Source of the DNA: an uncultured Desulfobulbaceae bacterium
GTDB lineage: Bacteria; Desulfobacterota; Desulfobulbia; Desulfobulbales; Desulfocapsaceae
DNA length: 64,000 nt
Direction: 5' to 3'
Assembly (NCBI GenBank): GCA_947311315.1
Contig: CAMZKN010000065.1
Coordinates: 2,648 to 66,647, forward strand
Positions 1 to 64,000 of the stretch are shown in pieces. Below the pieces are notes generated by a model, which saw only the letters and a list, made by a program, of their open reading frames with translations, did no database searches and was not told where the DNA came from. Numbering within the stretch: the stretch's first letter is position 1; each line of letters starts with the position of its first letter. Both the position numbers and the translations under genes were made by a program.

Positions 1-343
1 CTTCTTCTAAAGAGATACGATAGCTCTCCTTTAAGGTGTCAAAAGTCATGATGTGCTGAAAATTGTATGCAGTTATCTGTTCATCAGGCCAGTTTTTAGC
101 TGTTTTATAAAGATTAATAAAAAAGGAAAAACGTAAAGGGATACCGCTGTGGAGGATTTCGACCATTTCAGAGGTAAAACTGTTCTCAAGGGTACCAAAG
201 ACAATGAGATGGGTCTCCGATGTGGTGGCGGTAAGTTCTTTAATAGTTGCCTTTCTACCCTGATTTGCTATGGAATAAGGGATTGAGGTCAGAAAGGAGA
301 AGAGACAAAAAAGAGTTGCTGCTATGAGTATTTTACGATTCAT
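1..343 (-). CDS. Exported DUF4390-like protein, 3' end truncated by window edge
   Basis: Not in ORF track. Translated by hand from ATG at 343: MNRKILIAATLFCLFSFLTSIPYSIANQGRKATIK...LHSGIPLRFSFFINLYKTAKNWPDEQI..., open to position 1. Signal-peptide-like N-terminus. Family call from remembered resemblance. Confidence 0.65.
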   Translation of the reverse strand, partial: MNRKILIAATLFCLFSFLTSIPYSIANQGRKATIKELTATTSETHLIVFGTLENSFTSEMVEILHSGIPLRFSFFINLYKTAKNWPDEQITAYNFQHIMTFDTLKESYRISLEE

Positions 344-562
344 TGTATATATATGAAAAGAAGGGCTGGAAGCCCATCGTTGTGATGAATTTTCAAGGTA
401 GCCGTAATGCATTCTCAGACAAACTCCTAGTTTACCTGATATCAGCCTGGTTGTCTATTGCTTGTTCCTGTTGATTTTTTTGTCTGTAGCCTGTATATAA
501 AACGGTCTGTTGCTGCAATTTTTTTATATAAAAGACCCTGTCCAGGGAATATTGAGTGATTT

Positions 563-856
563 ATGTCTCCACGACCCAAAAAAGCACGAAAATGTAAAGG
601 GAAATTGTGTGGAAGAGCTTTTAAGCCCACCGGAACTCCTCTTGTTGATCTCAAGCAGGTTGAAATGCACCGTGATGAGCTGGAAGCCCTGAAATTATGC
701 GATGGAGAGGGGATGACCCAGGAAGAAGCCGGACGCTGCATGGGTGTCTCCCGTGGTACTGTTCAACGTATAATTACCGTTGCCAGAAAAAAGACAGCCC
801 TGGCGCTGACCCAGGGACATGTTCTTGTCTTTGTTGACGCAGAGGAGCGATTGTAG
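563..856 (+). CDS. DUF134 (UPF0251) family predicted DNA-binding protein
   Basis: MSPRPKKxR..FKPxG..DELEALKLCD..GMTQEEAG..MGVSRGTVQRI HTH pattern typical of DUF134. Confidence 0.85.
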   Translation: MSPRPKKARKCKGKLCGRAFKPTGTPLVDLKQVEMHRDELEALKLCDGEGMTQEEAGRCMGVSRGTVQRIITVARKKTALALTQGHVLVFVDAEERL

Positions 857-878
857 GGTTCGTAGCTCGACCATGATG

Positions 879-2465
879 TCAAACGTTTTCTCTTGTCTTG
901 TCAAAGGTGATGTTCGGCCATTTTTCCATAAAATAATTCAGCATCCATTCACTTTCCGCAAGGTAGGTAAGAAAACCCTCCGAATCCTTGGCCAGAGAGC
1001 TCTGGTTTTTACGTTCAAAATCCGCCAGATCTGTTTTGTTCTCACAGCGAATCCACCTGGCTGCATTGAAGTTAATCGGTTCATAAATGGCCTTTACGCT
1101 GTATTCGTTCTGCAGTCGTGCCATTGTCACTTCAAACTGTAAAACACCCACCGCACCCATTATATAATCGGCACCTATGAGTGGGCGAAATACCTGTATT
1201 GCTCCCTCTTCCGCCAGTTGCAGTAAACCTTTTTGCAACTGTTTCATCTTAAGTGGATCTTTCAGGAGCACTCTGCGAAAATGTTCCGGGGCAAAATTTG
1301 GTACGCCTACAAATTTCAGAGGTTCTTTGGGGGTGAAGGTGTCACCGATTTTAATGGTTCCGTGATTATGCAGACCGATTATATCGCCCGGCCAGGCCTC
1401 ATCAACATTTGAACGCTCCTGGGCAAGGAATATCGTGGCATTGGCAAGGGTGATATCTTTTCCAAGTCTGTGGTGGTACACCTTCATACCACGGGTGAAT
1501 TTACCTGAACAGACGCGGAAAAAAGCAATACGATCCCTGTGGGCAGGGTTCATATTGGCTTGAATTTTAAAAACAAAACCTGAAAACTGTTCTTCGGATG
1601 GTGCAACTTCACGGCTGACGGTCATTCTCGGGCCGGGAGGTGGAGCCATTTCCACAAAAGAGTCGAGCATCTCTTGGACGCCAAAATTATTTATGGCGCT
1701 GCCGAAGAAGACAGGGGTCTGGCTGGCGTTTAAATACTCATCGTATTCAAAAGGATTGGCTGCTCCGTCTAATAGTTCAATATCTTCACGCAGATCATCT
1801 GCCTGATCTCCAAGTAATTCATCAACCTTGGGGTCATTCAGGTCGTCAATCATTATCCCCCCGATGTCCCGGGTCGTCCCACCGGACGTGAAGAGGTGGA
1901 GTGTTTTGTGGTAGAGATTGTATACACCTTTAAACGTTTTGCCCATGCCGATTGGCCATGAAAGAGGGGTGCATTCGATCTGTAATTTATCTTCAATTTC
2001 AGCCATGAGATCGAGAGGCGACAGCCCTTCTCTATCAAGTTTATTGATAAAAGTTATGATAGGCGTGTTGCGCATCCGGCATACTTCCATCAGCTTTTCC
2101 GTCTGGGCTTCAACGCCTTTGGCGCTGTCTATGACCATGACCGCAGAATCCACGGCGGTCAATACCCGGTAGGTATCTTCGGAAAAATCCTGATGGCCGG
2201 GGGTGTCAAGGAGATTAATCTCAAAGTCCCGGTATGTAAACTTCATCACCGAAGTGGTAACGGAAATGCCACGTTCCTGCTCAATGGCCATCCAGTCACT
2301 TGTCGCGTGCTTCTCAATCCGTTTGGATTTGACTGCGCCGGCCATGTTGATGGCGCCACCAAAGAGAAGAAGCTTCTCGGTAAGTGTGGTTTTACCGGCA
2401 TCCGGATGGCTGATGATGCCAAATGTACGTCGTTTGGCTATTTCCTTGTCGAGTTGTTTGCCCAT
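879..2465 (-). CDS. prfC: Peptide chain release factor 3
   Basis: [41 protein letters not shown]; 528 aa. Confidence 0.98.
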
Positions 2466-2575
2466 GATAGTGAAAAAATGACTTTGATTTAAAGGATGAA
2501 GTTATTATAAGAACAGGCAGAAAAATATCGTAACATATGTCCTTTTTACAATAATGCAAAGAGAAAAAAATTATC

Positions 2576-3649
2576 ATGAAAAATAAACGAACTGTTCTTG
2601 TCACAGGTGGGTGTGGTTTTATCGGGGCAAATTTTGTTCGCCTGTTAAGAGAAGAATATGGTGACTGGCGTATTATAAACCTCGATAAGTTGACGTATGC
2701 CGGCAACCTGAAAAAACTTCAAGGCATCAGCGAAGGTGAGATGTATCGCTTTGTTAAAGGAGATATTTGCGATGGTGCTCTGGTCGCGGAACTTTTTGTA
2801 GCAGAGCAAATTGATACAGTTGTTCATTTTGCAGCAGAATCACATGTTGATCGTTCGATAACAGGTCCCGCTGATTTTATTCAGACCAATATTGTTGGCA
2901 CGTTTACCTTACTTGAAGCGGCCAGGAAGAGTTGGGATAAGGGCGGGACAGGAGAGGAGAATAACTGTTTCCTCCATGTCAGCACGGATGAAGTCTATGG
3001 TAGTCTCGGTAGCACAGGTTTTTTTACAGAGACGACTGCTTTTGATCCGCGTTCACCATATTCCGCCTCCAAAGCGTCATCTGACCATCTTGTAAATGCC
3101 TATTTTCATACGTATGGTCTGCCGGTTCGATTGACAAATTGCTCCAATAACTATGGCCCGTATCAATTCCCGGAAAAATTGATACCACTTGTCTTTAATA
3201 ACAGTATGCACGGTAAATCCCTACCGGTATATGGTGATGGAAAGAATGTTCGTGACTGGCTCTATGTGAAAGATCATTGTGAGGCTATTGTTGCAGTGTT
3301 GCAAAAGGGACAAAACGGGCAGTGTTATAATATTGGAGGTAATAACGAAAAAGAAAACCTCGAAGTGGTGACTGTTATTTGTGATATTCTTGATCGCAAA
3401 CTTGGATTGCCGGAATCCGGTCAGCCGCGCAGATCGCTGATTACTTTTGTTGAAGACAGGCTTGGTCATGATCGCCGGTATGCAATTGATGCATCAAAAA
3501 TCAAAGATCAGCTTGACTGGGAGCCCCAGGTGACTTTTGAGGCTGGTATGGAAAAAACAGTGGACTGGTATCTTGAAAATCAGGATTGGGTTCGAGAGAT
3601 TGTCGACGGTTCCTATACAAAGTATTATAAACAGATGTATACTGTTTGA
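2576..3649 (+). CDS. rfbB: dTDP-glucose 4,6-dehydratase
   Basis: VTGGCGFIG, DKLTYAGN, HFAAESHVDRSI, STDEVYG, YSASKASSD, RLGHDRRYAID. Confidence 0.97.
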   Translation: MKNKRTVLVTGGCGFIGANFVRLLREEYGDWRIINLDKLTYAGNLKKLQGISEGEMYRFVKGDICDGALVAELFVAEQIDTVVHFAAESHVDRSITGPADFIQTNIVGTFTLLEAARKSWDKGGTGEENNCFLHVSTDEVYGSLGSTGFFTETTAFDPRSPYSASKASSDHLVNAYFHTYGLPVRLTNCSNNYGPYQFPEKLIPLVFNNSMHGKSLPVYGDGKNVRDWLYVKDHCEAIVAVLQKGQNGQCYNIGGNNEKENLEVVTVICDILDRKLGLPESGQPRRSLITFVEDRLGHDRRYAIDASKIKDQLDWEPQVTFEAGMEKTVDWYLENQDWVREIVDGSYTKYYKQMYTV

Positions 3650-3678
3650 GCCCCTGTGTGGCGGAGAATTTTAAACTT

Positions 3679-4224
3679 ATGAACGTTATACCTACAGCTA
3701 TACCCGATGTCCTTAGTCTTGAACCTGAAGTCTTTGGCGATGATCGAGGGTTTTTCTTTGAAAGTTTTAATCAAAAAAAATGGCAGGCCGAAACAGGCCT
3801 TGAGAGAACATTTGTTCAGGATAATCATTCCAGATCGGCCAAAGGTGTTTTGCGTGGTTTGCATTATCAGATAGAGCAAACCCAGGGTAAACTGGTTCGG
3901 GTTGCGGTAGGAGAGGTCTTTGATGTCGCAGTGGATTTGAGGAGACAGTCACCAACCTTTGGCAGATGGGTGGGGGAAGTGCTCAGTGCTGACAACAGAA
4001 AACAACTCTGGATCCCTGAAGGTTTTGGTCATGGTTTTCTGGTGTTGTCCGATAGTGCTGACTTTTTATACAGAACAACCGATTATTGGGCACCAGAGTA
4101 TGAGCGATGCATTGTCTGGAATGATTCTGATCTCGGTATTGACTGGTCTGTCGATTATTTACCTTCCCTTTCACCAAAGGACGCTGAAGGTGTTTTGTTC
4201 AGGGATGCAGAAGTTTTTACTTAA
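3679..4224 (+). CDS. rfbC: dTDP-4-dehydrorhamnose 3,5-epimerase
   Basis: FGDDRGFFFESF, QDNHSRS..GVLRGLHYQ, GFGHGF. Start moved to ATG 3679, which follows GGAG at 3663. Confidence 0.96.
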   Translation: MNVIPTAIPDVLSLEPEVFGDDRGFFFESFNQKKWQAETGLERTFVQDNHSRSAKGVLRGLHYQIEQTQGKLVRVAVGEVFDVAVDLRRQSPTFGRWVGEVLSADNRKQLWIPEGFGHGFLVLSDSADFLYRTTDYWAPEYERCIVWNDSDLGIDWSVDYLPSLSPKDAEGVLFRDAEVFT

Positions 4225-4414
4225 GAGTAACTACTCAAAGGGTACCGCATCTACACACGATCAGGCTGGCTCGCATAGGGTTTATTGTCCCCCCAGTCTG
4301 TTTGTGTACTTATACGGCACCCTGCACGCAGTTACGTTTACGAAGTATGGCGAAGTTAAGATGATTATTGTGTGAGTAGTTACACTTAAGATTCTTTTGC
4401 CGGGGAGGCATTGA

Positions 4415-4639
4415 ATGAAATCGATTTTTCTAACATCTCTGATTCTTTTAACACTGTTGTGTTGTGGTTGTGCAAAGTATTACGGCAAACCCAAGAAGGT
4501 TATTCTGCAGCATCCTGAAACGCAGGAATTTGTCGACTGCCAGGTGGATAAATGGGAAACAGCAAAAGCGTTTGCTGAAAACGATAAATGTATCGAAGAG
4601 TATAAAAAGAAAGGATTTGTCGTGTGGGCTGAGCGTTGA
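4415..4639 (+). CDS. Small putative lipoprotein
   Basis: GGGGAGG RBS; MKS + hydrophobic stretch + LLCCGC lipobox-like motif; 74 aa. Confidence 0.7.
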   Translation: MKSIFLTSLILLTLLCCGCAKYYGKPKKVILQHPETQEFVDCQVDKWETAKAFAENDKCIEEYKKKGFVVWAER

Positions 4640-5091
4640 TTGCCTGTCATTTCTTTTCCTCTATGCTGAATTTCTAACCAGTGTTATACTTACTATCTTT
4701 GTTACCGTCCAGTCTTCGTCCTGCCACTACCTATGGCAGTTGACATAGTCCCTCCTTGCTTAGCCATGGTGGTTAGGAAAGTTTGGAAGAGTTTTTTCCG
4801 ATCCATCAACTGTGTTTTGGCCTTCCCTTCAAAGAACTCAAAAAAAGTTCCGATAAACAGATACCTGTGAAGAAAAATTGATATGCATGTTTTTGCAGGC
4901 GCAATATTTGGTAAATGTGTTCTGCTCGTTGGCTGGTGATTTTAAGATGTTGGAGGTTGAATGTGTAAAAAAGTTATTAAATTAGCATGTTATGATCTGA
5001 TATTTATTGTTTCCTGATCGGAGTTGCTCCTGTATAGTCATAAAAAGTATTGAAGAACTGAATAAGGCTAACTAGACTTTTTCGTCTACGT

Positions 5092-5104
5092 GTAACAATG
5101 TTCT
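5092..5104. promoter_or_regulatory. Candidate TetR operator GTAACAATGTTCT
   Basis: Matches the 13-bp palindromic consensus GTAAC(A/G)ATGTTAC found at 7 sites in this cluster; upstream of prpE. Confidence 0.6.
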
Positions 5105-5178
5105 TTTTTTTAGAAAAATGAACAGTAGTCTTTCAATATAGAACCATAAAAACAGATATATAGTGTATTTAAGGTTAA

Positions 5179-5191
5179 ATAACGATGTCAT
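5179..5191. promoter_or_regulatory. Candidate TetR operator ATAACGATGTCAT (weaker)
   Basis: Degenerate match to the same palindrome; upstream of prpE. Confidence 0.45.
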
Positions 5192-5308
5192 TTTTTGGAT
5201 AAATTAAACAAAAGATATTCATTTGTCTCGCTAGAGGATAAAACTAATCAACAGCTTGATAATATAAGGTAATTGGTTAAAACCCTATGTAGTGGTCGCT
5301 GGGTGAGT

Positions 5309-5321
5309 GTAACGATGTTAA
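5309..5321. promoter_or_regulatory. Candidate TetR operator GTAACGATGTTAA
   Basis: Strong match to the palindrome about 90 bp upstream of the prpE start. Confidence 0.65.
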
Positions 5322-5411
5322 ATTTAATACTTGAAGTATATACTGTGATGCTGTATACCATGCTATGGAGACTGGTGGATGGACTTAAAATTCAGACCAA
5401 AAGGAGTGATT

Positions 5412-7307
5412 ATGACTAGTTTTGATGAAGTGTTTCAAAGTAGTGTTGAAAATCCTGAGGCGTTTTGGGCGGAAGCTGCCAAGAGTATCACATGGTACAA
5501 AGAGTATGATAAGATCTTAGACGATTCCAACCCTCCTTTTTATAAATGGTTTCCAGGTGGTAAAATGAACACCTGTTACAATGCTATTGATCGTCACGTC
5601 GAGAATGGTCGCGCGGATCAGGTTGCAATAATTTATGACAGTCCTGTGACTGACACACTCCTTAAGATCACCTACAAAGAACTGCTCGAAAAAGTTTCTA
5701 CTTTTGCAGGAGCACTTGCCAGCCAAGGCGTTGGTAAAGGTGATACTGTTGTTATATACATGCCTATGATTCCCGAGGCGGCTGTTGCCATGCTGGCATG
5801 TGCTCGACTCGGTGCTATTCATTCTGTTGTTTTTGGTGGTTTTGCTCCCCACGAGCTTGCCATCAGGATCGATCATGCACAACCAAAGGTTATCGTAACC
5901 GCCTCGGGAGCTATTGAGGGTGTAAAGACTCTTGAATATAAACCTCTCGTTGACAGTGCCATAGAGCAATCTACCCATGAAGTGAGCAAAGTTATCCTCT
6001 TTCAACGTGATTTTGTGAAGTCTACTATGATTGATGGTCGCGATCTGGATTGGGTTGAACTGGTAAGCAACAGTCAGCCTGCTGACTGTGTGGAAGTTGA
6101 CGCAACAGATCCTCTTTATATTTTGTATACATCCGGTACAACAGGAATGCCTAAAGGTGTTTTAAGAGATAATGGCGGACATGCTGTTGCACTCCACTGG
6201 AGCATGAAGAACCTGTACGATATAGATCCTGGTGATGTGTGGTGGTCAGCTTCTGATGTTGGCTGGGTTGTGGGTCACTCTTATATTGTTTACGCTCCTT
6301 TGTTGCAGGGGTCTACGACAGTTTTTTATGAAGGAAAACCAATTGGCACACCTGATGCCGGTGCTTTCTGGAGAGTAATATCTGAGCATAAAGTAAAAGC
6401 ACTTTTTACTGCTCCAACTGCGTTCAGGGCAATTAAAAAAGAAGATCCTGAAGGTAAATTTTTTGAAAAGTATGATACTTCCTGTTTTGAATGTCTCTAT
6501 CTCGCAGGTGAGCGTCTGGATCCTGATACACTGCACTGGGCAGAAGACCTGCTAAAAGTTCCTGTTATTGATCACTGGTGGCAGACAGAGACAGGATGGG
6601 CTATTGTTGGTAACTGTCGTGGTATTGAAGAACTGCCTGTTAAAGAAGGCTCTCCGACTAAGGCCCTGCCTGGATATGATGTGCGTATTGTTGATGACGA
6701 TGGCGAGGTTGTACCAAAAGGTACTGAAGGGAATATCGTCTGTAAACTGCCGTTGCCTCCAGGAACACTAACTACCCTGTGGCGTAATGATGACAGATAT
6801 ATTCAGTCTTACATGACGAAGTTTCCTGGGTACTATGAAACCAGTGACGGTGGGTTTATAGATGAAGACGGTTATGTCTTTGTAATGGGCCGTATGGATG
6901 ATGTTATTAATATTGCTGGTCATAGGCTGTCGACGGGAGCAATGGAAGAGATTATTTCCAACCACCCGGATGTTGCTGAATGTGCAGTTTTTGGTGCTGA
7001 TGATCAATTGAAGGGACAGTTGCCGGTCGGACTGTTTGTTGTAAAGGCTGGCGTTACCAGAGATGGTGATGAGATTAAGAAGGAGCTGGTCAAAATGGTA
7101 CGTGAAGCGATTGGCCCGATTGCATGTTTCCGCGATGCGTGTCAGGTAGTGCGTTTGCCAAAGACACGTTCAGGTAAAATCCTGCGTGGTACAATGCGAT
7201 CAATTGCTAACAGCAAAGAGTACAGAATGCCTTCAACCATCGATGATCCGTCGATTCTTGATGAGATTACAGAATATCTGACCAAGATGGGTTACGGCAA
7301 GAAGTAA
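5412..7307 (+). CDS. prpE: Propionyl-CoA synthetase (acetate/propionate-CoA ligase)
   Basis: YTSGTTGMPKG AMP-binding motif, DHWWQTETG, PKTRSGKILR (acylatable Lys). Start at ATG 5412 after AAGGAG. Heads the methylmalonyl-CoA cluster. Confidence 0.9.
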   Translation: MTSFDEVFQSSVENPEAFWAEAAKSITWYKEYDKILDDSNPPFYKWFPGGKMNTCYNAIDRHVENGRADQVAIIYDSPVTDTLLKITYKELLEKVSTFAGALASQGVGKGDTVVIYMPMIPEAAVAMLACARLGAIHSVVFGGFAPHELAIRIDHAQPKVIVTASGAIEGVKTLEYKPLVDSAIEQSTHEVSKVILFQRDFVKSTMIDGRDLDWVELVSNSQPADCVEVDATDPLYILYTSGTTGMPKGVLRDNGGHAVALHWSMKNLYDIDPGDVWWSASDVGWVVGHSYIVYAPLLQGSTTVFYEGKPIGTPDAGAFWRVISEHKVKALFTAPTAFRAIKKEDPEGKFFEKYDTSCFECLYLAGERLDPDTLHWAEDLLKVPVIDHWWQTETGWAIVGNCRGIEELPVKEGSPTKALPGYDVRIVDDDGEVVPKGTEGNIVCKLPLPPGTLTTLWRNDDRYIQSYMTKFPGYYETSDGGFIDEDGYVFVMGRMDDVINIAGHRLSTGAMEEIISNHPDVAECAVFGADDQLKGQLPVGLFVVKAGVTRDGDEIKKELVKMVREAIGPIACFRDACQVVRLPKTRSGKILRGTMRSIANSKEYRMPSTIDDPSILDEITEYLTKMGYGKK

Positions 7308-7321
7308 ATTACGTTGATGTG

Positions 7322-7353
7322 GGCAGCTGTCTGAATTGACAGCTGCCTTTTTT
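7322..7353 (+). terminator. Intrinsic terminator after prpE
   Basis: GGCAGCTGTC-tgaatt-GACAGCTGCC followed by a T run. Confidence 0.8.
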
Positions 7354-7409
7354 CATGGAAAAACGGGATCGAATACTACTCCGGTTCCACTAACAAGGAC
7401 AATTTTTTT

Positions 7410-8567
7410 ATGAAGATCCACGAGTATCAAGCGAAAGAACTGTTTCGCAAGTATAATGTGCCGACTCCCGAAGGTGGTGTGAGCACCACTATAGAAGGCA
7501 TTTCTGAAACTGCTGCTCAACTGGGATTACCGGTTGCGGTAAAAGCTCAGATTCATGCCGGTGGGCGAGGCAAGGGTGGTGGCGTTAAAATTGCCAGGAC
7601 CAGTGAGGAAGTTTCACAGGCTGCAAACGCGATTCTTGGTATGACCCTTGTCACTAAACAGACCGGGCCTGAAGGAAGACTTGTTAAGACTGTCCTGGTC
7701 GAAAAAGGAGTGGGTATAAAGAAAGAATTGTACCTTTCGATGATTCCGGATAGAAGCACCGCGACGGTGACCATTGTTGCCAGTCAGGATGGTGGTATGG
7801 ACATTGAAGAAGTTGCCGCATCAACACCGGAACGAATTATAAAAGTACAGGTTAATCCTCTTATCGGAATTCGTGGTTATCACGTTCAGCAGGTGATCTT
7901 TGGACTGGAACTTGAAAAACCGGTGATGAAGGAATTTGGCGCTCTTTTAAGAAATTTGTATAATCTCTTTGTCGATTATGATTGTTCGATGCTTGAGATT
8001 AATCCGCTGATTATTACCGATGACGACCAAATAATAGCGCTGGATGCCAAGGTTGATGTCGATTCCAATGCACTCTTCAGACATCCTGATGTAGTTGCAA
8101 TGCATGATCCAAATGAGGATGATCCGGCCGAAGCTGAGGCTGCAAAATATAACCTCAACTATATCAACCTCGATGGAAATGTCGGCAATATGGTGAATGG
8201 CGCGGGACTTGCCATGGCGACAATGGATATTATCAAACAGGCTGGAGCCGATCCAGCTAATTTCCTGGATGTCGGAGGCGGTGCCGATGCTGAGATGGTT
8301 GAAAATGGTTTTCGTATCATTCTCAGCGATCCAAAAGTGAAGGGAATTTTGATTAATATTTTTGGTGGTATACTCAGGTGTGACATTCTAGCACAAGGAG
8401 TAGTGCAAGCTGCCGAAAAAATAAAACTGTCAGTTCCGGTGGTTGTTCGTATGGAAGGAACAAACGTCGAAGAAGGCAGAAAGATTTTGAGTGAATCTGG
8501 ATTGAAGCTGATAAACGCAGCCGATTTGTCCGATGCTGCTAAAAAGGTCGCCGAAATAGTCGCTTAA
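7410..8567 (+). CDS. sucC: Succinyl-CoA synthetase beta subunit
   Basis: MKIHEYQAKELF, KAQIHAGGRGKGGGV, NGAGLAMATMD, ANFLDVGGGA. Confidence 0.98.
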   Translation: MKIHEYQAKELFRKYNVPTPEGGVSTTIEGISETAAQLGLPVAVKAQIHAGGRGKGGGVKIARTSEEVSQAANAILGMTLVTKQTGPEGRLVKTVLVEKGVGIKKELYLSMIPDRSTATVTIVASQDGGMDIEEVAASTPERIIKVQVNPLIGIRGYHVQQVIFGLELEKPVMKEFGALLRNLYNLFVDYDCSMLEINPLIITDDDQIIALDAKVDVDSNALFRHPDVVAMHDPNEDDPAEAEAAKYNLNYINLDGNVGNMVNGAGLAMATMDIIKQAGADPANFLDVGGGADAEMVENGFRIILSDPKVKGILINIFGGILRCDILAQGVVQAAEKIKLSVPVVVRMEGTNVEEGRKILSESGLKLINAADLSDAAKKVAEIVA

Positions 8568-8613
8568 TTTCAATGTGTAGTTGGTCAGCGGTTCATAAGG
8601 TCACAATTAATAC

Positions 8614-8727
8614 CCTAACGCAAACAAGCTGCAAGTAAGTGCCTTGGAGGTATCTATTTATTTTTGTGGTCAAATACCCTTCTTCATTTTCTTTTTTTTA
8701 GCAGTAATTATGGAGTAAGGCACTAAA
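8614..8727 (+). repeat. Dispersed intergenic repeat, copy A
   Basis: CCTAACGCAAACAAGCTGCAAGTAAGTGCCTTGG...GGAGTAAGGCACTAAA. Differs from the reverse complement of 29717-29832 by 4 substitutions and a 2-nt indel. Confidence 0.92.
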
Positions 8728-8944
8728 CATAAGGTCAAATAATAAGGAGCAAGTCATGAGGGGCGTGCAACTATACGTTATTTGAGTTGTGTTGGTGAAG
8801 TTTGAGCAGGGTGGCTAATTGATCATCAAAAGCACTGTATTGGCGAAGAAGTTAAATTGATATGACGAATGCTGATCCGGTTGGGGTGGAATTTTGCCTG
8901 ACCTGATTGAGGAGCATGAGTAATTTTACTTTCAAAGGAAAACA

Positions 8945-9817
8945 ATGAGTATTTTAGTGAATTCCCAGACGCGTGTCCTCGTTCAGGGCATTACAGGTAA
9001 GGAAGGTAAGTTTCATACACAGCAGTGTATTGCTTACGGCACAAATGTGGTTGCAGGTGTTACCCCCGGTAAAGGTGGTCAGTCGATGGATTCAGTTCCT
9101 GTCTTCAATACGGTTCAGGAAGCGAGAAAAGAGACAGGGGCAAATGCCTCAATGATCCTTGTGCCGCCACCTTTTGCAGCAGATGCCATTCTTGAGGCGG
9201 TTGATGCCGGCATAGAGTTGGTCGTGTGCATTACGGAAGGTGTCCCTGTCGTTGATATGATGAAAGTCAAAAACTATCTTGAACAAAATAATACCAGACT
9301 CATTGGGCCAAACTGCCCAGGCATTATAACGCCGGGTGAGTGCAAGATCGGTATTATGCCAGGCCCTATCCATACACCAGGTGGGCCGGTGGGTGTAGTG
9401 TCACGTTCTGGTACCCTCACCTATGAAGTTGTCCATCAGTTGACGGAAGTTGGCCTTGGTCAGACAACGTGTATTGGTATTGGTGGTGATCCTGTAAATG
9501 GAACAGGTTTTATTGATTGCTTGAAAGAATTTAATGACGATCCTGCAACAGAAGCCGTTGTAATGGTTGGAGAGATAGGTGGGAATGCAGAGGAAGAAGC
9601 TTCTGCCTGGATCAAAGAAAACATGAAAAAACCGGTTGTAGGTTTTATTGCCGGACTGACTGCTCCTCCAGGGAGAAGGATGGGCCATGCTGGTGCCATA
9701 GTCAGTGGCGGTCAGGGAACAGCTGCAGCGAAAATTGAAGCAATGCAGAAGGCTGGTCTCTATGTTTGTGAGGATTTGGGTGCTCTTGGAAAGCTCTGTA
9801 AAGAAGCATTTTCGTGA
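8945..9817 (+). CDS. sucD: Succinyl-CoA synthetase alpha subunit
   Basis: [35 protein letters not shown] (phospho-His). Confidence 0.98.
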
Positions 9818-9891
9818 GAAAATGTTGGTGCACTATTGATCACGGATAGCGACTGCGTTACGTGCCGGGAATTATGATCCAAGGAGATGGA

Positions 9892-11442
9892 ATGAATACG
9901 AATGACCAGCTGGACCACCTGAAGACACTCAGAGCTGAAGCAAAGCTCGGAGGCGGTCAGGCCAGGATTGACAAGCAGCATGCAAAGGGTGCAATGACTG
10001 CAAGAGAACGGATAGATTTGCTCTTAGATAAAGGGTCTTTTGAAGAGTTTGACATGTTCAAAACCCATAGATGTACTGATTTTGGCATGGAAAAGCAGGT
10101 GTTTCCAGGAGATGGTGTTGTCACCGGACACGGTACAGTGGATGGTCGCATTGTCTATGTCTATGCACAGGACTTTACTGTACTTGGCGGATCTCTTTCA
10201 GAAACTGTTTCAGAAAAAATCTGTAAGATTCTTGATCATGGTATGAAAAATGGGGCTCCTGTTATCGGACTCAATGACTCCGGTGGAGCAAGAATCCAGG
10301 AGGGAATTGAAAGCCTTGCCGGATATTCTGAAATTTTTCAGCGAAATGTAATGGCTTCTGGAGTTGTTCCGCAGATTTCAACCATTTTTGGACCATGTGC
10401 CGGTGGCGCAGTCTATTCACCGGCTTTAACTGATTTTATAGTTATGGTTCAGAATCAGTCCTATATGTTTCTCACCGGCCCTAAAGTTGTGAAATCAGTT
10501 ACCCATGAAGATGTTACAACAGAAGCTCTCGGTGGTGCGGAAATGCATGCAAGCAGGAGCGGCGTGAGTGACTATGCTGCATCTTCGGGTGCGGAGGCGG
10601 TTGAATATGTACGAAAACTGCTCTCATTTCTGCCGCAGAACAATATGGAGAATCCACCATCCATTCCATGTGAAGATCCTAAGACGCGTGAAGCCGCAGA
10701 ACTTAACGCTATTGTTCCTGATAATCCGAATGCGGCTTATGATATGATGGAGGTTATTCTTCAAACAGTGGATAACAGGGATTTTCATGAGGTTAAAGAA
10801 AAATTTGCCCCGAACATCATTGTTGGTTTTGCACGATATAATGGAATGAGTGTAGGTATAGTTGCTAATCAACCTAAATACCTGTCAGGTGTCCTCGATA
10901 TTGATTCCTCTGTTAAAGGTGCACGGTTCGTGCGATTCTGTGACTGTTTCAATATTCCCGTAGTCACTTTTGTAGATGTACCTGGTTTTTTACCGGGAAC
11001 TGCTCAGGAATATGGTGGAGTCATCAGAAATGGCGCTAAAATACTCTATGCCTATGCAGAAGCAACAGTGCCAAAAGTAACTGTTATTACCCGAAAAGCA
11101 TACGGCGGCGCTTATTGTGTCATGTCTTCAAAACATCTTAGAGGTGATATGAATTATGCATGGCCATCTGCTGAAATTGCTGTAATGGGAGCCAAAGGGG
11201 CGTCCGGGGTTCTTTATGGAAGAGCGGCCGCTAAAGCTGAAGATCCTGCTGCATTTCTTGCTCAAAAAGAAAAGGAATACCAGGATAAGGTTGCAAATCC
11301 ATATGTAGCCGCACAGCGTGGTTATATAGACGATATTATAGAACCAGCTCGAACCAGAACCAGAATTATCAAAGCTCTTGGTCTGCTGCAGAATAAGCGG
11401 GATACCAACCCGATGAAAAAGCATGGGAATATTCCTTTGTAG
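9892..11442 (+). CDS. Acyl-CoA carboxyltransferase (PccB / transcarboxylase 12S-like)
   Basis: [50 protein letters not shown]. Start ATG 9892 after AAGGAG. Confidence 0.93.
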
Positions 11443-11510
11443 TAGCGCTGATACTGGCACTGGCAAAGAGCAAAGATTCTGATAAGCTGAAATTGCATTG
11501 AGGAGATAAA

Positions 11511-11795
11511 ATGACAGTAAAAATAATTATCCAGAGAAAAGTAGAGAGTGAAAATTTTGCAGAACTTGCTCTTTTGCTAAAAAAATTACGTGCACTTACT
11601 CTTGAGCAACCTGGTTATATTTCAGGTGAGACTCTCAACAGGATTGACAGAAAAAACGAATCAATGGTGATTAGTACCTGGCGCTCTGTCGAAGATTGGA
11701 ACACGTGGGTAAATAATCCGAAACGTACCGAAATTCAAAAACAGATTGACACGCTTTTAGGTCAGCAGACGGAATACGCAATGTACAACGTCTGA
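11511..11795 (+). CDS. ABM (antibiotic biosynthesis monooxygenase) domain protein
   Basis: QPGYISGETL, VISTWRSVEDWNTW pattern; GAGGAG RBS. Confidence 0.8.
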   Translation: MTVKIIIQRKVESENFAELALLLKKLRALTLEQPGYISGETLNRIDRKNESMVISTWRSVEDWNTWVNNPKRTEIQKQIDTLLGQQTEYAMYNV

Positions 11796-11865
11796 TCCTG
11801 TTTTCATTGGAGTTATCCGCCTGTTTTACTACAGGCATTACAATTTTAATCAGTGGGTGAGTTTG

Positions 11866-12069
11866 ATGGCAGGTAAAGGGAAGAAAGTTGCAGCTGCGCT
11901 TGCTGCGGTAAGTCTCTATCTGCAGGAAGAAGAGGCAATGGCTCAGGAACAGCAGAACATTCAAGTTAACAAGAGAGTTCCTGAGTTCAGCCAGTGGGGA
12001 CAGAGTGGTCGACAGGATATGATGACCATGCGTAGATTAGTGCAATTGAGAACATTCACACGTTTTTAA
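11866..12069 (+). CDS. Small carboxyltransferase accessory (epsilon-like) subunit
   Basis: VAAALAAVSLYL...SQWGQSGR pattern resembles acyl-CoA carboxylase epsilon subunits. Lies between the carboxyltransferase and the biotin subunit. Confidence 0.55.
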   Translation: MAGKGKKVAAALAAVSLYLQEEEAMAQEQQNIQVNKRVPEFSQWGQSGRQDMMTMRRLVQLRTFTRF

Positions 12070-12123
12070 ACAGATTTTTATATAAATTATAACGGTTACA
12101 GACCAGGCGATAGGAGAAATAGG

Positions 12124-14100
12124 ATGAGTGATCAAGTGAAGATGACCCCATTGGATTATTCCGCAGAGCGGCCGGCGGCAAAGAATCCGGTTAAAATTAT
12201 GGATTTGTCCCTGCGAGATGGACATCAGTCTTTATTTGCGACCAGGGGCCGTACAGAAGATATGATTCCGGTTGCCGAAATGATGGATGAAGTTGGTTTC
12301 TGGGCGATAGAAACCTGGGGTGGTGCAACCTTTGACACCATGCACCGATTTCTCAATGAGGATCCCTGGGAGCGACTGAGAACGTTAAAGCGTTATATTA
12401 AAAAGACACCATTTTCCATGCTTCTTCGAGCGCAAAATCTCGTTGGATACAGGAATTATGCCGATGATCTTGCGTATGCTTTTGTAGAAAGGGCCGCTGA
12501 AAACGGTATGGATGTTTTTAGAACATTTGATGCGTTGAACGATTATAGAAATTTTGAAACTGTAGTCGAGCAGATCAAAAAATGTGGTAAACATTTTCAG
12601 GGCTGTATCTGCTACACTTTAACTGAACCTCGGCTTGGTGGTGAAGTATACAATCTTGAGTACTATACGGATCGTGCAAAATCGCTTGAAGATATGGGTG
12701 CTGATTCTGTATGTATTAAGGATATGGCCGGTCTGCTTGCTCCTTATGATGCGTATCCGCTGATTAAGGCTCTTAAAGAAGTTGTGAAGATACCTATTCA
12801 TCTGCATAGCCACTTTACTTCAGGGATGTCACCGATGACCCATCTTAAGGCTATTGAAGCTGGTGTGGATATTATCGATACATGTATGACACCCTATGCC
12901 TACAGAACATCCCATGCCGCAGTGGAGCCACTTGTAATGGCGCTTCTTGGTACGAATCGTGATACCGGTTTTGATATTAAGAAACTCGCTGCAATTAACG
13001 AGATATTTGAAAAAGAAATTCTACCCAAATATAAGCATCTGCTGGATGATTCAAAAGTTTCAATTATTGATATTAATGTGTTGTTGCATCAGACACCTGG
13101 TGGGATGTTGTCCAATCTTGTTAATCAGTTAAGAGAGATGGATGCCCTTGATAAAATTGACGAAGTATATAAGGAGCTGCCGAAAGTTCGTAAAGATCTT
13201 GGACAGATTCCGCTGGTAACACCGACAAGTCAGATCGTAGGTGTGCAGACTGTTAACAACGTGTTGCATGATACTCCGGATGAGCGATATAAAATGATCA
13301 CCGGGCAGGTAAAAGATCTCTGTTATGGTTTGTATGGTAAAACCGCAGTACCTATTGATGCGGAACTGCAGAAAAAAGCTCTAAAGGGCTATCCAAGGGG
13401 CGAAGAACCTATAACCTGTAAGCCTGCAGATGTACTCGAACCCGAGTTGGAAAAGGCCAAGGCAGAGATTGGAGATCTTGCTGTAGATCTCGACGATCTT
13501 ATCCTGTATGCTCAATTTCCCGTTACAGGCAAAAAATTTCTGGAATGGAAATATGGCAAATCCGAGCCACCTGAAAGTGTTAAGGCTATAACACTTGATG
13601 ATGTAAAGAAAAAAGATGAGATCCTTAAAAAGGCCAAAGAAGGAAAACTTATTGAAGCAAAAGGTGACGAACCTGCAAAATCAGGTAATGTCAGGACCTT
13701 TAATGTTTTTGTAGACAATGAATATTACAACGTTGAAGTTGATCCTACCGGAGATGCTCCCGTATTGTCTGTTGCGCCACCTGCAGCTGCGGTTGTATCG
13801 TCGGCACCAGCTGCTACAGTTCCTGCTAGCGCTGCACCTGCAGCACAAACAGCAGCCCCCTCTGAACCTTCTTCTGCTCCAGTAGATGGAACCGTATTGC
13901 TCGCTCCCATGCCTGGAATGATAATTAAATATGAAAGAGCTGAAGGTGATCAGGTAAAATCCGGTGATACTATTGTTGTCCTCGAGGCAATGAAGATGGA
14001 AAATTCTCTTACTGCTCCCTGTGATGGCACAGTGCAGGGTATTAAATTTGCTAGTGGAGACACAGTGTCCAAAGGTGCAGTGCTGTGTATAATCAGCTAA
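12124..14100 (+). CDS. Pyruvate carboxyltransferase (5S/OadA-like) fused to a C-terminal biotin carrier
   Basis: DLSLRDGHQSLFATR, ETWGGATFD, IKDMAG, HLHSH, PLVTPTSQIVG; Ala/Pro linker; LEAMKME biotinylation motif. Confidence 0.93.
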   Translation: MSDQVKMTPLDYSAERPAAKNPVKIMDLSLRDGHQSLFATRGRTEDMIPVAEMMDEVGFWAIETWGGATFDTMHRFLNEDPWERLRTLKRYIKKTPFSMLLRAQNLVGYRNYADDLAYAFVERAAENGMDVFRTFDALNDYRNFETVVEQIKKCGKHFQGCICYTLTEPRLGGEVYNLEYYTDRAKSLEDMGADSVCIKDMAGLLAPYDAYPLIKALKEVVKIPIHLHSHFTSGMSPMTHLKAIEAGVDIIDTCMTPYAYRTSHAAVEPLVMALLGTNRDTGFDIKKLAAINEIFEKEILPKYKHLLDDSKVSIIDINVLLHQTPGGMLSNLVNQLREMDALDKIDEVYKELPKVRKDLGQIPLVTPTSQIVGVQTVNNVLHDTPDERYKMITGQVKDLCYGLYGKTAVPIDAELQKKALKGYPRGEEPITCKPADVLEPELEKAKAEIGDLAVDLDDLILYAQFPVTGKKFLEWKYGKSEPPESVKAITLDDVKKKDEILKKAKEGKLIEAKGDEPAKSGNVRTFNVFVDNEYYNVEVDPTGDAPVLSVAPPAAAVVSSAPAATVPASAAPAAQTAAPSEPSSAPVDGTVLLAPMPGMIIKYERAEGDQVKSGDTIVVLEAMKMENSLTAPCDGTVQGIKFASGDTVSKGAVLCIIS

Positions 14101-14252
14101 GGATATAATATCTGCTTTCTCATCAGACCGAGTGTGAAATGGTACTTTTCCCTCCCTGTACCTTTCATGCTCTGTCTGTTTCTTCTGATAACTTCCTCTG
14201 TGTCTGTAGGTTTTCGTACGATAGAAATGGTCTTGAGTATCGGAGATGATTT

Positions 14253-14762
14253 ATGATTCTTAAAGAGCTTAATGGATGTACTCCCCAATATGGCGAAGAT
14301 TGTTTTTTTGCCGAGAATGCTGTGCTTGTCGGTGATGTGGAAATGGGGAATGAGTGTTCCATCTGGTATAACGCTGTTCTTCGTGGTGACGTGCACTATA
14401 TACGTATGGGTGACAGGGTGAATATTCAGGATGGTGCTGTTGTTCACTGTACATACAAGAAATATCCGGTGAATATTGGCAACAATGTTTCGGTTGGGCA
14501 TAATGCAATAGTACATGGATGTACTATTCATGATAATGTACTCATTGGAATGGGTGCGATCGTGATGGACGATTGTGTGGTGGAGAGTAATACGATTATT
14601 GCTGCTGGTGCTGTAGTAACCCAGGGGAAAAGAGTAGAATCGGGGACGATTTATGCTGGTGTTCCTGCGAAAAAAGTTAAAGATATCAGTACTGAGCTTA
14701 TCTCTGGTGAAATCGAAAGAATTGCGCAGAACTACGTTAAGTATGCAGGTTGGTACAAATAA
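14253..14762 (+). CDS. Gamma-class carbonic anhydrase family (hexapeptide repeat) protein
   Basis: WYNAVLRGD, NIQDGAVVH, VGHNAIVHGCTI. Confidence 0.92.
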   Translation: MILKELNGCTPQYGEDCFFAENAVLVGDVEMGNECSIWYNAVLRGDVHYIRMGDRVNIQDGAVVHCTYKKYPVNIGNNVSVGHNAIVHGCTIHDNVLIGMGAIVMDDCVVESNTIIAAGAVVTQGKRVESGTIYAGVPAKKVKDISTELISGEIERIAQNYVKYAGWYK

Positions 14763-14771
14763 AACGATGTG

Positions 14772-15767
14772 TTAATCTGTAGTACTGCCTATTGTCGGAA
14801 GGAATCTAAGCAGCATATCAGCTGCCGCAGTCGGGGATGTGTTTTTTGATTCTACATCCTTTTGTAGTTCGTTGAGTGCTTTTTTAACATCTGGAGTATT
14901 GTAAAACCACTGACGCAGACCATCGTCCAGTAGAAAAGACATCCAGTCAAGTGCCTGTGTTTTCCTTTTGCTTGCCATTTCGCCACAGTCCGTCAATTTT
15001 GTTCTGTGTTCTTTTATAGTTTCCCAGATTTTGTCTATACCGTTTCCGTTGATGGAGCTGCATGTGAGGACAGGTGGTGTCCAGTTTGGACTGTTGGGCA
15101 TAAGCATATGCAGTGCAGTTTCATACTCTCTTTGAGCAATTTCAGCGCGAGTCACATTGTCTCCATCGGCCTTGTTGATGACGATGGCATCGGCAACTTC
15201 TAAAACACCCTTTTTAATACCCTGCAACTCATCTCCGGCACCGGCTATCATAAGCACCAGAAAAAAATCGACCATGGAAGAAACTGTGGTTTCCGATTGG
15301 CCTACGCCAACGGTCTCAATAATGGCCACATCATAGCCAGCTGCTTCACAAACGAGCATCGTTTCTCTTGTTTTACGGCCAACACCGCCAAGAGTACCAC
15401 TTGATGGCGATGGACGAATAAAGGCTTTAGGGTTAACTGCAAGTTTTTCCATGCGTGTTTTGTCGCCAAGAATTGAGCCGCCACTTCTACTGCTGCTGGG
15501 GTCAATCGCCAGCACGGCAACCTTGTGACCAATTTCTGTCAACATGGTGCCAAAGGTTTCGATATAGGTGCTTTTTCCTGCACCGGGAACACCGGTAATG
15601 CCAATACGAATACCTTTTCCAGTGTGTGGCAGCAGCTGGTTGACTATGATCCTTGCACGTTCCTGGTGGGCGGGGAGGGTGCTCTCGATAAGCGTTATTG
15701 TCCTGGCGAGAGCGAGTCGATCATGGCTGAGGATGCCTTCTACGTATTCTTCTGGGCTTTTTAGCAT
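14772..15767 (-). CDS. meaB: Methylmalonyl-CoA mutase-associated GTPase
   Basis: LARTITLIES, GITGVPGAGKST, DPSSSRSGGSILGDKTRM, ETVGVGQSE, GDELQGIKKG. Confidence 0.97.
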   Translation of the reverse strand: MLKSPEEYVEGILSHDRLALARTITLIESTLPAHQERARIIVNQLLPHTGKGIRIGITGVPGAGKSTYIETFGTMLTEIGHKVAVLAIDPSSSRSGGSILGDKTRMEKLAVNPKAFIRPSPSSGTLGGVGRKTRETMLVCEAAGYDVAIIETVGVGQSETTVSSMVDFFLVLMIAGAGDELQGIKKGVLEVADAIVINKADGDNVTRAEIAQREYETALHMLMPNSPNWTPPVLTCSSINGNGIDKIWETIKEHRTKLTDCGEMASKRKTQALDWMSFLLDDGLRQWFYNTPDVKKALNELQKDVESKNTSPTAAADMLLRFLPTIGSTTD

Positions 15768-15936
15768 GGCTGGGAATTTTTGATGAATTATGTACGTATA
15801 ACACTATGAATGTAACAGTTTAGCAGTGCCTTGCATGTTCACGATTGGTCCAATTAGCAGATAAGCGACAGACTTCGATACATTTGTATGCTGATTGGAC
15901 TAATCGTGGGCAGGTGAGGTGCTGATGAATTGTTAT

Positions 15937-15991
15937 AAAAAACGCAACAGATCCAGTTGCAAAGCGAGGGAGAACAACCGGATCCGTTGCG
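15937..15991 (-). terminator. Intrinsic terminator after the mutase gene
   Basis: 17-bp stem (15943-15959 / 15975-15991). The two mismatches are G.U on the minus-strand RNA, and a U6 tract follows. Confidence 0.7.
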
Positions 15992-16006
15992 GTACTACAG
16001 GAGACG

Positions 16007-18151
16007 CTATCCCAGATACTTCTCTTCCAGGAGAGTAAGTGTTTTTCCGGCGGATTCCGGAATAGGTGTTCCGGGTCCAAAAACTGCCTTAACGCCGCTG
16101 TCAAAAAGGAAGTCATAGTCACCTGGTGGAATGACTCCTCCGGCTACAACGAGAATTTCCTCCCCGCCTGCTTTTTTAAGTTCTTCAATCAGTGCCGGGA
16201 TAAGTGATTTGTGCCCGGCTGCAAGACTTGAAGCGCCAACAACATGGACATCATTCTCAATGGCCATTTTTGCGGCTTCCTCCGGAGTTTGGAACATCGG
16301 ACTGATATCAACATCAAATCCAAGATCAGCATAAGCGCTGGCAACAATTTTAAAGCCACGGTCGTGACCATCCTGCCCCATCTTCGTGACGAGCAGGCGT
16401 GGGCGTCTACCCTGTTTTTCAAGAAAAGTTGTAGTTCTCTTTTTAATTTCATCAATGGCACCACTGTCTCCTTTATATTCAGAAGAGTAGGCACCTGAAA
16501 TGCAGCGGGTAGTCGCAACAAAACGACCAAAGACACTTTCCATGGCATCGGATATCTCACCCACGGTAGCTCTTGCTCGAACTGCAGGAAGGGCTGCTTC
16601 AAGGAGGTTGCCGTCGTTTTGTGCAGCAGCTGTAAGGTCAGCAAGTGCTTTCTCAACAGCTGTCTGGTCGCGAGTGGCTTTGATTTCTTTTAATCTGGCC
16701 ACTTGCTCATCCCGAACAGTGCCAGGAACTTCACGTACATCAAAATCAATTTTTTCATCTTCAAGCTTGTATTTATTCACTCCAACTATGACGTCAAGGC
16801 CCTGATCAATAAGAGCCTGTTTTCTTGCAGCGGATTCTTCGATACGCATTTTGGGCATACCGGTTTCAATAGCCTTTGCCATGCCGCCCAGTTCTTCGAT
16901 TTCGTCTATAATTTTCTGTGCTTCACTGATTATGCTGTCGGTGAGAGATTCAACGTAGTAGGATCCTCCCAACGGGTCTATGACATGACAAATTTGCGAT
17001 TCTTCCTGAACGATAATTTGCGTGTTTCTTGCAATTCGGGCAGAAAAATCAGTTGGTAGTCCAATAGCTTCGTCAAAGGAGTTGGTGTGCAGAGACTGGG
17101 TGCCACCAAGAACTGCGGTCATTGCCTCCATCGTTGTACGGATCACATTGTTGTATGGATCCTGTTCGGTGAGGCTCCAGCCGGAAGTTTGGCAATGGGT
17201 TCGCAACATCGATGATTTCGGGTTTTTGGGATTAAACTGACTCATCAGGCGGTACCAGAGGAATCGTGCAGCCCGAAGCATGGAGATATCCATGAAAAAA
17301 TTCATGCCAATGCCAAAAAAGAAAGAAAGTCTCGGTGCAAATGTATCGATATCCATGCCACTCTTTAGGGCAGCTTTGACGTATTCAACACCGTCGGCCA
17401 GGGTAAATGCCGTTTGCAGAACGCTGTTTGCCCCCGCCTCCATCATGTGATACCCACTGATACTGATGGTGTTGTATTTGGGCATGGTGGTGGAGCAGAA
17501 TTCCATGATGTCTGAGATAATCCGCATGGATGGACCTGGTGGATAGATGTAGGTGTTTCGTGTGAGGTATTCTTTGAGGATGTCGTTCTGGATTGTTCCT
17601 GAAAGTTGATCGTGGCTGACACCCTGTTCTTCTGCGGCAACAATATATCCGGCGAGGATCGGAATAACCGCACCGTTCATGGTCATTGAGACAGACATCT
17701 TGTCAAGGGGAATACCGTCGAACAATATTTTCATGTCTTCCACGGAATCGATAGCAACGCCAGCTTTGCCAATATCGCCCGCGACTCTAGGGTGATCTGA
17801 ATCGTATCCGCGATGTGTTGCCAGGTCAAAAGCTACAGAAAGGCCTTTTTGGCCTGCCGCAAGAGCCTTGTGGTAAAAGGCGTTTGATTCCTTGGCGGTG
17901 GAGAATCCCGCATATTGTCTGATAGTCCACGGCCGACCTGCATACATTGTAGCCATGGGGCCACGCACGTAGGGAGCCATTCCCGGTAGCGTGTTTGCTG
18001 ATTCCATGCCCTCAAGATCTTCAGCAGTATACAAAGGTTTAACGTTTATACCTTCCGGGGTCATCCAGTCGAGTTTATCGACGGCTTTACCCTTCATTTG
18101 CTTGGAGGCGAGTTCCGCCCATTTTTGATATTCAGGATGTTTTGACATCAT
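16007..18151 (-). CDS. scpA: Methylmalonyl-CoA mutase (B12-dependent, full-length catalytic subunit)
   Basis: [49 protein letters not shown]12-binding motif; 714 aa. Confidence 0.98.
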
Positions 18152-18227
18152 CTACTCCTCGGTTGCAGAGAACAAAAAAAATAAAAAACATCACATCATC
18201 CCCTGGCAGGGGGAAATGGTGGTAATG

Positions 18228-18632
18228 TTATGAACGTTCACAAAGTTCTACGAGAACTCCGCCTGTAGCTTTCGGGTGCAAAAAGGCAATTTTAGCACCA
18301 CCCGCACCGATTCTGGGTTTCTGGTCGATAAGTTGAATGCCTTTTTCTTTCAGTTCCTCAAGTGCGGCTTCTATATCGGCGACACGAAAGGCAACATGCT
18401 GAAAACCTGTGCCTTTTTTATCAATAAACTTTGCAACAGGGCCGTCAGGAGAAGTTGATTCCAGCAACTCTACTTCGCTCTCTCCAACTGGGAAAAATGC
18501 TGTTGTAACTTTTTGTGCTTCCACTGTTTCTGACCCTTCGAACTGTAGCCCAAGAACTTCTGTCCAGAAATTTTTGCCATCTTCTATATTGTTCACGGCA
18601 ATGCCCAAATGATCAATCTTCAGTATTTCCAT
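18228..18632 (-). CDS. mce: Methylmalonyl-CoA epimerase
   Basis: IDHLGIAV, EVELLE, GFQHVAFRV, AFLHPKATGGVLVELCE. Start at ATG 18632 after GGAGG. Confidence 0.96.
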   Translation of the reverse strand: MEILKIDHLGIAVNNIEDGKNFWTEVLGLQFEGSETVEAQKVTTAFFPVGESEVELLESTSPDGPVAKFIDKKGTGFQHVAFRVADIEAALEELKEKGIQLIDQKPRIGAGGAKIAFLHPKATGGVLVELCERS

Positions 18633-18685
18633 ATCATCCTCCAAAATCTTAATCAGAATTTTACCAAATTCGGTATGTTTATGGT

Positions 18686-19318
18686 TTATGTTTCACGGTT
18701 ATTGGAATCAGTACGAGAGTTTTGTGTTGAATTTTCAGGGTTGGCCATACCCTGCCATACCATTTCAAACATGATGTTGGCCTGTTCGGACAGACTTTCC
18801 TGTTTGCCGCGAAGTATCCACATAAAAAAGCTCCGCTGGACAAATCCCATCAGGAAGTCGAGAAGAACAGCTGCTCGGACGTGTGGATTAAAAACTCCTT
18901 CTTTTTGCCCCTGCCTCAGAACATCAATCATGAGAGACATCATTCGAGGCTGGGCAAATGTTTCATCAACCATCCAGGTTTTCATGGGAAGTGTCATGAA
19001 GACAATTCTGCCTAATCCTTCGTGTTTCTCGTAGTAATCGAGTTGTAGCCAGAAAACTTTTCGGAGTTTTTCTTTCAGATTCTCAATGCCCTGGAGGTGA
19101 TCGATAATGCGATCAGTAAGTTTTCCCATCCAGATGTCAACAAAAGCGAAAACCAGACGTTCTTTGCTGCCGTAATGTTTGTAAATAGTGGTAAAACTAA
19201 CTCCGGCTTTGTTGGCAATTTCCCGAATGGAAGCTTTGTGAAAATCTGAATGTGAAAAGACTTCGAGAACAGCTCGTTCAAGTCTTTGATGGATATCTTC
19301 GTTTAGGTCATCTAACAT
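18686..19318 (-). CDS. TetR/AcrR family regulator (paralog 1)
   Basis: FHKASIREIANKAGVSFTTIYKHYGSKERL HTH; closely similar to 23333-23941. Confidence 0.93.
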   Translation of the reverse strand: MLDDLNEDIHQRLERAVLEVFSHSDFHKASIREIANKAGVSFTTIYKHYGSKERLVFAFVDIWMGKLTDRIIDHLQGIENLKEKLRKVFWLQLDYYEKHEGLGRIVFMTLPMKTWMVDETFAQPRMMSLMIDVLRQGQKEGVFNPHVRAAVLLDFLMGFVQRSFFMWILRGKQESLSEQANIMFEMVWQGMANPENSTQNSRTDSNNRET

Positions 19319-19324
19319 TGTTAC
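19312..19324. promoter_or_regulatory. Candidate TetR operator overlapping the TetR-1 start codon
   Basis: CTAACATTGTTAC (reverse complement GTAACAATGTTAG). Confidence 0.6.
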
Positions 19325-19503
19325 TGTTGTATGTTCTCTGTGGATAATTAAAGAATTGTAGAAAAGTTATGTCGTTGAAAAAACGATATTATTAAGTTTG
19401 CAATTCGTGTAAGTGTATACTTGTTATTGGCGCGATTGTGTTTGTAACTAACTGAAAAGTAATGTTAAAAATAAAAAGCAAGCCAATAAATAATAGTTAT
19501 TGG

Positions 19504-19516
19504 ATAACATCGTTAC
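19504..19516. promoter_or_regulatory. Candidate TetR operator upstream of TetR-1/mce/mutase
   Basis: ATAACATCGTTAC (reverse complement GTAACGATGTTAT); 12 of 13 nt identical to the site at 5309. Confidence 0.65.
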
Positions 19517-19680
19517 GCATATGTTGTAATGCATTGCGTATTTCTTTTCAAGTAAAAAGCGGTTTCTGCATGTTTTATGGAGTATTTAACTGGCGAAAAG
19601 AACATTGTCTGGAAAATGCAGGTGAGGGTTGGAAGAGCAGTAAACAATGATTCATTTGGGCTCTTCCAACCTTCTGGATA

Positions 19681-20844
19681 TTATTTTCCGAAAAGAGACA
19701 AGAGTACGCCCGCTGAAACAGCAGAGCCTATAACGCCTGCAACGTTGGGGCCCATGGCATGCATAAGCAGAAAGTTTGATGGATCTTCTTTCTGTCCAAC
19801 CACCTGGGAGACTCTTGCCGCCATGGGGACTGCCGAAACTCCAGCCGAACCAATAAGCGGATTGATGTTGAGATTGAGAAATTTATTCATCACTTTTGCC
19901 AGGAGAACACCGGAAGCGGTGCCTATGGCAAAAGCTGTTACCCCAAGAGTTAGAATCGCAAGTGTTTCAACGCGTAAAAATTGTTCTGCTGTAGCCGTTG
20001 CGCCAACTGTAACACCAAGAAAAATGGTGATAATGTTGATAAGGGTATTTTTGGCTGTATCTTCGAGTCGTGCGACAACGCCACATTCCCTGAAGAGATT
20101 GCCTAGCATTAACATACCAATAAGTGTCGCAGCTGGTGGTACCATAAGTGAAACAATAATTGTTACAATTATGGGGAAGATGATTTTTTCACGTTTACTG
20201 ACATCTCTGAGCTGGGTCATTTTAATGGTCCGCTCGCTTTTTGTTGTCAATAATCGCATGATAGGCGGTTGTATGATTGGTACCAAAGCCATATAGGAAT
20301 AGGCGGCAATGGCTATGGGGCCGAGGAGGTGGGGTGCAAGTTTTGAAGAAAGAAAAATTGCAGTTGGACCGTCTGCGCCGCCTATTATTCCTATTGACGC
20401 GGCTTCTTGGGCAGTGAACAGTCCGGATGCGATTGCACCGATAAAGGTGATAAATATACCAAATTGAGCAGCAGCTCCGAGTAAAAGTGATTTTGGATTT
20501 GCGATTAGCGGGCCAAAATCAGTCATTGCACCAACACCCATGAAAATCAGTGGAGGAAAGATACCCAGATGGTCACCCTGAAAGAGATAATACAACAGGC
20601 CGCCGGGTTCGATTGTGTGGATTACGTTGCCTGTGATTTTCATCACCGGTTCTGTCATGAGCCCTGCATAAGGGAGGTTGGTCAGTAGGACGCCAAATGC
20701 TATGGGAACAAGAAGTAAGGGCTCGAATTTCTTAACAATGGCCAGGTACAGCAAAAGGAAAGAAACGCAGAGCATTAGAACCGCTCCTGTAGTTAAGCCA
20801 TAAAAACCTGTGGATCTGAAGAAGTCGAGAAGAGCTTCCAGCAT
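19681..20844 (-). CDS. mmdB: Na+-translocating decarboxylase beta subunit (MmdB/OadB)
   Basis: [63 protein letters not shown]. Confidence 0.96.
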
Positions 20845-20859
20845 GGTAAGTGTCTCCTT

Positions 20860-21258
20860 TTAAGATGACAGCACGATGAGGGTATCACCTGCGTTAACGG
20901 ATGCGTCTTTGGTGACGTTGATTTCCTTGACAGTGCCGTCAGTTGTGGCCATGATTTCATTTTCCATTTTCATAGCCTCCAGCACAAGGAGAGGTTGCCC
21001 TTTGGTTACTTTGTCACCAACACTTACCATTATATTGAGCACAGTACCGGGGATGGGAGCAACGAGTGCGCCACCGGTCGGGGCTGAATCAGCTGCAGCT
21101 TGAGGCTGCGTTGCTTTGGGGGTGGCTGGTTTAGGTGCTGCTGGTTTTGGAGCGGGGGTAGCGGTATTCTGGACAGGGGCGGGGCTGTGTCCCTCTGTCA
21201 ATTCTTCAATTTCAACTGTGTATTCACTGCCGTTGACGATAACTCTGAACTTTTTCAT
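20860..21258 (-). CDS. mmdC: Biotin carboxyl carrier (gamma) subunit
   Basis: MKKFRVIVNGSEYTVEIEE, Ala/Pro linker, LEAMKMENEI. Confidence 0.92.
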   Translation of the reverse strand: MKKFRVIVNGSEYTVEIEELTEGHSPAPVQNTATPAPKPAAPKPATPKATQPQAAADSAPTGGALVAPIPGTVLNIMVSVGDKVTKGQPLLVLEAMKMENEIMATTDGTVKEINVTKDASVNAGDTLIVLSS

Positions 21259-21276
21259 ATCTTTCCTCTGTCGTAA

Positions 21277-21687
21277 TTATAATCTGTTGTTCATCAGGTC
21301 GGTGATACCTGCCTGACTCCATACCGAAGTCGAAGGTTTGCTCTTCTTGATGTTTCTGATGACAATATTGTCCACGGATGTTGCCATCTTCATGGCAATA
21401 ACACTACTCATTACTGCTATTAGCTCTTTGTCGTCCTCGATGTTCTCTGGCCTGGCCTCAGGTTCTGTTTTCTCTGGAATGCTTGATGCAATTTCTGCTT
21501 TGTTTGCAGGTCTATTGAGAAGTTTATCCATCCATGAAATAACAAACTGCAAAACGATGAGGGCTGAAAAGGTGATTCCCATTCCGAGGCAAACGGTGAC
21601 AAGCCCTGCCATCATTTTGTCTGACATAGAGAGAGACTGAATGATTTCCGGGTCACTAAATTTGGTCAGGAGTTCACTGATAGTCAT
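21277..21687 (-). CDS. mmdD: OadG/MmdD family membrane-anchor (delta) subunit
   Basis: One TM segment LGMGITFSALIVL, IAVMSSVIA, C-terminal SVWSQAG. Confidence 0.85.
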   Translation of the reverse strand: MTISELLTKFSDPEIIQSLSMSDKMMAGLVTVCLGMGITFSALIVLQFVISWMDKLLNRPANKAEIASSIPEKTEPEARPENIEDDKELIAVMSSVIAMKMATSVDNIVIRNIKKSKPSTSVWSQAGITDLMNNRL

Positions 21688-21702
21688 GTTGTCTCCATGG
21701 TG

Positions 21703-23250
21703 TTAAAGTGGAAGGTTTCCATGTTTTTTGGCGGGTCGTTTTTCGCGTTTTCCCTTGAGCATCATAAAGGCATCAATGATTCTTTGGCGACTCGTCTGCG
21801 GCTCGATAACGTCGTCGACAAAACCACGTTCGGCAGCTTTGTAAGGTGTTGCAAATTCAGCAGCGTATTCGTTGATAATTTTTTGTTTGGTAGCTGCTTT
21901 ATCTTCGGCTTTGGCGATATCATTTTTGAAAATAATGTTAACCGCTCCCTCTGATCCCATGACGGCAACTTCTGCAGTCGGCCAGGCAAAAACCATGTCG
22001 GCACCTAAAGATTTTGAGCACATGGCAACATAGGCACCACCGTATGCCTTGCGGGTGATAAGGGTTACTTTCGGGACAGTGGCTTCACTGTAAGCATAAA
22101 GGATTTTTGCCCCGTGCCTGATGATGCCATTATATTCCTGGTTTGTGCCAGGGAGAAATCCAGGAACATCGACAAGGGTGAGAAGTGGGATGTTGAAAGC
22201 GTCACAGGTTCTGATAAATCGTGCAGCTTTGTCCCCGGCATTCATATCAAGACACCCGGCCATAACATTTGGTTGATTGGCGACTATACCAACTGATTTA
22301 CTGTTTATTCGTGCATAGCCGGTAATAAGATTTGTGGCAAAATATGGCAGATATTGCAGGAAATAACCATCGTCGACCAGGGGAACAATGACGTCGAGGA
22401 TGTCGTATGGTTTGTTCGGGTTGTCTGGGATTATGTCGTTGAGTTCAGAAATCTGTCTGTTTGGGTCGTCAGTACAGGGGGTGTCCGGTGCAGTTTCCAT
22501 GCTGTTTGAAGGTAGAAACTGCAATAATTCTCTAATGCTGGCCAGACAGTGCAGTTCTGATTCTGCAAGAAAATGAACATTGCCACTGACGCTGTTGTGG
22601 GTCATTGCTCCACCAAGATCTTCAGCGGAGACGATTTCACCGGTTACTGTTTTAATGACCTGTGGGCCGGTGATGAACATCTGTGATGTCTTGTCGACCA
22701 TTATAATGAAATCAGTTAAAGCAGGGGAATAAACAGCTCCGCCGGCGCAAGGACCCATAATTGCAGAGATCTGTGGGATAACGCCGGAATAGATAGAATT
22801 TCTGAAAAAGATATCTCCAAAACCGTTTAGAGCGTCGACGGCCTCTTGGATTCTTGCACCTCCAGAGTCGTTGAGGCCAACCATTGGGGCCCCGATTTTG
22901 GCAGCGGCATCCATTGCTTTGACGATTTTTCTGGAGTGCATTTCACCCAACGCTCCACCGGTAATGGTGAAATCCTGAGAATATGCGTAAACGATTCGCC
23001 CCTCAATCCGCCCGTAACCTGTGACCACAGATTCACCTTCGACATCAAGGTTTTCCAGGCCAAATCGGTTGCACCTGTTTTTAATAAAGGCATCTGTCTC
23101 GATGAATGTTCCTTCGTCAAAAAGATGGTGAAGGCGTTCCCTTGCCGTCATTTTCCCTTTTGCGTGTTGTTTTTTTATTCTGTCCTGGCCACCTCCAAGA
23201 GCAAGTTTTTCCTTTTTCTTAATTAAAAGATCTTTTTTATCCAAAGACAT
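21703..23250 (-). CDS. mmdA: Methylmalonyl-CoA decarboxylase alpha (carboxyltransferase) subunit
   Basis: [42 protein letters not shown]. Start ATG 23250 after AAGGAG. Followed by the delta, gamma and beta subunits. Confidence 0.9.
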   Translation of the reverse strand: MSLDKKDLLIKKKEKLALGGGQDRIKKQHAKGKMTARERLHHLFDEGTFIETDAFIKNRCNRFGLENLDVEGESVVTGYGRIEGRIVYAYSQDFTITGGALGEMHSRKIVKAMDAAAKIGAPMVGLNDSGGARIQEAVDALNGFGDIFFRNSIYSGVIPQISAIMGPCAGGAVYSPALTDFIIMVDKTSQMFITGPQVIKTVTGEIVSAEDLGGAMTHNSVSGNVHFLAESELHCLASIRELLQFLPSNSMETAPDTPCTDDPNRQISELNDIIPDNPNKPYDILDVIVPLVDDGYFLQYLPYFATNLITGYARINSKSVGIVANQPNVMAGCLDMNAGDKAARFIRTCDAFNIPLLTLVDVPGFLPGTNQEYNGIIRHGAKILYAYSEATVPKVTLITRKAYGGAYVAMCSKSLGADMVFAWPTAEVAVMGSEGAVNIIFKNDIAKAEDKAATKQKIINEYAAEFATPYKAAERGFVDDVIEPQTSRQRIIDAFMMLKGKREKRPAKKHGNLPL

Positions 23251-23332
23251 GTATTCTGCTCCTTGATAAATGTTTATCAGTATTACGGCGGACATATTCA
23301 GCCGCGCTTTTTAAATTACCGATCGAGGTATT

Positions 23333-23941
23333 TTACTGGTCGATATATTGAAGAGTTGTGGGGTTGACCATTCCCTGCCATACCATCTCAAAAAGACCAT
23401 TTGCCTCTTTTGCCAGATGTTCCTGCTTGCCACGAATTATCCACATAAAAAATGTACGCTGAATAAATCCAAGCATAAAATCAAGCAGAGATCCGGCCCG
23501 CATATGAGGATTGATTACCCCCTGTTGCTGTCCGGTTTTGAGTACATCTATGATGAGGTTGACCCGTCTTCGCTGGTCAAAACTTTCATCTGCCATCCAG
23601 GTTTTCATAGGCAGGGTCATAAAAAGAATCCTGCCTAATGCTTCGTTTTTTTCATAATAATCGAGATGGAGCCAGAAAACTTTTCTGAGTTTTTCCTTTA
23701 AGTCTTCTATTCCTTTCAGGTGGTCTTCGATGCGATCGGTTAGTTCGCTCATCCATATATTGACAAAGGCAAAAAGTAATCGTTCCTTGCTGCCATAATG
23801 TTTGTAAATGGTTGTGAAACTAACGCTTGCACGTTCAGCTACATTGCGGATACTTGCTTTGTGAAAATCGGAGGTGGAGAAGATTTCCAGTACCGCTTTT
23901 TCAAGTCGTTGTCTGACTTCGGGGTTAAGTTCGTCTAGCAT
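23333..23941 (-). CDS. TetR/AcrR family regulator (paralog 2)
   Basis: FHKASIRNVAERASVSFTTIYKHYGSKERL; paralog of 18686-19318. Confidence 0.93.
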   Translation of the reverse strand: MLDELNPEVRQRLEKAVLEIFSTSDFHKASIRNVAERASVSFTTIYKHYGSKERLLFAFVNIWMSELTDRIEDHLKGIEDLKEKLRKVFWLHLDYYEKNEALGRILFMTLPMKTWMADESFDQRRRVNLIIDVLKTGQQQGVINPHMRAGSLLDFMLGFIQRTFFMWIIRGKQEHLAKEANGLFEMVWQGMVNPTTLQYIDQ

Positions 23942-24016
23942 TGTTCGTTTGATTTGATGAGAGATCTGAGTGGCATAGCATCAACATAGCGTGTAGCGTT
24001 GAATATGTTATTGTTT

Positions 24017-24029
24017 GTAACAATGTGAA
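24017..24029. promoter_or_regulatory. Candidate TetR operator GTAACAATGTGAA
   Basis: Match to the palindrome upstream of TetR-2/mmdA. Confidence 0.55.
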
Positions 24030-24075
24030 AAAATAGAACTAAGTAGTGGACAAGGAAAAACTTGGCAAGGCAAGC

Positions 24076-24088
24076 GTAACATTGTTAC
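24076..24088. promoter_or_regulatory. Candidate TetR operator, perfect palindrome GTAACATTGTTAC
   Basis: Perfect 6-1-6 inverted repeat upstream of TetR-2/mmdA. Confidence 0.7.
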
Positions 24089-24339
24089 TGTCCATTTACC
24101 GTGAAAATGATTTCTTTGTCAAGGGAAATAATAATCATTTGTCCAGGCGGTGATTACCGATAATCTGGTGCAGGCGCGATTTAGGGCGATAAGAGAGTGA
24201 CTTTTTGCGTTTTAAATGTAGTGAGGAGATTTTGTTTTAAGAAAAGATGTTGAAAATTGTGTTTTAAAAATGCTAGGCTGTATTTCTTGCATGAAATGTA
24301 TCTGACAATTTTCAAGGCAGTCTCAAGGAGAACTTTATT

Positions 24340-25205
24340 GTGAGTAACATTCCTTTTACCCTTGGTGATATTGAAATATACTGGTTGGGAGGCGGTGACT
24401 TCAGGCTTGATGGTGGTGCTATGTTTGGGGCAGTATCAAAGGCGTTATGGAAAAAGGTATACCCTGCAGATAGTGAGAATACTATACCTCTTTGTAATGA
24501 TCCTCTTTTGCTGAAAAGCAAAGAAGATCTTATCGTTATCGATACCGGTCTTGGCAATAAACTCAGCAAAAAACTGCAGAATATTTACAAGGTGGGCAGA
24601 CAATGGAATCTGCCTGCCTTGAATCCCTTGGCTATTGCAGAGAAGATGTGACGCAGGTTATCCTTACTCATTGTGATTTTGACCATGCTGGAGGAATTGA
24701 GATGTTTGAGGAAAACGGCACTACAGGCTTGACTTTTCCGGCGGCAACCCATTTCATACAGGAAAAAGAATGGCAGGATGTGGAGAAACCACATCGACGT
24801 GCGGAATCAACGTATTTTTCTGAAAATTTTGCGCTTTTGCGTAAAAAAGGTAAACTGGAACTGATAAATGGTAACAAAGAGGTTAGTTCTGGGGTGATGT
24901 TGTTCTATACCGGCGGGCATACAAGAGGGCATCAAATAGTGGAAATTCGTTCGAAAGGTAGTACTGGCGTACACCTTGGTGATCTGCTACCTACCCACGT
25001 ACACAATCATCCGTTGTGGACAATGTCCTACGATAATTTTCCGTTGGAGGTCATTGATCGTAAAAGTGAATTGCTTAAAAAATATACAGATATGGAGAGT
25101 TGGTTTCTTCTCTATCATGATCCTTTTGTCAGGGCGTGTCGTTTCGCCAGGGATTTTAAGGTAAAAGAGAAGTGGCAGGCAGGAAGATTGAAGAGTTTTA
25201 TTTAA
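24340..25205 (+). pseudogene. MBL-fold metallo-hydrolase (YtnP-like), frameshifted
   Basis: N-half (GDFRLDGGAMFGAV, VIDTGLG) in one frame and C-half (THCDFDHAGG, GGHTRGHQ, GDLLPT, YHDP) in another. Junction near 24611-24618 (TGCCTGCC). May be a sequencing error. Confidence 0.85.
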
Positions 25206-25264
25206 GGAGCGTTAAAAGAAGAAAAGGGAAAGGCAATTTTAAACCGAGAAACAGGGAATGGCAT

Positions 25265-26218
25265 ATGAAAAAAACAGGTTTAGTTTATGATGACAGATAC
25301 CTGATGCACGTTACTGGAGGGTATCATCCAGAGTCTCCTGAGAGATTGAAAGCAATTCATAAAAGGCTTTCTGAGTCCGGGTTAATCGAGAAACTGATTC
25401 CGATTGAGGCTGAGAAAGCTAATCAGAGATGGATTGAAACTGTTCATAATATCCATTATATAATGCAATTTGAAGAAGCATGTATTTCTGGATTTCCCGA
25501 ATTTGAACATCCGGATAATGCTATCTGCAGGGACACATATGCGATTGCATTTCTTGCCGTTGGTGGTGTGTTAAAAGCAATCGATGCCGTTATGAATGGT
25601 GATGTGGATAACGCGTTTTGTGCCGTTCGCCCACCTGGCCACCATGCAGAAGTGGATAAGCCCATGGGGTTCTGTTATTTCAACAATGTTGCTATTGGTG
25701 CCAGATATCTTCAGGAACAATATGGAATAGAGCGGGTTGGAATCATCGATTTTGATGTACATCATGGCAATGGAACGCAACATATTTTTGACAAGGATCC
25801 GTCAGTTTTTTACTACTCGATACATGAACACCCGTCATTTGCTTATCCAGGGACTGGAAGGGAATTTGAGGTCGGCGTTGCCGATGGGAATGGGTATACA
25901 GTAAACTCACCTGTTCTTCCAGGAAAAGGGGATGATGAGTACAGAAAAATGATTATGCAGGATCTGGTACCGGCTTTTAAAAAATTTGATCCTGAATTTA
26001 TTTTATTGTCAGCAGGTTTTGATGCTCACATAGACGACCTGATGTCTGGCACCAATCTTACAACCGACGGATATGATTTTGTGTCTGAGGTTATAATGAA
26101 TCTGGTGAACAGATGTTCAAAAGGACGAGTAGTTTCTGTACTGGAAGGCGGCTATAACCTTGATGTACTTCCATTACTTGTAGAAAATCATATTAAGATT
26201 ATGGCAGGTATGCGCTAA
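25265..26218 (+). CDS. Zn-dependent histone deacetylase-like protein (AcuC/amidohydrolase family)
   Basis: HPESPERL, RPPGHHA, GFCYFNNVA, DFDVHHGNGTQ, SAGFDAH, VLEGGY. Start at ATG 25265. Confidence 0.93.
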   Translation: MKKTGLVYDDRYLMHVTGGYHPESPERLKAIHKRLSESGLIEKLIPIEAEKANQRWIETVHNIHYIMQFEEACISGFPEFEHPDNAICRDTYAIAFLAVGGVLKAIDAVMNGDVDNAFCAVRPPGHHAEVDKPMGFCYFNNVAIGARYLQEQYGIERVGIIDFDVHHGNGTQHIFDKDPSVFYYSIHEHPSFAYPGTGREFEVGVADGNGYTVNSPVLPGKGDDEYRKMIMQDLVPAFKKFDPEFILLSAGFDAHIDDLMSGTNLTTDGYDFVSEVIMNLVNRCSKGRVVSVLEGGYNLDVLPLLVENHIKIMAGMR

Positions 26219-26268
26219 TTATTTTTTTGGTATTTTTTAATAGTTTAAGATGAATTTTTGGAGGAGCC

Positions 26269-26949
26269 ATGTTTGTAAGTGAAAGGATGTCGACGGATCT
26301 GATTACAGTCGAGCCGGATATAACGATTTTCGAGGCAAAGTCTCTTATGACCGATAAAAATATTCGTCATTTGCCGGTAGTTGACTCGCAGGGTAAACTG
26401 ATAGGTATTGTTACTGACAGGGATATGCGTGACGCAATGCCTTCGACTTTATTGAAAAAAGTGGATTATGAGATAACACTGGGCAAGATTATGAATTATC
26501 CAATCAGTGATATCATGACCAAAGATCCCATGACGATTTACGCCTATTTTACTCTGCAGGACACCCTGTTGGTTATGCAGCAGAAAAAAGTGGGAGCTTT
26601 GCCGGTAATTGATGACCAAGGTTACCTCAAAGGTATTTTGTCGACTCGTGATCTACTTTCTGCCTTTGTTAATGTTATGAATATCGATGAACCCGGTAGC
26701 TTGTTGTGTATAATTGCAAAGGCTCAGACCGGAGAAATGAAAAAAATTGTTGATATTATTACTGAAGAAAATATATCTCTTGGATCCATGCTTGTGGCAA
26801 GATTTTGGGATAAGGAAAAGCGTGCAATTTTCCCCTATTTGCTGACTAATAATGTTATTTCGGTGAAACGGAAATTGTTGGATAAAGGATTTGAATTGAT
26901 TGATCCCATGAAATGGTATCTTGATCAGGTACCTCAAAAAAGCGATTGA
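26269..26949 (+). CDS. CBS-pair + ACT domain protein (AcuB-like)
   Basis: MFVSERMS, IRHLPVVD, GIVTDRD, VGALPVID, C-terminal ACT-like domain; directly after the deacetylase. Confidence 0.85.
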   Translation: MFVSERMSTDLITVEPDITIFEAKSLMTDKNIRHLPVVDSQGKLIGIVTDRDMRDAMPSTLLKKVDYEITLGKIMNYPISDIMTKDPMTIYAYFTLQDTLLVMQQKKVGALPVIDDQGYLKGILSTRDLLSAFVNVMNIDEPGSLLCIIAKAQTGEMKKIVDIITEENISLGSMLVARFWDKEKRAIFPYLLTNNVISVKRKLLDKGFELIDPMKWYLDQVPQKSD

Positions 26950-26998
26950 AAAATAGGACGATCAATGGAAATGGTGATGCTCATTTCAGGGGTTTATT

Positions 26999-27878
26999 TT
27001 GGATATTGTGATAAAAAGATTCATATTTTTACTGTTTATTCTCGTAGTTGGAGGAATGTGGTTTTTTGTTGGAAATATAGAGGCCCAGGCACAAAAAATA
27101 GGCTCTGAAAATGCGGCATACTGGCACAAAAAACTCAAAGAAAATGGAGATGCCGAATCTCTGGTTCAATTGGGTTGGGTCTATTATCGTGGAGATGGAG
27201 TTCTTTCAGATAAGGTCAAGTCGTATAGTTATTTTATCAGGGCAGCTCGAAAAGGTAATGTGGAAGCACAGAAAAAGATTTCCAATATGTATTACCTTGG
27301 TGAGGGCGTTGGCAAGAATGAGAAAAAGGCTTTGTACTGGGCAGAAAAAGCAGCACTCCTGGGAGATGCGGATGCCCAGTATAATCTTGGTCTGATGTAT
27401 GATAATGGAACAGGAACAGAAAAGTCAGCAGCACTTGCGGCTAAGTGGTATGAAAAAGCATCAAAGCAGGGCCATGTCCTTGCGCAAAATACTCTTGCGT
27501 GGAAATACAGTAAAGGGGATTGGTGTCAAAGAAGATAGTGTTAAGGCAGCATTCTGGTATGCAAAATCTGCGGAAAATGGTGATCCTTTCGGCCAGTATA
27601 ACCTGGGCCGGGTTCTCTTGAAAGGTGACGGTGTTGAACAGGATGAACAGCAGGCTTTTTCCTGGTGGGAAAAATCAGCACTGCAGGGGATTGTGCTGGC
27701 GGAAAGTCGCCTTGGCTTTTGTTACGTCAAGGGGGTGGGCGTGGAGCCTGACCTTTCCCAGGCTGTCTATTGGTGGTCTAAAGCTTCGGAAGGTGGTAGC
27801 GCCATAGCCAAAAGGAACCTGGAATTGCTTTGCCAACAAAATGCAAAACTCTGTGTGCCCCCACCTGCCGTACCTTGA
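26999..27878 (+). pseudogene. Sel1-like repeat protein, frameshifted
   Basis: Sel1 repeats (AQYNLGLMYDNGTGT..., GQYNLGRVLLKGDGV...) in two frames. Removing one G from GGGG at 27515-27518 gives AWKYSKG-IGVKEDSVKAAFWY. Confidence 0.85.
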
Positions 27879-28055
27879 TTGTTACATAGTGTCTGAACGA
27901 AAACCTGCAAATTTTTTCAAGTTCAAGGCGGGTGATAATTTTAACCGCAGGAATACATTAGGTATTTTGAGGATTAAAATTTGAGCCCAACGAAGAAATT
28001 GGGAAAATTGGTGGTTTTCGGTCGGGCACTACATAGAAAAGTGTGCTCTGAACAG

Positions 28056-28541
28056 TTAATTTTTATGTTTGGCCATCTCTTCAGGACTCATTGTCCAGAA
28101 TGGAGTACCATCTTTTGTCAGGCGCACTTTAAATTCAAAATTTTCCCCCTGTTGAACTTTTGCGGCAATAAAAATGTCTTCATCGTTTATAAGTGCCCAG
28201 GAACCTTTGACTGTTGTTTTGATACCTTTGCGAATGCCAGTCTCCTTTGGTGTTGCAAAAGCTGTTGGGCAAAGATGAATGAGGAATTTTTCTCCACCGT
28301 CATCAAAAATGAAAGCTGTGCCCGAGGCCATTCCTGGCAGAGGGGTAACTTTTTTAAATTTTAATATCTTACCCTTAATTTTATCTCTTTCTTTATAGTT
28401 ATAAAATTGATTATAGGGTGAGCCTATCTCCCAGCCGGTCATCCCATCTGTATCTGCTGCCTGGGCAGAAGAACAGAGGCAAACGGTAGTGAGAAAAATG
28501 GTAATTATCAGGAATTGTAAACTGGTTTGTCTTGTGTGCAT
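28056..28541 (-). CDS. Exported hypothetical protein, probable OB-fold-like beta barrel
   Basis: Signal peptide ending SAQA; GKILKFKKVTPLPGM..IHLCP..VKGS..IAAKV..GTPFW pattern. Confidence 0.6.
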   Translation of the reverse strand: MHTRQTSLQFLIITIFLTTVCLCSSAQAADTDGMTGWEIGSPYNQFYNYKERDKIKGKILKFKKVTPLPGMASGTAFIFDDGGEKFLIHLCPTAFATPKETGIRKGIKTTVKGSWALINDEDIFIAAKVQQGENFEFKVRLTKDGTPFWTMSPEEMAKHKN

Positions 28542-28555
28542 GATCCCTCCGTTCC

Positions 28556-29695
28556 CTATTGTCTTAAAAATTCTTTCCTGAAAAAGTCATCCAGGAAGCT
28601 TTTTCTCCATCCTTCTGTTTGCCGCAACTGCCGGGGCGTATCATCGTTTCGAAGGCTGAGTGTTCTGGTAAGCATTTTCAGCTCAGATGCATTTCCGACG
28701 AGGGCAGGATCGATTCCCAGCATCTCACTTTTTAAGGAGATGAGGTTTTTAAGCTTTTTCAACGTTGTTTTTTCATCATTGTTCAGTTTTGTTGTCTGTT
28801 GAAGTGCAGGGTAGCTCGTCTCTTTCTGGTCGAGCGTTGTTGTAATGATAGCGCACACGGTTGTGCCGTATCTGGCGACCGCCTTTTCAGAAAGGCCACA
28901 TTTGGGACGCAGGTTTTCTGTGGATTGTACCTTTTGTTTTGCTATTTCCACGAGTAAACCGTCCTTAATGATATGCCCCCGAGGACGATCGAGTTTGCGA
29001 GCCATTCCTTCTCTCCAGGTAGTCAGGTTTTTGAGCACCGCCAGACTTTGCCTGCCGAGTGTTCCGCAGCCTTTTATTTTCAGATATCGTTCATTATCTG
29101 CAGGGCCGGAATATGTGGCAGGATTATTGAGCAGGTTCAATTCCTCCTGAAGCCAGGATTTGATCTTTGGGCCGATTATTCTGCTGAGCAGGATGACTCG
29201 TATGGCTCTCAGATAACGAACATCATCGAGGCCATATCTGATCTGGTCTTTACTCAGAGGTCGTTGTAGCCAGTTGGTACGGGTTTCTGTTTTTGACAGT
29301 TCAATATCAAGAAGTTCCTTGATCAGGTTGGCAAGAGAGAGAATTGCAGGTAGGTTTGAAAAACCTGCGGCAAGCCTGGTGTCGAAAATATTCTGTGGCG
29401 TAGCACCCGTTGCCCTTCGCAGGATAGCAAGATCCTGCGGAGCGTCATGGAGTATTTTGACGACGCTGCGATCGTAGAGCAGCTGGCCTAGAGGTGTTAA
29501 ATCCTTAATGGCTCCAGGATCGATTAAATAGCACTCTTCGTCGGAAAGAGCTATCTGAATAAGACCGAGCCTGGGGTAGTATGTACGCTCCCAGACAAAT
29601 TCAGTGTCAAGAGCCACAGCGTCGGTTTTTCTGGCTGATCGAATAAGAGTTACCAGATCCTGTGTGTTTTCTATAAGAGTATTCAGTTTGTCCAT
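28556..29695 (-). CDS. rnd: Ribonuclease D
   Basis: VALDTEFVWERTYYPRLGLIQIA, KILHDAPQD, FDTRLA, TNWLQRPL, YGLDDV; HRDC-like WREGMARKLDRPRGHI. Confidence 0.94.
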   Translation of the reverse strand: MDKLNTLIENTQDLVTLIRSARKTDAVALDTEFVWERTYYPRLGLIQIALSDEECYLIDPGAIKDLTPLGQLLYDRSVVKILHDAPQDLAILRRATGATPQNIFDTRLAAGFSNLPAILSLANLIKELLDIELSKTETRTNWLQRPLSKDQIRYGLDDVRYLRAIRVILLSRIIGPKIKSWLQEELNLLNNPATYSGPADNERYLKIKGCGTLGRQSLAVLKNLTTWREGMARKLDRPRGHIIKDGLLVEIAKQKVQSTENLRPKCGLSEKAVARYGTTVCAIITTTLDQKETSYPALQQTTKLNNDEKTTLKKLKNLISLKSEMLGIDPALVGNASELKMLTRTLSLRNDDTPRQLRQTEGWRKSFLDDFFRKEFLRQ

Positions 29696-29716
29696 TCTGT
29701 TCGCGGATAGTTAATA

Positions 29717-29832
29717 TTTAGTGCCTTACTCCATAATTACTGCTAAAAAAACAAGAAAATGAAGAAGGGTATTTAACTACAAAAATTAATAGATACCTCC
29801 AAGGCACTTACTTGCAGCTTGTCTGCGTTAGG
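29717..29832 (-). repeat. Dispersed intergenic repeat, copy B
   Basis: Reverse complement nearly identical to copy A (8614-8727). Confidence 0.92.
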
Positions 29833-30056
29833 TAAATTCTTTGTATGGTATTAGTGCAATACAACTGGAAAGCAACCATAAAAAACAAGAAACTGAAAGG
29901 TGTTTTTTGAAATTATGTGGTAAATCTTAATTCGAAAGTATGCATATTGCCAGACAACCCCCCAAGGGCTACTGGCTGAGTCTCAGTTTATCTGTGTCGT
30001 TTTGTATTACTATCGAGCAAAACAACATTGCACAAAATACTCCTTCTGGAAAGAGA

Positions 30057-31109
30057 ATGCTATATTACATTTTAAAACGGATTGTATTGATGATTCCCAC
30101 ACTTTTTGGAGTGATGGTCATTACATTTACTATAACTCAGTTTGTTCCTGGCGGGCCTGTTGAAAAGTTGATTGCAGATATAGAAGGATATGGTGGAGCG
30201 GGTGGCGAAATTTCTTCAGGAAAATCCTCGTATCGTGGAAGTTCTGGTTTTGATACAGAACGAGTTGAAGAACTTAAAAAATTATATGGGTTTGATCAGC
30301 CACCTGTCACCCGATTTTTTAAGATGATGAAAAGCTATCTGGTGTTTGATTTTGGAACATCATATTATCATCACCAAAGTGTTTTCCAGCTCGTCGTTTC
30401 CAGGATGCCGGTTTCCATGTCACTTGGGCTCTGGACGTTTCTCATTGTTTATGGAGTCTGTATACCGTTGGGGATTAAAAAAGCTGTAATGGAGGGGAGT
30501 CGTTTTGACATACTAACCTCAACCATAATCCTGGTGGGATACGCTATCCCAGGCTTTGTACTTGGCGTTGTTCTTGTTGTTCTTTTTGGTGGCGGCAGCT
30601 TCTGGTCTGTTTTTCCTCTAAGGGGAATTGTTTCTGATAACTGGAGCGAGCTTGGTTTGTCAATGAAGATACTTGACTATCTTTGGCATATGGTCTTGCC
30701 CATCATTGCCAGCAGTGTTGGCAGTCTTGCTGTTATGACAATGCTCACAAAAAATTCTTTTCTGGAAGAAATCCGAAAGCAGTATGTGCTCACTGCCAGG
30801 GCCAAAGGCTTGTCGGAGTCTCAGGTGTTGTATAAACATGTGTTTAAAAATGCTATAATTCCTATTATCACCGGCTTTCCTGGTTATTTCATTGCTTCAT
30901 TTTTTACTGGCAGCCTTCTTATTGAAACTATTTTTTCACTTAACGGTATGGGCTTGCTTGCCTATGAATCCGTTCTTAACCGGGATTATCCCGTTGTTCT
31001 CGGTACGCTCTATTTTTTTACCATTATTGGTCTTGTTTCTCGTTTACTGTCGGATTTAAGCTACGTGGCCGTTGATCCCCGGATCAGTTTTGGAGGCTTT
31101 GATGGTTGA
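30057..31109 (+). CDS. yejB: Oligopeptide/microcin C ABC transporter permease
   Basis: LKRIVLMIPTLFG, QFVPGGPVE, LYGFDQP, EAARAKG-like LTARAKGLSE, RDYPVVLG. Start ATG 30057. Confidence 0.9.
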   Translation: MLYYILKRIVLMIPTLFGVMVITFTITQFVPGGPVEKLIADIEGYGGAGGEISSGKSSYRGSSGFDTERVEELKKLYGFDQPPVTRFFKMMKSYLVFDFGTSYYHHQSVFQLVVSRMPVSMSLGLWTFLIVYGVCIPLGIKKAVMEGSRFDILTSTIILVGYAIPGFVLGVVLVVLFGGGSFWSVFPLRGIVSDNWSELGLSMKILDYLWHMVLPIIASSVGSLAVMTMLTKNSFLEEIRKQYVLTARAKGLSESQVLYKHVFKNAIIPIITGFPGYFIASFFTGSLLIETIFSLNGMGLLAYESVLNRDYPVVLGTLYFFTIIGLVSRLLSDLSYVAVDPRISFGGFDG

Positions 31110-32157
31110 TTCCAGTACTTCGGGAAACGGCAGATTGACAACGGTTAGTATACGGGCAAAAAGCTGGCAGAGATTCAAAAGAAACAGGCGTGGCTATTAC
31201 AGCCTGATTCTCTTTGCGATTCTTTTTGGTATAAGTCTGCCTGCGGAAATAATTAGCAATGACGTTCCTCTGCTGGTGAAATATGAAGGTCAGTATTACT
31301 ATCCAATAATTTTTGAATATCCCGAAACCATCTTTGGTGGAGATTTTGAAACGGAGACTGATTATAAGGATCCTTTTATTTTAGATCGTTTGCAGGAGTC
31401 AGGAAATTTTGTGATTTTTCCACCAAACGACCATAGCTTCAACAGTATTAACGAGGAAATTGATGGGCCTGTTCCCTCCCCACCATCTAAGGATAATCTG
31501 TTGGGCACGGATGATCGCGGACGTGATGTTCTGGCAAGGATCATTTACGGATTCAGGCTCAGTGTCCTTTTCGGATTAATATTGACTTTTGTCGGGACGG
31601 TAGCAGGTATAGTCGCTGGAGCTGTGCAGGGTTACTTTGGCGGGCGAACGGATCTCATTTGTCAAAGATTTATTGAAATATGGGGTGCGATGCCTGAGCT
31701 TTACCTGCTTATTATTTTTGCTTCAATTTTTCAGCCAAGTATTTTTCTTCTTCTTTTATTACTTTCTCTTTTCAGTTGGATGGGGTTGTCGGACTACGTA
31801 CGGGCAGAATTTTTAAAAGGAAGAAACCTTGAATATGTTAAAGCAGCAAGAGCCCTGGGCGTCGGCAATATTGTTATTATGTGGAGGCATCTGTTACCGA
31901 ATGGTTTTACCCCTGTCATTACCTTTTTGCCATTTCGGGTTTCTGCCGCCATACTTGCTCTGACGAGTCTGGATTTTTTGGGACTTGGTGTTCCGCCGTC
32001 CACACCGAGCCTTGGGGAATTATTGGCCCAAGGCAAGGCGAACATAGATGCCTGGTGGTTGTCTTTGTCAGCATTTTTTATTCTTGTGATGACTCTTGTC
32101 CTGCTGATTTTTATTGGTGAAGCACTGAGGGAAACCCTCGATCCTCGAAAAAGATAA
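31102..32157 (+). CDS. yejE: Oligopeptide/microcin C ABC transporter permease
   Basis: WQRFKRNRRGYYSL, LGTDDRGRDVLARIIYGFRLS, RAEFL..RNLEYVKAARALG, PSLGELLAQG. Confidence 0.9.
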   Translation: MVDSSTSGNGRLTTVSIRAKSWQRFKRNRRGYYSLILFAILFGISLPAEIISNDVPLLVKYEGQYYYPIIFEYPETIFGGDFETETDYKDPFILDRLQESGNFVIFPPNDHSFNSINEEIDGPVPSPPSKDNLLGTDDRGRDVLARIIYGFRLSVLFGLILTFVGTVAGIVAGAVQGYFGGRTDLICQRFIEIWGAMPELYLLIIFASIFQPSIFLLLLLLSLFSWMGLSDYVRAEFLKGRNLEYVKAARALGVGNIVIMWRHLLPNGFTPVITFLPFRVSAAILALTSLDFLGLGVPPSTPSLGELLAQGKANIDAWWLSLSAFFILVMTLVLLIFIGEALRETLDPRKR

Positions 32158-32311
32158 TTGGATCAGTCCGTTGATGGTCATTTGTGGTTATTAAGTGTTT
32201 TCTGAAATTGACTTATTGGTGAACTGATTATATGGTAGTCAGTTAAATTGATTTGACCTCTTTTTGAAAAACGACTTTTTCAAAACTTAGAAAGAATACG
32301 TATTGAAATTA

Positions 32312-33103
32312 ATGGAAAAAAACTTTCTTGCCCGTCTTGGAGATTCCGGGCTCTATATTTTGACCGATCTTGGCAGGATGGCAATCTTTCTTCTAAAAGC
32401 GTTGAGAGGTGTGTTCAGACGCCCTTTTAGGTTGAAAGAGCTACTGCGACAGATTCATTTCACCGGGGTCGGTTCTTTGGCTGTTATTTTTTTTACAGCC
32501 ATATCAACGGGAATGGTACTTGGTTTGCAAGGATATTATTCCCTGAGCAAATTTGGGGCCGAGGGGATGCTTGGTTCTGCTGTCTCGCTCACACTTGTTA
32601 TGGAACTGGGCCCTGTTCTTACTGCGCTGATGGTGACTGGTCGAGCGGGTTCGGCCATGTGTGCAGAATTGGGAATCATGAGAATATCCGAACAGATTGA
32701 TGCTCTGGACTGTATGGCAATCGATCCTTTTAGATATTTTATCACCCCAAAATTTCTGGCTATGCTCGTTTCGGTACCACTGCTCACCGCTGTTTTTGAT
32801 GTGGTTGGTATTACTGGTGGTTATATTGCGGGCGTTGGTTTGATGGGTGTGAATCCTGGTAGTTACTTTGCGGGAATGCAAAATAGTGTGACAAATCACG
32901 ATATTTGGCTGGGTATTGTGAAATCATTTGTTTTTGCCCTGCTCATTGTCTGGATCTGCACAGGCAGAGGATATTTTGTCCAGATGATACGGGGGGCCGG
33001 ATTTGGTGCTGAAAGTGTGAGCCGTGTGACGACCCAGGCGGTTGTGCTTTCTTCCATATCAATTCTTGTTTTCGATTATCTAATAACAGCGGTGCTTCTG
33101 TGA
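32312..33103 (+). CDS. mlaE: MlaE lipid-asymmetry ABC permease
   Basis: ELGPVLTALMVTGRAGSAMCAELG.M..SEQIDAL, GAESVSRVTTQAVV. Confidence 0.93.
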   Translation: MEKNFLARLGDSGLYILTDLGRMAIFLLKALRGVFRRPFRLKELLRQIHFTGVGSLAVIFFTAISTGMVLGLQGYYSLSKFGAEGMLGSAVSLTLVMELGPVLTALMVTGRAGSAMCAELGIMRISEQIDALDCMAIDPFRYFITPKFLAMLVSVPLLTAVFDVVGITGGYIAGVGLMGVNPGSYFAGMQNSVTNHDIWLGIVKSFVFALLIVWICTGRGYFVQMIRGAGFGAESVSRVTTQAVVLSSISILVFDYLITAVLL

Positions 33104-33885
33104 TGACCCCTGCGATAGAGTTTAAATCGGTTACGAAAACGTTTTCGAAAAGAGATGGAACTGTACAATCCGTTCTTGATGATGTGGATTTTTCTATTCC
33201 TGCGGGTAAAACGACCGTTATTGCCGGTGGCAGCGGGCAGGGGAAAAGCGTTACACTCAAGCTTGTTCTTGGTTTAATGCAGGCTGATTCAGGTCAGATC
33301 CTTATCGATGGTAAGGATGTGACGAGGGCGCGTGGAAGAGTGCTTGAGGAGCTTCGCATGCAGTTTGGTGTATTGTTTCAGGGGGCAGCGCTTTTTGATT
33401 CTCTTACTGTTTTTGAAAATGTAGCCTTACCACTCAGGGAGAGAACCCGCAAAACTGAGGCTCAAATTAAGGAAATGGTGGGCTATTCTCTGGAGCAGTT
33501 TGAGCTTGCAGGTCACGAAGAGAAATATCCGGCACAGCTTAGCGGTGGTATGCAGAAAAGGGTTGGACTCGCAAGGGCCATGCAACTGGAACCTGCCATT
33601 ATGCTCTTTGACGAGCCCACCACAGGACTTGATCCCGTGATGACGCAGGAGATATATCACCTTTTTGCCAGAACCCAGGCAAATTTTGGTTTTACCTCTG
33701 TTATCGTTAGCCATGATATTCCTAAAATTTTTAATCTTGCCGATCAGGTGATAATTCTGGATAATGGGAAAATGGATGTGTTTGGTAGCCCTGAGGCGAT
33801 TCAATGGTCAGAAAAGCCACACATTCAGGAATTTGTAAAAACAACAATGGGCGATATTTATCAAAGTCATCTGGTGGAAAAATGA
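33100..33885 (+). CDS. mlaF: MlaF ABC ATPase
   Basis: GGSGQGKS, GVLFQGAALFDSLTV, LSGGMQKRVGLARA, FDEPTTGLDP. Confidence 0.93.
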   Translation: MMTPAIEFKSVTKTFSKRDGTVQSVLDDVDFSIPAGKTTVIAGGSGQGKSVTLKLVLGLMQADSGQILIDGKDVTRARGRVLEELRMQFGVLFQGAALFDSLTVFENVALPLRERTRKTEAQIKEMVGYSLEQFELAGHEEKYPAQLSGGMQKRVGLARAMQLEPAIMLFDEPTTGLDPVMTQEIYHLFARTQANFGFTSVIVSHDIPKIFNLADQVIILDNGKMDVFGSPEAIQWSEKPHIQEFVKTTMGDIYQSHLVEK

Positions 33886-34331
33886 AAAAAAATACTCTTG
33901 AAATAACCGTTGGCCTGTTTATGCTGATTGGCTTTGGCGCCTTTGTCTATCTTGCTTTGCAGTTAGGAGAAGTCTCTCTATTTGGCAATGGCAATACATA
34001 TGTCATCAAGGCAGAATTTGATAATGTGGCGGGGATTAAAAAAGGTGCTGCGGTTCAGGTTGCCGGTGTTGTTGTGGGAAATGTTGTTGGTATTGAATTG
34101 GGTGAAGACGATATTGCACTGTTATCACTGAAAATTAACAATACATTAAAATTACCAGTTGATTCTATTGCATCGGTGAAATCCCAGGGGATAATTGGAG
34201 ATAAGTATATTCAACTGAGTGTAGGTGGTGATGAACAACTTTTTAAGCCAGGGGATCATCTGGTAGATACGGAATCATCTGTGGATATAGAATCACTTAT
34301 CAGTAAATTTGCATTTGGCAGTGCCGAGTAG
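33882..34331 (+). CDS. mlaD: MlaD MCE-domain protein
   Basis: N-terminal TM, AEFDNVAGIKKGAAVQVAGVVVG, IKSQGIIGDKY-type motif. Start ATG 33882. Confidence 0.92.
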   Translation: MKKNTLEITVGLFMLIGFGAFVYLALQLGEVSLFGNGNTYVIKAEFDNVAGIKKGAAVQVAGVVVGNVVGIELGEDDIALLSLKINNTLKLPVDSIASVKSQGIIGDKYIQLSVGGDEQLFKPGDHLVDTESSVDIESLISKFAFGSAE

Positions 34332-34387
34332 TATTGAAAAATCAGATGTGTAACTTTTCTCGGTACAACATAATTTTCGCGGAAATA

Positions 34388-35026
34388 ATGATGAAAAATA
34401 GAGTTTGTTTTGCTGTCCTCTTTGTAATGCTGTCTGTCTCTGGTGTTTTTGCTGCTGATAGAGGGCCTACTGCTCAACTGAAACCGGTTATGGATGAATT
34501 ATTAAACGTTCTTTCTGATGAAAGTCTGATGGGCAGGCAACACTTTGAAGAACGACGTGCCAAGATAATGTTGAACATCAAAAAAGGATTTGACTTCAAA
34601 GAGATGTCAAAACGTATTCTTGGTAAAACATGGCGTAAATTGAGTGATGCTGAAAGAGACTCATTTACTGAACTAATGACTAAGCTTCTTGGAAATGTAT
34701 ATATCGGCAAACTTGAAAGCTATTCAGGGGAAGCAATTACTTTTGATGCCGAAAGAATAAAAGGGAAACGTGCTCAGGTAACCACCATTTTTGAGGGGAG
34801 CGGTGGTAAGATTCCCATTCACTACATAATGAGAAAAAAAGGAGAGTCCTGGCTGGTATATGACATTAATATAGAAGGTGCAAGTTTAGTGAGGAATTAT
34901 CAGGAACACTTCAAAAGTATACTTCGGCAGAAAAAATATGCCGGACTTGTTAAAGTAATTGAAGAAAAGAATTGGGCCTTTGAGCAGGAACAAAAACTTA
35001 ACTCAACCGAAAAAGAGAGTAAATAG
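34388..35026 (+). CDS. mlaC: MlaC/ttg2D periplasmic lipid-binding protein
   Basis: Signal peptide, FDFKEMSKRILGKTWR, WLVYDINIEGASLVRNYQEHF. Confidence 0.9.
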   Translation: MMKNRVCFAVLFVMLSVSGVFAADRGPTAQLKPVMDELLNVLSDESLMGRQHFEERRAKIMLNIKKGFDFKEMSKRILGKTWRKLSDAERDSFTELMTKLLGNVYIGKLESYSGEAITFDAERIKGKRAQVTTIFEGSGGKIPIHYIMRKKGESWLVYDINIEGASLVRNYQEHFKSILRQKKYAGLVKVIEEKNWAFEQEQKLNSTEKESK

Positions 35027-35033
35027 AAATACA

Positions 35034-35483
35034 ATGGTTTCGTACGATACTCATGTGAAGGAACGTTGTTTCTCTTTCTTGCAGGAAGATGAGGCTCAAG
35101 TTCTTTTGAGTTTGATGGATGAACGGATTTGTAAAGCTGGTACGCATCTCTTTGAGAAAGGCGATCCTGCCAACTGTTTGTATCTAGTAGTCAGTGGGAA
35201 AATTGCGGTTCAAAAACGAACCGGTTTCGGAGAGAGGACCCAGGTGGTTGCGCTATTGGGGGCCGGTGCTCCTGTTGGTGAAGGTGGATTGCTCGAAAAA
35301 AAAGAAAGAGGATCGACTCTGCTGGTGGTTCAGGATTCTAAACTTCTTGTGTTTAAAAGATCTGCTTTTTTGCAGTTGTGTTGCGAGAATAACAGCCTTG
35401 CGGTCAAGATCCTGCAATGGTTGCTCGAAAGAGTTGTGGTACGCTTGCAAAAAAACTCTGAACGGCTGGCACATATATTATAG
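35034..35483 (+). CDS. Stand-alone cyclic nucleotide-binding domain protein
   Basis: LFEKGDPANCLYLVVSGKI, GAPVGEGGLL..ERGSTL; no HTH. Confidence 0.85.
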   Translation: MVSYDTHVKERCFSFLQEDEAQVLLSLMDERICKAGTHLFEKGDPANCLYLVVSGKIAVQKRTGFGERTQVVALLGAGAPVGEGGLLEKKERGSTLLVVQDSKLLVFKRSAFLQLCCENNSLAVKILQWLLERVVVRLQKNSERLAHIL

Positions 35484-35721
35484 TTACCTTATTTGTATAG
35501 AATGGATGAATTTGAGGGCGAAAATTTCTGGTTTTCGTGATCTCAAAAAATAGTTTTTTATGTCAAATGTGTTTTTTCCTAGCCAATCTGATATAAATTG
35601 ATTATTTTTGTTTCTTTTTGTTTTTTGACTTTAGACCATGTTGGTTAAATTTTGCGGGGATAAGGCGTTTTATCCCGTTGAAATAGTTTGCAGTTAATTT
35701 GTACTTAATTTGGAGGATACA

Positions 35722-35910
35722 ATGGCATTACCTAAAAGAAGACACTCTCATTCACGTACCCGAAAGAGAAGATCACATGACAGTTTGACAGCTCCGGGAC
35801 TTTCAGTTTGTCAGGAATGTGGAGAGCCTAAAGAACCCCATCGCCTCTGTGGCGGTTGTGGAAAATATAAAGGCAGGTCTGTTTACGTTTTTGATACTGA
35901 GATTGATTAA
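35722..35910 (+). CDS. rpmF: 50S ribosomal protein L32 (Zn-binding form)
   Basis: MALPKRRHSHSRTRKRRSH, CQECG..HRLCGGCGKYKGR. Confidence 0.97.
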   Translation: MALPKRRHSHSRTRKRRSHDSLTAPGLSVCQECGEPKEPHRLCGGCGKYKGRSVYVFDTEID

Positions 35911-36050
35911 TACCTCCTGGAAGTTCCTTTCTTGTCTGTTAAGGAGGAATTTAATAACAGTATGTATTTCATACGATAATTGATGAATTCGGGCAAATTT
36001 ACCTGAATTGAGTTCGTATTTCTCCCCGATTACGGGGTTAGGAGATTGTT

Positions 36051-37070
36051 GTGCAAATAGCCCTGGATGCTATGGCAGGGGACCATGGCCCTGAGGAACT
36101 GATTGCCGGGGCACTGCTTGCTGTCGAAGAGACAGGTGTGAATATCAGCCTGGTCGGAGATGAAAAGATCATTGCTGCGCATCTGGAAAAACTGGATCCC
36201 GGTTCGAAAATGTCGTCCCGGGTGTCGGTCGTTCATTCGTCACAGGTTATCGAGATGAACGAACATCCTGTCGATGCCATTCGGAAGAAAAAAGATTCTT
36301 CTGTAATGGTAGCTTTTGAGCTTGTTCGGCAGGGACAGGCGGGAGCGGCCGTAAGTGCCGGCAATTCCGGTGCCACTATGGCCGCAGGAGTGCGCAAACT
36401 TGGAAGGTTGAAAGGAATTTCACGTCCCGGGATTGCTTCGTTGTTTCCAACTCTGAAAAAACCTGTTGTTCTGATGGATATTGGTGCAAACGTAGATTGT
36501 CGTGCCCAGCACCTTTTTCAGTTTGCAGTGATGGCCTCGGCGTTTTCCGGTATCCTTGATAATAAATATCCACGGGTGGGTTTGTTGACCATCGGCGAAG
36601 AGATTGGCAAAGGTAATAGCCTTATCAAGGAAACGTATCCGCTGCTGAAAGACAGTTCCATGAACTTTATTGGCAATGTCGAAGGTCGGGATATTTATCA
36701 GGGAAATGTTGATGTAATAATATGTGATGGTTTTGTTGGGAATGTTTGCCTGAAGGTCAGTGAAGGTTTGGCTGAGGCGGCAATGATGATGCTAAAAGAT
36801 GAAATAGTTAAATCATTTATGGCAAAGATCGGTTATTTGCTTGCCCGGCAGGCTTTTAAATCGTTTAAAAAGCGGGTCGATTACGCTGAATACGGCGGTG
36901 CACCTCTACTTGGGATTAATGGTACAGGCATCATCTGCCATGGCAAGTCGAGTTCTCATGCAATTAAAAATGCAATTATTGAAGCGGCGAAGATGGTTAA
37001 AAGGAATTTAAACCAGAATATTCTTGAGAGTCTTTCTGCTGAAAAAAAAGTTGAACATATGGAGACATGA
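36051..37070 (+). CDS. plsX: Phosphate acyltransferase
   Basis: IALDAMAGDHGP, SAGNSGA, DIGANVD, GNVEGRD, CDGFVGN, CHGKS. Confidence 0.97.
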   Translation: MQIALDAMAGDHGPEELIAGALLAVEETGVNISLVGDEKIIAAHLEKLDPGSKMSSRVSVVHSSQVIEMNEHPVDAIRKKKDSSVMVAFELVRQGQAGAAVSAGNSGATMAAGVRKLGRLKGISRPGIASLFPTLKKPVVLMDIGANVDCRAQHLFQFAVMASAFSGILDNKYPRVGLLTIGEEIGKGNSLIKETYPLLKDSSMNFIGNVEGRDIYQGNVDVIICDGFVGNVCLKVSEGLAEAAMMMLKDEIVKSFMAKIGYLLARQAFKSFKKRVDYAEYGGAPLLGINGTGIICHGKSSSHAIKNAIIEAAKMVKRNLNQNILESLSAEKKVEHMET

Positions 37071-38044
37071 TGGGAACTGTTGTGTTAGGGACGGGGTCTT
37101 GTTTACCCGGTAAAATCCTCACCAATGTAGATCTGGAATCCATAGTTGAAACAAATGATGAATGGATACGGAGCAGAACCGGAATAGAAGAACGTAGAAT
37201 CGCCGGGAAAGGGGAATATACCTACAAAATTGCAGCGGATGCAGCAAAAAAAGCACTAGCTGCTGCGGGTGTTTCTGCCAGCGAAATCGGGCTTGTTGTA
37301 CTCGGAACGATTAGTTCACATATGCTCATGCCTTCGAGTGCGTGTTTTGTGCAGAATGAAATAGGCGCAGTAAACGCATTTTCTTATGACCTCAATGCAG
37401 CATGCTCTGGTTTTTTGTATGGCCTTGATCTTGCTGATAAATATATTAAAGATGATCACTCAATGAAAGTGCTGGTTATAGGCGCTGAAACGTTGTCTGG
37501 TCGTTTGGACTGGAAAGATAGAAATACCTGTATTCTTTTTGCAGATGGTGCAGGAGCTGCCGTTTGTGGATATTCGGAATCCGATCGAGGTGTAATTGGC
37601 TCTAAGTTACTCTCTGATGGTTCTCTCTGGAAACTTCTGCATATGCATGCCCCAAAGAGTTACAATCCCGATCTGCTCGTTGAAGAAAATGACGGAACCT
37701 TCATTCAGATGGAGGGAAAAGAGGTCTTTAAGCATGCAGTCAGAGCAATGGAAGACTCTGTACGGGGGCTCTTAAAAAAAGAAAATGTTGATTTGGATTC
37801 AATAGATATTTTTATTCCGCATCAGGCCAATATTCGTATCCTTAATAATTTAATTGATCGCTTGAAAGTACCACGGAGTAAAGTATTTATAAACGTTTCT
37901 AAATATGGTAATACATCCGCTGCGTCAATTCCGATAGCACTCGATGAAGCAAACAGCAGTGGTATGATTTCAAAAGGCGATACAGTGTTATTTTGTTCCT
38001 TTGGTGGGGGATTTACCTGGGGCGCAACACTGATTAAGTGGTAA
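37067..38044 (+). CDS. fabH: 3-oxoacyl-ACP synthase III
   Basis: DLNAACSGF, FIPHQANIRI, YGNTSAAS, FGGGFTWG. Confidence 0.96.
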   Translation: MMGTVVLGTGSCLPGKILTNVDLESIVETNDEWIRSRTGIEERRIAGKGEYTYKIAADAAKKALAAAGVSASEIGLVVLGTISSHMLMPSSACFVQNEIGAVNAFSYDLNAACSGFLYGLDLADKYIKDDHSMKVLVIGAETLSGRLDWKDRNTCILFADGAGAAVCGYSESDRGVIGSKLLSDGSLWKLLHMHAPKSYNPDLLVEENDGTFIQMEGKEVFKHAVRAMEDSVRGLLKKENVDLDSIDIFIPHQANIRILNNLIDRLKVPRSKVFINVSKYGNTSAASIPIALDEANSSGMISKGDTVLFCSFGGGFTWGATLIKW

Positions 38045-38059
38045 ACAGGAGAAATACGT

Positions 38060-39208
38060 ATGGATTATTTTTTATCTGAAGAACAACAGATGATCGTTGA
38101 CATCGCAAAGCAGATTACAGACGAAAGAATTATACCCAGTCGTGCTGAACTTGATGAAAAAAACGAGTTCCCGCGGCAGATTTTAAACGAGATGGCCCAG
38201 GCGGATCTTTTTGGTGTACCAATTCCAGAAGAATACGGTGGGTTTGGAGGCGGCTGCCTCGATATAGTTTTAACGCTTGAGCAGTTTGGGCGTGGGTGTC
38301 TTGGCGTAGGCACTGCCTTTGCCGCTAATTTTCTTGGCGTTTACCCGATTATCATTGCCGGTTCTGATGAGATGAAGCAGAAGTATCTCCCTGATGTAGC
38401 ATCCGGAAAACGATTTGGAGCCTTTGGCTTGACTGAAGCGAATGCCGGATCGGATGCTTCAGGTATACAAACAACTGCAGTTCTAGATGGAGATGAGTGG
38501 GTTCTCAATGGTACAAAGCAATGGATAACCAACGGTGGTGAAGCGCAAATTTATTCCATCGTGGCTATTACTGATCGCAGTCGTGGGCCAAGGGGAGCGT
38601 CTCTTTTTGTTGTTGAAGATGGCGACCCCGGTTTTTCTTATGGTGTAAAAGAGAAAAAGATGGGTATTCGTGCTTCATCGACCACTGAGTTGATTTTTAA
38701 AGATTGCCGAATTCCCAAAGATCGGCTTATCGGTAGGAAAGGTACCGGCTTTATAACAGTTATGAAAACGCTTGATCTCTCACGTCCCGGCATTGCAGCA
38801 CTTGGTGTTGGCGTAGCTCAGGGGGCTCTGGATGAAGCGGTCAGGTATGCAAAACAGAGGAACCAGTTTGGCAAACCGATTATTGCCTTTCAGGCAGTAC
38901 AACATATGCTGGCAGATATGGCCATGGGTATTGAATCGGCCAGAGCGCTCGTATACAGTGCCGCAAAACATATTCAGGAGCATCCTAAAAAAATGACAAA
39001 AGCATCGGCAATGTGCAAAGCATATGCCACCGATGTTGCCATGAAGGTTACAACTGATGCAGTACAGGTTATGGGTGGTTACGGATATATGTGTGAATAT
39101 CCGGTGGAAAAAATGATGAGAGATGCCAAAATCCTGCAGATCTATGAAGGAACAAACCAGATACAGCGTAATGTTATAGGTCAGGAACTGAACAAAGAAT
39201 ACTTATAA
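38060..39208 (+). CDS. Acyl-CoA dehydrogenase (Bcd/short-chain type)
   Basis: FGLTEANAGSDA, LNGTKQWITNG, KKMGIRASST, RNQFGKPI, IYEGTNQIQR (catalytic Glu). Confidence 0.95.
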   Translation: MDYFLSEEQQMIVDIAKQITDERIIPSRAELDEKNEFPRQILNEMAQADLFGVPIPEEYGGFGGGCLDIVLTLEQFGRGCLGVGTAFAANFLGVYPIIIAGSDEMKQKYLPDVASGKRFGAFGLTEANAGSDASGIQTTAVLDGDEWVLNGTKQWITNGGEAQIYSIVAITDRSRGPRGASLFVVEDGDPGFSYGVKEKKMGIRASSTTELIFKDCRIPKDRLIGRKGTGFITVMKTLDLSRPGIAALGVGVAQGALDEAVRYAKQRNQFGKPIIAFQAVQHMLADMAMGIESARALVYSAAKHIQEHPKKMTKASAMCKAYATDVAMKVTTDAVQVMGGYGYMCEYPVEKMMRDAKILQIYEGTNQIQRNVIGQELNKEYL

Positions 39209-39242
39209 TGGCCGACTTGGCTAACCAGATATAGGTTGTTGA

Positions 39243-40022
39243 ATGAAAATAATAGTTTGTGTAAAACAAGTTCCTGACGCTAAAGATGTTCGTCTTGACC
39301 CCGAAACAAATACCCTCGCACGGGAAGGCGTGGAATCGATAATGAATCCTTATGATCAGCATGCTCTTGAAGAAGCTGTTCGACTTAAGGAGGAACTGGG
39401 TGGTGAGGTTGTTGTTTTGACCATGGGACCACCACAGGCTGAGGATGTTCTCAGGCAGGCTATCAGTTGTGGTGCAGATAGAGCAGTGCTTGTTTCGGAC
39501 AGAGCATTTGCCGGAGCGGATACCTGGGCTACCGCATATACTCTTGAGCATGCGGTTAAAACGATTGGTGATTTTGACTTGATCATGTGTGGTAAGCAGG
39601 CAATCGATGGTGATACTGCTCAGGTTGGCCCTGGGCTTGCTACCCGATTGGATGTACCTTATCTGACCTGTATTCAAAAAATACGCGAAGCAAAAGAGAG
39701 TGGGTTGGTTGTTGAGCGCATGATGGATGACGGGTTTGATGTTCTTGGTGTAAATCTTCCTGCATTGCTTACAGTTGTGAAAAATATAAATGAGCCGAGG
39801 GTGCCTTCATTAAAAGGAAAAATGAAAGCCAAGAAAGCTGATATTCTTACGTTAAGCAGTGAAGATATTGGTGCAGATGCCGCATGTATTGGCCTTCCCG
39901 GTTCTCCTACGAAGGTTGTAGATGTGTTTCCGCCTCCCCCGCGTGGTGAGCGTGCGGTGCTGCAGGGAACCCTTGACGAGCAGATAGATCAGCTAGTTGA
40001 TAAATTAATTCCATATTTGTAA
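39243..40022 (+). CDS. etfB: Electron transfer flavoprotein beta subunit
   Basis: IVCVKQVPD, MNPYDQHALE, GADTWATA, CGKQAIDGDTAQVGPG. Confidence 0.96.
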   Translation: MKIIVCVKQVPDAKDVRLDPETNTLAREGVESIMNPYDQHALEEAVRLKEELGGEVVVLTMGPPQAEDVLRQAISCGADRAVLVSDRAFAGADTWATAYTLEHAVKTIGDFDLIMCGKQAIDGDTAQVGPGLATRLDVPYLTCIQKIREAKESGLVVERMMDDGFDVLGVNLPALLTVVKNINEPRVPSLKGKMKAKKADILTLSSEDIGADAACIGLPGSPTKVVDVFPPPPRGERAVLQGTLDEQIDQLVDKLIPYL

Positions 40023-40042
40023 CAAAGCGGAGAATTCTTGAT

Positions 40043-41230
40043 ATGTTGAAGGTGAGTGAAGAACTTTGCATTGGATGTGGAATTTGCGAAGAGAGTTGCC
40101 CTTTTGGTGCAATTCAGGTTGAAGATGGCCTCGCAATTGTCGGGGAGAGTTGTACGCTGTGTGGTGCATGTGTAGAGAGTTGTGAAGTTGAAGCTCTCAG
40201 TCTCGATATTACCGAGCGAAAAGTCCAGGATGATATTTCAAGCTGGAATGGTGTCTGGGTCTTTTGTGAATACAGACTTGGTGAACTTGCTTCTGTTTCA
40301 CTTGAGTTGCTTGGAATTGGTCGGGAACTTGCCGATAAACGTGGTGTACAACTTAGTGCTGTGCTACTTGGTCATGAAACCGGGGATACTGCAAAAACAC
40401 TTATAGGTCATGGTGCCGACAGGGTTTTTGTTGCAGATCATGAAGAACTCAAGGGATTCAGGGATGATTGCTATGGCGCTGTAGTAACTGATCTTATTAC
40501 CACCCATAAACCTGAGATTGTTCTGGCCGGTGCTACTGCAATTGGCAGGTCTTTTATTCCAGGGGTGGCGACATCTCTTAATGCAGGACTTACAGCAGAT
40601 TGCACTAAACTTGAAATTCGCGAAGAAGACGGGGCCTTGCTGCAAACACGTCCTGCTTTTGGTGGAAATATAATGGCCACTATTGTCTGTGAGTCTTCGC
40701 GACCGCAAATGGCAACGGTCAGGCCCAAGGTGATGAAAGAGCTTGAATTTGACCCCGATCGCACAGGTGAGACCGTGGCTGTTGAATTGACACAAAAACA
40801 ATTACAAAGTCGCGTTACCCTTATAGATTCAGTAGTAGCTGGAGCTGCACAGGTAAATATACAGGAAGCCGATATTCTTGTATCCGGTGGCAGAGGACTT
40901 GAGAGCGAAAAAGGTTTTGTTCTGATAGAAGAGCTTGCCGGGGCCCTGGGTGCAAAAGTTTCTGCATCGAGAGCTGTTGTTGACGCTGGTTGGATACCAT
41001 ATCCGCACCAGGTAGGGCAGACAGGAAAAACAGTTGCCCCTCAGCTCTACATAGCCTGCGGTATTTCCGGGGCTGTCCAGCATGTGGCTGGTATGCAGTC
41101 TGCGGAAACCATTGTTGCGATAAATAGAGATGAGAATGCAACAATCTTTGATGTTGCCGATTATGGTATTGTTGGTAATTTGTTTGAGGTAATACCAAAA
41201 TTGATTAAAAAGATCGAGGAGCGACGGTAA
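40043..41230 (+). CDS. etfA: Electron transfer flavoprotein alpha subunit with N-terminal 2x[4Fe-4S] ferredoxin domain
   Basis: CIGCGICEESC and CTLCGACVESC; GLTADCT, RPAFGG, QVGQTGKTV, GISGAVQH. Confidence 0.95.
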   Translation: MLKVSEELCIGCGICEESCPFGAIQVEDGLAIVGESCTLCGACVESCEVEALSLDITERKVQDDISSWNGVWVFCEYRLGELASVSLELLGIGRELADKRGVQLSAVLLGHETGDTAKTLIGHGADRVFVADHEELKGFRDDCYGAVVTDLITTHKPEIVLAGATAIGRSFIPGVATSLNAGLTADCTKLEIREEDGALLQTRPAFGGNIMATIVCESSRPQMATVRPKVMKELEFDPDRTGETVAVELTQKQLQSRVTLIDSVVAGAAQVNIQEADILVSGGRGLESEKGFVLIEELAGALGAKVSASRAVVDAGWIPYPHQVGQTGKTVAPQLYIACGISGAVQHVAGMQSAETIVAINRDENATIFDVADYGIVGNLFEVIPKLIKKIEERR

Positions 41231-41233
41231 AAT

Positions 41234-41977
41234 ATGAGTCTTGAAGGAAAGGTTGCTGTTGTCACTGGCGGGAGTCGTGGGATAGGAAGAGGAATTTGTT
41301 TAAGACTCGCGTCCATGGGCGCACTGGTGTATATCAATTATGTCAGTCGGTCTGAAGCAGCTGAAGAAACCCGAAAACTCATTTTAGATGCTGGCGGAAA
41401 AGCAGAGATTCTCTGTTTTGACGTGGCTGATATATCTGCTGTGCAGAGCAGCATGAAAAAAATAGTTGCTGAGGCCGGATCAATCCATATTTTGATAAAT
41501 AATGCCGGAATAACAAGGGATGGTCTTATGGCAAGAATGAAAGAGTTAGATTGGGATGCAGTGCTCGACACTAATCTCAAAGGTGCTTTTGCATGCGCTA
41601 AGGCTGTTTCACGTGTGATGATGAAAAATAAATGGGGCAGGATTGTTAATATTTCTTCTGTTTCGGGATATGCCGGGAATGCTGGTCAGGTAAATTATTC
41701 TGCAGCTAAAGCAGGGCTGAACGGCCTTACCAAGGCAATGGCTCGTGAGTATGCATCACGTAATATTACGGTAAATTGTGTTGCTCCCGGATATATTGAA
41801 ACAGAAATGACCGAACTTCTTGCAGAAGAGGTTCAGCAGCAGATAAAAGAAGAAATTCCGCTTGCAGTTTTTGGACAGGTTGAAGATATAGCCAGTGCAG
41901 TGGCCTATTTTGTTTCAGAAAATGGGCGATATGTTACAGGACAGACTCTTCATGTTAATGGCGGTATGTACATGTAA
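41234..41977 (+). CDS. fabG: 3-oxoacyl-ACP reductase
   Basis: TGGSRGIG, NNAGITRD, NYSAAKAG, VAPGYIET. Confidence 0.96.
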   Translation: MSLEGKVAVVTGGSRGIGRGICLRLASMGALVYINYVSRSEAAEETRKLILDAGGKAEILCFDVADISAVQSSMKKIVAEAGSIHILINNAGITRDGLMARMKELDWDAVLDTNLKGAFACAKAVSRVMMKNKWGRIVNISSVSGYAGNAGQVNYSAAKAGLNGLTKAMAREYASRNITVNCVAPGYIETEMTELLAEEVQQQIKEEIPLAVFGQVEDIASAVAYFVSENGRYVTGQTLHVNGGMYM

Positions 41978-42045
41978 TAGAAGTATTTTTAGTGCGGCGC
42001 TGAGAACATTTTTGCGTTTAATTTTAAAGTTAAGGGAGACCTCTA

Positions 42046-42276
42046 ATGGCAATCGAACAGGAAATGATCGATATAATTGTTGAGCAGTTAAGTGTTGAAA
42101 AAGAAAAAGTTGTTGCAAATGCGTCTTTTGTTGATGATCTCGGGGCAGATTCACTTGATCTCGTTGAGTTGATTATGGCGATGGAAGAAGGTTTTGACAT
42201 TGAAATTCCTGATGAAGATGCAGAAGGGATCAGTACTGTTCAGGATGCTATTGATTACGTAAAAAAACAGAACTAA
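42046..42276 (+). CDS. acpP: Acyl carrier protein
   Basis: [21 protein letters not shown]. Confidence 0.98.
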
Positions 42277-42378
42277 CTGTTGGCAGGTTAGCCCCCCGGT
42301 TTATATAAACATACTGGGGGGAGTGTACCTTTAATTCTTGAATTAAAGGTACGTCGACAGCAACTTTAATACCCCCCG

Positions 42379-42396
42379 TTAGTGCCTTACTCCATA
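42379..42396 (-). repeat. Partial copy (right end) of the dispersed repeat
   Basis: TTAGTGCCTTACTCCATA, the reverse complement of TATGGAGTAAGGCACTAA in copy A. Confidence 0.7.
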
Positions 42397-42502
42397 GAAC
42401 TTGTGAAAGACTGTTCCATATCGGCGACAAGGCACCTATACCCGGTTTAATTACTGGTATTGGCTTGTGTGAAAGACAAATAGTGAAAAAGGAGCAGCTA
42501 TT

Positions 42503-43744
42503 GTGAAACGAAGGGTAGTGATTACCGGTGTAGGCCTTGTGACGCCAGTTGGAATAGGCGTGGAAACGAGTTGGAAGAATATTTGTTCCGGTGTGAGTGG
42601 AATTGATCATATAACTCGCTTTGACACCAGTAATTTTATGGTAAAAATTGCTGCTGAAATAAAGGGTTTTTCGTCAGATGACCATTTTGAAAAGAAGGCT
42701 GCCAAACGCCTCGATTTGTTTGTTCAATATGGAATGGTTGCTGCTCGTATGGCTATGGAAGATAGTGGCCTGGTAGTAAACGATGAGAATTGTGAAAGGA
42801 TTGGCGTAATAACCGGCTGTGGTATGGGTGGTTTACCGACCATTGAAAAATATCACAAGGTCTCTCTTGAGAGGGGGCCTAAAAAAGTAACGCCATTTTT
42901 TATTCCAATGGTTATTCCTAATATGCCTTCGGGACATATTTCAATGGATCATAACACCAAAGGGCCAAATCTTACCTTGACCACAGCCTGTTCTGCCGGT
43001 ACACATGCCATTGGAGAAGCGTACAGGCATATTCAATATGGTATGTGTGATGCTGTTCTCAGTGGTGGTACGGAAGCTGTGATTTGTTCTTTGGGGGTTG
43101 CAGGATTTTCTGCCATGAAGGCACTTTCCACTCGTAATGATGATCCACAGGCAGCCTCAAGGCCTTTTGATAAAGATCGCGATGGGTTTATTATGTCCGA
43201 AGGTTCGGGCATACTCATTGTGGAAGAACTTGAGCATGCGCTGGCAAGAGGCGCTAAAATTTACGCTGAGGTTGTTGGCTACGGACTAAGCAGTGATGCC
43301 TATCATATTGCAGCTCCACCTGAAAATGGTGAGGGAGCGGCAAGAGCCATGAAAATGGCCCTTCAGGATGCAGAATTTGCACCTGAAGACATTGATTATA
43401 TTAATGCACATGGAACGTCAACTCCGCTCAATGATAAGTGTGAAACTCAGGCTATCAAAAGCGTTTTTGGTGAGCATGCGAAGAAACTTGCAATAAGTTC
43501 CACGAAATCGATGACAGGTCACATGCTTGGAGCAGCAGGTGGCATTGAAGGGGTGTTTACAGCGTTGGCTATCAAAGATCAGATTGCGCCGCCAACTGTT
43601 AATCTGGCAGAACCCAGCCCTGAATGCGATCTGGATTATGTACCAAATTTTTCAAGAGAGATGAAAATAGATGCTGCAATTTCCAACTCTTTTGGTTTTG
43701 GGGGAACGAACGCAGTCGTAGCTATGAAAAAGTATTCCGACTGA
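42503..43744 (+). CDS. fabF: 3-oxoacyl-ACP synthase II
   Basis: RRVVITGVG, TTACSAG, NAHGTST, STKSMTGHMLGAAG, NSFGFGG. Confidence 0.97.
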   Translation: MKRRVVITGVGLVTPVGIGVETSWKNICSGVSGIDHITRFDTSNFMVKIAAEIKGFSSDDHFEKKAAKRLDLFVQYGMVAARMAMEDSGLVVNDENCERIGVITGCGMGGLPTIEKYHKVSLERGPKKVTPFFIPMVIPNMPSGHISMDHNTKGPNLTLTTACSAGTHAIGEAYRHIQYGMCDAVLSGGTEAVICSLGVAGFSAMKALSTRNDDPQAASRPFDKDRDGFIMSEGSGILIVEELEHALARGAKIYAEVVGYGLSSDAYHIAAPPENGEGAARAMKMALQDAEFAPEDIDYINAHGTSTPLNDKCETQAIKSVFGEHAKKLAISSTKSMTGHMLGAAGGIEGVFTALAIKDQIAPPTVNLAEPSPECDLDYVPNFSREMKIDAAISNSFGFGGTNAVVAMKKYSD

Positions 43745-43763
43745 TTATGCGTGGGGGAAGATT

Positions 43764-44192
43764 GTGAAAATTGTCATTGGGTCTGACCATGGTGGCTTTG
43801 AATTAAAAGAGACAATCAAAGATAGATTGTTGCAACGAGATTATAGTATTATTGACGTCGGGTGTTCTTCTGTTGATTCTGTAGATTATCCTGATTTTTC
43901 TGACCAGGTAGTGTCACATATTGTCAATGGTACCTGTAATAAGGGAATTCTTATTTGTGGAACTGGTATTGGCATGAGCATTGCTGCAAATAGGGACAGG
44001 AGGATAAGGGCCGCAAATGTGCACAATCTTTTCACTGCCCGGATGAGCCGTGAACATAATAATGCCAATATTCTCTGTCTGGGAGCACGTGTTATAGAAA
44101 CTGACCTTGCTCTTGAAATTGTTTCGGTCTGGCTGGATACAGAATTTACCGGTGGCAGGCACCAAATAAGAATTGATAAATTTAGTGAGTGA
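43764..44192 (+). CDS. rpiB: Ribose 5-phosphate isomerase B
   Basis: GSDHGGFELK, DYPD, ICGTGIGMSIAAN, HNNANILCLGAR, GGRHQ.R. Confidence 0.96.
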   Translation: MKIVIGSDHGGFELKETIKDRLLQRDYSIIDVGCSSVDSVDYPDFSDQVVSHIVNGTCNKGILICGTGIGMSIAANRDRRIRAANVHNLFTARMSREHNNANILCLGARVIETDLALEIVSVWLDTEFTGGRHQIRIDKFSE

Positions 44193-44214
44193 TTTATCAG
44201 AAGTCAATTGAATA

Positions 44215-44256
44215 GCAATAAAGCCGATTTTGCGTAAGCAGAATCGGCTTTATTGC
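44215..44256. terminator. Long hairpin after rpiB (probable terminator)
   Basis: GCAATAAAGCCGATT / AATCGGCTTTATTGC, perfect 15-bp stem. Confidence 0.7.
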
Positions 44257-44344
44257 GTTTCAGTTGTATTACTTTTTGTGTACTATTAAATGGCATCAAT
44301 AAAGAAACTTGAAATAACATGTATAATTTTTCTGGAGGTGACAA

Positions 44345-44815
44345 ATGAAATGTCCGTATTGCGAACATCTCGATAATAAGGTGATCGATTCTCGCCTGAA
44401 CAAAGATGCGACAATAACCAGGAGAAGAAGAGAATGTATGGCATGTACTCAGCGTTTTACAACCTATGAACGCCTTGAAGTTATGCTTCCAGTACTTGAG
44501 AAAAAAGATGGAAGGAGAGAATCCTGGGATAGGCGTAAGCTGATATCAGGTTTGGAGAAAGCGTGTGAGAAGAGAGATGTCAGTCGAGATAAAATTGATG
44601 AGTTTGCAGATGAAATCGAACATAAACTTCAAGATTATGGTGCGAAAGAGATCCCATCTGGTGTCGTTGGAGAATGGGTTATGGAAGGGTTGCCCTTACT
44701 TGATGAGGTAGCATATGTTCGCTTTGCATCCGTGTACAGGCAGTTTAAAGATGTGAATGAGTTTATGCATGAATTGAAAACACTTTTGGATTCCAGGGGC
44801 AACGATGACGGTTAA
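44345..44815 (+). CDS. nrdR: Transcriptional repressor NrdR
   Basis: MKCPYC..KVIDSR..RRRRECMAC..RFTTYER, DEVAYVRFASVYRQF. Confidence 0.98.
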   Translation: MKCPYCEHLDNKVIDSRLNKDATITRRRRECMACTQRFTTYERLEVMLPVLEKKDGRRESWDRRKLISGLEKACEKRDVSRDKIDEFADEIEHKLQDYGAKEIPSGVVGEWVMEGLPLLDEVAYVRFASVYRQFKDVNEFMHELKTLLDSRGNDDG

Positions 44816-45911
44816 ACCTGATGAACATTTTATGCGCGTGGCTCTTAAGGAGGCAAAAAAAGGTATCGGGCGTACATCTCCGAATCCAGCAGTCGGTGCG
44901 GTTATTGTCAGTGATGGCAATATTATTTCCAAAGGGTACCACAAAAAAGCCGGCATGCCTCATGCAGAGATAAATGCAATTAATGGCGCTAAAAAGTCGC
45001 TTTTCGGTACGACTATCTACGTCACACTAGAACCTTGTAATCATACGGGCAAAACACCTCCCTGCACCCAGGCTATTATCGAAAATGGAATTTCACGGGT
45101 TGTTGTCGGTATGAAAGATCCAAATCCTCTTGTTTCAGGCAGTGGCATAGACTGTCTCAGACAAAAAGGTATTATTGTCGACAGCGGCATTCTAGAAAAA
45201 AAATGTAGAGATATTAATAGGCCATTCATTAAATTTATTACCCATGGTCTTCCCTGGGTAATTATGAAAGCGGGAGTTAGTCTGGATGGCCGGTTGAACT
45301 ATCAGAAAGGGCAAAGTGGTTGGATTACCGGTGAGCAGTCGGTGCGAGAAGTGCATAAGCTTCGGGATCAAGTGGATGCTATTCTTGTTGGTCGAGGAAC
45401 TGTTGAAATTGACAACCCTTCTCTGACTACCAGGCTTGCAGGGAAAAAGACAGAAGACCCTGTCAGAATAGTTGTTGATAGTGAACTTTCTCTACCTCTT
45501 TCGTCCAAGGTTCTTCATCTTGATTCAAAGGCTCCGACATGGATTTTTTGTCGAGATGGCCTTTCAAGTGAAAGAAAGGCTCAATATGAAAAACCTGGTG
45601 TAAGGATTTTTCAGGTTCCCGGTATGGGGGATGGTCTCGATTTGAAAAAAATCATGACTATCCTTGGACGCGAAAATATCTGTTCTGTTTTAGTTGAGGG
45701 TGGTGGGAAACTGCATAGCAGTTTTTTGCGTGAGAGAATATACGACTATGCTCATATTTTCCATGCACCAGTCCTGGCAGGGGATAGGGGGGTATCGTTG
45801 CTTGACGGCTATAGTGTCACAGACCGCTCCCGCTCTCCCGGGTTGTCGGATGTGCGATATAAAAGGTTGGGCGACGACATGATGGTCTCGGGGCAGCTGG
45901 TCTATTCTTGA
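44805..45911 (+). CDS. ribD: Bifunctional riboflavin deaminase/reductase
   Basis: PNPAVGAV, HAEINA, TLEPCNHTGKTPPC, SLDG, DNPSLT, VEGGG. Confidence 0.96.
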   Translation: MTVKPDEHFMRVALKEAKKGIGRTSPNPAVGAVIVSDGNIISKGYHKKAGMPHAEINAINGAKKSLFGTTIYVTLEPCNHTGKTPPCTQAIIENGISRVVVGMKDPNPLVSGSGIDCLRQKGIIVDSGILEKKCRDINRPFIKFITHGLPWVIMKAGVSLDGRLNYQKGQSGWITGEQSVREVHKLRDQVDAILVGRGTVEIDNPSLTTRLAGKKTEDPVRIVVDSELSLPLSSKVLHLDSKAPTWIFCRDGLSSERKAQYEKPGVRIFQVPGMGDGLDLKKIMTILGRENICSVLVEGGGKLHSSFLRERIYDYAHIFHAPVLAGDRGVSLLDGYSVTDRSRSPGLSDVRYKRLGDDMMVSGQLVYS

Positions 45912-46861
45912 TGTGATTTGGTGTCTAGCGTACGTTTAAGAATTGCCCATTTTTCTTTGCATTCAGACATGTTTTTGAATGTGATGGATAGTGTGACTTG
46001 ATCTCTTTCGAAAGATTTGGAGTGGGAGATTGAGCAGTGAGCAGGAAGGTGTAGAGATTTAATGAGTTCGTTGAACTCCTCTTCTGCTTGAGTCGATGAA
46101 GGCGTGTGTCGATTTCCCAACAAAACACCAAGGTGCTGGGTTTTTTGTGGAATATTCATATTCTTATGGTTGAGTATTTGTTGTATCTCTTTTTCGTTGA
46201 GATACTCTTCGATGGTACTTTCCTGCCGAAAAGCCAGGTCTCTCAATAGAATAAAAATTTTCCTTTGTTTGCCATCGCCAAGCGCGAGTTGTTTAAAGAG
46301 AAGAACCAGGGCAAGTCGGTCTGATGGGTACCGGAGTTTTAGTAATTCTGCAACCATTTTTTCTCTTAGTTCACCCGCGTGGATAGCATGTATTATTTCT
46401 TTATCCTGCTCCAAGATTTCCAGTGCATTGTGGTACGTTGACTTTCTTTGTTTGAGTTTCAGTCTGGGCAGAAATTTTTCGATAATGGTGTCGGTATCCA
46501 AATATTGGTTGGCAACTTTTAGAAACTGTGCTTTTTCTGCAAGAGTAAGTTGTGTAGCATTCGGTTGATCGGTAAGAAGGAGATCGAGTATAAAAACGTG
46601 TGAAGAATTCTGTGCGATATTCAAGCACACCGGAGTTAAATTATGATCGCATTCTTTGAGAAAAAGTAATCGTTTAAAGCCATGGACGATTGAAAATCGG
46701 TTCCTTGTTGTCTGCATAACTATGGGAGGCTGGATAACACCTGTTTGAGAAAATGATTCCTTCAATGTTTCTGGAATTTGGTGAAGCTCCCAGGGGTGAA
46801 GGTTCCAGTCGTTACTGAAATCAATAGACTTTAAGGGAATTTGGTCGTAGGTAAAAGACAT
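45902..46861 (-). CDS. ParB/Srx N-terminal domain protein
   Basis: IPLKSID, LKESFSQTGVIQPPIV, IVHGFKRL resemble the ParB-N motif; no parA in the window. Confidence 0.65.
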   Translation of the reverse strand: MSFTYDQIPLKSIDFSNDWNLHPWELHQIPETLKESFSQTGVIQPPIVMQTTRNRFSIVHGFKRLLFLKECDHNLTPVCLNIAQNSSHVFILDLLLTDQPNATQLTLAEKAQFLKVANQYLDTDTIIEKFLPRLKLKQRKSTYHNALEILEQDKEIIHAIHAGELREKMVAELLKLRYPSDRLALVLLFKQLALGDGKQRKIFILLRDLAFRQESTIEEYLNEKEIQQILNHKNMNIPQKTQHLGVLLGNRHTPSSTQAEEEFNELIKSLHLPAHCSISHSKSFERDQVTLSITFKNMSECKEKWAILKRTLDTKSHQE

Positions 46862-46920
46862 GGTTGCCGGTTTTCAGTTTTAGGAGAGTAGATAACTATC
46901 GGGGAATATACGGAATAAGT

Positions 46921-46966
46921 AAAAAGAATAGCTTAGTGTCACTGAACACACCGACACTAAGCTATT
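46921..46966 (-). terminator. Intrinsic terminator after ihfA
   Basis: AATAGCTTAGTGTC (46927-46940) / GACACTAAGCTATT (46953-46966), with a U tract on the minus strand. Confidence 0.75.
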
Positions 46967-47007
46967 ACTTGTTTTTCACTACAGCTTTTTTGGAGTAAGG
47001 CACTAAA
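46965..47007 (+). repeat. Partial copy (right third) of the dispersed repeat
   Basis: TTACTTGTTTTTCACTACAGCTTTTTTGGAGTAAGGCACTAAA aligns with the right ends of copies A, B and C. Confidence 0.8.
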
Positions 47008-47013
47008 TGATTT

Positions 47014-47301
47014 TCACGAAGCGTTGATTTTATCCCTTAAAATTCCCGATGGTTTAAAAGTAACCACTCGCCTTGCGTCAAGAGTAAGTTCATCACCCGT
47101 TTGCGGATTACGACCCCTTCTTGCATTTTTATGCTTAACGTTGAACTTGCCAAAACCGCTGAGGAGGAGGTCTGAGCCATCGATAAGAGATGTTTTTGAG
47201 ATACGCAAAAAGGCTTCTACTGAATCAGTGGCCTGAGCTTTTGTTAAGTTTTCATGGTTCTTATATACCTGCTGAACCAGATCCGCTTTGGTAAGTGTCA
47301 T
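47014..47301 (-). CDS. ihfA: Integration host factor alpha subunit
   Basis: MTLTKADL, LSGFGKF, RRGRNPQTG, RRVVTFKPS. Confidence 0.88.
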   Translation of the reverse strand: MTLTKADLVQQVYKNHENLTKAQATDSVEAFLRISKTSLIDGSDLLLSGFGKFNVKHKNARRGRNPQTGDELTLDARRVVTFKPSGILRDKINAS

Positions 47302-47705
47302 GTTTCCTCCTTAATTATCTGTATGAGTAATGCAACCTTTTAGTATGATATACTTTCACAGGAGAATGTCAAATCTAAATGGAGGAAAATTTAGTACCGT
47401 ACTTCGTAAAAGCTGTAAAGAAAAACAAGAAGAGGGCTATTGTTATTTACTCACGAACCGAGTCAATATCTCAAAGGTACTTATCTCGGTTAATATTCAA
47501 GTTCTCAGGGGGCAGATTGTTGTATGTTTAAAAGTAGGCAGATATACATTTAATGTGGACACTATGGGGGTACTTTGCAAATTTAAATTTTTGCTTAAAA
47601 GTTAGGTGCCTGAAAATTTTCACCACAGGTATATGATTGATATTCTTGGGATAAAAAATCAGACAACGCTAGGGTTGCGTGAAAAGGCAATTATGCAAGG
47701 TAGCC

Positions 47706-48911
47706 TTATACAACACTTGCAATCTTAAATATGGGTAGGTACATGGCAACGACAATGCCACCGATCATTCCACCAAGAAATACGATCATAAAAGGTTCTA
47801 TCATTGCTGTAAGATTATCTACTGCCTGATCAACTTCTTCATCATAGAAAACAGCAATTTTTTCAAGCATGGCATCGAGTGCACCAACTGATTCGCCAAC
47901 ATTTATCATCTGAACCACCATATTTGGAAAGACGCCACTTTCCTCGAGAGGTTCAGCAATAGGACGTCCTTCAGCAATAGAATCACTCACACGAAAAATG
48001 GCATTTTCAATTACTTTATTTCCAGCTGTTTTAGCCACAACGTGTAATGCTTCAAGGATAGGAACACCGGCACCAAGCATTGTGCTGAGAGTTCTTGTGA
48101 ATTTTGCAACAGCAACTTTTCTTAATAAATTCCCAAAAACTGGAGATCTGAGAACAGCCCTGTCGATTAATAATTCACCTTTTTTAGTACTGTAAATCTT
48201 TTTGAATAGAAACACAGCTATAAAGAAAACAATAAAAATATAGATAAAATAGGCTTGGAATGTCTCGCTGAGCGTTACGACGATCTGTGTTGGTATGGGA
48301 AGGCTCGCACCAAAATCTTCAAACATTGATTTAAAGACAGGAATGACGAAAACCAGAATAACAACAAGTATGAGGAGAGAAATGGCGAGACAGACTGCTG
48401 GGTATGTCATGGCGCCTTTGATTTTTTTCTTGAGGGCCATCGATTTTTCCATGAAGGTCGCAAGTCTGGAGAGGATTGTATCTAAGATACCACCTGTCTC
48501 TCCTGCTTCAATCATATTTGTAAAGAGAGTATCAAATATTTTTGGTTGTTTTCGCATTGAATCGGCAAGAGTTGAACCTGCCTCAACGTCAGAACGAATT
48601 TCATGCAAACTTTTTTTGAAAGTAGAATTAGTCTGTTGTTTCTCTAGAATTTCAAGCCCTTGAACCAGTGGAAGGCCAGCATCAATCATTGTTGAAAGTT
48701 GTCTGGTAAAAACCACAACATCCTTCCCTGTGACTTTGGGCTGGAAAAACGATATATTCTCGAGCAGATCTTTTGGTTTTTCTTTTACAACGGGATTAAC
48801 TATCCGTAATCGTCGAACGTGGGCCAAAGCACCTGCCTGATCAGGAGCTTCTACCTCTCCCTTTCGTTTTTCACCTTGAGCGTTTTTACCTTTCCAAACG
48901 TATACAGGCAT
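47706..48911 (-). CDS. pilC: Type IV pilus inner-membrane platform protein (T2SS F family)
   Basis: FTRQLSTMIDAGLPL, AGETGGILD, KGAMTYP, FTRTLSTMLGAGVPIL, GESVGALDAML, AMYLPIF. Confidence 0.95.
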   Translation of the reverse strand: MPVYVWKGKNAQGEKRKGEVEAPDQAGALAHVRRLRIVNPVVKEKPKDLLENISFFQPKVTGKDVVVFTRQLSTMIDAGLPLVQGLEILEKQQTNSTFKKSLHEIRSDVEAGSTLADSMRKQPKIFDTLFTNMIEAGETGGILDTILSRLATFMEKSMALKKKIKGAMTYPAVCLAISLLILVVILVFVIPVFKSMFEDFGASLPIPTQIVVTLSETFQAYFIYIFIVFFIAVFLFKKIYSTKKGELLIDRAVLRSPVFGNLLRKVAVAKFTRTLSTMLGAGVPILEALHVVAKTAGNKVIENAIFRVSDSIAEGRPIAEPLEESGVFPNMVVQMINVGESVGALDAMLEKIAVFYDEEVDQAVDNLTAMIEPFMIVFLGGMIGGIVVAMYLPIFKIASVV

Positions 48912-49262
48912 CGTAGCCTCCTCTTTTACTGATCATACTTTATAAAAATATCAAAAATTTGTTTATTAGTTAAAGAATTAGTAATAACGATTATATACCA
49001 AGTAGTTAGTAATTACAAGCCCTGGGAAAACCAGCCCCCAATAATCATGGAGAGTTGCACCTGAGATTAGTGGAGTTGTGTATTTGCTCCATTTTTTTCC
49101 TGTAGTGAACAAAAGAAATAATACTTGTTTACTGTTGATTACCTTGGTATACTGAGAAGTTCTTGGTTAATTGGTTATGTCGGCTGCTATACTAGTGGCT
49201 GTTTGCATGATGTGAGTATGAATCACATCAGTAAGTGTTTAGACGTGTCGGAGGATGAGAAC

Positions 49263-49508
49263 ATGAAAAATCAGTCCATAGAAAATATAATTGATGGTCG
49301 ATTTCAGCCTATTGTTGATAAATGTGAGGGTTGTGGCCGTGTCGTTGAGCAGGAAGGCGCTCAATATTGTAAAAGTTATCTGATGCCTGCAGCAAAATGG
49401 AGGTTGGGTTACTGTAATTTTGCTACCCATGCAAAACCAGAGATTAATATTGTTACCGTGAGAATTAATCCACTTAAGGCTGCCAAAAGAGCATCTAAAA
49501 GAAAGTAG
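49263..49508 (+). CDS. PxxKW family cysteine-rich protein
   Basis: CEGC..YC..Y..PAAKWRLGYCNFATH..INPLKAAKR. Start ATG 49263 after GGAGG. Confidence 0.85.
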   Translation: MKNQSIENIIDGRFQPIVDKCEGCGRVVEQEGAQYCKSYLMPAAKWRLGYCNFATHAKPEINIVTVRINPLKAAKRASKRK

Positions 49509-49529
49509 TAGTAGAATTTGTAAAGATCA

Positions 49530-49560
49530 GGGATCTGTCTATTGGGCAGATCCTTTTTTT
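49530..49560 (+). terminator. Intrinsic terminator
   Basis: GGATCTGTC-tattg-GGCAGATCC followed by T7. Confidence 0.75.
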
Positions 49561-50257
49561 ATGTCAACGTTGCTGGACGGTTACCGAAAATAGCTGTCCC
49601 TATTCGTACTATTGTGGCTCCTTCCTCAATGGCGATATGGAAATCACTGGACATTCCCATGGAAAGTTCCGGGTTATCTATATTGGGAAAAAGTCCTTTT
49701 GCTTTCATTTTTAGACAGAGTGTATTGAGTTTAGAAAAATTTGGTCTTGAAAGTTCAGGGTCATTTACAAAAGGTGGAATGGTCATGAGTCCACACACTC
49801 GAATATTATTTAGCTCGTTTAACTGAATAAGCAAATCTTCAGTCTCATCTTCATTAATTCCTGACTTGGCGGGATCGTTCCCAATATTTACCTGGATGAG
49901 GATGTCCAGTGTTTTGTTGATCCTGGCAAGATGTTTATTAAGCGTCTTGCCGAGTTTGATCCTGTCGACTGTTTCGACCATGTTGCATGTCTCGGCAGCA
50001 ATTTTTGCCTTATTGGTCTGCAAATGGCCGATAAAATGAATAACTGCTTTGCTTGGAATTCTCTCTTTTTTATTTTGAACTTCCTGGATGTAGTTTTCAC
50101 CAAAAAAGAGTTGGCCAGCTGAATATGCTTCGAGAATTGCACTGGCTGGAAAACGTTTTGAAACGGCAACCAGTTTGATATCAGAAGGGTTTCTGCCTGC
50201 ACGCTGTGCTGCCACGGTTATACTGGTTTGTAATTTTTGAATATTTTCAGCAATCAT
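49559..50257 (-). CDS. yggS: PLP homeostasis protein (YggS family)
   Basis: LVAVSK, FGENYIQE, HFIGHLQTNK, GLMTIPP, LSMGMSSDF. Confidence 0.96.
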   Translation of the reverse strand: MIAENIQKLQTSITVAAQRAGRNPSDIKLVAVSKRFPASAILEAYSAGQLFFGENYIQEVQNKKERIPSKAVIHFIGHLQTNKAKIAAETCNMVETVDRIKLGKTLNKHLARINKTLDILIQVNIGNDPAKSGINEDETEDLLIQLNELNNIRVCGLMTIPPFVNDPELSRPNFSKLNTLCLKMKAKGLFPNIDNPELSMGMSSDFHIAIEEGATIVRIGTAIFGNRPATLT

Positions 50258-50282
50258 AGTTTTTAAAAGATTAAAGGATTTT

Positions 50283-50344
50283 TAACGCGGTAAACCGTAA
50301 GTAAGTACCTTGGATGTATATATCTATTTCTCTGGCTAAATACT
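50283..50344 (+). repeat. Degenerate partial copy (left half) of the dispersed repeat
   Basis: TAACGCGG..GTAAGTAAGTACCTTGGATGTATATATCTATTTCTCTGGCTAAATAC aligns with the left halves of copies A and C. Confidence 0.65.
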
Positions 50345-50357
50345 CCATTTAATTTAG

Positions 50358-51200
50358 TTATTTTTTGTTACAGTTTTTACAAAGTAAGGTACTGAAAAGG
50401 TTTTCGGCGTTAGTTGTAGTCTGCCTGGCTATCTGCTCAATGCTGACACCTTGAATTTGTGCAATTTTATCTGCAATATAAGGGATGTAAGCCGGTTCAT
50501 TTCGTTTTCCTCTAAACGGATGGGGTGACAGAAATGGCCCGTCGGTTTCCAGAACAAGAGACGTGAGTGGCACTTTTTTGACGACATCGTGAAGTATTGC
50601 AGCGTTTTTGAAAGTGACTACTCCTGGGATTGATATCAAAAGTCCCAGATCCATAATTTTACGTGCGAAATCATAATCTCCTGAAAAACAGTGGAGAATT
50701 CCACCATTTGTGAAGGGCTTGGCCTCTCGCAGAATTTTGAGGGTGTCGTCGTCTGCTTGTCGATTGTGTATGATTATTGGCAATTCCAACTCATGGGCCA
50801 AGCTCAACTGTTTTGTGAAATGCTTTCTTTGGGTTCCTGGATCAGAATAATTCTTGAAATAGTCCAAACCTATTTCACCAAATCCTGCAATGTGATCAGA
50901 ATATAGAGAAAATAGTTTTATTAACGAAGCGTATGTGCTGTCATTAACATTGTCTATATCGTGAGGATGGATGCCAATCGTGGCGAAAATATGCTTTTGT
51001 GCACGGGCAATTTCTATTGCTGCCTTTGAACTCTTCAGATCAATACCGATGGAAATAATTTTACGGACATTATTTTTATTGGCATTGAATAGTACTTGGT
51101 CGAAGTCTTCGGCAAAAGCTGACATATCCAAATGACAGTGCGTATCTACGAAATAATAGTCTTTGGAGATAGTTGGTGGTGGCTGGTGTTTTTTTGTCAC
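50358..51200 (-). CDS. tatD: TatD family hydrolase
   Basis: DTHCHLD, GIHPH, GEIGLDY, IIHNR, LHCFSG, LETDGPFL. Confidence 0.96.
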   Translation of the reverse strand: MTKKHQPPPTISKDYYFVDTHCHLDMSAFAEDFDQVLFNANKNNVRKIISIGIDLKSSKAAIEIARAQKHIFATIGIHPHDIDNVNDSTYASLIKLFSLYSDHIAGFGEIGLDYFKNYSDPGTQRKHFTKQLSLAHELELPIIIHNRQADDDTLKILREAKPFTNGGILHCFSGDYDFARKIMDLGLLISIPGVVTFKNAAILHDVVKKVPLTSLVLETDGPFLSPHPFRGKRNEPAYIPYIADKIAQIQGVSIEQIARQTTTNAENLFSTLLCKNCNKK

Positions 51201-51658
51201 GAGTTGCTCATGGTAGAGGGCTAAAAATACATTTTTAATAGAGCAATAAACACTATAATTACCAGAAAAGAAGCATTTTTTTTCTAGCGAGCTTTAATTC
51301 TGTTCTTTTTGATCGGGGATTATGTAGAGTAGCTGCAGGCACATTACTTGGCAGAAACCCCAATTGATAAATATAAAATATGTCTTCTTTTCGGCTGAAA
51401 ACTATCGTATATTGGTAAGAGTTACATTTTGTTGCACTTTTTTCATTTTTAGGGCAGTATATGGTTTGCTCGTTTTTAACGAGAGGAATACAGGTGGTGA
51501 TTCAGGATATTGTTTTGCTTTATCTGGTTTGATATTCTTTAATACCAGTATGATACGTAGTGGCTTGTTTTTGGTGTTATGTTAACAAGCTGAAAAAAAT
51601 ATAGAAGTATGCTAATGAGCTGGTACCAGCAACCAACATTTACAATGAGGTTTGTGGC

Positions 51659-52057
51659 ATGAATTATGGGATTGTCAGTCAAGAACAACTCGAGAAAATA
51701 GATGAGATTTTGTCGGATAAGTTAATAAAACTCGGAGTTGATTGCGTCATTATTATTGACATGGCTGGAAATATTATTACTGCCAAAGATAATGGTGAAA
51801 GTAAATACGATGTCTATTCTTTTGCTGCACTGGCTGCCGGAAATTTTGCAACGGTTGATGCTATGGCGAAACTGGTTGGTGAGCAGGAGTTTTCGCTGTT
51901 GTTCCACAAAGGGCAGGAATCAAACATCCATTTTAGTAAAATTGATGACGAACTACTGTTGATTTCAATGTTCGGTAGAGATATTTCTTTGGGTTTTCTA
52001 AGACTTAATGTCGTGGATGTTATAGAAAAAATTAGAAATGTCTGGGGTAGTAAGTAG
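51659..52057 (+). CDS. mglB: Roadblock/LC7 protein, MglB-like GAP
   Basis: IIIDMAGNII, SFAALAAGNFA, LVGEQEFSLLFHKG; directly upstream of mglA. Confidence 0.88.
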   Translation: MNYGIVSQEQLEKIDEILSDKLIKLGVDCVIIIDMAGNIITAKDNGESKYDVYSFAALAAGNFATVDAMAKLVGEQEFSLLFHKGQESNIHFSKIDDELLLISMFGRDISLGFLRLNVVDVIEKIRNVWGSK

Positions 52058-52147
52058 GAGCAGTGGATATCTTTTGCTTTGAAAGTTCAGAGTGAGGAAT
52101 TTATGGTAGAGCTGTTTCAGTAAAGAATACCTATTTGGAGTGGAACG

Positions 52148-52753
52148 TTGAGTTTTATCAACTTAAAAGACAAGGTAGTTCAGGTTAAAATAGTATATTA
52201 TGGGCCTGGGCGATGTGGGAAGACCACAAATCTCGAGTATATCAATCGGACATACAGAAAACAGATTGTTTCGGAGATGGTTAGTCTTAAAACCCATGGA
52301 GATCGAACACTGTTTTTTGATTTTTTGCCTTTCGATATGGGTCAAATTAAAGGTTATGATATTAAGATCCAACTCTATACCGTACCCGGTCAAGTAAAAT
52401 ATAATGCTACGAGAAAACTCGTATTAAGAGGTGTTGACGGGATTGTTTTTGTTGCCGATGCCATGGAAAAGCAAAGGGAAAAAAATATAAGATCATTAAA
52501 TCAGCTTCATGAAAATCTTCAATCGTATAAAGAATCTATTTTCAAGATACCTTTAGTGATGCAGTACAATAAAGTTGATTTGAAGGAACACGGTATTCCT
52601 ATTCTTCCGATTTCGGTTCTGCAAAAAGATTTGAACAGCCGTCTGAAAGTTCCATATTACGAAGCAAGTGCAATTACTGGATATAATGTTGCGGCAACAT
52701 TGAAGAAAATTATTTCTTCGTCGGTGATTTCAATTCAGAAAAAATTACTCTAG
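52148..52753 (+). CDS. mglA: MglA-like small Ras-superfamily GTPase
   Basis: KIVYYGPGRCGKTTNL, RTLFFDFLP, YTVPGQV.YNATRKLVLRGVDG, NKVD. Confidence 0.95.
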   Translation: MSFINLKDKVVQVKIVYYGPGRCGKTTNLEYINRTYRKQIVSEMVSLKTHGDRTLFFDFLPFDMGQIKGYDIKIQLYTVPGQVKYNATRKLVLRGVDGIVFVADAMEKQREKNIRSLNQLHENLQSYKESIFKIPLVMQYNKVDLKEHGIPILPISVLQKDLNSRLKVPYYEASAITGYNVAATLKKIISSSVISIQKKLL

Positions 52754-52761
52754 AGAGATCT

Positions 52762-55746
52762 GTGGTGAAACAGTCTACTGAAAACCAATATGATGATGAT
52801 TTAACAGTCGGAACTGATAGTTATGACGATTCTTACTATACGGATGAAGTTGATCTCTTTGAGTTCTCAACCAGTGATGAATCTCCTATCAGCAGGCTGA
52901 AGAGCCTCATACTATCAATTGACTGGGAAATCACCGATGAGGTGCTTCAACAGTTTAATGAAGAGTTAATTGATTTAAAAGTAATATGGGCAGGAGAAAA
53001 AATTAATCTTGTCTATGTACAGGCTCTTGAAAAAATAAGCAAATATATCTACCAGTTTAAGGCAGATTCACATCCCAATTCCATCAAGTTGTTGCTTACT
53101 TTGTACTATAATCTGGAAAAGATTGTTTCTTCTGATGATTTGGCTGAGTCCGACAAGAAAAAATTATTACTGGCTGATGTTAAGAAATTTGAAAAGCTGA
53201 AACGTCATATATCATTACAAAAAGAGGAAGTCGTTTCTCAGGCGGCAGTGAAACCTGATTTAAAAATTGAAAAACCTGTCGACAGTAACGAGAAGTTGCT
53301 CAACTTGAAGGCAATAGTTTTAGGAATTGACTGGGAAATTACTGATCAAGATTTGAATGATTTGCGCCAGGAGGTTATAAATCTTGAGGAAAAATTTTCT
53401 GATAGTCGGCCAAAGCTTATCTTTTTGCAAGGGATTGGAACTCTAGGTGCATATATAAAATTAAAAAAGAGCAATGCTCATGCCGATGCCTTTAAAGTTT
53501 TACACCTCTTTTTTGAGAGCCTGGAGAAAATAGTTACTACGCCAATGAGTCTTGAGGAAGAAAAGGCTATTCTTTTTCCAGCAGTAGAAAAGTTTAACGC
53601 ATTTAAATCGTTGCTTGGATCGACAATTTCACAGGAAGCTGTGAAGCAAGTAGAAATAGAGGAAGAGGCAGAAGTAGTATCTGAACCTCCTGTTACTGCA
53701 TCGGCAGCAATTGCGCCTGCATTTGCTGGTATATCTGAAGATGAAACTCATGGGTTTCAGGCAGATGAAGAAGCGGAAGCGCTTGGTTCTGAAAATGTTG
53801 GTAATGTATCTTCTCATATTAATGACTTTTTTGGAGAATCTTCTGACTCCACTGTGGAGAGCCAGACTGAGGGTGCGGAAGAAAGTGTAGAGAAATCTGA
53901 AGAAGTTGAAGACGCCAATTTTGTCTCAAAACTTGAAGAGAGCTTCAGTGACAATATCGAATCGGTTGGAGCGGTAGATAAACAAACCGCACTGCAGGGA
54001 GTTGATGTTGAAACTGATGATGATATTGAAGATGATCTCGAGCAGAAGGATCGTTTATCTACAGGTGTTGCTGCCATATTTGATGAGCAGCCTACTGACG
54101 AGCAGGAACCTGCTTTGATGGATGTTGCAGGGGAAGAGGTCGAAAACCTAGAGGTGGTTTCGAACCAATTAGAAGAGCAGGAAGTTGCACATGAAGGCGT
54201 GGAGTCAGAATCAGTTCTGCAGGGGGTTGATGTAGAGTCTGATGCTGATGATGAATCAGGAGAACTTGCTTTACCAACTATTGATGGAGAGGTCGCTCCG
54301 GCACTTGTTGACAATGAGGAAGAGAGCATTTTCAGTGCTGATGAATTGGAAAACATCCCCCTGGAACCGTCAATTGAGGATGAAATATTTGGTAAACTTG
54401 ATGGTTTTTTTGGGGGAGATGAAGCGTCCCCATCTGACATTTCTCCTTCAGCAGACGGTCTTTCTGAAATTCCAGAGCCATCGACATCAAATGAACCCGC
54501 ACCTTTATTAACTGAAACAGAAGTGGAGAGTGATGAGGCTCTCGAGGAAGATTTTGATCTTGAAGAGTCTTTTAGTGCATTGTTTGATGATACTGACACT
54601 GAGGAGAGTATAGAAAGCGGTTCCGAGGTTGAGGCACTTTTTGATAGTTTTGATGATGATGAAGAAGATAAAAAGAGTGAGATTCCTGAGGAAGTAGAGG
54701 CTGAAGAAATTGATGCCCATGGAGATGATTTCTTTTCTCTCGAGGAAAGTGTTGAAACACCGGAAGATGATGCGTTGCTTTTTTCTTTACAAGAGGTTGC
54801 TGGTGTTGAATCTGTTGAATCTGAAGCAAAGTCAGAAAGAGAAAGTGACTTGGATAATATTGATTCATCTACTGTTGACGAAGAGGTTGAACTTGAGTTT
54901 GTTGAACAAGACGAGTTCGAGGATTTTGATGAAGAAATTTTACTTTTAGATGAATCTCCTGATCCAGATTTTGTCGAAGAAGTTGAGGACGAAGATGTCG
55001 TTTTTGAACTGGTTGATGAAGTTGAAGCTGAATCCCTACCAGACGTAGATGGATCACCGGAAGAAGTTATTGAAAGTGCTGAGCAGGGACAAATCATCGC
55101 GGAAACTGAGCATCATGAAGAACTGTCTGCTACCCTGAAAACTGACTCCTTGCAGGTATGTATTCAGTCGCTTGAACTCGATCTTAATGACGAAATACTT
55201 GTGGCCTTGTTAAAAGAGATTGATGGTTTACGTCAAAATTGTGAGGAGCAGCCTCAAAAGAAATTGCTTCTTCAGCTTCTTGCAATAGTTGCTCAACATA
55301 TTGATCAATATCGGTATGAAGCGAGTGCTGAAGCGTATGGGCTGCTGCAGTCTGTAAACAATGCCTTTCTTGGATTGAATGAAGAAAATGTGCAGGAAAA
55401 TGAGGCCGTTGTTGCAGATGAAACAATGAAGATATTGCAATGGCAACAAGAGATGCTTGCCAGGCAAGCTGTTCGACAGGGCGAAAATTTACTGTTCGCT
55501 GATCCTCTTCGAACTGACACAGGCCTGATGAGTGACGAAGACTTTGATATTTCACAATCCTCTGGCGAACAAGTATCATCTTGTGATGATTTAGAGGATG
55601 TTGAGAGTAGCAGAGAAGATATCGAAGAAGAGATGGAGGCAGTTGATTTTACTGATGGCATCAGAAGCGAAATATCTAATTTAAGGCAGACACTGCAAAA
55701 AGAAATTGCTGAATTGAGAAAAGAGATAAGAGATGATCTGACTTAG
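52762..55746 (+). CDS. Large acidic protein with repeated helical (SIDWEIT) domains, long D/E-rich linker and C-terminal coiled coil
   Basis: 994-aa ORF, GTG start 8 bp after mglA. Two clear repeats (LKSLILSIDWEITD / LKAIVLGIDWEITD) and a third diverged copy near the C-terminus. Confidence 0.85.
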   Translation: MVKQSTENQYDDDLTVGTDSYDDSYYTDEVDLFEFSTSDESPISRLKSLILSIDWEITDEVLQQFNEELIDLKVIWAGEKINLVYVQALEKISKYIYQFKADSHPNSIKLLLTLYYNLEKIVSSDDLAESDKKKLLLADVKKFEKLKRHISLQKEEVVSQAAVKPDLKIEKPVDSNEKLLNLKAIVLGIDWEITDQDLNDLRQEVINLEEKFSDSRPKLIFLQGIGTLGAYIKLKKSNAHADAFKVLHLFFESLEKIVTTPMSLEEEKAILFPAVEKFNAFKSLLGSTISQEAVKQVEIEEEAEVVSEPPVTASAAIAPAFAGISEDETHGFQADEEAEALGSENVGNVSSHINDFFGESSDSTVESQTEGAEESVEKSEEVEDANFVSKLEESFSDNIESVGAVDKQTALQGVDVETDDDIEDDLEQKDRLSTGVAAIFDEQPTDEQEPALMDVAGEEVENLEVVSNQLEEQEVAHEGVESESVLQGVDVESDADDESGELALPTIDGEVAPALVDNEEESIFSADELENIPLEPSIEDEIFGKLDGFFGGDEASPSDISPSADGLSEIPEPSTSNEPAPLLTETEVESDEALEEDFDLEESFSALFDDTDTEESIESGSEVEALFDSFDDDEEDKKSEIPEEVEAEEIDAHGDDFFSLEESVETPEDDALLFSLQEVAGVESVESEAKSERESDLDNIDSSTVDEEVELEFVEQDEFEDFDEEILLLDESPDPDFVEEVEDEDVVFELVDEVEAESLPDVDGSPEEVIESAEQGQIIAETEHHEELSATLKTDSLQVCIQSLELDLNDEILVALLKEIDGLRQNCEEQPQKKLLLQLLAIVAQHIDQYRYEASAEAYGLLQSVNNAFLGLNEENVQENEAVVADETMKILQWQQEMLARQAVRQGENLLFADPLRTDTGLMSDEDFDISQSSGEQVSSCDDLEDVESSREDIEEEMEAVDFTDGIRSEISNLRQTLQKEIAELRKEIRDDLT

Positions 55747-55773
55747 CGAAAAACAGATATCATCAGCATTTTT

Positions 55774-55809
55774 AAGGCCATCCTCCTTTTGTGAGGTTGG
55801 CCTTTTTTT
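55774..55809 (+). terminator. Intrinsic terminator after the acidic protein gene
   Basis: AAGGCCATCCTC..GAGGTTGGCCTT followed by a T run. Confidence 0.7.
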
Positions 55810-55823
55810 GGTGCTTTTATACG

Positions 55824-56809
55824 CTAACGATTCCAGGCAATGAGAGTTAAAATAGAATAGAGAAAAAGCAATCCTCCACCTAAAAAGAGCCAGCGCCGTG
55901 AATGTTTGTATCCGGGTTGTGAAAAGAAGAGAGTAATAATGAAAAGAAGTGGTGTAATTACACCTGCAATGAATGGGTGGATGTAACGAAGTAGCTCCTG
56001 GAGCCCAAGAAAAAACCATGGGCCGGATATATAAGAGGTTCCAGCATGGTCTGGTTCGAGTGGTGCGGGAATAAACATTGAGAAGAGTAGAACACCTGCT
56101 AAGACCAACTGGTAGTCATTTAACTTTACACGATAAAGGCGAATGTGACTGAGGGCCGTAATGAGTAGAAGAAGATCGAGTCCGATTACATGGTGGAGGT
56201 ATATTTTTCTGAGTCCGGTACTTGATATTGAAAAAAAGAGTTCATTGAGAAAAGAGCCGGCAAAGGGGATTGTCTGGATAATATTTTCGGCTATCATTCC
56301 GGCAGCAGCACCGGTACTATCGCCTCGAAGAACATATCCTGTAAAGAGGAGCAGTACAATTATCGGCAGGTTTGTTGTTAATTGGATCCATGTGAAAATA
56401 TCATATCGCTCCGACTTGCTGTATACAGCAATCATGTGAATACAGCAAAGTAGAAAAAAGAACTGGCTCGAAAAAAAATGGAGTGATCTGAAGTATTCAC
56501 CGTAAGGTACCAGAATGTCAATGGATGTTGTCGAATAAAAGGGGGTGGCATAATCGTACTGCAGGCCGATTATAACTCCGGAAACAAGAGAAATATAGAG
56601 ACAAATGAGCGCACAGGCTCCCCATTTATAGTCTTTCCATGAGAATAGTTGGGCTAGGAGCTTGTCCGAGAATGCCAATTTGTCCAAACTCTTCGTTATT
56701 ATCATAAAAATATGCTCGTAATATCAACTATATGACTGTGCGTATTTTTCTGAAAAACCTCGATTTTAACCAAAATGTCTATTCTCGGACAAGCTCCTAG
56801 AGTCTTCAT
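55824..56809 (-). CDS. Compact cytochrome b (b6 + subunit IV-like) with a MITE inserted after codon 4
   Basis: RSLH, IHM, LFTGYVL, LHH heme ligands, GPWFFLGLQELL (PEWY-equivalent). Native start inferred at 56809 (MKTL); the current ORF starts at 56705 inside the MITE. Confidence 0.85.
56658..56796. mobile_element. 139-bp MITE (non-autonomous IS derivative) with 16-bp perfect TIRs and CTAG target duplication
   Basis: CTAG|GAGCTTGTCCGAGAAT ... ATTCTCGGACAAGCTC|CTAG. Removing it restores an in-frame MKTLAQLFSWKDY. Confidence 0.9.
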
Positions 56810-56833
56810 ATAATTATACGGCCTGGCATGTTA

Positions 56834-57247
56834 TTAAATGGTGACTGTGTAAAATGGGTCGTGGTCACGTTTTTCAACCTCGTAAAAAGGTAGAGGTTTG
56901 TTGGCTGGACCGTGTATTACCTTTCCACTTTCGGCCAGGAACTGGCTCTGGTGACAGGGACATTCGAGTATATCTTTGTCTTCATGGTACGTAAGTTTGC
57001 AGCCCAAGTGGGTGCATTTGCGGGATAATGCCCAACACTTCTGGTTTCGATCAAACAAAATAAAGTCGGGAGTCGTGATAAAGCCTGTGGCGGGTGCCGC
57101 TTTACTGATAGTTATAATTCGTGGTTGCCTGGGGACGTTGAAACCGATAAACCGGTAGAGTGGATATAGAAATGTTAACGTGCCAAGAAGGAGACAATAT
57201 GTTCTTCGAGTTATGCCTTCTTTTTTTTTGTGCGAAATTGCAACCAT
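56834..57247 (-). CDS. Rieske [2Fe-2S] protein
   Basis: ITRR twin-arginine-like motif + TM; CTHLGC and CPCHQSQF boxes. ATG 57247 lies 1 nt after the coaD stop. Confidence 0.92.
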   Translation of the reverse strand: MVAISHKKKEGITRRTYCLLLGTLTFLYPLYRFIGFNVPRQPRIITISKAAPATGFITTPDFILFDRNQKCWALSRKCTHLGCKLTYHEDKDILECPCHQSQFLAESGKVIHGPANKPLPFYEVEKRDHDPFYTVTI

Positions 57248-57248
57248 T

Positions 57249-57755
57249 TTATGGTCTTGAGAATTTTTCAATCAACATTTCATTGACATGATACGGTACC
57301 AGGTCGCCAACATCACCACCATTTCTGGCTGCATCTTTGATTATTGATGAGCTGATAAATATCCACCTGAAACCAGGCATAAGAAACACGGAATCAACTT
57401 CTCTTTTGAGCTTTCGGTTCATCAGAGCCAGCTGGAATTCATAGTCAAAATCAGATACCGCACGAATTCCACGAACAATTGCCTTTGCTTTTTGCTGATA
57501 GGCAAATTCAACCGTCAGTCCCGAAACACCCTTTACTTCAATACGGCTGCGGCCCAGGAAAGAATCTTCAATCATTTTGATTCGCTCTTTAAGAGTGAAA
57601 ACAGGATCTTTTGAAGAGTTCACCGCAACGGCCACAATAACCTTGTCGAAGAGGTTTAGTGCCCTGTCGATAATGTCAACGTGACCCATGGTGATGGGAT
57701 CAAAAGTTCCAGGGTAGATGGCAATAGATGGTTCAGTGACTATGTTTTCGTTCAT
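57249..57755 (-). CDS. coaD: Pantetheine-phosphate adenylyltransferase
   Basis: YPGTFDPITMGH, RGIRAVSDFDYE, ISSSIIK. Confidence 0.97.
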   Translation of the reverse strand: MNENIVTEPSIAIYPGTFDPITMGHVDIIDRALNLFDKVIVAVAVNSSKDPVFTLKERIKMIEDSFLGRSRIEVKGVSGLTVEFAYQQKAKAIVRGIRAVSDFDYEFQLALMNRKLKREVDSVFLMPGFRWIFISSSIIKDAARNGGDVGDLVPYHVNEMLIEKFSRP

Positions 57756-57799
57756 TTGACTTGCAATCCTCTGTATAAGATTGAGGGATGAATTGTTAG

Positions 57800-58414
57800 T
57801 TATTTACTCTTCATGGGAATATCAGTCATATTTTCAGCTCTTTTCTGATATATCCAGAAAGCGGTTTCACCGTATAATCGTTTGTCCGTAAGGATAAGAT
57901 GTGGAAATTCAGATGGTAAATCCACGTTATATCTCTCTTCGACTATTAGTAGGCCATTATGCGTCAGAAGGCTACTTTTGTTTAGTGCTTTGAGTGTGGC
58001 GCTGGAAATATTTTTGGAATAGGGCGGGTCTGTGAAGATGAGATCAAATCCTTGAGGGTATTCTTTGCAGAGTCTTTTAAGTGGAGCCCCCTTAATTAGA
58101 TCCTGTTTAATGATTCTAAAATCGCTTTTTCCTGAAAAACCTTTAAGACAGATTACTATGTTTTTTTGAATAAGTTTGATTGCCAAATGATTGTTGTCTA
58201 CAAAAACGACACAATTGGCGTTTCTGCTGAATGATTCAAGGCCAAGAGCCCCTGTTCCGGCAAACAGGTCAAGAACGTTTGCGCCAGCTACGCGTTTACC
58301 AAGAATATTAAAGAGGGCTTCCCTGGCTCTGTCGGAGGTCGGGCGAATGGACTTTTCCTGTGCTGGTGGTGGGGCGAGTTTTCTGCCTCTGGCTAATCCG
58401 CTTATAATTCTCAA
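57800..58414 (-). CDS. rsmD: 16S rRNA m2G966 methyltransferase
   Basis: MRIISG..RGRKL, RPTSDRAREALFNIL, LDLFAGTGALGLE, DPPY. Confidence 0.95.
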   Translation of the reverse strand: MRIISGLARGRKLAPPPAQEKSIRPTSDRAREALFNILGKRVAGANVLDLFAGTGALGLESFSRNANCVVFVDNNHLAIKLIQKNIVICLKGFSGKSDFRIIKQDLIKGAPLKRLCKEYPQGFDLIFTDPPYSKNISSATLKALNKSSLLTHNGLLIVEERYNVDLPSEFPHLILTDKRLYGETAFWIYQKRAENMTDIPMKSK

Positions 58415-58433
58415 AACAGTTTACTGTGGTTTC

Positions 58434-59078
58434 TCATTCAAGATAGCCAATTGTTGTCTCACCAGCGCTTACTTTTTGACCTTGCTCAACAATAAGGCTG
58501 GTCTCTGGTGGCAGAAAAAGGTCAACCCTTGAACCGAATCTTATCAGCCCAAATCGACGACCTTTCACTGCTTTATCCCCTGGTTCATGCCAGCATATAA
58601 TTCTACGGGCAATAAGGCCGGCAATTTGGACATAAGCGAGTTTTTTGCCATTGTCTGTTGTGAGAACTGTTGCACAGTATTCGTTTTTCAGTTCGGCTTT
58701 TTCGCTGTCAGCGGAGTAGAACTTACCAGGAGTATAAATGATTTTTTCTACAGTGCCGCTGAAAGGTACTCTGTTTACGTGAACATTAAAAACATTCATA
58801 AAGATGGAAACTTTCAGAGCCTCACCACCGGTAAAACGATCATCGGTTACATTTTCGATAAGAATTACTTTTCCGTCTGCCGGAGAGACAACTGCGTTTT
58901 CGTTCTGTGGTATAAATCTCTCAGGATCTCTAAAAAAGCAGAGTATAAAAGTTGTACAGATAAAAGCGATTCCAGTTAAAACCAGTTGTCCGAGAAGGGT
59001 GAAAATCAGAGTGATGAAAGCGGCGTATATGATAAATGGATATCCCTCTTTTGCGACAGGGATTTGTGGCTTGAGCAT
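58434..59078 (-). CDS. psd: Phosphatidylserine decarboxylase proenzyme (short type)
   Basis: FFRDPER, SPADGKV, IFMNVFNVHVNRVP, QIAGLIARRI, FGSRVD cleavage motif. Confidence 0.95.
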   Translation of the reverse strand: MLKPQIPVAKEGYPFIIYAAFITLIFTLLGQLVLTGIAFICTTFILCFFRDPERFIPQNENAVVSPADGKVILIENVTDDRFTGGEALKVSIFMNVFNVHVNRVPFSGTVEKIIYTPGKFYSADSEKAELKNEYCATVLTTDNGKKLAYVQIAGLIARRIICWHEPGDKAVKGRRFGLIRFGSRVDLFLPPETSLIVEQGQKVSAGETTIGYLE

Positions 59079-59102
59079 TGGTTTGATTTCCCAGGTGTTG
59101 TC

Positions 59103-59588
59103 TTATTTTGTTTTGGCGGCACGGGACATGGCGATTATCCCGGTTCTAACAATTTCTTTAATTCCAATGGGTCGAAGTATATCGATGACAGCCTTGATTT
59201 TAGATGCCGATCCAGTAATTTCAACGGCGTAACTTTTCGCACTCACATCGACTACCTTGCCACGGAATATATCTATTACGCGCAAAACTTCAGCCCTGGT
59301 ATGTGCTTCCGCATTTATGCGGATGAGTACCATTTCACGTTCCACATATTCTTTTTCTGTTATATCAACTACTTTTATGACGTCGATAAGCTTGTGTAGC
59401 TGTTTGGTGATCTGCTCGATCACATTGTCATCACCTCGGGAAACGACAGTAAGATTAGAAACGTCGGGATCCAGAGTTTGAGCGACACAAAGGCTTTCAA
59501 TATTAAACCCACGTCCACTGAAGAGGCCAGTCACACGGGAAAGAACCCCTGGCTTATTTTGAAGAAGTACAGAAATTGTATGTTTCAT
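59103..59588 (-). CDS. ilvN: Acetolactate synthase small subunit
   Basis: SVLLQNKPGVLSRVTGLFSGRGFNIESL, KQLHKLIDVIKV, EIVRTG. Confidence 0.97.
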   Translation of the reverse strand: MKHTISVLLQNKPGVLSRVTGLFSGRGFNIESLCVAQTLDPDVSNLTVVSRGDDNVIEQITKQLHKLIDVIKVVDITEKEYVEREMVLIRINAEAHTRAEVLRVIDIFRGKVVDVSAKSYAVEITGSASKIKAVIDILRPIGIKEIVRTGIIAMSRAAKTK

Positions 59589-59662
59589 CTATAATGTCCT
59601 GCGTCTGATATTTTGAACAGTAAAAATCACAATTGACAGGTATCTGGGGAGCACAAATGCTG

Positions 59663-61363
59663 TTACACCAGCAGCATTTCAGTTGTTGCCTTACCCGCCG
59701 GTACCATCGGATATACACCTTCTTCTTTTTCAATTTTAAAATCCATGATAACTGTATTGTCTGTTGCCAGTGCTTCCTTTATAACGGGAATCACTTCATC
59801 TTTTTTGGTTGCCCGTAATCCGACAGCACCAAAAGCTTTGGCAAGATCAACAAAATCAGGGGTAACATCCATGGTTGTAGACGCATACCTGCGGTCGTAG
59901 AAGAGTTCCTGCCACTGTCTGACCATTCCAAGAAAACTATTGTTGAGAATAGCAATCTTGACTGGACATCCGTATTGCTTGGCAGTGGCCAGTTCCTGAA
60001 TATTCATTTGAATGGAGCCATCGCCTGCTATGTCTATGACGGTTTTATCGGGAAAGGCCATCTGGGCACCAATTGCGGCGGGAAGACCATAGCCCATGGT
60101 ACCCAATCCACCGGAAGTGACAAAATGACGCGGTTGATTGAACTTATAAAACTGAGCGGCCCACATCTGGTTTTGTCCAACCTCAGTGGTAATTATCGCC
60201 TCACCTTTTGTGAATTCAAGGAGCTTTTCAATGACGTACTGCGGTTTGATGATAGTATCGCTATCTGTATATGAGAGTGGATGTTTGGCTGTCCAGTCGC
60301 TGATGGTATCAAACCAGGGCTTATGTCGTGCTGCTTCTTCCGACAAGTCAAAGTTTGATTCTTTGTCAAACCATAAATTCATTGAGGTCAGTGCATTTTT
60401 ACAATCGGCGACAATGGGGATATCCACCTTCACGTTTTTGCTTATGGATGTGGGGTCAATATCGATATGGATGATTTTTGACTTACTGGCAAAGTCTTCA
60501 AGTTTGCCGGTCACCCGATCATCAAATCGGGATCCAACCGCGATGAGAAGATCACATTCCGCAACTGCCATATTGGCCGTATAGGTGCCGTGCATTCCCA
60601 ACATTCCCATGGACAGTTCGTGGGTGCCGGGAAAAGCGCCAAGACCCATCAGTGTCATGGTTACCGGGATATTGAGTTTTTGCGCGAGTTCGGTCAGTTC
60701 AGCGTTGGCATCTGAGAGTATAACGCCGCCACCAACGTAAAGGACTGGCCTTTTAGCAGCCATAATCAATCGGCAGGCCTTGGCAATCTGAACTGGATGG
60801 GGAACGTATGTCGGTTGGTAACTCGGCATCTGTACTGGTGTTTTAACAGGGTAATTCAGGCTGCTGGCCACAAGATCTTTTGGGAGATCGACGAGAACCG
60901 GACCTGGTCGCCCTGTTTTGGCGATATGGAAGGCTTCTCGTATCGTTGGTACCAGATCCTCAAGTTTGCTTACCAGATAATTATGTTTTGTACATGGCCT
61001 GGTGATACCGACAATATCGACTTCCTGAAAGGCGTCATTGCCAATAAGCGGTTGTGGCACCTGTCCGGTCAGTATAACAAGGGGGATTGAGTCCATATAT
61101 GCAGTGGCAATACCGGTGACACCGTTGGTTGCACCGGGGCCTGACGTGAGCAGGGCCACCCCAACTTCTCCAGTTACCCTTGAAAAACCGTCAGCAGCGT
61201 GAACAGCACCCTGTTCATGACGCACAAGCACATTTTTAATATCCGAGCTCATCAAGGCATCGTATAGGTCAAGTACTGCACCTCCTGGATAGCCGAAAAT
61301 TGTTTTAACGCCCTCTTCCTGGAGGCACTTGACAATTGCCTGGGATCCGGTGATTTTCCCCAT
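59663..61363 (-). CDS. ilvB: Acetolactate synthase large subunit
   Basis: FGYPGGAVL, RHEQGA, TSGPGATN, GMLGMHG, SGGLGTMGYGLP, GDGSIQMN, GMVRQWQ. Confidence 0.97.
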   Translation of the reverse strand: MGKITGSQAIVKCLQEEGVKTIFGYPGGAVLDLYDALMSSDIKNVLVRHEQGAVHAADGFSRVTGEVGVALLTSGPGATNGVTGIATAYMDSIPLVILTGQVPQPLIGNDAFQEVDIVGITRPCTKHNYLVSKLEDLVPTIREAFHIAKTGRPGPVLVDLPKDLVASSLNYPVKTPVQMPSYQPTYVPHPVQIAKACRLIMAAKRPVLYVGGGVILSDANAELTELAQKLNIPVTMTLMGLGAFPGTHELSMGMLGMHGTYTANMAVAECDLLIAVGSRFDDRVTGKLEDFASKSKIIHIDIDPTSISKNVKVDIPIVADCKNALTSMNLWFDKESNFDLSEEAARHKPWFDTISDWTAKHPLSYTDSDTIIKPQYVIEKLLEFTKGEAIITTEVGQNQMWAAQFYKFNQPRHFVTSGGLGTMGYGLPAAIGAQMAFPDKTVIDIAGDGSIQMNIQELATAKQYGCPVKIAILNNSFLGMVRQWQELFYDRRYASTTMDVTPDFVDLAKAFGAVGLRATKKDEVIPVIKEALATDNTVIMDFKIEKEEGVYPMVPAGKATTEMLLV

Positions 61364-61511
61364 AAATCTATTCCTTTAGACAGAGTTTTGAAATTGTTTT
61401 GTTCTGGTAACTCGTCTTTTAATTTTAAAGTGAGTTTGACCAGACCATTCTTCGGCACATGAATCCTGCCGGGATCACTATTATGTGAAGAGTATATAGA
61501 AGAATTTTATA

Positions 61512-61651
61512 CTAACGCAGACAAGCTGCAAGTAAGTGCCTCGAAGATCTCTATACTTTCGCTATCTGGAGGTATATACTTATTTCCCCAGTTAAATACT
61601 TCACTCATTTTCTTGTTGTTTATTATAGCTTTTATGTAGTAAGGCACTAAA
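61512..61651 (+). repeat. Dispersed intergenic repeat, copy C (with an internal insertion of about 24 nt)
   Basis: CTAACGCAGACAAGCTGCAAGTAAGTGCCT...GTAGTAAGGCACTAAA. Confidence 0.88.
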
Positions 61652-61762
61652 CAGAAAAATATATCTGTGAATATACGTAATGTCAACCGGCAAAACTGTA
61701 ACCACCTGAGATTTGCGAAAAGAAAACTGTTTGCGAAAAAACGTAAGAATTCAAAAACCGGC

Positions 61763-61792
61763 TTGACAGGAGCGGGGTGGGGTGAGTATCTT
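61763..61792 (+). promoter_or_regulatory. Candidate sigma70 promoter for the leu leader
   Basis: TTGACA (61763-61768), 18-nt spacer, TATCTT (61787-61792). Confidence 0.45.
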
Positions 61793-61829
61793 CTGGGAAT
61801 CAAGAGCATATTTATATGGTGACAATATT

Positions 61830-61904
61830 ATGAAACGCAGCCTCCTCTCTCTACTACTTGAGCTTCTACTAAGTGAAGCCGTGGCTGATGCGGGGAAGAT
61901 GTAG
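61830..61904 (+). CDS. leuL: Leu-rich leader peptide MKRSLLSLLLELLLSEAVADAGKM
   Basis: 24 codons, 8 of them Leu (4 CTA), upstream of leuA and followed by a terminator. Confidence 0.85.
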   Translation: MKRSLLSLLLELLLSEAVADAGKM

Positions 61905-61966
61905 GTTACTAGTTAAACTATATAAACCCTTCAAGGCCACGGTTTAAAACCGTGGCCTTTTTTTTT
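61879..61966 (+). promoter_or_regulatory. Leucine transcription attenuator (antiterminator + terminator)
   Basis: Terminator AAGGCCACGGTT / AACCGTGGCCTT + T run (61933-61966). CCGTGGC at 61879-61885 can alternatively pair with GCCACGG at 61936-61942. Confidence 0.85.
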
Positions 61967-62000
61967 GCTTTTTTAACGCGGGAAAACCAAAGGAGAAAAC

Positions 62001-63674
62001 ATGAATCCGGATTTAGTAAAAAAGTACAGCCCCCAACCACCAGTCGACTTGCCAGATCGTACATGGCCTGGAAAAACTATTTTGAACCCACCTACCTGGT
62101 GCAGTGTAGATCTTCGTGATGGGAACCAGGCGCTTATTCATCCCATGAATCATGAAAAAAAACTAGAGATGTTCAGGTTGCTGCTGGATATCGGATTTAA
62201 AGAAATTGAAGTTGGTTTCCCTTCTGCCTCCCTTGTCGAATACCAGTTTATTCGTACCCTGATAGAAGACAACCTGATTCCTGAAGACGTGGTTATACAG
62301 GTGTTGACTCCGGCCAGGGAAGCGCTGATAAAAGAAACATTTGCCTCGGTGCGCGGAGCACGTGAGGTTATTATGCATTTGTATAATTCAACCTCAACCC
62401 TGCAGCGACGAACCGTTTTTAATATGAGTCGCAAAGAGATTATTACTCTTGCTATAACAGGTGCAAAAATTGTACGGGATCAGGTCGAAAAATATCCGGC
62501 CACAAAATTCAGATATGAGTATTCACCCGAGAGCTTTACCGGTACCGAGCTTGATTTTGCTCTGGAAATCTGTGAAGCGGTAAAAGAAATATGGCAACCT
62601 GAGCCTGATAATAAGATGATAATCAATCTACCTGCCACGGTTGAGATGACGTCACCCAATATATATGCAGATCAGATAGAGTGGTTTAGTAATAATGTTT
62701 CCGATCGTGATTCTGTCATTATAAGTCTACATGCCCATAATGATAGGGGATGTGCGGTTGCAGCAACTGAGCTTGCCATGATGGCAGGCGGTGAAAGGGT
62801 GGAAGGTACTCTTTTTGGTAATGGTGAGCGCACTGGAAATGTCGATATCATAACGCTTGCTCTGAATATGTTTACGCAAGGAGTTGATCCAGAGCTTAAT
62901 TTTGAGGATATTAATCATTTGATAGACGTGTATGAGAAAGTCTGTCGAATGGATATCCATCAGCGGCAACCCTATGCCGGAGAACTGGTGTACACCGCCT
63001 TTTCCGGTTCCCATCAGGATGCAATCAATAAGGGGATGACCAGACACAAAGAATCTGACACTAACCTCTGGGAAGTTCCGTACCTGCCAATTGACCCGGC
63101 AGATGTAGGCCGAACATATGAAGAAGTGATTCGTATAAACAGCCAGTCCGGTAAAGGCGGTGTTGCCTATATCATGGAAGAATTTGGTTTCAAAATGCCC
63201 AAAAGCATGCATCCCGAATTTGGTACAATTATCCAGAGTGTTACAGATAGGGAAGGGCGGGAACTTCTGCATGATGAAATATTCAACGCATTCTCTGAAG
63301 AATACCTTGTTTCAGAAACACCCTATGAAATTAAATCATTCCACGTCCATAAACGACACGTTGCCGCAAGCGAGGATGATTCCTTTGCCGATGTGGATGC
63401 CACGCTGCTTATTAATGGTGAGGAGAAAACAATTGCAGCCTCCGGTAACGGCCCGCTTGATGCATTTTGTTCTGCGCTAAAGGCAGATGTGACCGGCGAT
63501 TTTCGTCTGCGTAATTACCACGAGCACGCACTTAACAGTGGCTCAAGTTCCAAGGCTGCAGCCTATATCGAGATAGAACATCCGGATGGTACTGTAACGT
63601 GGGGTGTTGCGGTTGATACTGATATTATCATTGCCTCTGTTAAGGCTGTGTTGAGTAGTTTGAACAGGGCTTGA
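62001..63674 (+). CDS. leuA: 2-isopropylmalate synthase (yeast/actinobacterial-like long type)
   Basis: WCSVDLRDGNQAL, YSPESF, NLPATVEM, SLHAHNDRG, FGNGERTGNVD, TAFSGSHQDAI, GNGPLDAF. Confidence 0.97.
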   Translation: MNPDLVKKYSPQPPVDLPDRTWPGKTILNPPTWCSVDLRDGNQALIHPMNHEKKLEMFRLLLDIGFKEIEVGFPSASLVEYQFIRTLIEDNLIPEDVVIQVLTPAREALIKETFASVRGAREVIMHLYNSTSTLQRRTVFNMSRKEIITLAITGAKIVRDQVEKYPATKFRYEYSPESFTGTELDFALEICEAVKEIWQPEPDNKMIINLPATVEMTSPNIYADQIEWFSNNVSDRDSVIISLHAHNDRGCAVAATELAMMAGGERVEGTLFGNGERTGNVDIITLALNMFTQGVDPELNFEDINHLIDVYEKVCRMDIHQRQPYAGELVYTAFSGSHQDAINKGMTRHKESDTNLWEVPYLPIDPADVGRTYEEVIRINSQSGKGGVAYIMEEFGFKMPKSMHPEFGTIIQSVTDREGRELLHDEIFNAFSEEYLVSETPYEIKSFHVHKRHVAASEDDSFADVDATLLINGEEKTIAASGNGPLDAFCSALKADVTGDFRLRNYHEHALNSGSSSKAAAYIEIEHPDGTVTWGVAVDTDIIIASVKAVLSSLNRA

Positions 63675-63700
63675 TGGATTTTTTTTACCCTTGATACTTT

Positions 63701-64000
63701 TTACACAAATTGTATGCTCTTCGTAATCTGTTGAAAGAAATCCTTCGACCAAATTTCAATCGCATCGTTGTTTTTGATAAATAAGGCTGCATCCGTACGG
63801 GCCTGGCGGATGTCAAGATGATCAATCGACTGCATAAGTATTGTAAAAAACAGATTTTTGTCCAGTGTGGTCTTCTCGGGTAAATGTCCACTTTGGAGCA
63901 TACGTTGTTCCAGGTGGGCAAGGTGCAATTGCGGGTGATTGCTGATGTGTGGCTTTTTTCCCGTTGCTCCACCTGTATGTCAAATCCGAACCCATACACT
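63701..64000 (-). pseudogene. AbiEii/AbiGii-type nucleotidyltransferase remnant with an apparent internal deletion
   Basis: One frame reads FGFDIQVEQREKSHTSAI (mid-protein segment). It switches directly to NHPQLHLAHLEQRMLQSGH...WSKDFF (C-terminal segment) in another frame. Family call is from remembered resemblance; truncated by the window edge. Confidence 0.6.

Follow-up and report, generated by a model that had tools for sequence, protein, structure and literature searches.

Carbon flow through anoxic sediments, digesters, and host-associated communities depends at a key step on propionate turnover via the methylmalonyl-CoA pathway, a process whose transcriptional control in Desulfobulbales appears to be undescribed; a literature search found no paper on the regulator or the motif treated here. 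The window (the whole 64,000-nucleotide stretch that was analysed), which comes from a relative of sulfate-reducing bacteria, carries a gene cluster for this pathway, and a short palindrome recurs in front of its three transcription units. An earlier note had proposed that GTAAC(A/G)ATGTTAC is the operator of two cluster-encoded TetR regulators, which coordinate both arms of the cluster.

Gene content of the cluster

The genes expected of a methylmalonyl-CoA pathway, by which Desulfobulbus oxidises or forms propionate, were all present: mutase, epimerase, MeaB, a carboxyltransferase system, succinyl-CoA synthetase, and a propionate-activating enzyme. The mutase (1227 bits), epimerase (160 bits), MeaB (494 bits), and SucCD scored above the cut-offs; the 12S/5S transcarboxylase-like, mmdA/B/C/oadG-like, and prpE/acs-like ligase assignments were below the equivalog cut-off and were still the best matches.

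Unit 1 (5412..14762, plus strand), delimited by NCBIfam/Pfam matches and related loci with the same gene order, comprises a prpE-like acyl-CoA ligase gene (5412-7307), sucC (7410-8567), sucD (8945-9817), and genes for a 12S carboxyltransferase (9862-11442), an ABM-domain protein (11511-11795), a 5S subunit with biotin carrier (12124-14100), and a hexapeptide-repeat protein (14253-14762). The prpE start was corrected from 5379 to 5412 on the basis of a conserved AAAAGGAG Shine-Dalgarno sequence and the 631-aa products of relatives. Unit 2 (14772..19318, minus strand; epimerase, mutase, and meaB above the NCBIfam cut-off, synteny in ~70 loci) comprises tetR1 (18686-19318, with TetR_N and TetR_C_4 domains) followed by the genes for methylmalonyl-CoA epimerase (18228-18644), methylmalonyl-CoA mutase (16007-18151), and meaB (14772-15767). 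Unit 3 (19681..23941, minus strand; NCBIfam matches, synteny in 31 loci with both tetR genes) consists of tetR2 (23333-23941), mmdA (21703-23295), an oadG-like subunit gene (21277-21687), the biotin carrier gene mmdC (20860-21258), and mmdB for the Na+-pumping beta subunit (19681-20844). A terminator-like hairpin after mmdB (19627..19671, minus strand), formed by the 12-bp perfect inverted repeat GGTTGGAAGAGC/GCTCTTCCAACC, separates units 3 and 2. This gene content agrees with that given by the earlier note. Profile searches revealed no other transcription factor gene in the cluster of the window, and Rfam gave no family match in the whole window or in the sucC-sucD spacer.

The palindrome and its conserved positions

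All seven 13-mers listed by the earlier note were found where it had placed them, six in intergenic DNA and one (19312-19324) covering the TetR-1 ATG and TTA codon. The palindromic nature of its consensus was retained, but the better form is GTAACA-W-TGTTAC, an odd palindrome of 6-1-6 layout. The sites at 5309, 19312, 19504, and 24076 deviated from GTAACRWYGTTAC by at most one mismatch and accounted for every copy of the core TAAC-N3-GTTA in 64 kb; those at 5092 and 24017 had two mismatches and that at 5179 had three. Since the window contained 48 matches with up to three mismatches where 34 were expected, the sites with two or three mismatches, taken alone, are at background level. A position weight matrix (PWM) trained on 146 sites from orthologous loci, none of them from the window, ranked 24076, 19312, 19504, 5309, 5092, and 24017 first to sixth and 5179 eleventh. 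The window contained four matches of at least 14 bits (0.21 expected) and seven of at least 10 bits (1.16 expected). At a threshold of 8 bits, the three intergenic regions of the cluster (1,430 bp in total) contained seven matches, coding regions contained four, and the remaining intergenic DNA (7,906 bp), from which the motif had also seemed absent by eye, contained none. The PWM matches at 49444, 26846, 62689, and 14479, all within coding regions, were treated as chance. Under an AT-matched first-order Markov null, with the intergenic DNA of the cluster as its training set, 0.077 matches of at least 10 bits were expected; six were observed, a number that was not attained in any of 5,000 simulations.

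GTAACA-W-TGTTAC is conserved at fixed positions before the three transcription units. Across ~80 Desulfobulbales loci from dozens of genomes, the sites kept their offsets, typically ~-220 and -6 at tetR2, ~-195 and -6 at tetR1, and -320 and -102 at prpE, and in alignments of the three upstream regions the invariant columns coincided with the sites and the -35/-10 elements. The orthologous prpE upstream regions were taken from homologous proteins and their encoding contigs. Promoters were called from conserved alignment columns because a consensus promoter/terminator scan was uninformative (41 sites against 36 expected). Contigs of ~90% similarity occurred in one metatranscriptome only, without 5' ends.

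In front of unit 3, the perfect operator GTAACATTGTTAC (24076..24088), the best PWM match of the window, begins 5 nt past the -10 element of the predicted tetR2 promoter TTGACA-17/18-GTAAAT/TAAATG (24094..24122, minus strand), of which CTTGACAA was invariant in 13 aligned loci. Of 32 tetR2 orthologs, 30 carried it at ~-176 to -285 with no more than one mismatch, 28 of them without any. The middle site in the leader, GTAACAATGTGAA (24017..24029), scored 11-12 bits, and only its GTTAC half and the adjacent ATAACAT were conserved in orthologs. The weaker equivalent that the earlier note had pointed out at 23935..23947, over the tetR2 start codon, is a degenerate remnant in the window (minus strand CGAACAATGCTAG, four mismatches), but a strong site occupies the exact position in orthologs (GTAACAATGTTAG in 27 of 32).

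Upstream of unit 2, the operator with the minus-strand sequence GTAACGATGTTAT (19504..19516) begins 6 nt past the conserved -10 element of the predicted tetR1 promoter TTGAAA-17-TACAAC (19523..19551, minus strand; CTTGAA invariant and ATACATTACAAC conserved in alignment A4). It was found in 43 of 69 tetR1 orthologs, at ~-182 to -222, namely in all those with an upstream region of their own. A further conserved but weak site, the eighth, GTATACTTGTTAT (minus strand ATAACAAGTATAC), lies in the leader at about 19412..19424; the corresponding block AATAACAAnACTACAC was conserved at ~-108 in alignment A4, and two-mismatch matches occurred at -107 to -109 in loci L007, L016, and L018. The last operator of this unit (19312..19324; minus strand GTAACA-ATG-TTAG) is centred on the tetR1 start codon (ATG, 19318-19316), and a site at this -6 position was present in about half of the tetR1 orthologs and most tetR2 orthologs.

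The start-codon site is under selection at the DNA level. Among orthologs, the second tetR codon was TTA in 48 of the 52 cases in which it encodes leucine, and where the genome had a GC content of 55% or more it was TTA in 10 of 10 cases, against 0.06 expected. The upstream TAAC and the TTA codon occurred together, with 87 concordant and 9 discordant cases.

Three sites precede unit 1. The distal operator GTAACAATGTTCT (5092..5104), -320 from the prpE ATG, was found in all nine orthologous prpE loci (range -222 to -330), and its imperfect right half, GTTCT, was itself kept in eight of the nine. A weak middle site or half-site, ATAACGATGTCAT (5179..5191; 8.0-8.8 bits, alignment consensus AATAACAATGTCnTTTTT), follows 87 bp after it, and the proximal operator GTAACGATGTTAA (5309..5321) lies ~217 bp after the distal one, with GTAAC..TGTT columns invariant in 10 loci and its -102 offset from the ATG kept. 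The proximal operator is centred at about -51 from the predicted transcription start; it does not overlap the promoter but precedes the predicted -35 element, and is separated by a conserved AT-rich stretch from the predicted sigma-70-type promoter TTGAAG-17-TATACC (5331..5359, plus strand), whose hexamers and spacing were conserved in alignment A2. Visual inspection of the conserved blocks in this alignment showed no sigma-54 promoter upstream of prpE, and the conserved prpE 5'UTR gave no supported structure (-2.5 kcal/mol, no compensatory pairs).

The sites also followed the genes when the gene order differed. In genomes without tetR2, mmdA retained an upstream distal/middle/proximal module with a GTAACA half-site at the same +87 offset as the middle site of prpE. 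Where all genes form a single long operon, the sites preceded the 12S gene, and in locus L083 a tetR gene with a start-codon site stands directly upstream of prpE. The distal-proximal spacing was 211-219 bp at prpE, mmdA, and tetR2; strict helical phasing of the site pairs was not supported, as spacings ranged from 188 to 219 bp. A PrpE metagenome scan, whose matches were nearly all 60-69% homologs in other taxa rather than orthologs, served as the negative control: these 80 loci of distant homologs contained four core matches, one of them the tetR start-codon site of L083, and no core match at the -102 offset.

The TetR proteins and the proposed regulation

TetR-1 and TetR-2 share 73% of their residues and the whole recognition helix (SFTTIYKHYGSKER), in line with their earlier description as paralogs, and TetR-2 is a lineage-specific paralog of TetR-1. 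Both exceeded the cut-off of PF00440 (TetR_N; E 7.5e-11 and 5.6e-09, respectively) and only just that of PF08359 (TetR_C_4; 21.8 and 26.7 bits, cut-off 21), a domain also precomputed in most homologs. An AF2 model (9 helices, pLDDT 77.6) fits the ~200-aa all-alpha TetR fold. Among 217 TetR-family matches in the PDB at E<=0.001, Foldseek ranks 1-13 were all FadR (TM 0.71-0.82), with 5GP9, 3WHB, and 3WHC as the best fold matches (TM 0.76-0.82); the best PDB sequence-profile matches were B. subtilis FadR 1VI0 (3e-14) and 3WHB (1.1e-13). Both proteins scored well below the cut-off of 200 bits for the Bacillus FadR equivalog NF053878 (64.0 and 64.7 bits), so that the FadR ligand cannot be carried over by orthology. 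Judged by sequence, the two are thus relatives, not orthologs, of Bacillus FadR. The sites precede methylmalonyl-CoA pathway genes only and the cluster contains no fad genes, which does not fit control of fatty acid beta-oxidation; acyl-CoA binding is suggested by the family resemblance together with the regulated pathway.

Operators over the predicted transcription start and over the tetR start codons, both conserved in orthologs, are a positional signature of autoregulation. GTAACA-W-TGTTAC is very probably the operator of the FadR/YsiA-like TetR-1 and TetR-2, which would be autoregulated, respond to acyl-CoA, and coordinate the three units; on this point the in silico evidence agrees with the coordination of both arms proposed by the earlier note. 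One TetR dimer would bind one palindrome. At tetR2-mmdADCB and tetR1-mce-mutase-meaB, one operator covers the predicted transcription start directly and a second, ~190-220 bp downstream, has its centre at the tetR start codon, and given these positions the ligand-free regulator is proposed to shut off its own operon. The prpE-sucCD-transcarboxylase operon would be tied into the same circuit via the three sites upstream of its promoter, and a short-chain acyl-CoA (propionyl-, methylmalonyl-, or succinyl-CoA) would be expected to release the protein from DNA.

That the sites are chance products of AT-rich DNA, or RNA hairpins instead of DNA operators, is refuted for practical purposes. Three of the seven do carry the two or three mismatches that are common in the window, but the AT-matched simulations, the 7.9 kb of site-free intergenic DNA, and the positions kept across ~80 loci argue against chance. 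The RNA hairpin reading was ruled out by energy (-1.2 kcal/mol only, and 0 for the start-codon copy) and by site positions: the predicted promoter comes only after the distal prpE sites, which would be absent from the transcript. It is also highly improbable that a transcription factor encoded elsewhere binds the palindrome and that the TetRs recognise something else. Two close homologs outside the pathway cluster, L030 and L162, lacked a GTAACA site, and L162 lacked it despite a canonical recognition helix, which would favour such a factor; L030, whose nearest relative is L162 within a small sub-clade, has the sole variant helix found and a different palindrome. A dCache sensor kinase and a sigma-54 response regulator adjoin prpE in many relatives, so that other regulators may act at prpE too; however, these genes are absent from the window, which keeps all sites. 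Moreover, the motif lies on the transcription start and start codon of tetR genes in dozens of genomes, tracks tetR when gene order shifts (L083 and the single long operons), and, as a 13-bp odd palindrome, suits a single TetR dimer.

The position of the proximal prpE operator leaves room for regulation of two kinds, in which TetR represses its own two operons and activates the prpE operon or acts on it through a loop formed upstream; the ligand would in that case shift the balance of the two arms, transcarboxylase and Na+-pumping decarboxylase. An operator near -51, upstream of the -35 element, is commoner for activators, or for repression via UP-element occlusion or looping. TetR-family activators exist (FasR of M. 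tuberculosis was among the family and fold matches), and the AT-rich stretch before the prpE promoter and the kept distal-proximal distance would also suit this scheme. We nevertheless consider it unlikely: the prpE promoter is predicted only, strict helical phasing is lacking, and the occurrence of the same three-site module before mmdA in tetR2-less genomes speaks against the two arms being regulated in opposite directions. Somewhat less likely still is that the regulator, instead of being a simple repressor at one site, forms a higher-order complex on a conserved module of a strong distal site, a weak site ~87 bp on, and a strong proximal site ~190-220 bp on, copied before prpE, mmdA, and both tetR genes. 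The two paralogs, which have the same DNA-reading helix but diverged ligand domains, could then integrate two different acyl-CoA signals and choose between the transcarboxylase and the Na+-pumping decarboxylase route, and the tetR proximal operator, being made of the start and second codons, would fix the N-terminus (Met-Leu, with a rare TTA codon).

Significance and comparison with known systems

The outcome is a precise and testable operator and a predicted three-operon regulon, with candidate short-chain acyl-CoA sensors that could serve as biosensor parts. As a regulon prediction it is solid but fairly ordinary and leaves the general view of how TetR regulators work unchanged; the unusual features are the start-codon operator, which neatly illustrates how a regulatory site can constrain the sequence that encodes its regulator, and the conserved three-site layout over ~190-220 bp.

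FadR/YsiA proteins are repressors of acyl-CoA metabolism that are freed by acyl-CoA and bind palindromic operators near their targets. Those of B. subtilis and B. halodurans (1VI0, 3WHB, 3WHC, 5GP9, 5GPA, and 5GPC) have the fold and the TetR_N/TetR_C_4 domains in common with the cluster TetRs at only ~17-21% identity. They target beta-oxidation genes, whereas the sites described here front methylmalonyl-CoA pathway genes; the FadR box seems to differ from GTAACA-W-TGTTAC in sequence, and the ligand of the cluster TetRs is likely to be a short acyl-CoA rather than a long one. A TetR regulator described from another phylum is likewise tied to propionate/methylmalonyl-CoA metabolism and binds an acyl-CoA intermediate, but its targets (methylcitrate cycle, prpR) are different, its regulation is possibly indirect, and the likeness is one of description only. 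PccD, SACE_1906 (Saccharopolyspora erythraea), and BkaR (mycobacteria) are reportedly TetR-family proteins that repress genes for propionyl-CoA carboxylase or for branched-chain keto acids. Compared by description, their genes adjoin acyl-CoA carboxylase-type genes and they control propionyl-/methylmalonyl-CoA supply; unlike the cluster TetRs, they are actinobacterial and use other operators, and we know of none with a start-codon operator or a three-site module. The classical TetR/tetO system also relies on an odd palindrome, in which half-sites of 6-7 bp flank a central base and which is bound by one dimer, and on autoregulation via promoter operators. GTAACA-W-TGTTAC has the same odd-palindrome layout; in contrast to tetO, a second operator lies ~200 bp downstream on the regulator's own start codon, and the predicted regulon consists of three operons of central metabolism.

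Palindromic sites in the methylmalonyl-CoA pathway cluster

A complete methylmalonyl-CoA pathway cluster was located at 5.0-24.3 kb of the window. Its plus strand carries the genes for a prpE/acs-like acyl-CoA ligase, sucC, sucD, a 12S carboxyltransferase, a small ABM-domain protein, a 5S subunit with a biotin carrier fused to it, and a hexapeptide-repeat protein. On the minus strand are meaB, methylmalonyl-CoA mutase, methylmalonyl-CoA epimerase, and the TetR-1 gene, as well as the four subunits of a Na+-translocating methylmalonyl-CoA decarboxylase with the TetR-2 gene ahead of them; a terminator-like hairpin lies between the TetR-1 unit and the decarboxylase/TetR-2 unit.

The seven 13-mers that an earlier note had assigned to this cluster (5092, 5179, 5309, 19312, 19504, 24017, and 24076) were all present at the positions given; the palindrome is GTAACA-W-TGTTAC. 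Four of them matched the pattern of that note with at most one mismatch and were the only copies of TAAC-N3-GTTA in the 64 kb, and the remaining three had 2-3 mismatches. Because pattern matching alone at up to three mismatches remained at background level (48 matches versus 34 expected), a weight matrix was built from 146 sites, taken from orthologous loci only, and the window was then scanned with it. The seven sites ranked 1-6 and 11, and four window matches reached at least 14 bits versus 0.21 expected. The AT-matched null was a first-order Markov model trained on the intergenic DNA of the cluster (1,430 bp). It predicted 0.077 sites of at least 10 bits there; six were observed, a count not attained in any of 5,000 simulations. 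The motif had not been noticed by eye in other intergenic regions, and the rest of the window's intergenic DNA (7.9 kb) indeed contained no match of at least 8 bits. The observation of the palindromic sites is confirmed.

Conservation and position of the sites

Using the window's proteins, 73 genome loci around TetR orthologs and nine around PrpE orthologs (including locus L046) were mapped. The motif was conserved in these orthologs at fixed offsets before tetR1 (about -195 and -6 from the start), tetR2 (about -220 and -6), and prpE (-320 and -102 from the true start), and the distal site before prpE kept even its imperfect right half, GTTCT. In alignments of 41-60% mean column identity, the invariant columns were the operators, -35/-10-like hexamers, and ribosome-binding regions. 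The weak site at 5179 had an aligned counterpart, AATAACAATGTC, in the orthologous prpE loci, and genomes without tetR2 carried a GTAACA half-site before mmdA at +87, the same offset as 5179. At 24017, orthologs kept only one half-site and the adjacent ATAACAT. A further weak site was found in the tetR1 leader (about 19412-19424).

The motif tracked its genes through rearrangement: in operons with an internal tetR1, they stand before the first gene, and in loci with a single long operon the sites are found ahead of the 12S gene. The 80 loci of distant PrpE homologs gave four core matches in all, none at the -102 offset of prpE; one of the four was the start-codon site of a tetR gene that lies directly upstream of prpE in locus L083.

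Strong sites were paired, with 64 of 75 consecutive pairs 180-230 bp apart; the distances concentrate at 188-192 bp for tetR1 and at 207-219 bp for tetR2, prpE, and mmdA. A weak site lies between the members of a strong pair, and the DNA between paired sites is AT-rich and shows little sequence conservation. This arrangement suggests a duplicated module under length constraint, the spacing of which may reflect cooperative binding. Looping between the paired sites remains speculation because strict helical phasing of the pairs was not found.

The palindrome at -6 of tetR reads GTAACA-ATG-TTAG, with the ATG at its centre and the Leu-2 codon TTA forming part of the right half-site. TTA was used at codon 2 in 48 of the 52 tetR genes with Leu at this position, and in all 10 loci with at least 55% GC; fewer than 1.5% of the Leu codons of adjacent genes are TTA, which gives an expected count of 0.06. 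TTA also went together with the upstream TAAC, both being present or both absent (87 concordant versus 9 discordant). These patterns show selection acting at the DNA level rather than on the protein. The start-codon site of tetR2 in the window has decayed (CGAACAATGCTAG), and the tetR2 leader there is without a segment of about 100 columns found in most aligned relatives.

Promoters were predicted from conservation in the alignments; a simple consensus promoter scan of the window was uninformative. Both tetR1 and tetR2 showed a conserved -35 (TTGACA or TTGAAA), a -10-like hexamer at 17-18 nt, and the operator 5-6 nt further, so that the operator would cover the predicted transcription start of both genes, the classical position for a repressor. 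The predicted prpE promoter, TTGAAG-17-TATACC (5331-5359), is conserved; the proximal operator lies upstream of it, centred near -51 from the predicted start, and the other two sites are further upstream.

The prpE 5' UTR (5366-5411; GGAGACTGGTGGATGGACTTAAAATTCAGACCAAAAGGAG) was almost invariant across nine relatives. It is noncoding in most of them, since a stop follows the upstream ATG; RNA structure was unsupported and no Rfam match was obtained for it. In many relatives (L157-L161, about 1-2560), genes for a dCache sensor histidine kinase and a sigma-54-dependent response regulator are divergent from the prpE operon, whereas rfbB, rfbC, and prfC lie upstream of prpE in the window. On inspection, the conserved blocks upstream of prpE in the alignment of orthologous loci showed no -24/-12 promoter.

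Setting of the cluster

Homologs and syntenic loci came from Desulfobulbales/Desulfocapsaceae, such as Desulfopila, Desulforhopalus, Desulfotalea, and Desulfomarina. DNA nearly identical to the window was found mainly in epibiont and hydrothermal-vent metagenomes, and this match suggests a vent-associated Desulfobulbales epibiont as the probable source. The Rimicaris epibiont 'Candidatus Desulfobulbus rimicarensis' (PMC7117923) serves as a comparison organism, without implying that the two are the same.

A gene for a YtnP-like lactonase of the metallo-beta-lactamase fold, divergent from tetR2, is split between ORFs 24340-24651 and 24603-25205, which overlap and differ in frame, and its counterpart in relatives is apparently one continuous gene; the split (24340-25205) reflects either pseudogene formation by frameshift or an error in the assembly. 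Nearly all related loci keep, in synteny with the cluster, the genes for an AcuC-like histone-deacetylase-family protein and an AcuB-like CBS-domain protein (25172-26949), and a fused acetyl-CoA hydrolase/GNAT acetyltransferase is divergent from prpE in some relatives. Together, these neighbours hint that the acyl-CoA ligase could be controlled by lysine acylation, by analogy with the AcuABC/AcsA system of B. subtilis.

Two ORFs overlap on opposite strands at 14097-14762. The plus-strand ORF (14253-14762), a hexapeptide-repeat protein with strong Pfam support, is probably a real gene closing the prpE operon; the family search with the minus-strand ORF of 144 aa gave no match, and what tblastn found for it in relatives could be antisense shadows. 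The sucC-sucD spacer (8568-8944) is unusually long at 377 bp and contains a conserved inverted repeat, CATCAAAA ... TTTTGATG (about 8820-8862), which is clearer in relatives. At 8528-8875, contigs in a metatranscriptome of a related organism reached very high depth (97-162). The Rfam search of the spacer gave no match; the feature may be a small RNA, a site of processing, or a promoter internal to the operon.

Candidate regulators and known systems

TetR-1 and TetR-2 share 73% identity and have identical recognition helices (SFTTIYKHYGSKER). Both carry TetR_N and a YsiA-type C-terminal domain; the nearest solved relatives by sequence were Bacillus FadR 1VI0 and 3WHB (E about 1e-14), and the nearest by predicted fold were acyl-CoA-responsive Bacillus FadR proteins (TM 0.76-0.82). 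The motif is a 6-1-6 odd palindrome, the same layout as tetO. It lies across both the predicted transcription start and the start codon of the tetR genes, and the cluster in the window contains no other transcription factor genes. Taken with the likeness to FadR, these features make the two TetRs the candidate binders. The interpretation of the palindrome as a TetR operator, offered in the earlier note, is supported. TetR-1 and TetR-2 probably bind the palindrome and autoregulate; with less confidence, and by analogy, their ligand is likely to be a pathway acyl-CoA. Orthology of either protein to FadR was ruled out (64 bits versus a cut-off of 200 bits).

A small sub-clade of close TetR homologs (L030 and L162) lies outside the pathway cluster and is without the GTAACA motif. 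L030 (9880-9920) has the only variant recognition helix found, YKNFNSKEK, and its promoter contains a different palindrome, TGTATTGTACTATACA. When helix and operator were compared for co-variation across these two loci, L162, the nearest relative of L030, kept the canonical helix with the canonical site absent; its start codon (1020-1040) reads GGTACC-CATGG-TAG, a symmetric variant of the start-codon site.

A literature search found nothing on this regulator or motif, nor on how Desulfobulbales control transcription of the pathway. In summary, the prediction of the operator and regulon has good support and can serve annotation and experiments; in principle, it is unsurprising. FadR of Thermus is a TetR repressor of acyl-CoA metabolism. 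Other repressors of this kind are well known, namely FadR of Bacillus, BkaR, PccD, and SACE_1906, and the TetR repressor Rv0158 binds methylmalonyl-CoA.

What the first reader, a model, noticed from the sequence alone, without database searches (positions are those of the whole stretch)
9892..23250. Two complete, convergent biotin-dependent methylmalonyl-CoA machines in one locus: soluble transcarboxylase and Na+-pumping decarboxylase
Seen: the plus-strand arm has a carboxyltransferase (9892), a small subunit and a pyruvate-carboxyltransferase-biotin fusion (12124), with no biotin carboxylase in the window. The minus-strand arm has a second carboxyltransferase paralog (mmdA), a membrane anchor, a biotin carrier and an OadB-type Na+ pump. 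Mutase, epimerase and meaB lie between the two arms. Established: propionate oxidisers use methylmalonyl-CoA:pyruvate transcarboxylase, while Veillonella and Propionigenium use MmdABCD to conserve energy from succinate decarboxylation. Inference: this organism could switch between propionate oxidation and Na+-motive succinate-to-propionate decarboxylation. Alternatively it could drive propionyl-CoA carboxylation by reversed Na+ flow without ATP.
Basis: partly seen in the sequence, partly recalled or inferred. Interest (0 to 1): 0.6.

Follow-up and report, generated by a model that had tools for sequence, protein, structure and literature searches.

The report
Transcarboxylase plus sodium-pump decarboxylase locus
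A marine sulfate-reducer relative keeps two different biotin enzymes for the same step of propionate metabolism side by side, a soluble carboxyl-swapping enzyme and a membrane sodium pump; both are known kinds, but their conserved pairing suggests an untested energy-saving flexibility.

Summary
On the plus strand, window 5379-14762 encodes an acyl-CoA synthetase, sucCD, carboxyltransferase CT1, an ABM protein, a 70-aa protein, a 5S/OadA-like carboxyltransferase fused to a biotin carrier, and a gamma-carbonic-anhydrase-like protein. On the minus strand, 23941-14772 encodes tetR-mmdA-mmdD-mmdC-mmdB and tetR-epimerase-mutase-meaB. Catalytic, biotinylation and Na+-site motifs are intact.

Both refuting conditions were tested and not met. 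The genome has its own oadG-oadA-oadB operon, a pycA-pycB pair (pycB split by an IS) and accC-accAD elsewhere.

The two-arm locus occurs in all 10 sampled genomes of the genus and about 45% of 120 family genomes (Desulfocapsaceae by relatives' labels).

New here:
- The mmd arm is of the Fusobacteria/Clostridia type.
- CT1 is nested among pump-linked carboxyltransferases.
- The 70-aa protein is an anchorless homolog of the pump's delta subunit, so this transcarboxylase probably arose from a decarboxylase.
- A TAAC-N3-GTTA operator precedes acs, tetR-epi-mcm and tetR-mmd, but not the transcarboxylase genes.

The direction of the pump in vivo is unresolved. Both enzymes are known kinds. This scan has noted related hybrid or pump-less systems on other DNA. 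Interest is moderate.

The parts
5309..5321 (.). TAAC-N3-GTTA operator-like inverted repeat, about 60-70 nt upstream of acs. A second, weaker site lies about 280 nt upstream.
   Evidence: 1 mismatch. The position is conserved at about -66 to -74 and -263 to -303 in 14 of 19 orthologous loci.
5379..7307 (+). AMP-forming acyl-CoA synthetase (PrpE/Acs-like), probably for propionate activation.
   Evidence: AMP-binding E 3.2e-77; propionate-CoA ligase models 763 and 696 bits (below their cut-offs); Acs subfamily model 674 bits (above cut-off 657).
7321..7348 (+). Intrinsic-terminator-like hairpin (11 pairs plus a T run) after acs.
7410..8567 (+). sucC, succinyl-CoA synthetase beta subunit.
   Evidence: ATP-grasp_2 E 2e-73, Ligase_CoA.
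8945..9817 (+). sucD, succinyl-CoA synthetase alpha subunit. The 377-nt gap before it holds a MITE-like repeat.
9862..11442 (+). CT1, a 12S-type methylmalonyl-CoA carboxyltransferase. This is the transcarboxylase arm.
   Evidence: It is 57% identical to CT2. It is linked to 5S in a clade of 28-29 CT rows (27 with a 5S gene alongside; the other 1-2 loci are cut off).
11511..11795 (+). ABM-domain protein of 94 aa with unknown role. It is conserved next to CT1.
   Evidence: It is 66% identical to a paralog that heads the oadGAB operon on C190.
11857..12069 (+). Epsilon-like 70-aa subunit. It is homologous to the C-terminal half of the MmdD/OadG delta subunit and has no membrane helix. Proposed role: soluble assembly adaptor.
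   Evidence: No Pfam match. Conserved in 43 loci directly after a carboxyltransferase. hhalign to the delta subunits of the sister pump-linked clade: probability 96.7%, E 4.7e-10, 58 columns. To all delta subunits: 89%.
12124..14100 (+). 5S/OadA/PycB-like oxaloacetate-pyruvate carboxyltransferase fused to a biotin carrier (EAMKM at residue 622).
   Evidence: HMGL-like + PYC_OADA + Biotin_lipoyl. Metal and carbamyl-lysine motifs RDGHQS, KDMAG and HLH are present.
14253..14762 (+). Gamma-carbonic-anhydrase/PaaY-like hexapeptide-repeat protein at the end of the plus arm.
   Evidence: Syntenic in most relatives.
14772..15767 (-). meaB, the mutase-associated GTPase.
   Evidence: E 1.9e-113.
16007..18151 (-). 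Fused B12-dependent methylmalonyl-CoA mutase. A terminator-like hairpin follows at 15961-15943.
18228..18644 (-). Methylmalonyl-CoA epimerase (glyoxalase fold).
18686..19318 (-). TetR1, a YsiA/FadR-like regulator and first gene of the epimerase-mutase unit.
19504..19516 (.). Operator-like site upstream of tetR1.
   Evidence: Conserved at about -192 to -219 in relatives, among the 12 of 20 loci that carry at least one site upstream of tetR1.
19681..20844 (-). mmdB, the Na+-translocating carboxybiotin decarboxylase beta subunit.
   Evidence: The equivalents of OadB Glu40, Asp203, Tyr229, Arg304, Asn311, Asn373, Gly377, Ser382 and Asn412 are conserved in the printed alignment. Their roles are taken from PMC7274780.
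20860..21258 (-). mmdC, a 132-aa biotin carrier (EAMKM at residue 95) with an N-terminal association motif.
21277..21687 (-). mmdD, the delta subunit: a single-helix membrane anchor with a C-terminal tail.
21703..23295 (-). mmdA (CT2), the carboxyltransferase of the pump.
   Evidence: Every complete CT2-clade locus is pump-linked, and the clade is sister to a Fusobacteriaceae sequence.
23333..23941 (-). TetR2, a paralog of TetR1 and first gene of the mmd unit.
24076..24088 (.). Perfect GTAAC-N3-GTTAC operator-like site upstream of tetR2.
   Evidence: Conserved upstream of tetR2 in 8 of 11 loci; where tetR2 is missing it lies directly upstream of mmdA, in 10 of 16 loci.

Best explanation
The locus is the methylmalonyl-CoA pathway core of a Desulfocapsaceae-type sulfate reducer. 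It carries two intact biotin enzymes that act on the same methylmalonyl-CoA/propionyl-CoA pair.

(1) CT1, the epsilon-like protein and the 5S-biotin-carrier fusion form a soluble methylmalonyl-CoA:pyruvate transcarboxylase. It moves a carboxyl group between oxaloacetate/pyruvate and methylmalonyl-CoA/propionyl-CoA without ATP and without releasing CO2. It is the reversible core for propionate oxidation and for propionate-forming fermentation. The epsilon-like protein, an anchorless copy of the pump's delta tail, is inferred to hold the complex together in the cytoplasm.

(2) MmdA-D-C-B is a membrane complex. MmdA passes the carboxyl group of (S)-methylmalonyl-CoA to the biotin on MmdC, and MmdB decarboxylates the carboxybiotin while exporting Na+.

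Together they free the pathway from the fixed 1:1 oxaloacetate/propionyl-CoA stoichiometry. When C4 carbon exceeds what the transcarboxylase can pass on (succinate, fumarate or malate supply, or net C4-to-C3 flux), the pump releases CO2 and conserves the energy as a Na+ gradient. Because transcarboxylase and pump share intermediates, the pair can also act as a net Na+-pumping oxaloacetate decarboxylase.

Shown: gene content, intact motifs, conservation, separate partners for the other biotin enzymes, and the shared operator. Inferred: complex composition, the role of epsilon, substrates, and the forward direction of the pump. I put forward operation as the main mode at about 0.55-0.6 and reverse operation at about 0.25. 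The identity of the two machines alone I rate at about 0.85; the confidence given here is for the whole statement including the forward direction.
For: Domains and motifs are intact.

The gene order mmdA-D-C-B matches the Veillonella/Propionigenium mmdADECB order as I recall it. The single-operon layout in those organisms is stated in PMC11575231.

No biotin carboxylase lies in the window, and the two elsewhere have their own partners. A separate oadG-oadA-oadB operon exists.

The CT1-epsilon-5S adjacency is conserved across Desulfobulbales and in Accumulibacter/Propionivibrio loci that have no pump nearby. Some family genomes have CT1 but no pump found, namely G022 at 94% and G041 at 99% completeness.

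Transcarboxylase activity has been measured in Desulfobulbus propionicus (PMC3072085).

CT2 and MmdB are closest, outside the order, to Fusobacteriaceae and Clostridia pump operons. That is the group of the succinate-decarboxylating Propionigenium.

The two-arm locus is kept in 10 of 10 genomes of the genus and about 45% of the family sample.

Ten TRAP DctP-family binding proteins and three CoA-transferase candidates could supply and process dicarboxylates.
Against: There is no expression or enzyme data for this organism or any close relative; no RNA run is on record.

The mmd operon shares its operator with the AMP-forming acs, which acts in the propionate-consuming direction. That fits reverse operation at least as well as forward.

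In a marine cell with a large Na+ gradient, forward pumping of 2 Na+ per CO2 may be close to equilibrium (my estimate).

Both carboxyltransferases score below the curated cut-off of TIGR01117 (806 and 900 against 998.8 bits).

The 5S protein is closer to PycB and OadA structures than to the Propionibacterium 5S. Its assignment as a transcarboxylase subunit therefore rests on context.

The specificity of the CoA-transferases is unknown.
Confidence: 0.58

Rival explanations
1. The gene assignments are the same, but in vivo the Mmd complex runs mainly in reverse. The large marine Na+ gradient drives ATP-free carboxylation of propionyl-CoA. This primes and refills the otherwise autocatalytic transcarboxylase cycle during propionate oxidation, in place of pyruvate carboxylase.
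For: The operator is shared by acs, tetR1-epi-mcm and tetR2-mmd, but is absent upstream of sucC, CT1 and 5S.

pycB is split by an IS in this assembly. A PycA ortholog was not found in 3 of 10 genomes of the genus, while Mmd is in all 10.

Reversal of Oad and Mmd was shown in vitro by Dimroth and Hilpert 1984 (cited in PMC7274780). A review of propionate oxidisers mentions the pump as an alternative for this step (PMC8892533).
Against: The transcarboxylase already carboxylates propionyl-CoA at no cost.

Across the family there is no clear anticorrelation between PycA and Mmd: several genera have both, and one genus (g16) has neither.

A repressor that senses propionyl-CoA or methylmalonyl-CoA would give the same operator pattern in either direction.

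Reverse operation in vivo has never been shown for any Mmd (to my knowledge).
Confidence: 0.25
2. The 5S-biotin-carrier fusion also docks onto MmdD/MmdB. One pump would then serve two carboxyltransferase heads and act as both an oxaloacetate and a methylmalonyl-CoA decarboxylase.
For: Eight Bacillota loci carry a 12S-type carboxyltransferase, a 5S-type protein and a pump on one strand within 5 kb. Earlier notes of this scan describe such hybrid operons.

The fusion has an association motif (RTFNVFVDNEYYNVEVD) like the N-terminus of MmdC.
Against: The 5S gene lies in the opposite arm, next to a soluble delta-tail homolog that would occupy that motif.

The genome has a dedicated oadG-oadA-oadB operon.

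The CT1-epsilon-5S set persists in genomes where no pump was found.
Confidence: 0.07
3. The plus arm is an ATP-dependent carboxylase, either pyruvate carboxylase or propionyl-CoA carboxylase. It would use the orphan-looking PycA biotin carboxylase encoded elsewhere.
For: A PycA-like biotin carboxylase exists, and its own pycB is interrupted by an IS in this assembly.

The best NCBIfam model for the 5S protein is 'pyruvate carboxylase subunit B' (714 bits against a cut-off of 402).
Against: pycA is immediately followed by its own pycB, which is only 27% identical to the window's 5S.

No biotin carboxylase lies next to CT1 or 5S in any of the related loci examined.

Transcarboxylase activity has been measured in D. 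propionicus (PMC3072085).
Confidence: 0.07

Closest known systems
Na+-translocating methylmalonyl-CoA decarboxylase MmdABCDE of Veillonella parvula and Propionigenium modestum (EC 7.2.4.3)
   Same: It has the alpha carboxyltransferase, the delta anchor, the gamma biotin carrier and the beta pump in the same order, and the Na+-site residues are intact. CT2 and MmdB group with Fusobacteriaceae and Clostridia pump operons.
   Different: There is no epsilon gene inside the mmd operon. The host is a sulfate-reducer relative. The operon is headed by a TetR gene and sits beside a transcarboxylase. The delta and gamma subunits are only 25-50% identical to those of the Bacillota and Fusobacteriaceae loci.
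Methylmalonyl-CoA:pyruvate transcarboxylase of Propionibacterium freudenreichii (12S + 5S + 1.3S; EC 2.1.3.1; PDB 1ON3, 1RQB)
   Same: It pairs a 12S-type and a 5S-type carboxyltransferase with a biotin carrier and has neither a biotin carboxylase nor a pump. The carrier has an association motif that, from memory, resembles the 1.3S N-terminus.
   Different: The carrier is fused to the 5S protein. An extra epsilon-like subunit and an ABM protein are encoded between the two carboxyltransferases. The 5S protein is closer to PycB/OadA than to the Propionibacterium 5S (478 and 445 against 396 bits). CT1 descends from pump-linked carboxyltransferases.
mmc gene cluster of Pelotomaculum thermopropionicum and other syntrophic propionate oxidisers (mmcH alpha, mmcI epsilon, mmcJ gamma, mmcL 5S; PMC8892533)
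   Same: Carboxyltransferase, epsilon-like small protein, biotin carrier, 5S, sucCD, mutase and epimerase are clustered.
   Different: Here the carrier is fused to 5S. The fumarase, malate dehydrogenase and pyruvate:ferredoxin oxidoreductase genes are not in the cluster. A full Na+ pump operon is added.
Oxaloacetate decarboxylase Na+ pump OadGAB of Salmonella, Vibrio and Klebsiella (PDB 6IVA, 2NX9)
   Same: The beta subunit matches at E 2.8e-130 and the key residues are conserved. The interaction between the gamma tail and the alpha association domain is the likely model for the epsilon/5S and delta/MmdC contacts.
   Different: The carboxyl donor of the window's pump is an acyl-CoA carboxyltransferase, not OadA. 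The genome's OadGAB-type operon lies elsewhere, on C190.

Membership tests
Na+-translocating methylmalonyl-CoA decarboxylase (MmdABCD(E)) | Alpha subunit: a 12S/PccB-type acyl-CoA carboxyltransferase. | tested here: met
   PF01039 E 4.7e-195. TIGR01117 mmdA scores 899.5 bits, below its curated cut-off of 998.8. The oxyanion motifs GPCAGGA and RKAYGGAY are visible in the alignment.
Na+-translocating methylmalonyl-CoA decarboxylase (MmdABCD(E)) | Beta subunit of the OadB family with Na+-binding and catalytic residues. | tested here: met
   TIGR01109 scores 520.6 bits against a cut-off of 190.6. The alignment to 6IVA keeps the Glu40, Asp203, Tyr229, Arg304, Asn311, Asn373, Gly377, Ser382 and Asn412 equivalents (roles from PMC7274780).
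Na+-translocating methylmalonyl-CoA decarboxylase (MmdABCD(E)) | A separate small biotin carrier with the biotinyl-lysine motif. | tested here: met
   132 aa, Biotin_lipoyl E 5.5e-20, EAMKM at residue 95. The MmdC equivalog model scores 97.8 bits, below its cut-off of 200.
Na+-translocating methylmalonyl-CoA decarboxylase (MmdABCD(E)) | Delta subunit: a single-helix OadG-family anchor with a C-terminal tail. | tested here: met
   PF04277 E 1.1e-14. TIGR01195 scores 40.8 bits against a cut-off of 36.05. There is a hydrophobic N-terminal segment.
Na+-translocating methylmalonyl-CoA decarboxylase (MmdABCD(E)) | Methylmalonyl-CoA-dependent Na+ transport. | not testable with these tools
   Only context is available: the epimerase and mutase are adjacent.
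Methylmalonyl-CoA:pyruvate transcarboxylase (EC 2.1.3.1) | A 12S-type carboxyltransferase and a 5S-type oxo-acid carboxyltransferase encoded together. | tested here: met
   CT1 and 5S lie in one co-directional gene run. They match 1ON3 at E 6.8e-177 and 1RQB at E 3e-117. The adjacency is conserved in the 5S-linked CT clade (27 CT rows with a 5S gene alongside).
Methylmalonyl-CoA:pyruvate transcarboxylase (EC 2.1.3.1) | A biotin carrier that serves both carboxyltransferases. | tested here: met
   It is present as a C-terminal domain of 5S, with EAMKM at residue 622. It is fused rather than a free 1.3S subunit.
Methylmalonyl-CoA:pyruvate transcarboxylase (EC 2.1.3.1) | No biotin carboxylase and no pump subunit belong to the set. 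| tested here: met
   No biotin carboxylase is in the window, and the two elsewhere have their own partners. Relatives have CT1-epsilon-5S with no pump nearby, and a few with none found in the genome.
Methylmalonyl-CoA:pyruvate transcarboxylase (EC 2.1.3.1) | Measured carboxyl transfer between methylmalonyl-CoA and pyruvate. | not testable with these tools
   The activity is reported for Desulfobulbus propionicus, in the same order (PMC3072085), not for this organism.
Oxaloacetate decarboxylase Na+ pump (window 5S + window pump) | The alpha (OadA) gene is encoded with the gamma and beta genes in one operon. | tested here: not met
   5S lies in the opposite arm, about 5.6 kb from mmdB and on the other strand. 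The genome's oadG-oadA-oadB operon is on C190.
Two-subunit pyruvate carboxylase PycAB (window 5S as PycB) | PycB is encoded next to a PycA biotin carboxylase. | tested here: not met
   pycA on C31 is followed by its own pycB, which continues on C59 and is 27% identical to the window's 5S.

The most novel reading that the evidence does not exclude
In these marine sulfate reducers the Mmd complex works in vivo as a propionyl-CoA carboxylase driven by the Na+ gradient and independent of ATP. It is co-induced with propionate activation by a TetR/acyl-CoA switch. It primes and refills the transcarboxylase cycle, and this makes pyruvate carboxylase dispensable: pycB is IS-split here, and PycA was not found in 3 of 10 genomes of the genus.
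Probability: 0.22. Interest if true: 0.7.

Novelty: new member of a known kind. Interest (0 to 1): 0.4.

Why it matters
Propionate turnover by Desulfobulbales-type sulfate reducers is a major carbon sink in marine sediments, and its energy budget is tight.

A conserved locus pairs the cost-free transcarboxylase with a Na+-coupled entry or exit for CO2. This predicts a flexibility that current pathway charts for sulfate reducers do not include: extra energy conservation on C4 substrates, or ATP-free anaplerosis.

The locus also offers a clean natural example of how a soluble transcarboxylase can arise from a membrane decarboxylase. The pump and carrier are exchanged for a 5S-carrier fusion, and the membrane anchor is trimmed to a soluble adaptor.

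Finally, it provides a defined operator and paired TetR regulators whose ligands can be tested.

Tried and rejected
- **Expression.** The look-up of sequencing runs listed no RNA holder.
- **Literature.** No paper holds 'methylmalonyl-CoA decarboxylase' together with 'transcarboxylase' and 'Desulfobulbus', or together with 'Desulfocapsaceae'. This covers only the open-access library.
- **Source genome.** The 'Ca. Desulfobulbus rimicarensis' MAG was checked as a possible source. It does not fit in size, contig number or G+C content.
- **Operator, genome-wide.** The exact motif GTAAC-N3-GTTAC is not enriched in the genome: 3 matches against about 4 expected. The case for an operator rests on positional conservation in relatives.
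- **PycA versus Mmd.** The prediction that Mmd-bearing genomes lack PycA gave no clear pattern across the family, and related genomes are not independent.
- **Transporters.** DcuA/DcuB transporters were not found in the 96%-complete genome.
- **Phylogeny as a test of function.** It failed, because the CT1-type serves both pumps and 5S partners.
- **Reference sequences.** Named sequences (Propionibacterium 12S, Veillonella MmdA, Pelotomaculum Mmc) could not be placed in the tree, because only PDB scores were available for them, not sequences. Family-level stand-ins were used instead (Veillonellaceae and Fusobacteriaceae loci).
- **Other substrates.** A glutaconyl-CoA decarboxylase reading of the minus arm was considered. 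It was rejected on the TIGR01117 score and the adjacency of epimerase and mutase.

Full report

Plus strand:
- AMP-forming acyl-CoA synthetase (PrpE/Acs-like), 5379-7307
- sucC, 7410-8567
- sucD, 8945-9817
- carboxyltransferase CT1, 9862-11442
- ABM-domain protein, 11511-11795
- 70-aa ORF, 11857-12069
- 658-aa fusion of HMGL-like, PYC_OADA and Biotin_lipoyl domains, 12124-14100
- gamma-carbonic-anhydrase/PaaY-like protein, 14253-14762

Minus strand, read 5' to 3':
- tetR2, 23941-23333
- mmdA/CT2, 23295-21703
- OAD_gamma anchor, 21687-21277
- biotin carrier, 21258-20860
- OAD_beta pump, 20844-19681
- tetR1, 19318-18686
- epimerase, 18644-18228
- fused mutase, 18151-16007
- meaB, 15767-14772

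The two arms converge at 14762/14772.

**Integrity.**
- Both carriers have the EAMKM biotinylation motif.
- The 5S-like protein keeps the RDGHQS, KDMAG and HLH motifs, which correspond to the metal and carbamyl-lysine ligands of this fold.
- The pump aligns with the solved Salmonella OadB at E 2.8e-130. It keeps the equivalents of Glu40, Asp203, Tyr229, Arg304, Asn311, Asn373, Gly377, Ser382 and Asn412, residues shown to be needed for Na+ binding or catalysis (PMC7274780).
- CT1 and CT2 are 57% identical. Both match propionyl-CoA carboxylase beta subunits and the Propionibacterium 12S subunit at E below 1e-170.
- Both score on TIGR01117 (806 and 900 bits) below its strict cut-off of 998.8.

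The whole assembly has 3.59 Mb in 230 contigs and is 96% complete.
- It holds two biotin carboxylases. One (C96) is followed by a fused accA/accD gene and is the acetyl-CoA carboxylase.
- The other (C31) is PycA-like and is followed at once by the start of a pycB gene. That gene breaks off at an inverted repeat at the contig end and continues at the end of C59. The same terminal repeats lie at 18 contig ends, so a multi-copy IS interrupts pycB.
- There are three PYC_OADA proteins, only 25-27% identical to each other, and two pumps.
- The second pump lies in an ABM-oadG-oadA-oadB operon on C190.

Each biotin carboxylase and the second pump therefore has its own partner. The window's pump has its own carboxyltransferase, anchor and carrier. 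Neither refuting condition is met. The IS in pycB leaves a caveat, which is treated as a rival.

**Taxon and conservation.** The nearest relatives carry the labels Desulforhopalus, Desulfopila, Desulfofustis and Desulfobulbaceae. dsrAB is present. The full two-arm layout recurs in several MAGs (L024, L025, L028, L057).

In a sample of 120 genomes of the family:
- a CT2 ortholog (at least 70% identity) was found in 54;
- a MmdB ortholog (at least 79%) was found in about 51;
- all 10 genomes of the genus have both;
- the two carboxyltransferases often lie 11-12 kb apart on one contig.

Two genomes carry mmd genes with internal stops or splits (G019, G098), so the arm is sometimes lost. Some genomes have a CT1 type but no pump found (G022, G041).

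**Evolution.** Two trees were built from the carboxyltransferases of the fetched loci, each sequence labelled by its neighbours. One is a FastTree of 157 sequences and the other an IQ-TREE of 67 sequences.
- *CT2.* CT2 lies in a clade whose complete loci are all pump-linked. That clade is sister to a Fusobacteriaceae sequence inside a mainly Bacillota group (SH-aLRT 98-99). MmdB shows the same pattern: 75% identity to the Fusobacteriaceae locus against 56-57% to the pumps of Desulfocapsa-type loci. The mmd operon as a unit is therefore of the Propionigenium/Clostridia type and was probably acquired laterally.
- *CT1.* CT1 lies in a 5S-linked clade of 28 sequences (Desulfobulbales plus Accumulibacter/Propionivibrio). 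That clade is nested inside successive pump-linked clades (39, 46 and 51 sequences; support 99). In Desulfocapsa, proteins 79-82% identical to CT1 sit in sucCD-meaB-mcm-epi-CT-delta-mmdC-mmdB operons. Sequence alone therefore cannot tell transcarboxylase from decarboxylase.
- *The 70-aa ORF.* It is conserved in 43 loci directly after a carboxyltransferase. It has no Pfam match. Profile comparison shows that it matches the C-terminal half of the delta subunits of the sister pump-linked clade over 58 columns, with probability 96.7% and E 4.7e-10. It lacks the membrane helix.

The simplest reading is that this transcarboxylase arose from a methylmalonyl-CoA decarboxylase. The pump and carrier were replaced by a 5S-carrier fusion, and the anchor was trimmed to a soluble adaptor. 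From memory, the epsilon subunit of the Veillonella enzyme was described as similar to the delta C-terminus; I could not check this in the library.

**Regulation.** A TAAC-N3-GTTA inverted repeat gives four matches in the 64-kb window. They lie upstream of acs, upstream of tetR1 (two, one overlapping its start codon) and upstream of tetR2.

In orthologous loci the site recurs at fixed distances:

| Upstream of | Loci with at least one site |
|---|---|
| acs | 14 of 19 |
| tetR1 | 12 of 20 |
| tetR2 | 8 of 11 |
| mmdA (300 nt upstream; intergenic where tetR2 is missing) | 10 of 16 |
| sucC | 2 of 21 |
| CT1 | 6 of 40 |
| 5S | 0 of 29 |

A strong terminator follows acs, and another follows the mutase. 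Propionate activation, the isomerisation steps and the pump thus share a probable TetR operator. The transcarboxylase/sucCD unit does not. I found it independently before seeing that note.

**How it most likely works.** The transcarboxylase exchanges a carboxyl group between oxaloacetate/pyruvate and methylmalonyl-CoA/propionyl-CoA. This activity has been measured in Desulfobulbus propionicus (PMC3072085). It serves both propionate oxidation and propionate-forming fermentation.

The pump gives the methylmalonyl-CoA pool a second way to gain or lose CO2, one that is coupled to Na+. Running forward, it conserves energy whenever there is net C4-to-C3 flux. Together with the transcarboxylase it amounts to a net Na+-pumping oxaloacetate decarboxylase. 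Ten TRAP binding proteins and several CoA-transferase candidates make dicarboxylate use plausible.

Running in reverse, it would carboxylate propionyl-CoA at the expense of the Na+ gradient. This reversal has been shown in vitro (Dimroth and Hilpert 1984, cited in PMC7274780). From textbook values I recall, the decarboxylation releases roughly 30 kJ/mol. Oxaloacetate decarboxylase moves two Na+ per cycle (PMC7274780), and I assume the same for Mmd. On those figures the enzyme should be near equilibrium in a well-energised marine cell, and its direction would follow the metabolic state.

The shared operator with acs and the decay of pycAB in this genus give the reverse mode real weight. I rate forward operation as the main mode at about 0.55-0.6 and reverse at about 0.25.

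**Comparison and novelty.** Both machines are members of known kinds: MmdABCD(E), and transcarboxylase of the mmc type (PMC8892533). A review already remarks that propionate oxidisers carry genes annotated as the Na+ pump, and a 2024 metatranscriptome paper invokes it (PMC11225162).

What I did not find described is:
- the conserved convergent pairing in Desulfocapsaceae;
- the foreign origin of the mmd arm;
- the descent of the transcarboxylase from a decarboxylase;
- the operator pattern.

Earlier notes of this scan on other genomes describe related themes: pump-less transcarboxylases built from decarboxylase parts, and hybrid operons with two carboxyltransferases on one pump. The finding is real and ordinary in kind, and of moderate interest for anaerobe bioenergetics.

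**Limits.** There are no expression data and no biochemistry for this lineage. The genome is a fragmented assembly. Related genomes are not independent samples. The composition of both complexes is inferred.

Noticed in passing
G000 contigs C31:5870-6069 and C59:47118-47377 (outside the window; loci L007, L193): The pycB gene that follows pycA is interrupted after about codon 25 by an element with about 30-bp terminal inverted repeats. The same termini lie within about 125 nt of 18 contig ends, so a multi-copy IS breaks the assembly and splits pycB.
   Followed up: partly
G000 contig C190:242-4529 (locus L190): A second Na+ pump operon, ABM-oadG-oadA-oadB. Its OadB is 505 aa and has an N-terminal signal-like segment and a lipoyl-like domain (Biotin_lipoyl 26 bits) fused in front of the pump. 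Pump frames of 500-600 aa of this type are common in the family sample. Its alpha subunit is only 27% identical to the window's 5S, so its substrate is uncertain.
   Followed up: partly
window 11511-11795 and L190:242-550: Two ABM-domain proteins that are 66% identical accompany two different biotin enzyme operons in one genome. ABM genes also precede pump-linked carboxyltransferases in other phyla (L146, L148, L150, L167, L173, L175, L180). No function is known for this recurrent companion.
   Followed up: partly
window 8568-8944 (about 8614-8730): The unusually long sucC-sucD spacer (377 nt, against 38-290 nt in most relatives) contains a repeat of about 115 nt with more than 30 copies across the genome. 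It is a MITE-like element inside the operon.
   Followed up: partly
window 24603-26218: A metallo-beta-lactamase-fold gene and an HDAC/AcuC-like deacetylase are transcribed divergently from tetR2. The deacetylase is syntenic in relatives. An AcuC-type enzyme could control the acyl-CoA synthetase by lysine deacylation; this was not tested.
   Followed up: no
loci L054, L059, L064, L069, L071, L075, L083, L090: In these Bacillota loci a 12S-type carboxyltransferase, a 5S-type protein and a pump lie on one strand within 5 kb. These are hybrid operons of the kind noted elsewhere in this scan.
   Followed up: no
related genomes G019:C1:1167854-1171225 and G098:C79:33263-34416: The mmd genes carry internal stops or are split in two family genomes. 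This indicates that the pump arm is being lost in some lineages.
   Followed up: no
L108 (Desulfopila aestuarii DSM 18488), after the gamma-CA-like gene: In this cultured relative a third carboxyltransferase type follows the plus arm on the opposite strand. It is 57% identical to CT1 and scores better with CT1 than with CT2. Its partners were not examined.
   Followed up: no

Follow-up and report, generated by a model that had tools for sequence, protein, structure and literature searches.

Gene content and transcription of the fab locus

The genes rpmF-plsX-fabH-ACAD-etfB-etfA-fabG-acpP-fabF-rpiB all lie on the forward (+) strand of the window, the whole 64-kb stretch of DNA that was analysed. 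The order from rpmF to fabF had been proposed in a first-pass annotation and held when the coordinates were re-derived. The first gene of this conserved unit is rpmF, encoding ribosomal protein L32 (35710-35910; TIGR01031, 81.6 bits against a cut-off of 22.6), which is also found 5´ of plsX or the ACAD gene in nearly all related loci. It is followed by plsX, encoding phosphate acyltransferase (36051-37070; TIGR00182, 369.2 bits, cut-off 243.4), and by fabH, encoding beta-ketoacyl-ACP synthase III (37067-38044; NF006829, 415.5 bits, cut-off 249), the first 4 bp of which overlap the end of plsX. The next three genes, here called the module, encode an acyl-CoA dehydrogenase (ACAD), which is a Bcd-like flavoprotein of 382 aa and a candidate enoyl-thioester reductase subunit (38060-39208), EtfB, the small ETF subunit of 259 aa and of the bifurcating type (39243-40022), and EtfA, the large ETF subunit of 395 aa (40043-41230), whose N-terminal 2x[4Fe-4S] ferredoxin domain is encoded at about 40043-40210. 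Downstream are fabG (3-oxoacyl-ACP reductase, 41234-41977; TIGR01830, 320.8 bits, cut-off 297.75), acpP (acyl carrier protein, 42046-42276; NF002149, 113.8 bits, cut-off 106), fabF (beta-ketoacyl-ACP synthase II, 42503-43744; TIGR03150, 660.9 bits, cut-off 493.75) and rpiB (ribose-5-phosphate isomerase B, 43764-44192; TIGR01120, 178.6 bits, cut-off 138.65), the last also located 3´ of fabF in most related loci. With PlsX, FabH, FabG, AcpP and FabF all above the curated NCBIfam cut-offs, five of the six genes of the canonical type II fatty-acid synthesis (FAS) operon, plsX-fabH-fabD-fabG-acpP-fabF, are present. The locus differs from that operon in the absence of fabD from the window and in the insertion of three additional genes.

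The spacing reported earlier was also reproduced, with gaps of 15 bp (fabH to ACAD), 34 bp (ACAD to etfB), 20 bp (etfB to etfA) and 3 bp (etfA to fabG); across 55 loci, the median etfA-fabG gap is 8 nt. A terminator-like hairpin with a 19-bp stem directly follows rpiB (44215-44256, + strand) and likely marks the 3´ end of the transcription unit, as it is the only strong intergenic site of this kind within 35400-44400. The 226-nt spacer between acpP and fabF (42277-42502) contains two hairpin-forming palindromes, read from the sequence, and has no match in Rfam. The tiny gaps, the lack of an intergenic terminator, the conserved etfA-fabG junction and the strong hairpin only past rpiB make it almost certain that ACAD-etfB-etfA shares a transcript with the FAS genes, as had been suggested.

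The ACAD and its bifurcating-type ETF

The ACAD contains all three Pfam domains of its family (PF02771, PF02770 and PF00441), and its closest solved structure is C. difficile Bcd (5OL2_C, 408.9 bits, 52% identity). The catalytic Glu363 is retained within IYEGT (the YEGT motif), and E198 and E346 correspond to the ETF-docking acidic residues E198 and D345 of C. difficile Bcd. In the C. difficile complex, these two residues and EtfA R243 form the salt bridges of the domain II-Bcd interface, while EtfA R136 contacts N5 of the beta-FAD (PMC5691135). EtfA R310 and R203 of the present locus align with R243 and R136, respectively. For EtfB (PF01012), the NPYD and GKQAIDGDTAQVGP motifs listed in the first-pass annotation were both found, and the five best PDB matches, CarD (249 bits), LctB (231), A. 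fermentans (226), C. difficile (226) and T. maritima (222), are all bifurcating or confurcating ETFs, with non-bifurcating ETFs at about 100-109 bits. EtfA contains CIGCGICEESCP and CTLCGACVESCE in addition to two CxxCxxCxxxC motifs, and the 2x[4Fe-4S] domain noted previously corresponds to Fer4 at residues 3-55, alongside the ETF and ETF_alpha domains. The protein aligns over its full length, including this domain, with CarE (6FAH_A, 433.9 bits). Judged by these matches and by the interface and FAD-contacting residues, the ETF is of the electron-bifurcating type and the three proteins constitute a Bcd/CarCDE-type complex, which upholds the earlier assignment.

The same three components are found in Bcd/EtfAB of C. 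difficile and Acidaminococcus fermentans (EC 1.3.1.109; 5OL2, 4KPU/4L1F), and with the YEGT glutamate, the R136 equivalent and the interface residues all kept, the expected chemistry would likewise involve NADH, oxidised ferredoxin and an enoyl thioester. Unlike these systems, EtfA here has an extra ferredoxin domain, and the module is surrounded by a fab operon instead of thiolase, hbd, crt or other butyrate-pathway genes. CarD and CarE of the Acetobacterium woodii caffeyl-CoA reductase CarCDE (6FAH) are the best PDB matches to the ETF, but the ACAD matches Bcd better (409 bits, compared to 321 bits for CarC), and the neighbours are fab genes, with no carA/carB-like CoA transferase or ligase genes and no phenylpropanoid context. 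Among NCBIfam models, the Clostridium propionicum acryloyl-CoA reductase AcrABC gives the top match for the ACAD (AcrC, 435 bits) and EtfA (367.5 bits); for EtfB it comes second, with 236.3 bits compared to 307.4 for NF040731. Identity with AcrABC was rejected, as all three scores are below the cut-offs of 640, 600 and 475, respectively; the ACAD in fact falls below every NCBIfam equivalog cut-off. For propionate, the organism encodes the methylmalonyl-CoA route instead.

Within the ACAD family, helix E of all 96 members aligns without gaps to human MCAD, whereas C. difficile Bcd has one additional residue. In the M. elsdenii BCD structure, this insertion is reported to go with a short-chain pocket, and structural work on BCD, MCAD and VLCAD is reported to relate such residues to pocket depth. 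At the positions of human MCAD Gln95 and Glu99, the family has small residues, mostly Gly/Ala/Ser at the former and Ala at the latter. The missing insertion together with these small residues argues for a predicted acyl pocket deeper than C4. As for the carrier of the acyl chain, AnaB (4IRN), PigA/RedW and MbtN illustrate that the ACAD fold can take phosphopantetheine-tethered substrates. These proteins are secondary-metabolism dehydrogenases without a dedicated bifurcating ETF, and they are much more distant from the ACAD (203.5, 161.7 and 71.8 bits, respectively). The ACAD is far closer to its CoA-dependent counterparts, at 409 bits, than to those that use carrier proteins, at about 160-200 bits. 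The scores against the NCBIfam models for carrier-protein ACADs were 71.8 versus a cut-off of 700 for MbtN, 261 versus 650 for RedW and 243 versus 500 for PigA.

Distribution of the module and its relation to fabD and fabK

Sampling of 41 independent Desulfobulbales assemblies, one of them from the isolate Desulforhopalus vacuolatus DSM 9700, showed the same gene order in every case, and Desulfobulbales loci recovered independently via FabF all hold the module in the same place. With the ACAD as anchor, 53 of 80 loci had fab genes no more than 4.5 kb away. Fab operons of further Desulfobacterota, of Nitrospirota and of Marguli-/Saganbacteria likewise contain the whole module or just the ACAD, so that the synteny check proposed in the first-pass annotation was strongly positive and extends well past Desulfobacterota. 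Several arrangements were observed, such as rpmF-ACAD-etfBA-fabG in Desulfobacca, fabF-rnc-ACAD-etfBA, and the etf-less variants plsX-ACAD-fabD-fabG and fabH-ACAD-fabG, and the fab linkage is kept even with unrelated genes inserted between ACAD and etf. Given this recurrence in dozens of independent assemblies, the arrangement, as read from genome comparison, is far beyond chance. Full-text literature searches found no paper describing an operon link between ACAD-ETF and fab genes. In Clostridia, where FabK is used, orthologues with 61-64% identity make up ACAD-etfB-etfA operons of their own, and stand-alone operons are present in PVC phyla as well; in one Nitrospirota subclade, the ACAD gene adjoins hpt-queD-tldD and not fab genes. 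The ACAD tree largely tracks organismal lineages. In locus L001, conservation of the ACAD (92%) exceeds that of the enzymes and ETF subunits (76-83%), and within the operon it is surpassed by the 76-aa AcpP alone (95%). Only two positions, T85 and L359, set the fab-linked ACADs apart from other members, and neither an ACP-specific signature nor a basic ACP-docking patch was found among the clade-specific residues. In Acidobacteriota, an unrelated etfBA of the non-Fd type and an ETF-QO-like gene directly follow fabF, showing that ETF genes can come to lie beside fab genes for other reasons.

The earlier observation that the window lacks both fabD and an enoyl-ACP reductase was borne out across the 64 kb. 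Searches of the window by tblastn with FabD (two seeds), a genuine FabK, the NMO/FabK-like protein and an unvalidated FabV query gave no match; an unvalidated E. coli FabI query gave one weak match (25% over 96 aa, E 1e-4), located inside fabG. Pfam scans of the other large ORFs of the window likewise detected no fabD and no known enoyl-ACP reductase, and the loci of ~20 kb that were searched contained no FabI or FabK apart from the FabK-like NMO described below. A canonical enoyl-ACP reductase may well be encoded elsewhere in these genomes. The earlier view that the module sits where fabD normally does, by contrast, had to be corrected. Nitrospirota and Margulisiibacteriota keep both in the order fabH-ACAD-etfB-etfA-fabD-fabG, so the module is not a fabD substitute; some Desulfobulbaceae have a fabD-like gene about 2.5 kb upstream of rpmF.

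In three clostridial loci (L129, L141 and L151), the order is fabH-fabK-fabD-fabG, with fabK in the same slot as the module. The gene in L129 encodes a true FabK (503.6 bits, cut-off 453.1). In a Margulisiibacteriota locus (L061), the gene for the FabK-like NMO shares the operon with the module; its product scores under the cut-off for FabK and contains a motif of four Cys that is missing from L129, the one FabK compared. FabK (enoyl-ACP reductase II) resembles the predicted complex in being a flavoprotein that carries out NADH-dependent enoyl thioester reduction. The folds, however, are unrelated (an NMO/TIM barrel with FMN versus an ACAD with FAD plus ETF), and FabK is a single subunit without ferredoxin coupling. 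The ACAD and ETF match neither the SDR family (FabI/FabL/FabV) nor the NMO family (FabK) in Pfam and NCBIfam; a module acting as an enoyl-ACP reductase would thus represent a new class.

Candidate roles in fatty-acid synthesis

Our best reading, held tentatively and at less than even confidence, is that the module is an enoyl-ACP reductase of type II FAS, either the sole one or an additional one. NADH would reduce the beta-FAD of EtfB, from which one electron would pass uphill through the iron-sulfur domain of EtfA to ferredoxin and the second, by way of the swinging alpha-FAD, to the flavin of the ACAD. Once two such rounds are complete, this flavin would convert a trans-2-enoyl thioester to its saturated acyl counterpart; in fatty-acid elongation, the substrate would be the trans-2-enoyl-ACP intermediate. 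The module would then occupy the position in the operon taken by fabK in Firmicutes, and the large free-energy drop of enoyl reduction would partly be recovered as reduced ferredoxin. The location of the module inside the fab operon here, in a relative of sulfate reducers, and in many other anaerobes raises the possibility that lipid synthesis involves an enoyl reductase, so far undescribed, that saves energy. Consistent with such a role are the fab linkage conserved across several anaerobic phyla and many rearrangements, the slot shared with clostridial fabK, the housekeeping behaviour suggested by the ACAD conservation and the lineage-following tree, the predicted acyl pocket deeper than C4, and, by analogy, the existence of ACADs acting on carrier proteins, such as the prolyl-ACP dehydrogenase 4IRN and PigA 6AF6. 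The stand-alone clostridial orthologues, the hpt-queD-tldD subclade and the FabK-like NMO in the same Margulisiibacteriota operon point the other way, as do the closeness to a genuine butyryl-CoA dehydrogenase and the restriction of clade-specific residues to T85 and L359, which leaves no sequence mark of a switch from CoA to ACP.

Several of these observations would fit a Bcd/EtfAB-like bifurcating reductase that acts on short- or medium-chain enoyl-CoA and is merely co-expressed with FAS, for example to provide FabH with saturated acyl-CoA primers such as butyryl- or valeryl-CoA, or to serve as a site at which NADH is constitutively coupled to ferredoxin. The 52% identity to Bcd, the butyryl-CoA or acyl-CoA dehydrogenase labels in public database records, the stand-alone operons in Clostridia and PVC phyla and the near lack of clade-specific residues in the fab-linked group are all in keeping with action on CoA esters. 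The ACAD gene also lies directly 3´ of fabH, which encodes the primer-using enzyme, in most loci, and the Marguli-/Saganbacteria copy has been interpreted as a CoA-level enzyme (PMC6349859). We nevertheless consider this somewhat unlikely. Neither in the window nor in the loci inspected by ORF map or homology search was a thiolase, 3-hydroxyacyl-CoA dehydrogenase or crotonase gene identified beside the module, leaving no apparent source of enoyl-CoA, and the helix-E insertion that marks canonical, C4-specific Bcd is missing from the ACAD. Supplying primers would bring little benefit, yet four phyla retain the linkage through many rearrangements, and it persists in loci without fabH (L043, L049, L059 and L070).

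It is improbable, in our view, that the complex runs in the oxidative direction, with the ACAD dehydrogenating saturated acyl-ACP or acyl-CoA and passing electrons to the ETF, whether to introduce a double bond for anaerobic unsaturated fatty acid synthesis, which would make it functionally analogous to H. pylori FabX, or in lipid turnover. Dehydrogenation is the canonical ACAD reaction, and H. pylori FabX sets a precedent as a type II FAS flavoenzyme with an Fe-S cluster acting on acyl-ACP (PMC8626469), although FabX is an NMO-family FMN dehydrogenase/isomerase with no ETF link. No fabA, fabB, fabM or fabN was detected among the large ORFs of the window, a weak indication since the scan covered large ORFs only. 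With an ETF of the NADH/ferredoxin bifurcating type, the reverse reaction would cost reduced ferredoxin; no isomerase signature was identified, and the module is retained where a FabX/FabK-like NMO shares the operon (L061). A direct functional link might also be lacking, if a housekeeping ACAD-ETF operon, serving for example beta-oxidation or amino-acid catabolism, had been captured once by the highly expressed ribosomal-protein/fab operon and inherited vertically. The lineage-following ACAD tree means that the synteny could partly stem from shared ancestry and not from repeated selection, and the Acidobacteriota case documents an unrelated ETF beside fabF. The lack of a functional link is decidedly improbable, given that the adjacency holds at phylum-level distances, in at least six gene orders and despite foreign-gene insertions, with an etfA-fabG junction maintained at 3-10 nt; neutral synteny is rarely spared over such divergence.

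Returning to the enoyl-ACP reductase reading, it is possible, though we put this more cautiously still, that ACAD-EtfB-EtfA(Fd) adds a fifth class, unrelated in structure, to the bacterial enoyl-ACP reductases and operates by flavin-based electron bifurcation. Two NADH would be consumed per enoyl-ACP and two ferredoxins reduced. Low-potential reducing power would then be a product of membrane-lipid synthesis in these low-energy organisms, drawn from energy that is otherwise dissipated and that we estimate from standard potentials at about 60 kJ per elongation cycle.

Gene order and conservation of the module

The ten genes between 35.7 and 44.3 kb of the window are all on the + strand, arranged head to tail in the order rpmF-plsX-fabH-ACAD-etfB-etfA-fabG-acpP-fabF-rpiB. 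The module comprises the ACAD gene (38060-39208, +), whose product has three ACAD Pfam domains, etfB (39243-40022, +), with an ETF domain, and etfA (40043-41230, +), with a Fer4 pair at the N terminus ahead of the ETF and ETF_alpha domains. The PlsX, FabH, FabG, AcpP, FabF and RpiB proteins all exceed their curated NCBIfam cut-offs. The intergenic gaps from fabH through fabG measured 15, 34, 20 and 3 bp, as tiny as the first-pass annotation had claimed, and a consensus scan of the intergenic spaces within the cluster detected no convincing terminator. Directly 3´ of rpiB is a terminator-like hairpin (44215-44256, +; 19-bp stem, T-rich tail), which probably marks the 3´ end of an rpmF-to-rpiB transcription unit. 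Among the RNA runs searched, none covered this region. Homology searches and the Pfam inventory revealed no fabD, FabI or FabK homologue in the 64-kb window, consistent with the reported absence, and there was also no match to an unvalidated FabV query. The gene order, family assignments, gaps and absences therefore confirm the initial observation.

Conservation was examined with an ACAD-anchored search (one genome per species), in which the proteins of the window were mapped onto the 80 nearest loci. All 23 Desulfobulbales loci had the order rpmF-plsX-fabH-ACAD-etfB-etfA-fabG-acpP-fabF(-rpiB-nrdR-ribD), which was also found in Thermodesulfatator-like and other Desulfobacterota. Other arrangements were rpmF-ACAD-etfBA-fabG-acpP-fabF in Desulfobacca, a lone ACAD gene placed after plsX or fabH and before fabD or fabG in several Thermodesulfobacteriota, and fabF-rnc-ACAD-etfBA in two unclassified genomes. 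Across the set, fab genes were within 4.5 kb in 53 of the 80 loci, with both fab and etf genes present in 40. In some loci, unrelated genes were found between ACAD and etfB or etfA (L022:10039-11182, L040:9165-11713, L049:10017-10457, L050:1329-1982 and L051:9258-10602), with the fab cluster staying together. Judged by eye from translations, these inserts include PIN-domain-like, RNase H-like and hypothetical proteins.

A second, independent search anchored on FabF gave 80 nearest loci, 20 of them Desulfobulbales, including the isolate Desulforhopalus vacuolatus DSM 9700. The full module was at the same position in 15 of the 20, and two (L084 and L095) had degraded matches; the remaining three (L085, L089 and L090) are on contigs that end early and agree as far as they extend. 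The fab operon was free of the module in all of the other 60 loci, about 30 of which had the canonical fabH-fabD-fabG order. The etfA-fabG junction had a median length of 8 nt (n=55 loci). Synteny across Desulfobacterota, which had been put forward as a check, thus proved positive, with no exceptions among the 41 independent Desulfobulbales assemblies of the pooled searches, and extended to Nitrospirota and Margulisiibacteriota. No identical ACAD protein is on record, and the closest relative in genome collections has an ACAD protein 92% identical to that of the window. DNA near-identical to the window was detected solely in hydrothermal-vent and epibiont metagenomes, and the relatives place the organism in Desulfobulbales. 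The phenomenon is much more general than one genome, and in several anaerobic phyla the module is a conserved part of the type II FAS operon, with which it is predicted to be co-transcribed.

The first-pass annotation had the module standing in place of fabD. This did not hold, as in every operon that keeps fabD the module follows fabH and precedes fabD. Nitrospirota (Thermodesulfovibrionia) and one Margulisiibacteriota genome have fabH-ACAD-etfB-etfA-fabD-fabG-acpP-fabF, in which the fabD product is a genuine FabD (342.7 bits, cut-off 260.9), and this order rules out replacement of fabD by the module. In six Desulfobulbaceae loci (L091, L092, L093, L095, L098 and L154), a fabD-like gene was found about 2.5 kb upstream of rpmF, with mlaA/mlaC-like genes and a cNMP-binding gene downstream; the L098 copy scored 253.7 bits against the cut-off of 260.9. 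This fabD-like gene shows where fabD went in part of Desulfobulbales. Upstream of rpmF, the window itself has what look from the sequence like MlaFED/MlaC-like genes, without fabD. The slot occupied by the module is shared with fabK in three Clostridia (L129, L141 and L151), where the order is plsX-fabH-fabK-fabD-fabG-acpP-fabF. At 503.6 bits, the L129 gene exceeds the cut-off of the FabK equivalog (453.1). We regard this shared slot as the most suggestive single point for the reductase hypothesis.

Relationship to bifurcating complexes and descent of the ACAD

The best solved relative of the ACAD was the butyryl-CoA dehydrogenase (Bcd) of the C. difficile EtfAB/Bcd complex (5OL2_C; 408.9 bits, 52% identity), followed by actinobacterial ACADs and the A. 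fermentans Bcd. CarC, of the Acetobacterium woodii caffeyl-CoA reductase CarCDE, scored 321 bits, below Bcd, and carrier-protein-dependent ACADs scored about 160-200 bits. The catalytic Glu is kept (E363 within IYEGT), and E198 and E346 align with Bcd E198 and D345, which in the C. difficile complex form salt bridges to domain II of the ETF (PMC5691135). EtfA matched CarE over its full length, including the 2x[4Fe-4S] domain (433.9 bits), and CarD was the closest structural match of EtfB. The next matches of both subunits were other structurally characterised bifurcating or confurcating ETFs, with non-bifurcating ETFs at less than half those scores. In EtfA, R203 corresponds to the Arg contacting N5 of the bifurcating beta-FAD and R310 to the Arg at the domain II-Bcd interface. 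Together, the structure matches and the conserved catalytic, docking and beta-FAD residues bear out the assignment first proposed and identify the module, as predicted from its proteins, as a Bcd/CarCDE-type complex. Very probably, such a complex can link the oxidation of NADH to the reduction of both an enoyl thioester and ferredoxin.

No NCBIfam equivalog claims ACAD, EtfB or EtfA. The acryloyl-CoA reductase (AcrABC) models were the top NCBIfam models for ACAD and EtfA and second for EtfB, after the generic EtfB model; AcrABC identity was ruled out by scores far under the curated cut-offs for all three subunits. Public records name the ACAD only as "acyl-CoA" or "butyryl-CoA dehydrogenase". 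The Marguli-/Saganbacteria copy appears in the literature only as a putative Bcd/EtfAB, which was considered non-bifurcating from its domain annotation (PMC6349859). That judgement conflicts with the conserved residues and the similarities of the ETF in the window; for the Margulisiibacteriota locus L061, the comparison covered the EtfA ferredoxin domain and 49-57% identity. A full-text literature search found no paper tying ACAD or ETF to enoyl-ACP reduction or fab operons, and the terms acyl-CoA dehydrogenase, electron transfer and ferredoxin are all absent from a 2022 review of bacterial enoyl reductases.

Human MCAD, C. difficile Bcd and 96 ACAD family members were placed in a neighbour-joining tree, which largely tracked organismal lineages. 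Fab-linked genes make up the bulk of a large clade from Desulfobacterota, Nitrospirota and Marguli-/Saganbacteria. Branching outside it are Clostridia, Actinomycetota, PVC phyla and Cloacimonadota, with the ACAD gene alone or as part of a stand-alone ACAD-etfB-etfA(Fd) operon that lacks butyrate genes. For one Nitrospirota subclade (L027-L029, L032, L035, L038, L039, L041 and L048), the orthologous ACAD is in a conserved non-fab cluster, next to genes that by eye from translations look like hpt, queD and tldD/pmbA, and etf genes are usually not nearby. This subclade is nested within the fab-linked Nitrospirota, which makes the non-fab placement look like a secondary relocation. Between L001, a relative's locus, and the window, the ACAD is 92% identical, compared with 76-83% for the operon's other enzymes and ETF subunits; the short AcpP alone is higher, at 95%. 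The lineage-following tree, the nesting and the conservation of the ACAD together point to a housekeeping function that is vertically inherited and strongly constrained.

Candidate substrates and roles of the module

Substrate clues were sought by alignment to human MCAD (reference 100% identical to PDB 1EGE; Q95, E99 and E376 at their published numbers). All 96 family members align gap-free to MCAD in helix E, C. difficile Bcd being one residue longer, and they have small residues at the Gln95/Glu99 positions, mostly Gly, Ala or Ser, then Ala. In BCD structure papers the helix-E insertion reportedly makes the pocket shallow, and in those on VLCAD glycines at these positions are said to deepen it. 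If these effects hold, the gap-free helix and the small residues suggest that the family is not restricted to C4. The pocket features were ruled out as a mark of fab-linked ACADs, as stand-alone clostridial orthologues share them and they are a trait of the whole family. Only two positions, T85 and L359 (MCAD T96 and Y372), distinguish fab-linked from other ACADs; neither is basic, and ACP-specific residues were rejected as evidence either way. We found no sequence signature of a CoA-to-ACP switch between the two groups, so the substrate class, whichever it is, is probably the same across the whole family.

With FabK, FabI, FabV (unvalidated sequence) and NMO queries, tblastn of the 160 loci detected only the true FabK of the three Clostridia and one FabK-like gene, located in L061. 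This NMO-family gene (L061:13197-14171) shares an operon with an ACAD-ETF module, where it separates acpP from fabF, and was the only reductase-like gene near any module in the loci examined. Its score against the FabK model was 179.7 bits, with the cut-off at 453.1. The protein has a C259-x2-C262-x3-C266-x4-C271 motif reminiscent of the [4Fe-4S] subdomain in H. pylori FabX, a dehydrogenase/isomerase; L129, the one true FabK used for comparison, lacks this motif. The L061 gene is therefore not counted as a canonical reductase. Its close homologues are abundant; among the 120 matches listed, most were without a name and the named ones were all Marguli-/Saganbacteria (WOR-1). Desulfovibrio vulgaris presumably has a fab operon without the module. 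For this species, the essential DVU2064 has been put forward as a candidate for the enoyl-ACP reductase that it depends on (PMC10102598). So some Desulfobacterota, at least, would use conventional enzymes.

Enoyl-ACP reduction, a major target of antibacterials, is the step that drives each round of elongation forward. To our knowledge, there are four known families of enoyl-ACP reductase, all of which simply burn the large redox drop. We tentatively prefer the possibility that the module is an enoyl-ACP reductase that co-reduces ferredoxin, as its place in the fab operon and the fabK slot would suggest. It might instead be a Bcd-like enzyme working at the CoA level and merely co-expressed with FAS. 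The higher scores against Bcd than against carrier-protein-dependent ACADs are in keeping with this, the fab linkage points the other way, and we consider it somewhat unlikely; even if the enzyme uses CoA esters, the strongly conserved cross-phylum linkage suggests that acyl-CoA and acyl-ACP metabolism are connected in a way not yet described. We consider an oxidative, FabX-like role improbable, and a linkage without function marginally more so.

If the module is indeed a bifurcating enoyl-ACP reductase, it would represent a new enzyme class in an essential pathway and a new physiological role for electron bifurcation, anabolic instead of fermentative. This could explain cheaper membrane synthesis in energy-starved anaerobes and would bear on the interpretation of lipid hydrogen-isotope signals of sulfate reducers. 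"Butyryl-CoA dehydrogenase/Etf" genes in metagenome-based metabolic reconstructions, now taken as evidence for butyrate metabolism or beta-oxidation, would have to be read differently.

Additional features of the operon and the window

The acpP-fabF spacer (42277-42502) is unusually long, at 226 nt, and contains two strong palindromes, CCCCCCGG...CTGGGGGG and GTACCTTTAATTC-TTG-GAATTAAAGGTAC. The operon spacers, this one included, gave no Rfam match to known RNA elements. The spacer could be an attenuator or processing site setting the acpP:fabF expression ratio.

We also noted that in Acidobacteriota (Vicinamibacterales and others; L105, L108, L109, L114, L117, L121, L122, L128, L131, L132, L134, L136, L157 and L159) the fab operon is rpmF-plsX-fabD-fabG-acpP-fabF, without fabH, and that etfB-etfA, with 33-41% identity to those of the window, come immediately after it. 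In L105, the one locus inspected, a gene for a 554-aa ETF-QO/FixC-like oxidoreductase comes after etfB-etfA. The low identity and the linked ETF-QO/FixC-like gene, with no ACAD, rule out the same system, and this is apparently a second, independent ETF-fab adjacency.

Elsewhere in the window, a dense and complete methylmalonyl-CoA/propionate gene set is located at 5379-23295. It encodes acetyl-CoA synthetase, succinyl-CoA ligase, two carboxyltransferases, a biotin carrier, Na+-decarboxylase beta and gamma subunits, methylmalonyl-CoA mutase with MeaB, and two TetR regulators, and fits Desulfobulbus-type propionate metabolism. Neither a 319-aa ORF (45902-46861, -) nor a 994-aa ORF (52762-55746, +) had a Pfam match at E<=1e-5; the latter is preceded by a small Ras/Arf-like GTPase gene (52148-52753).
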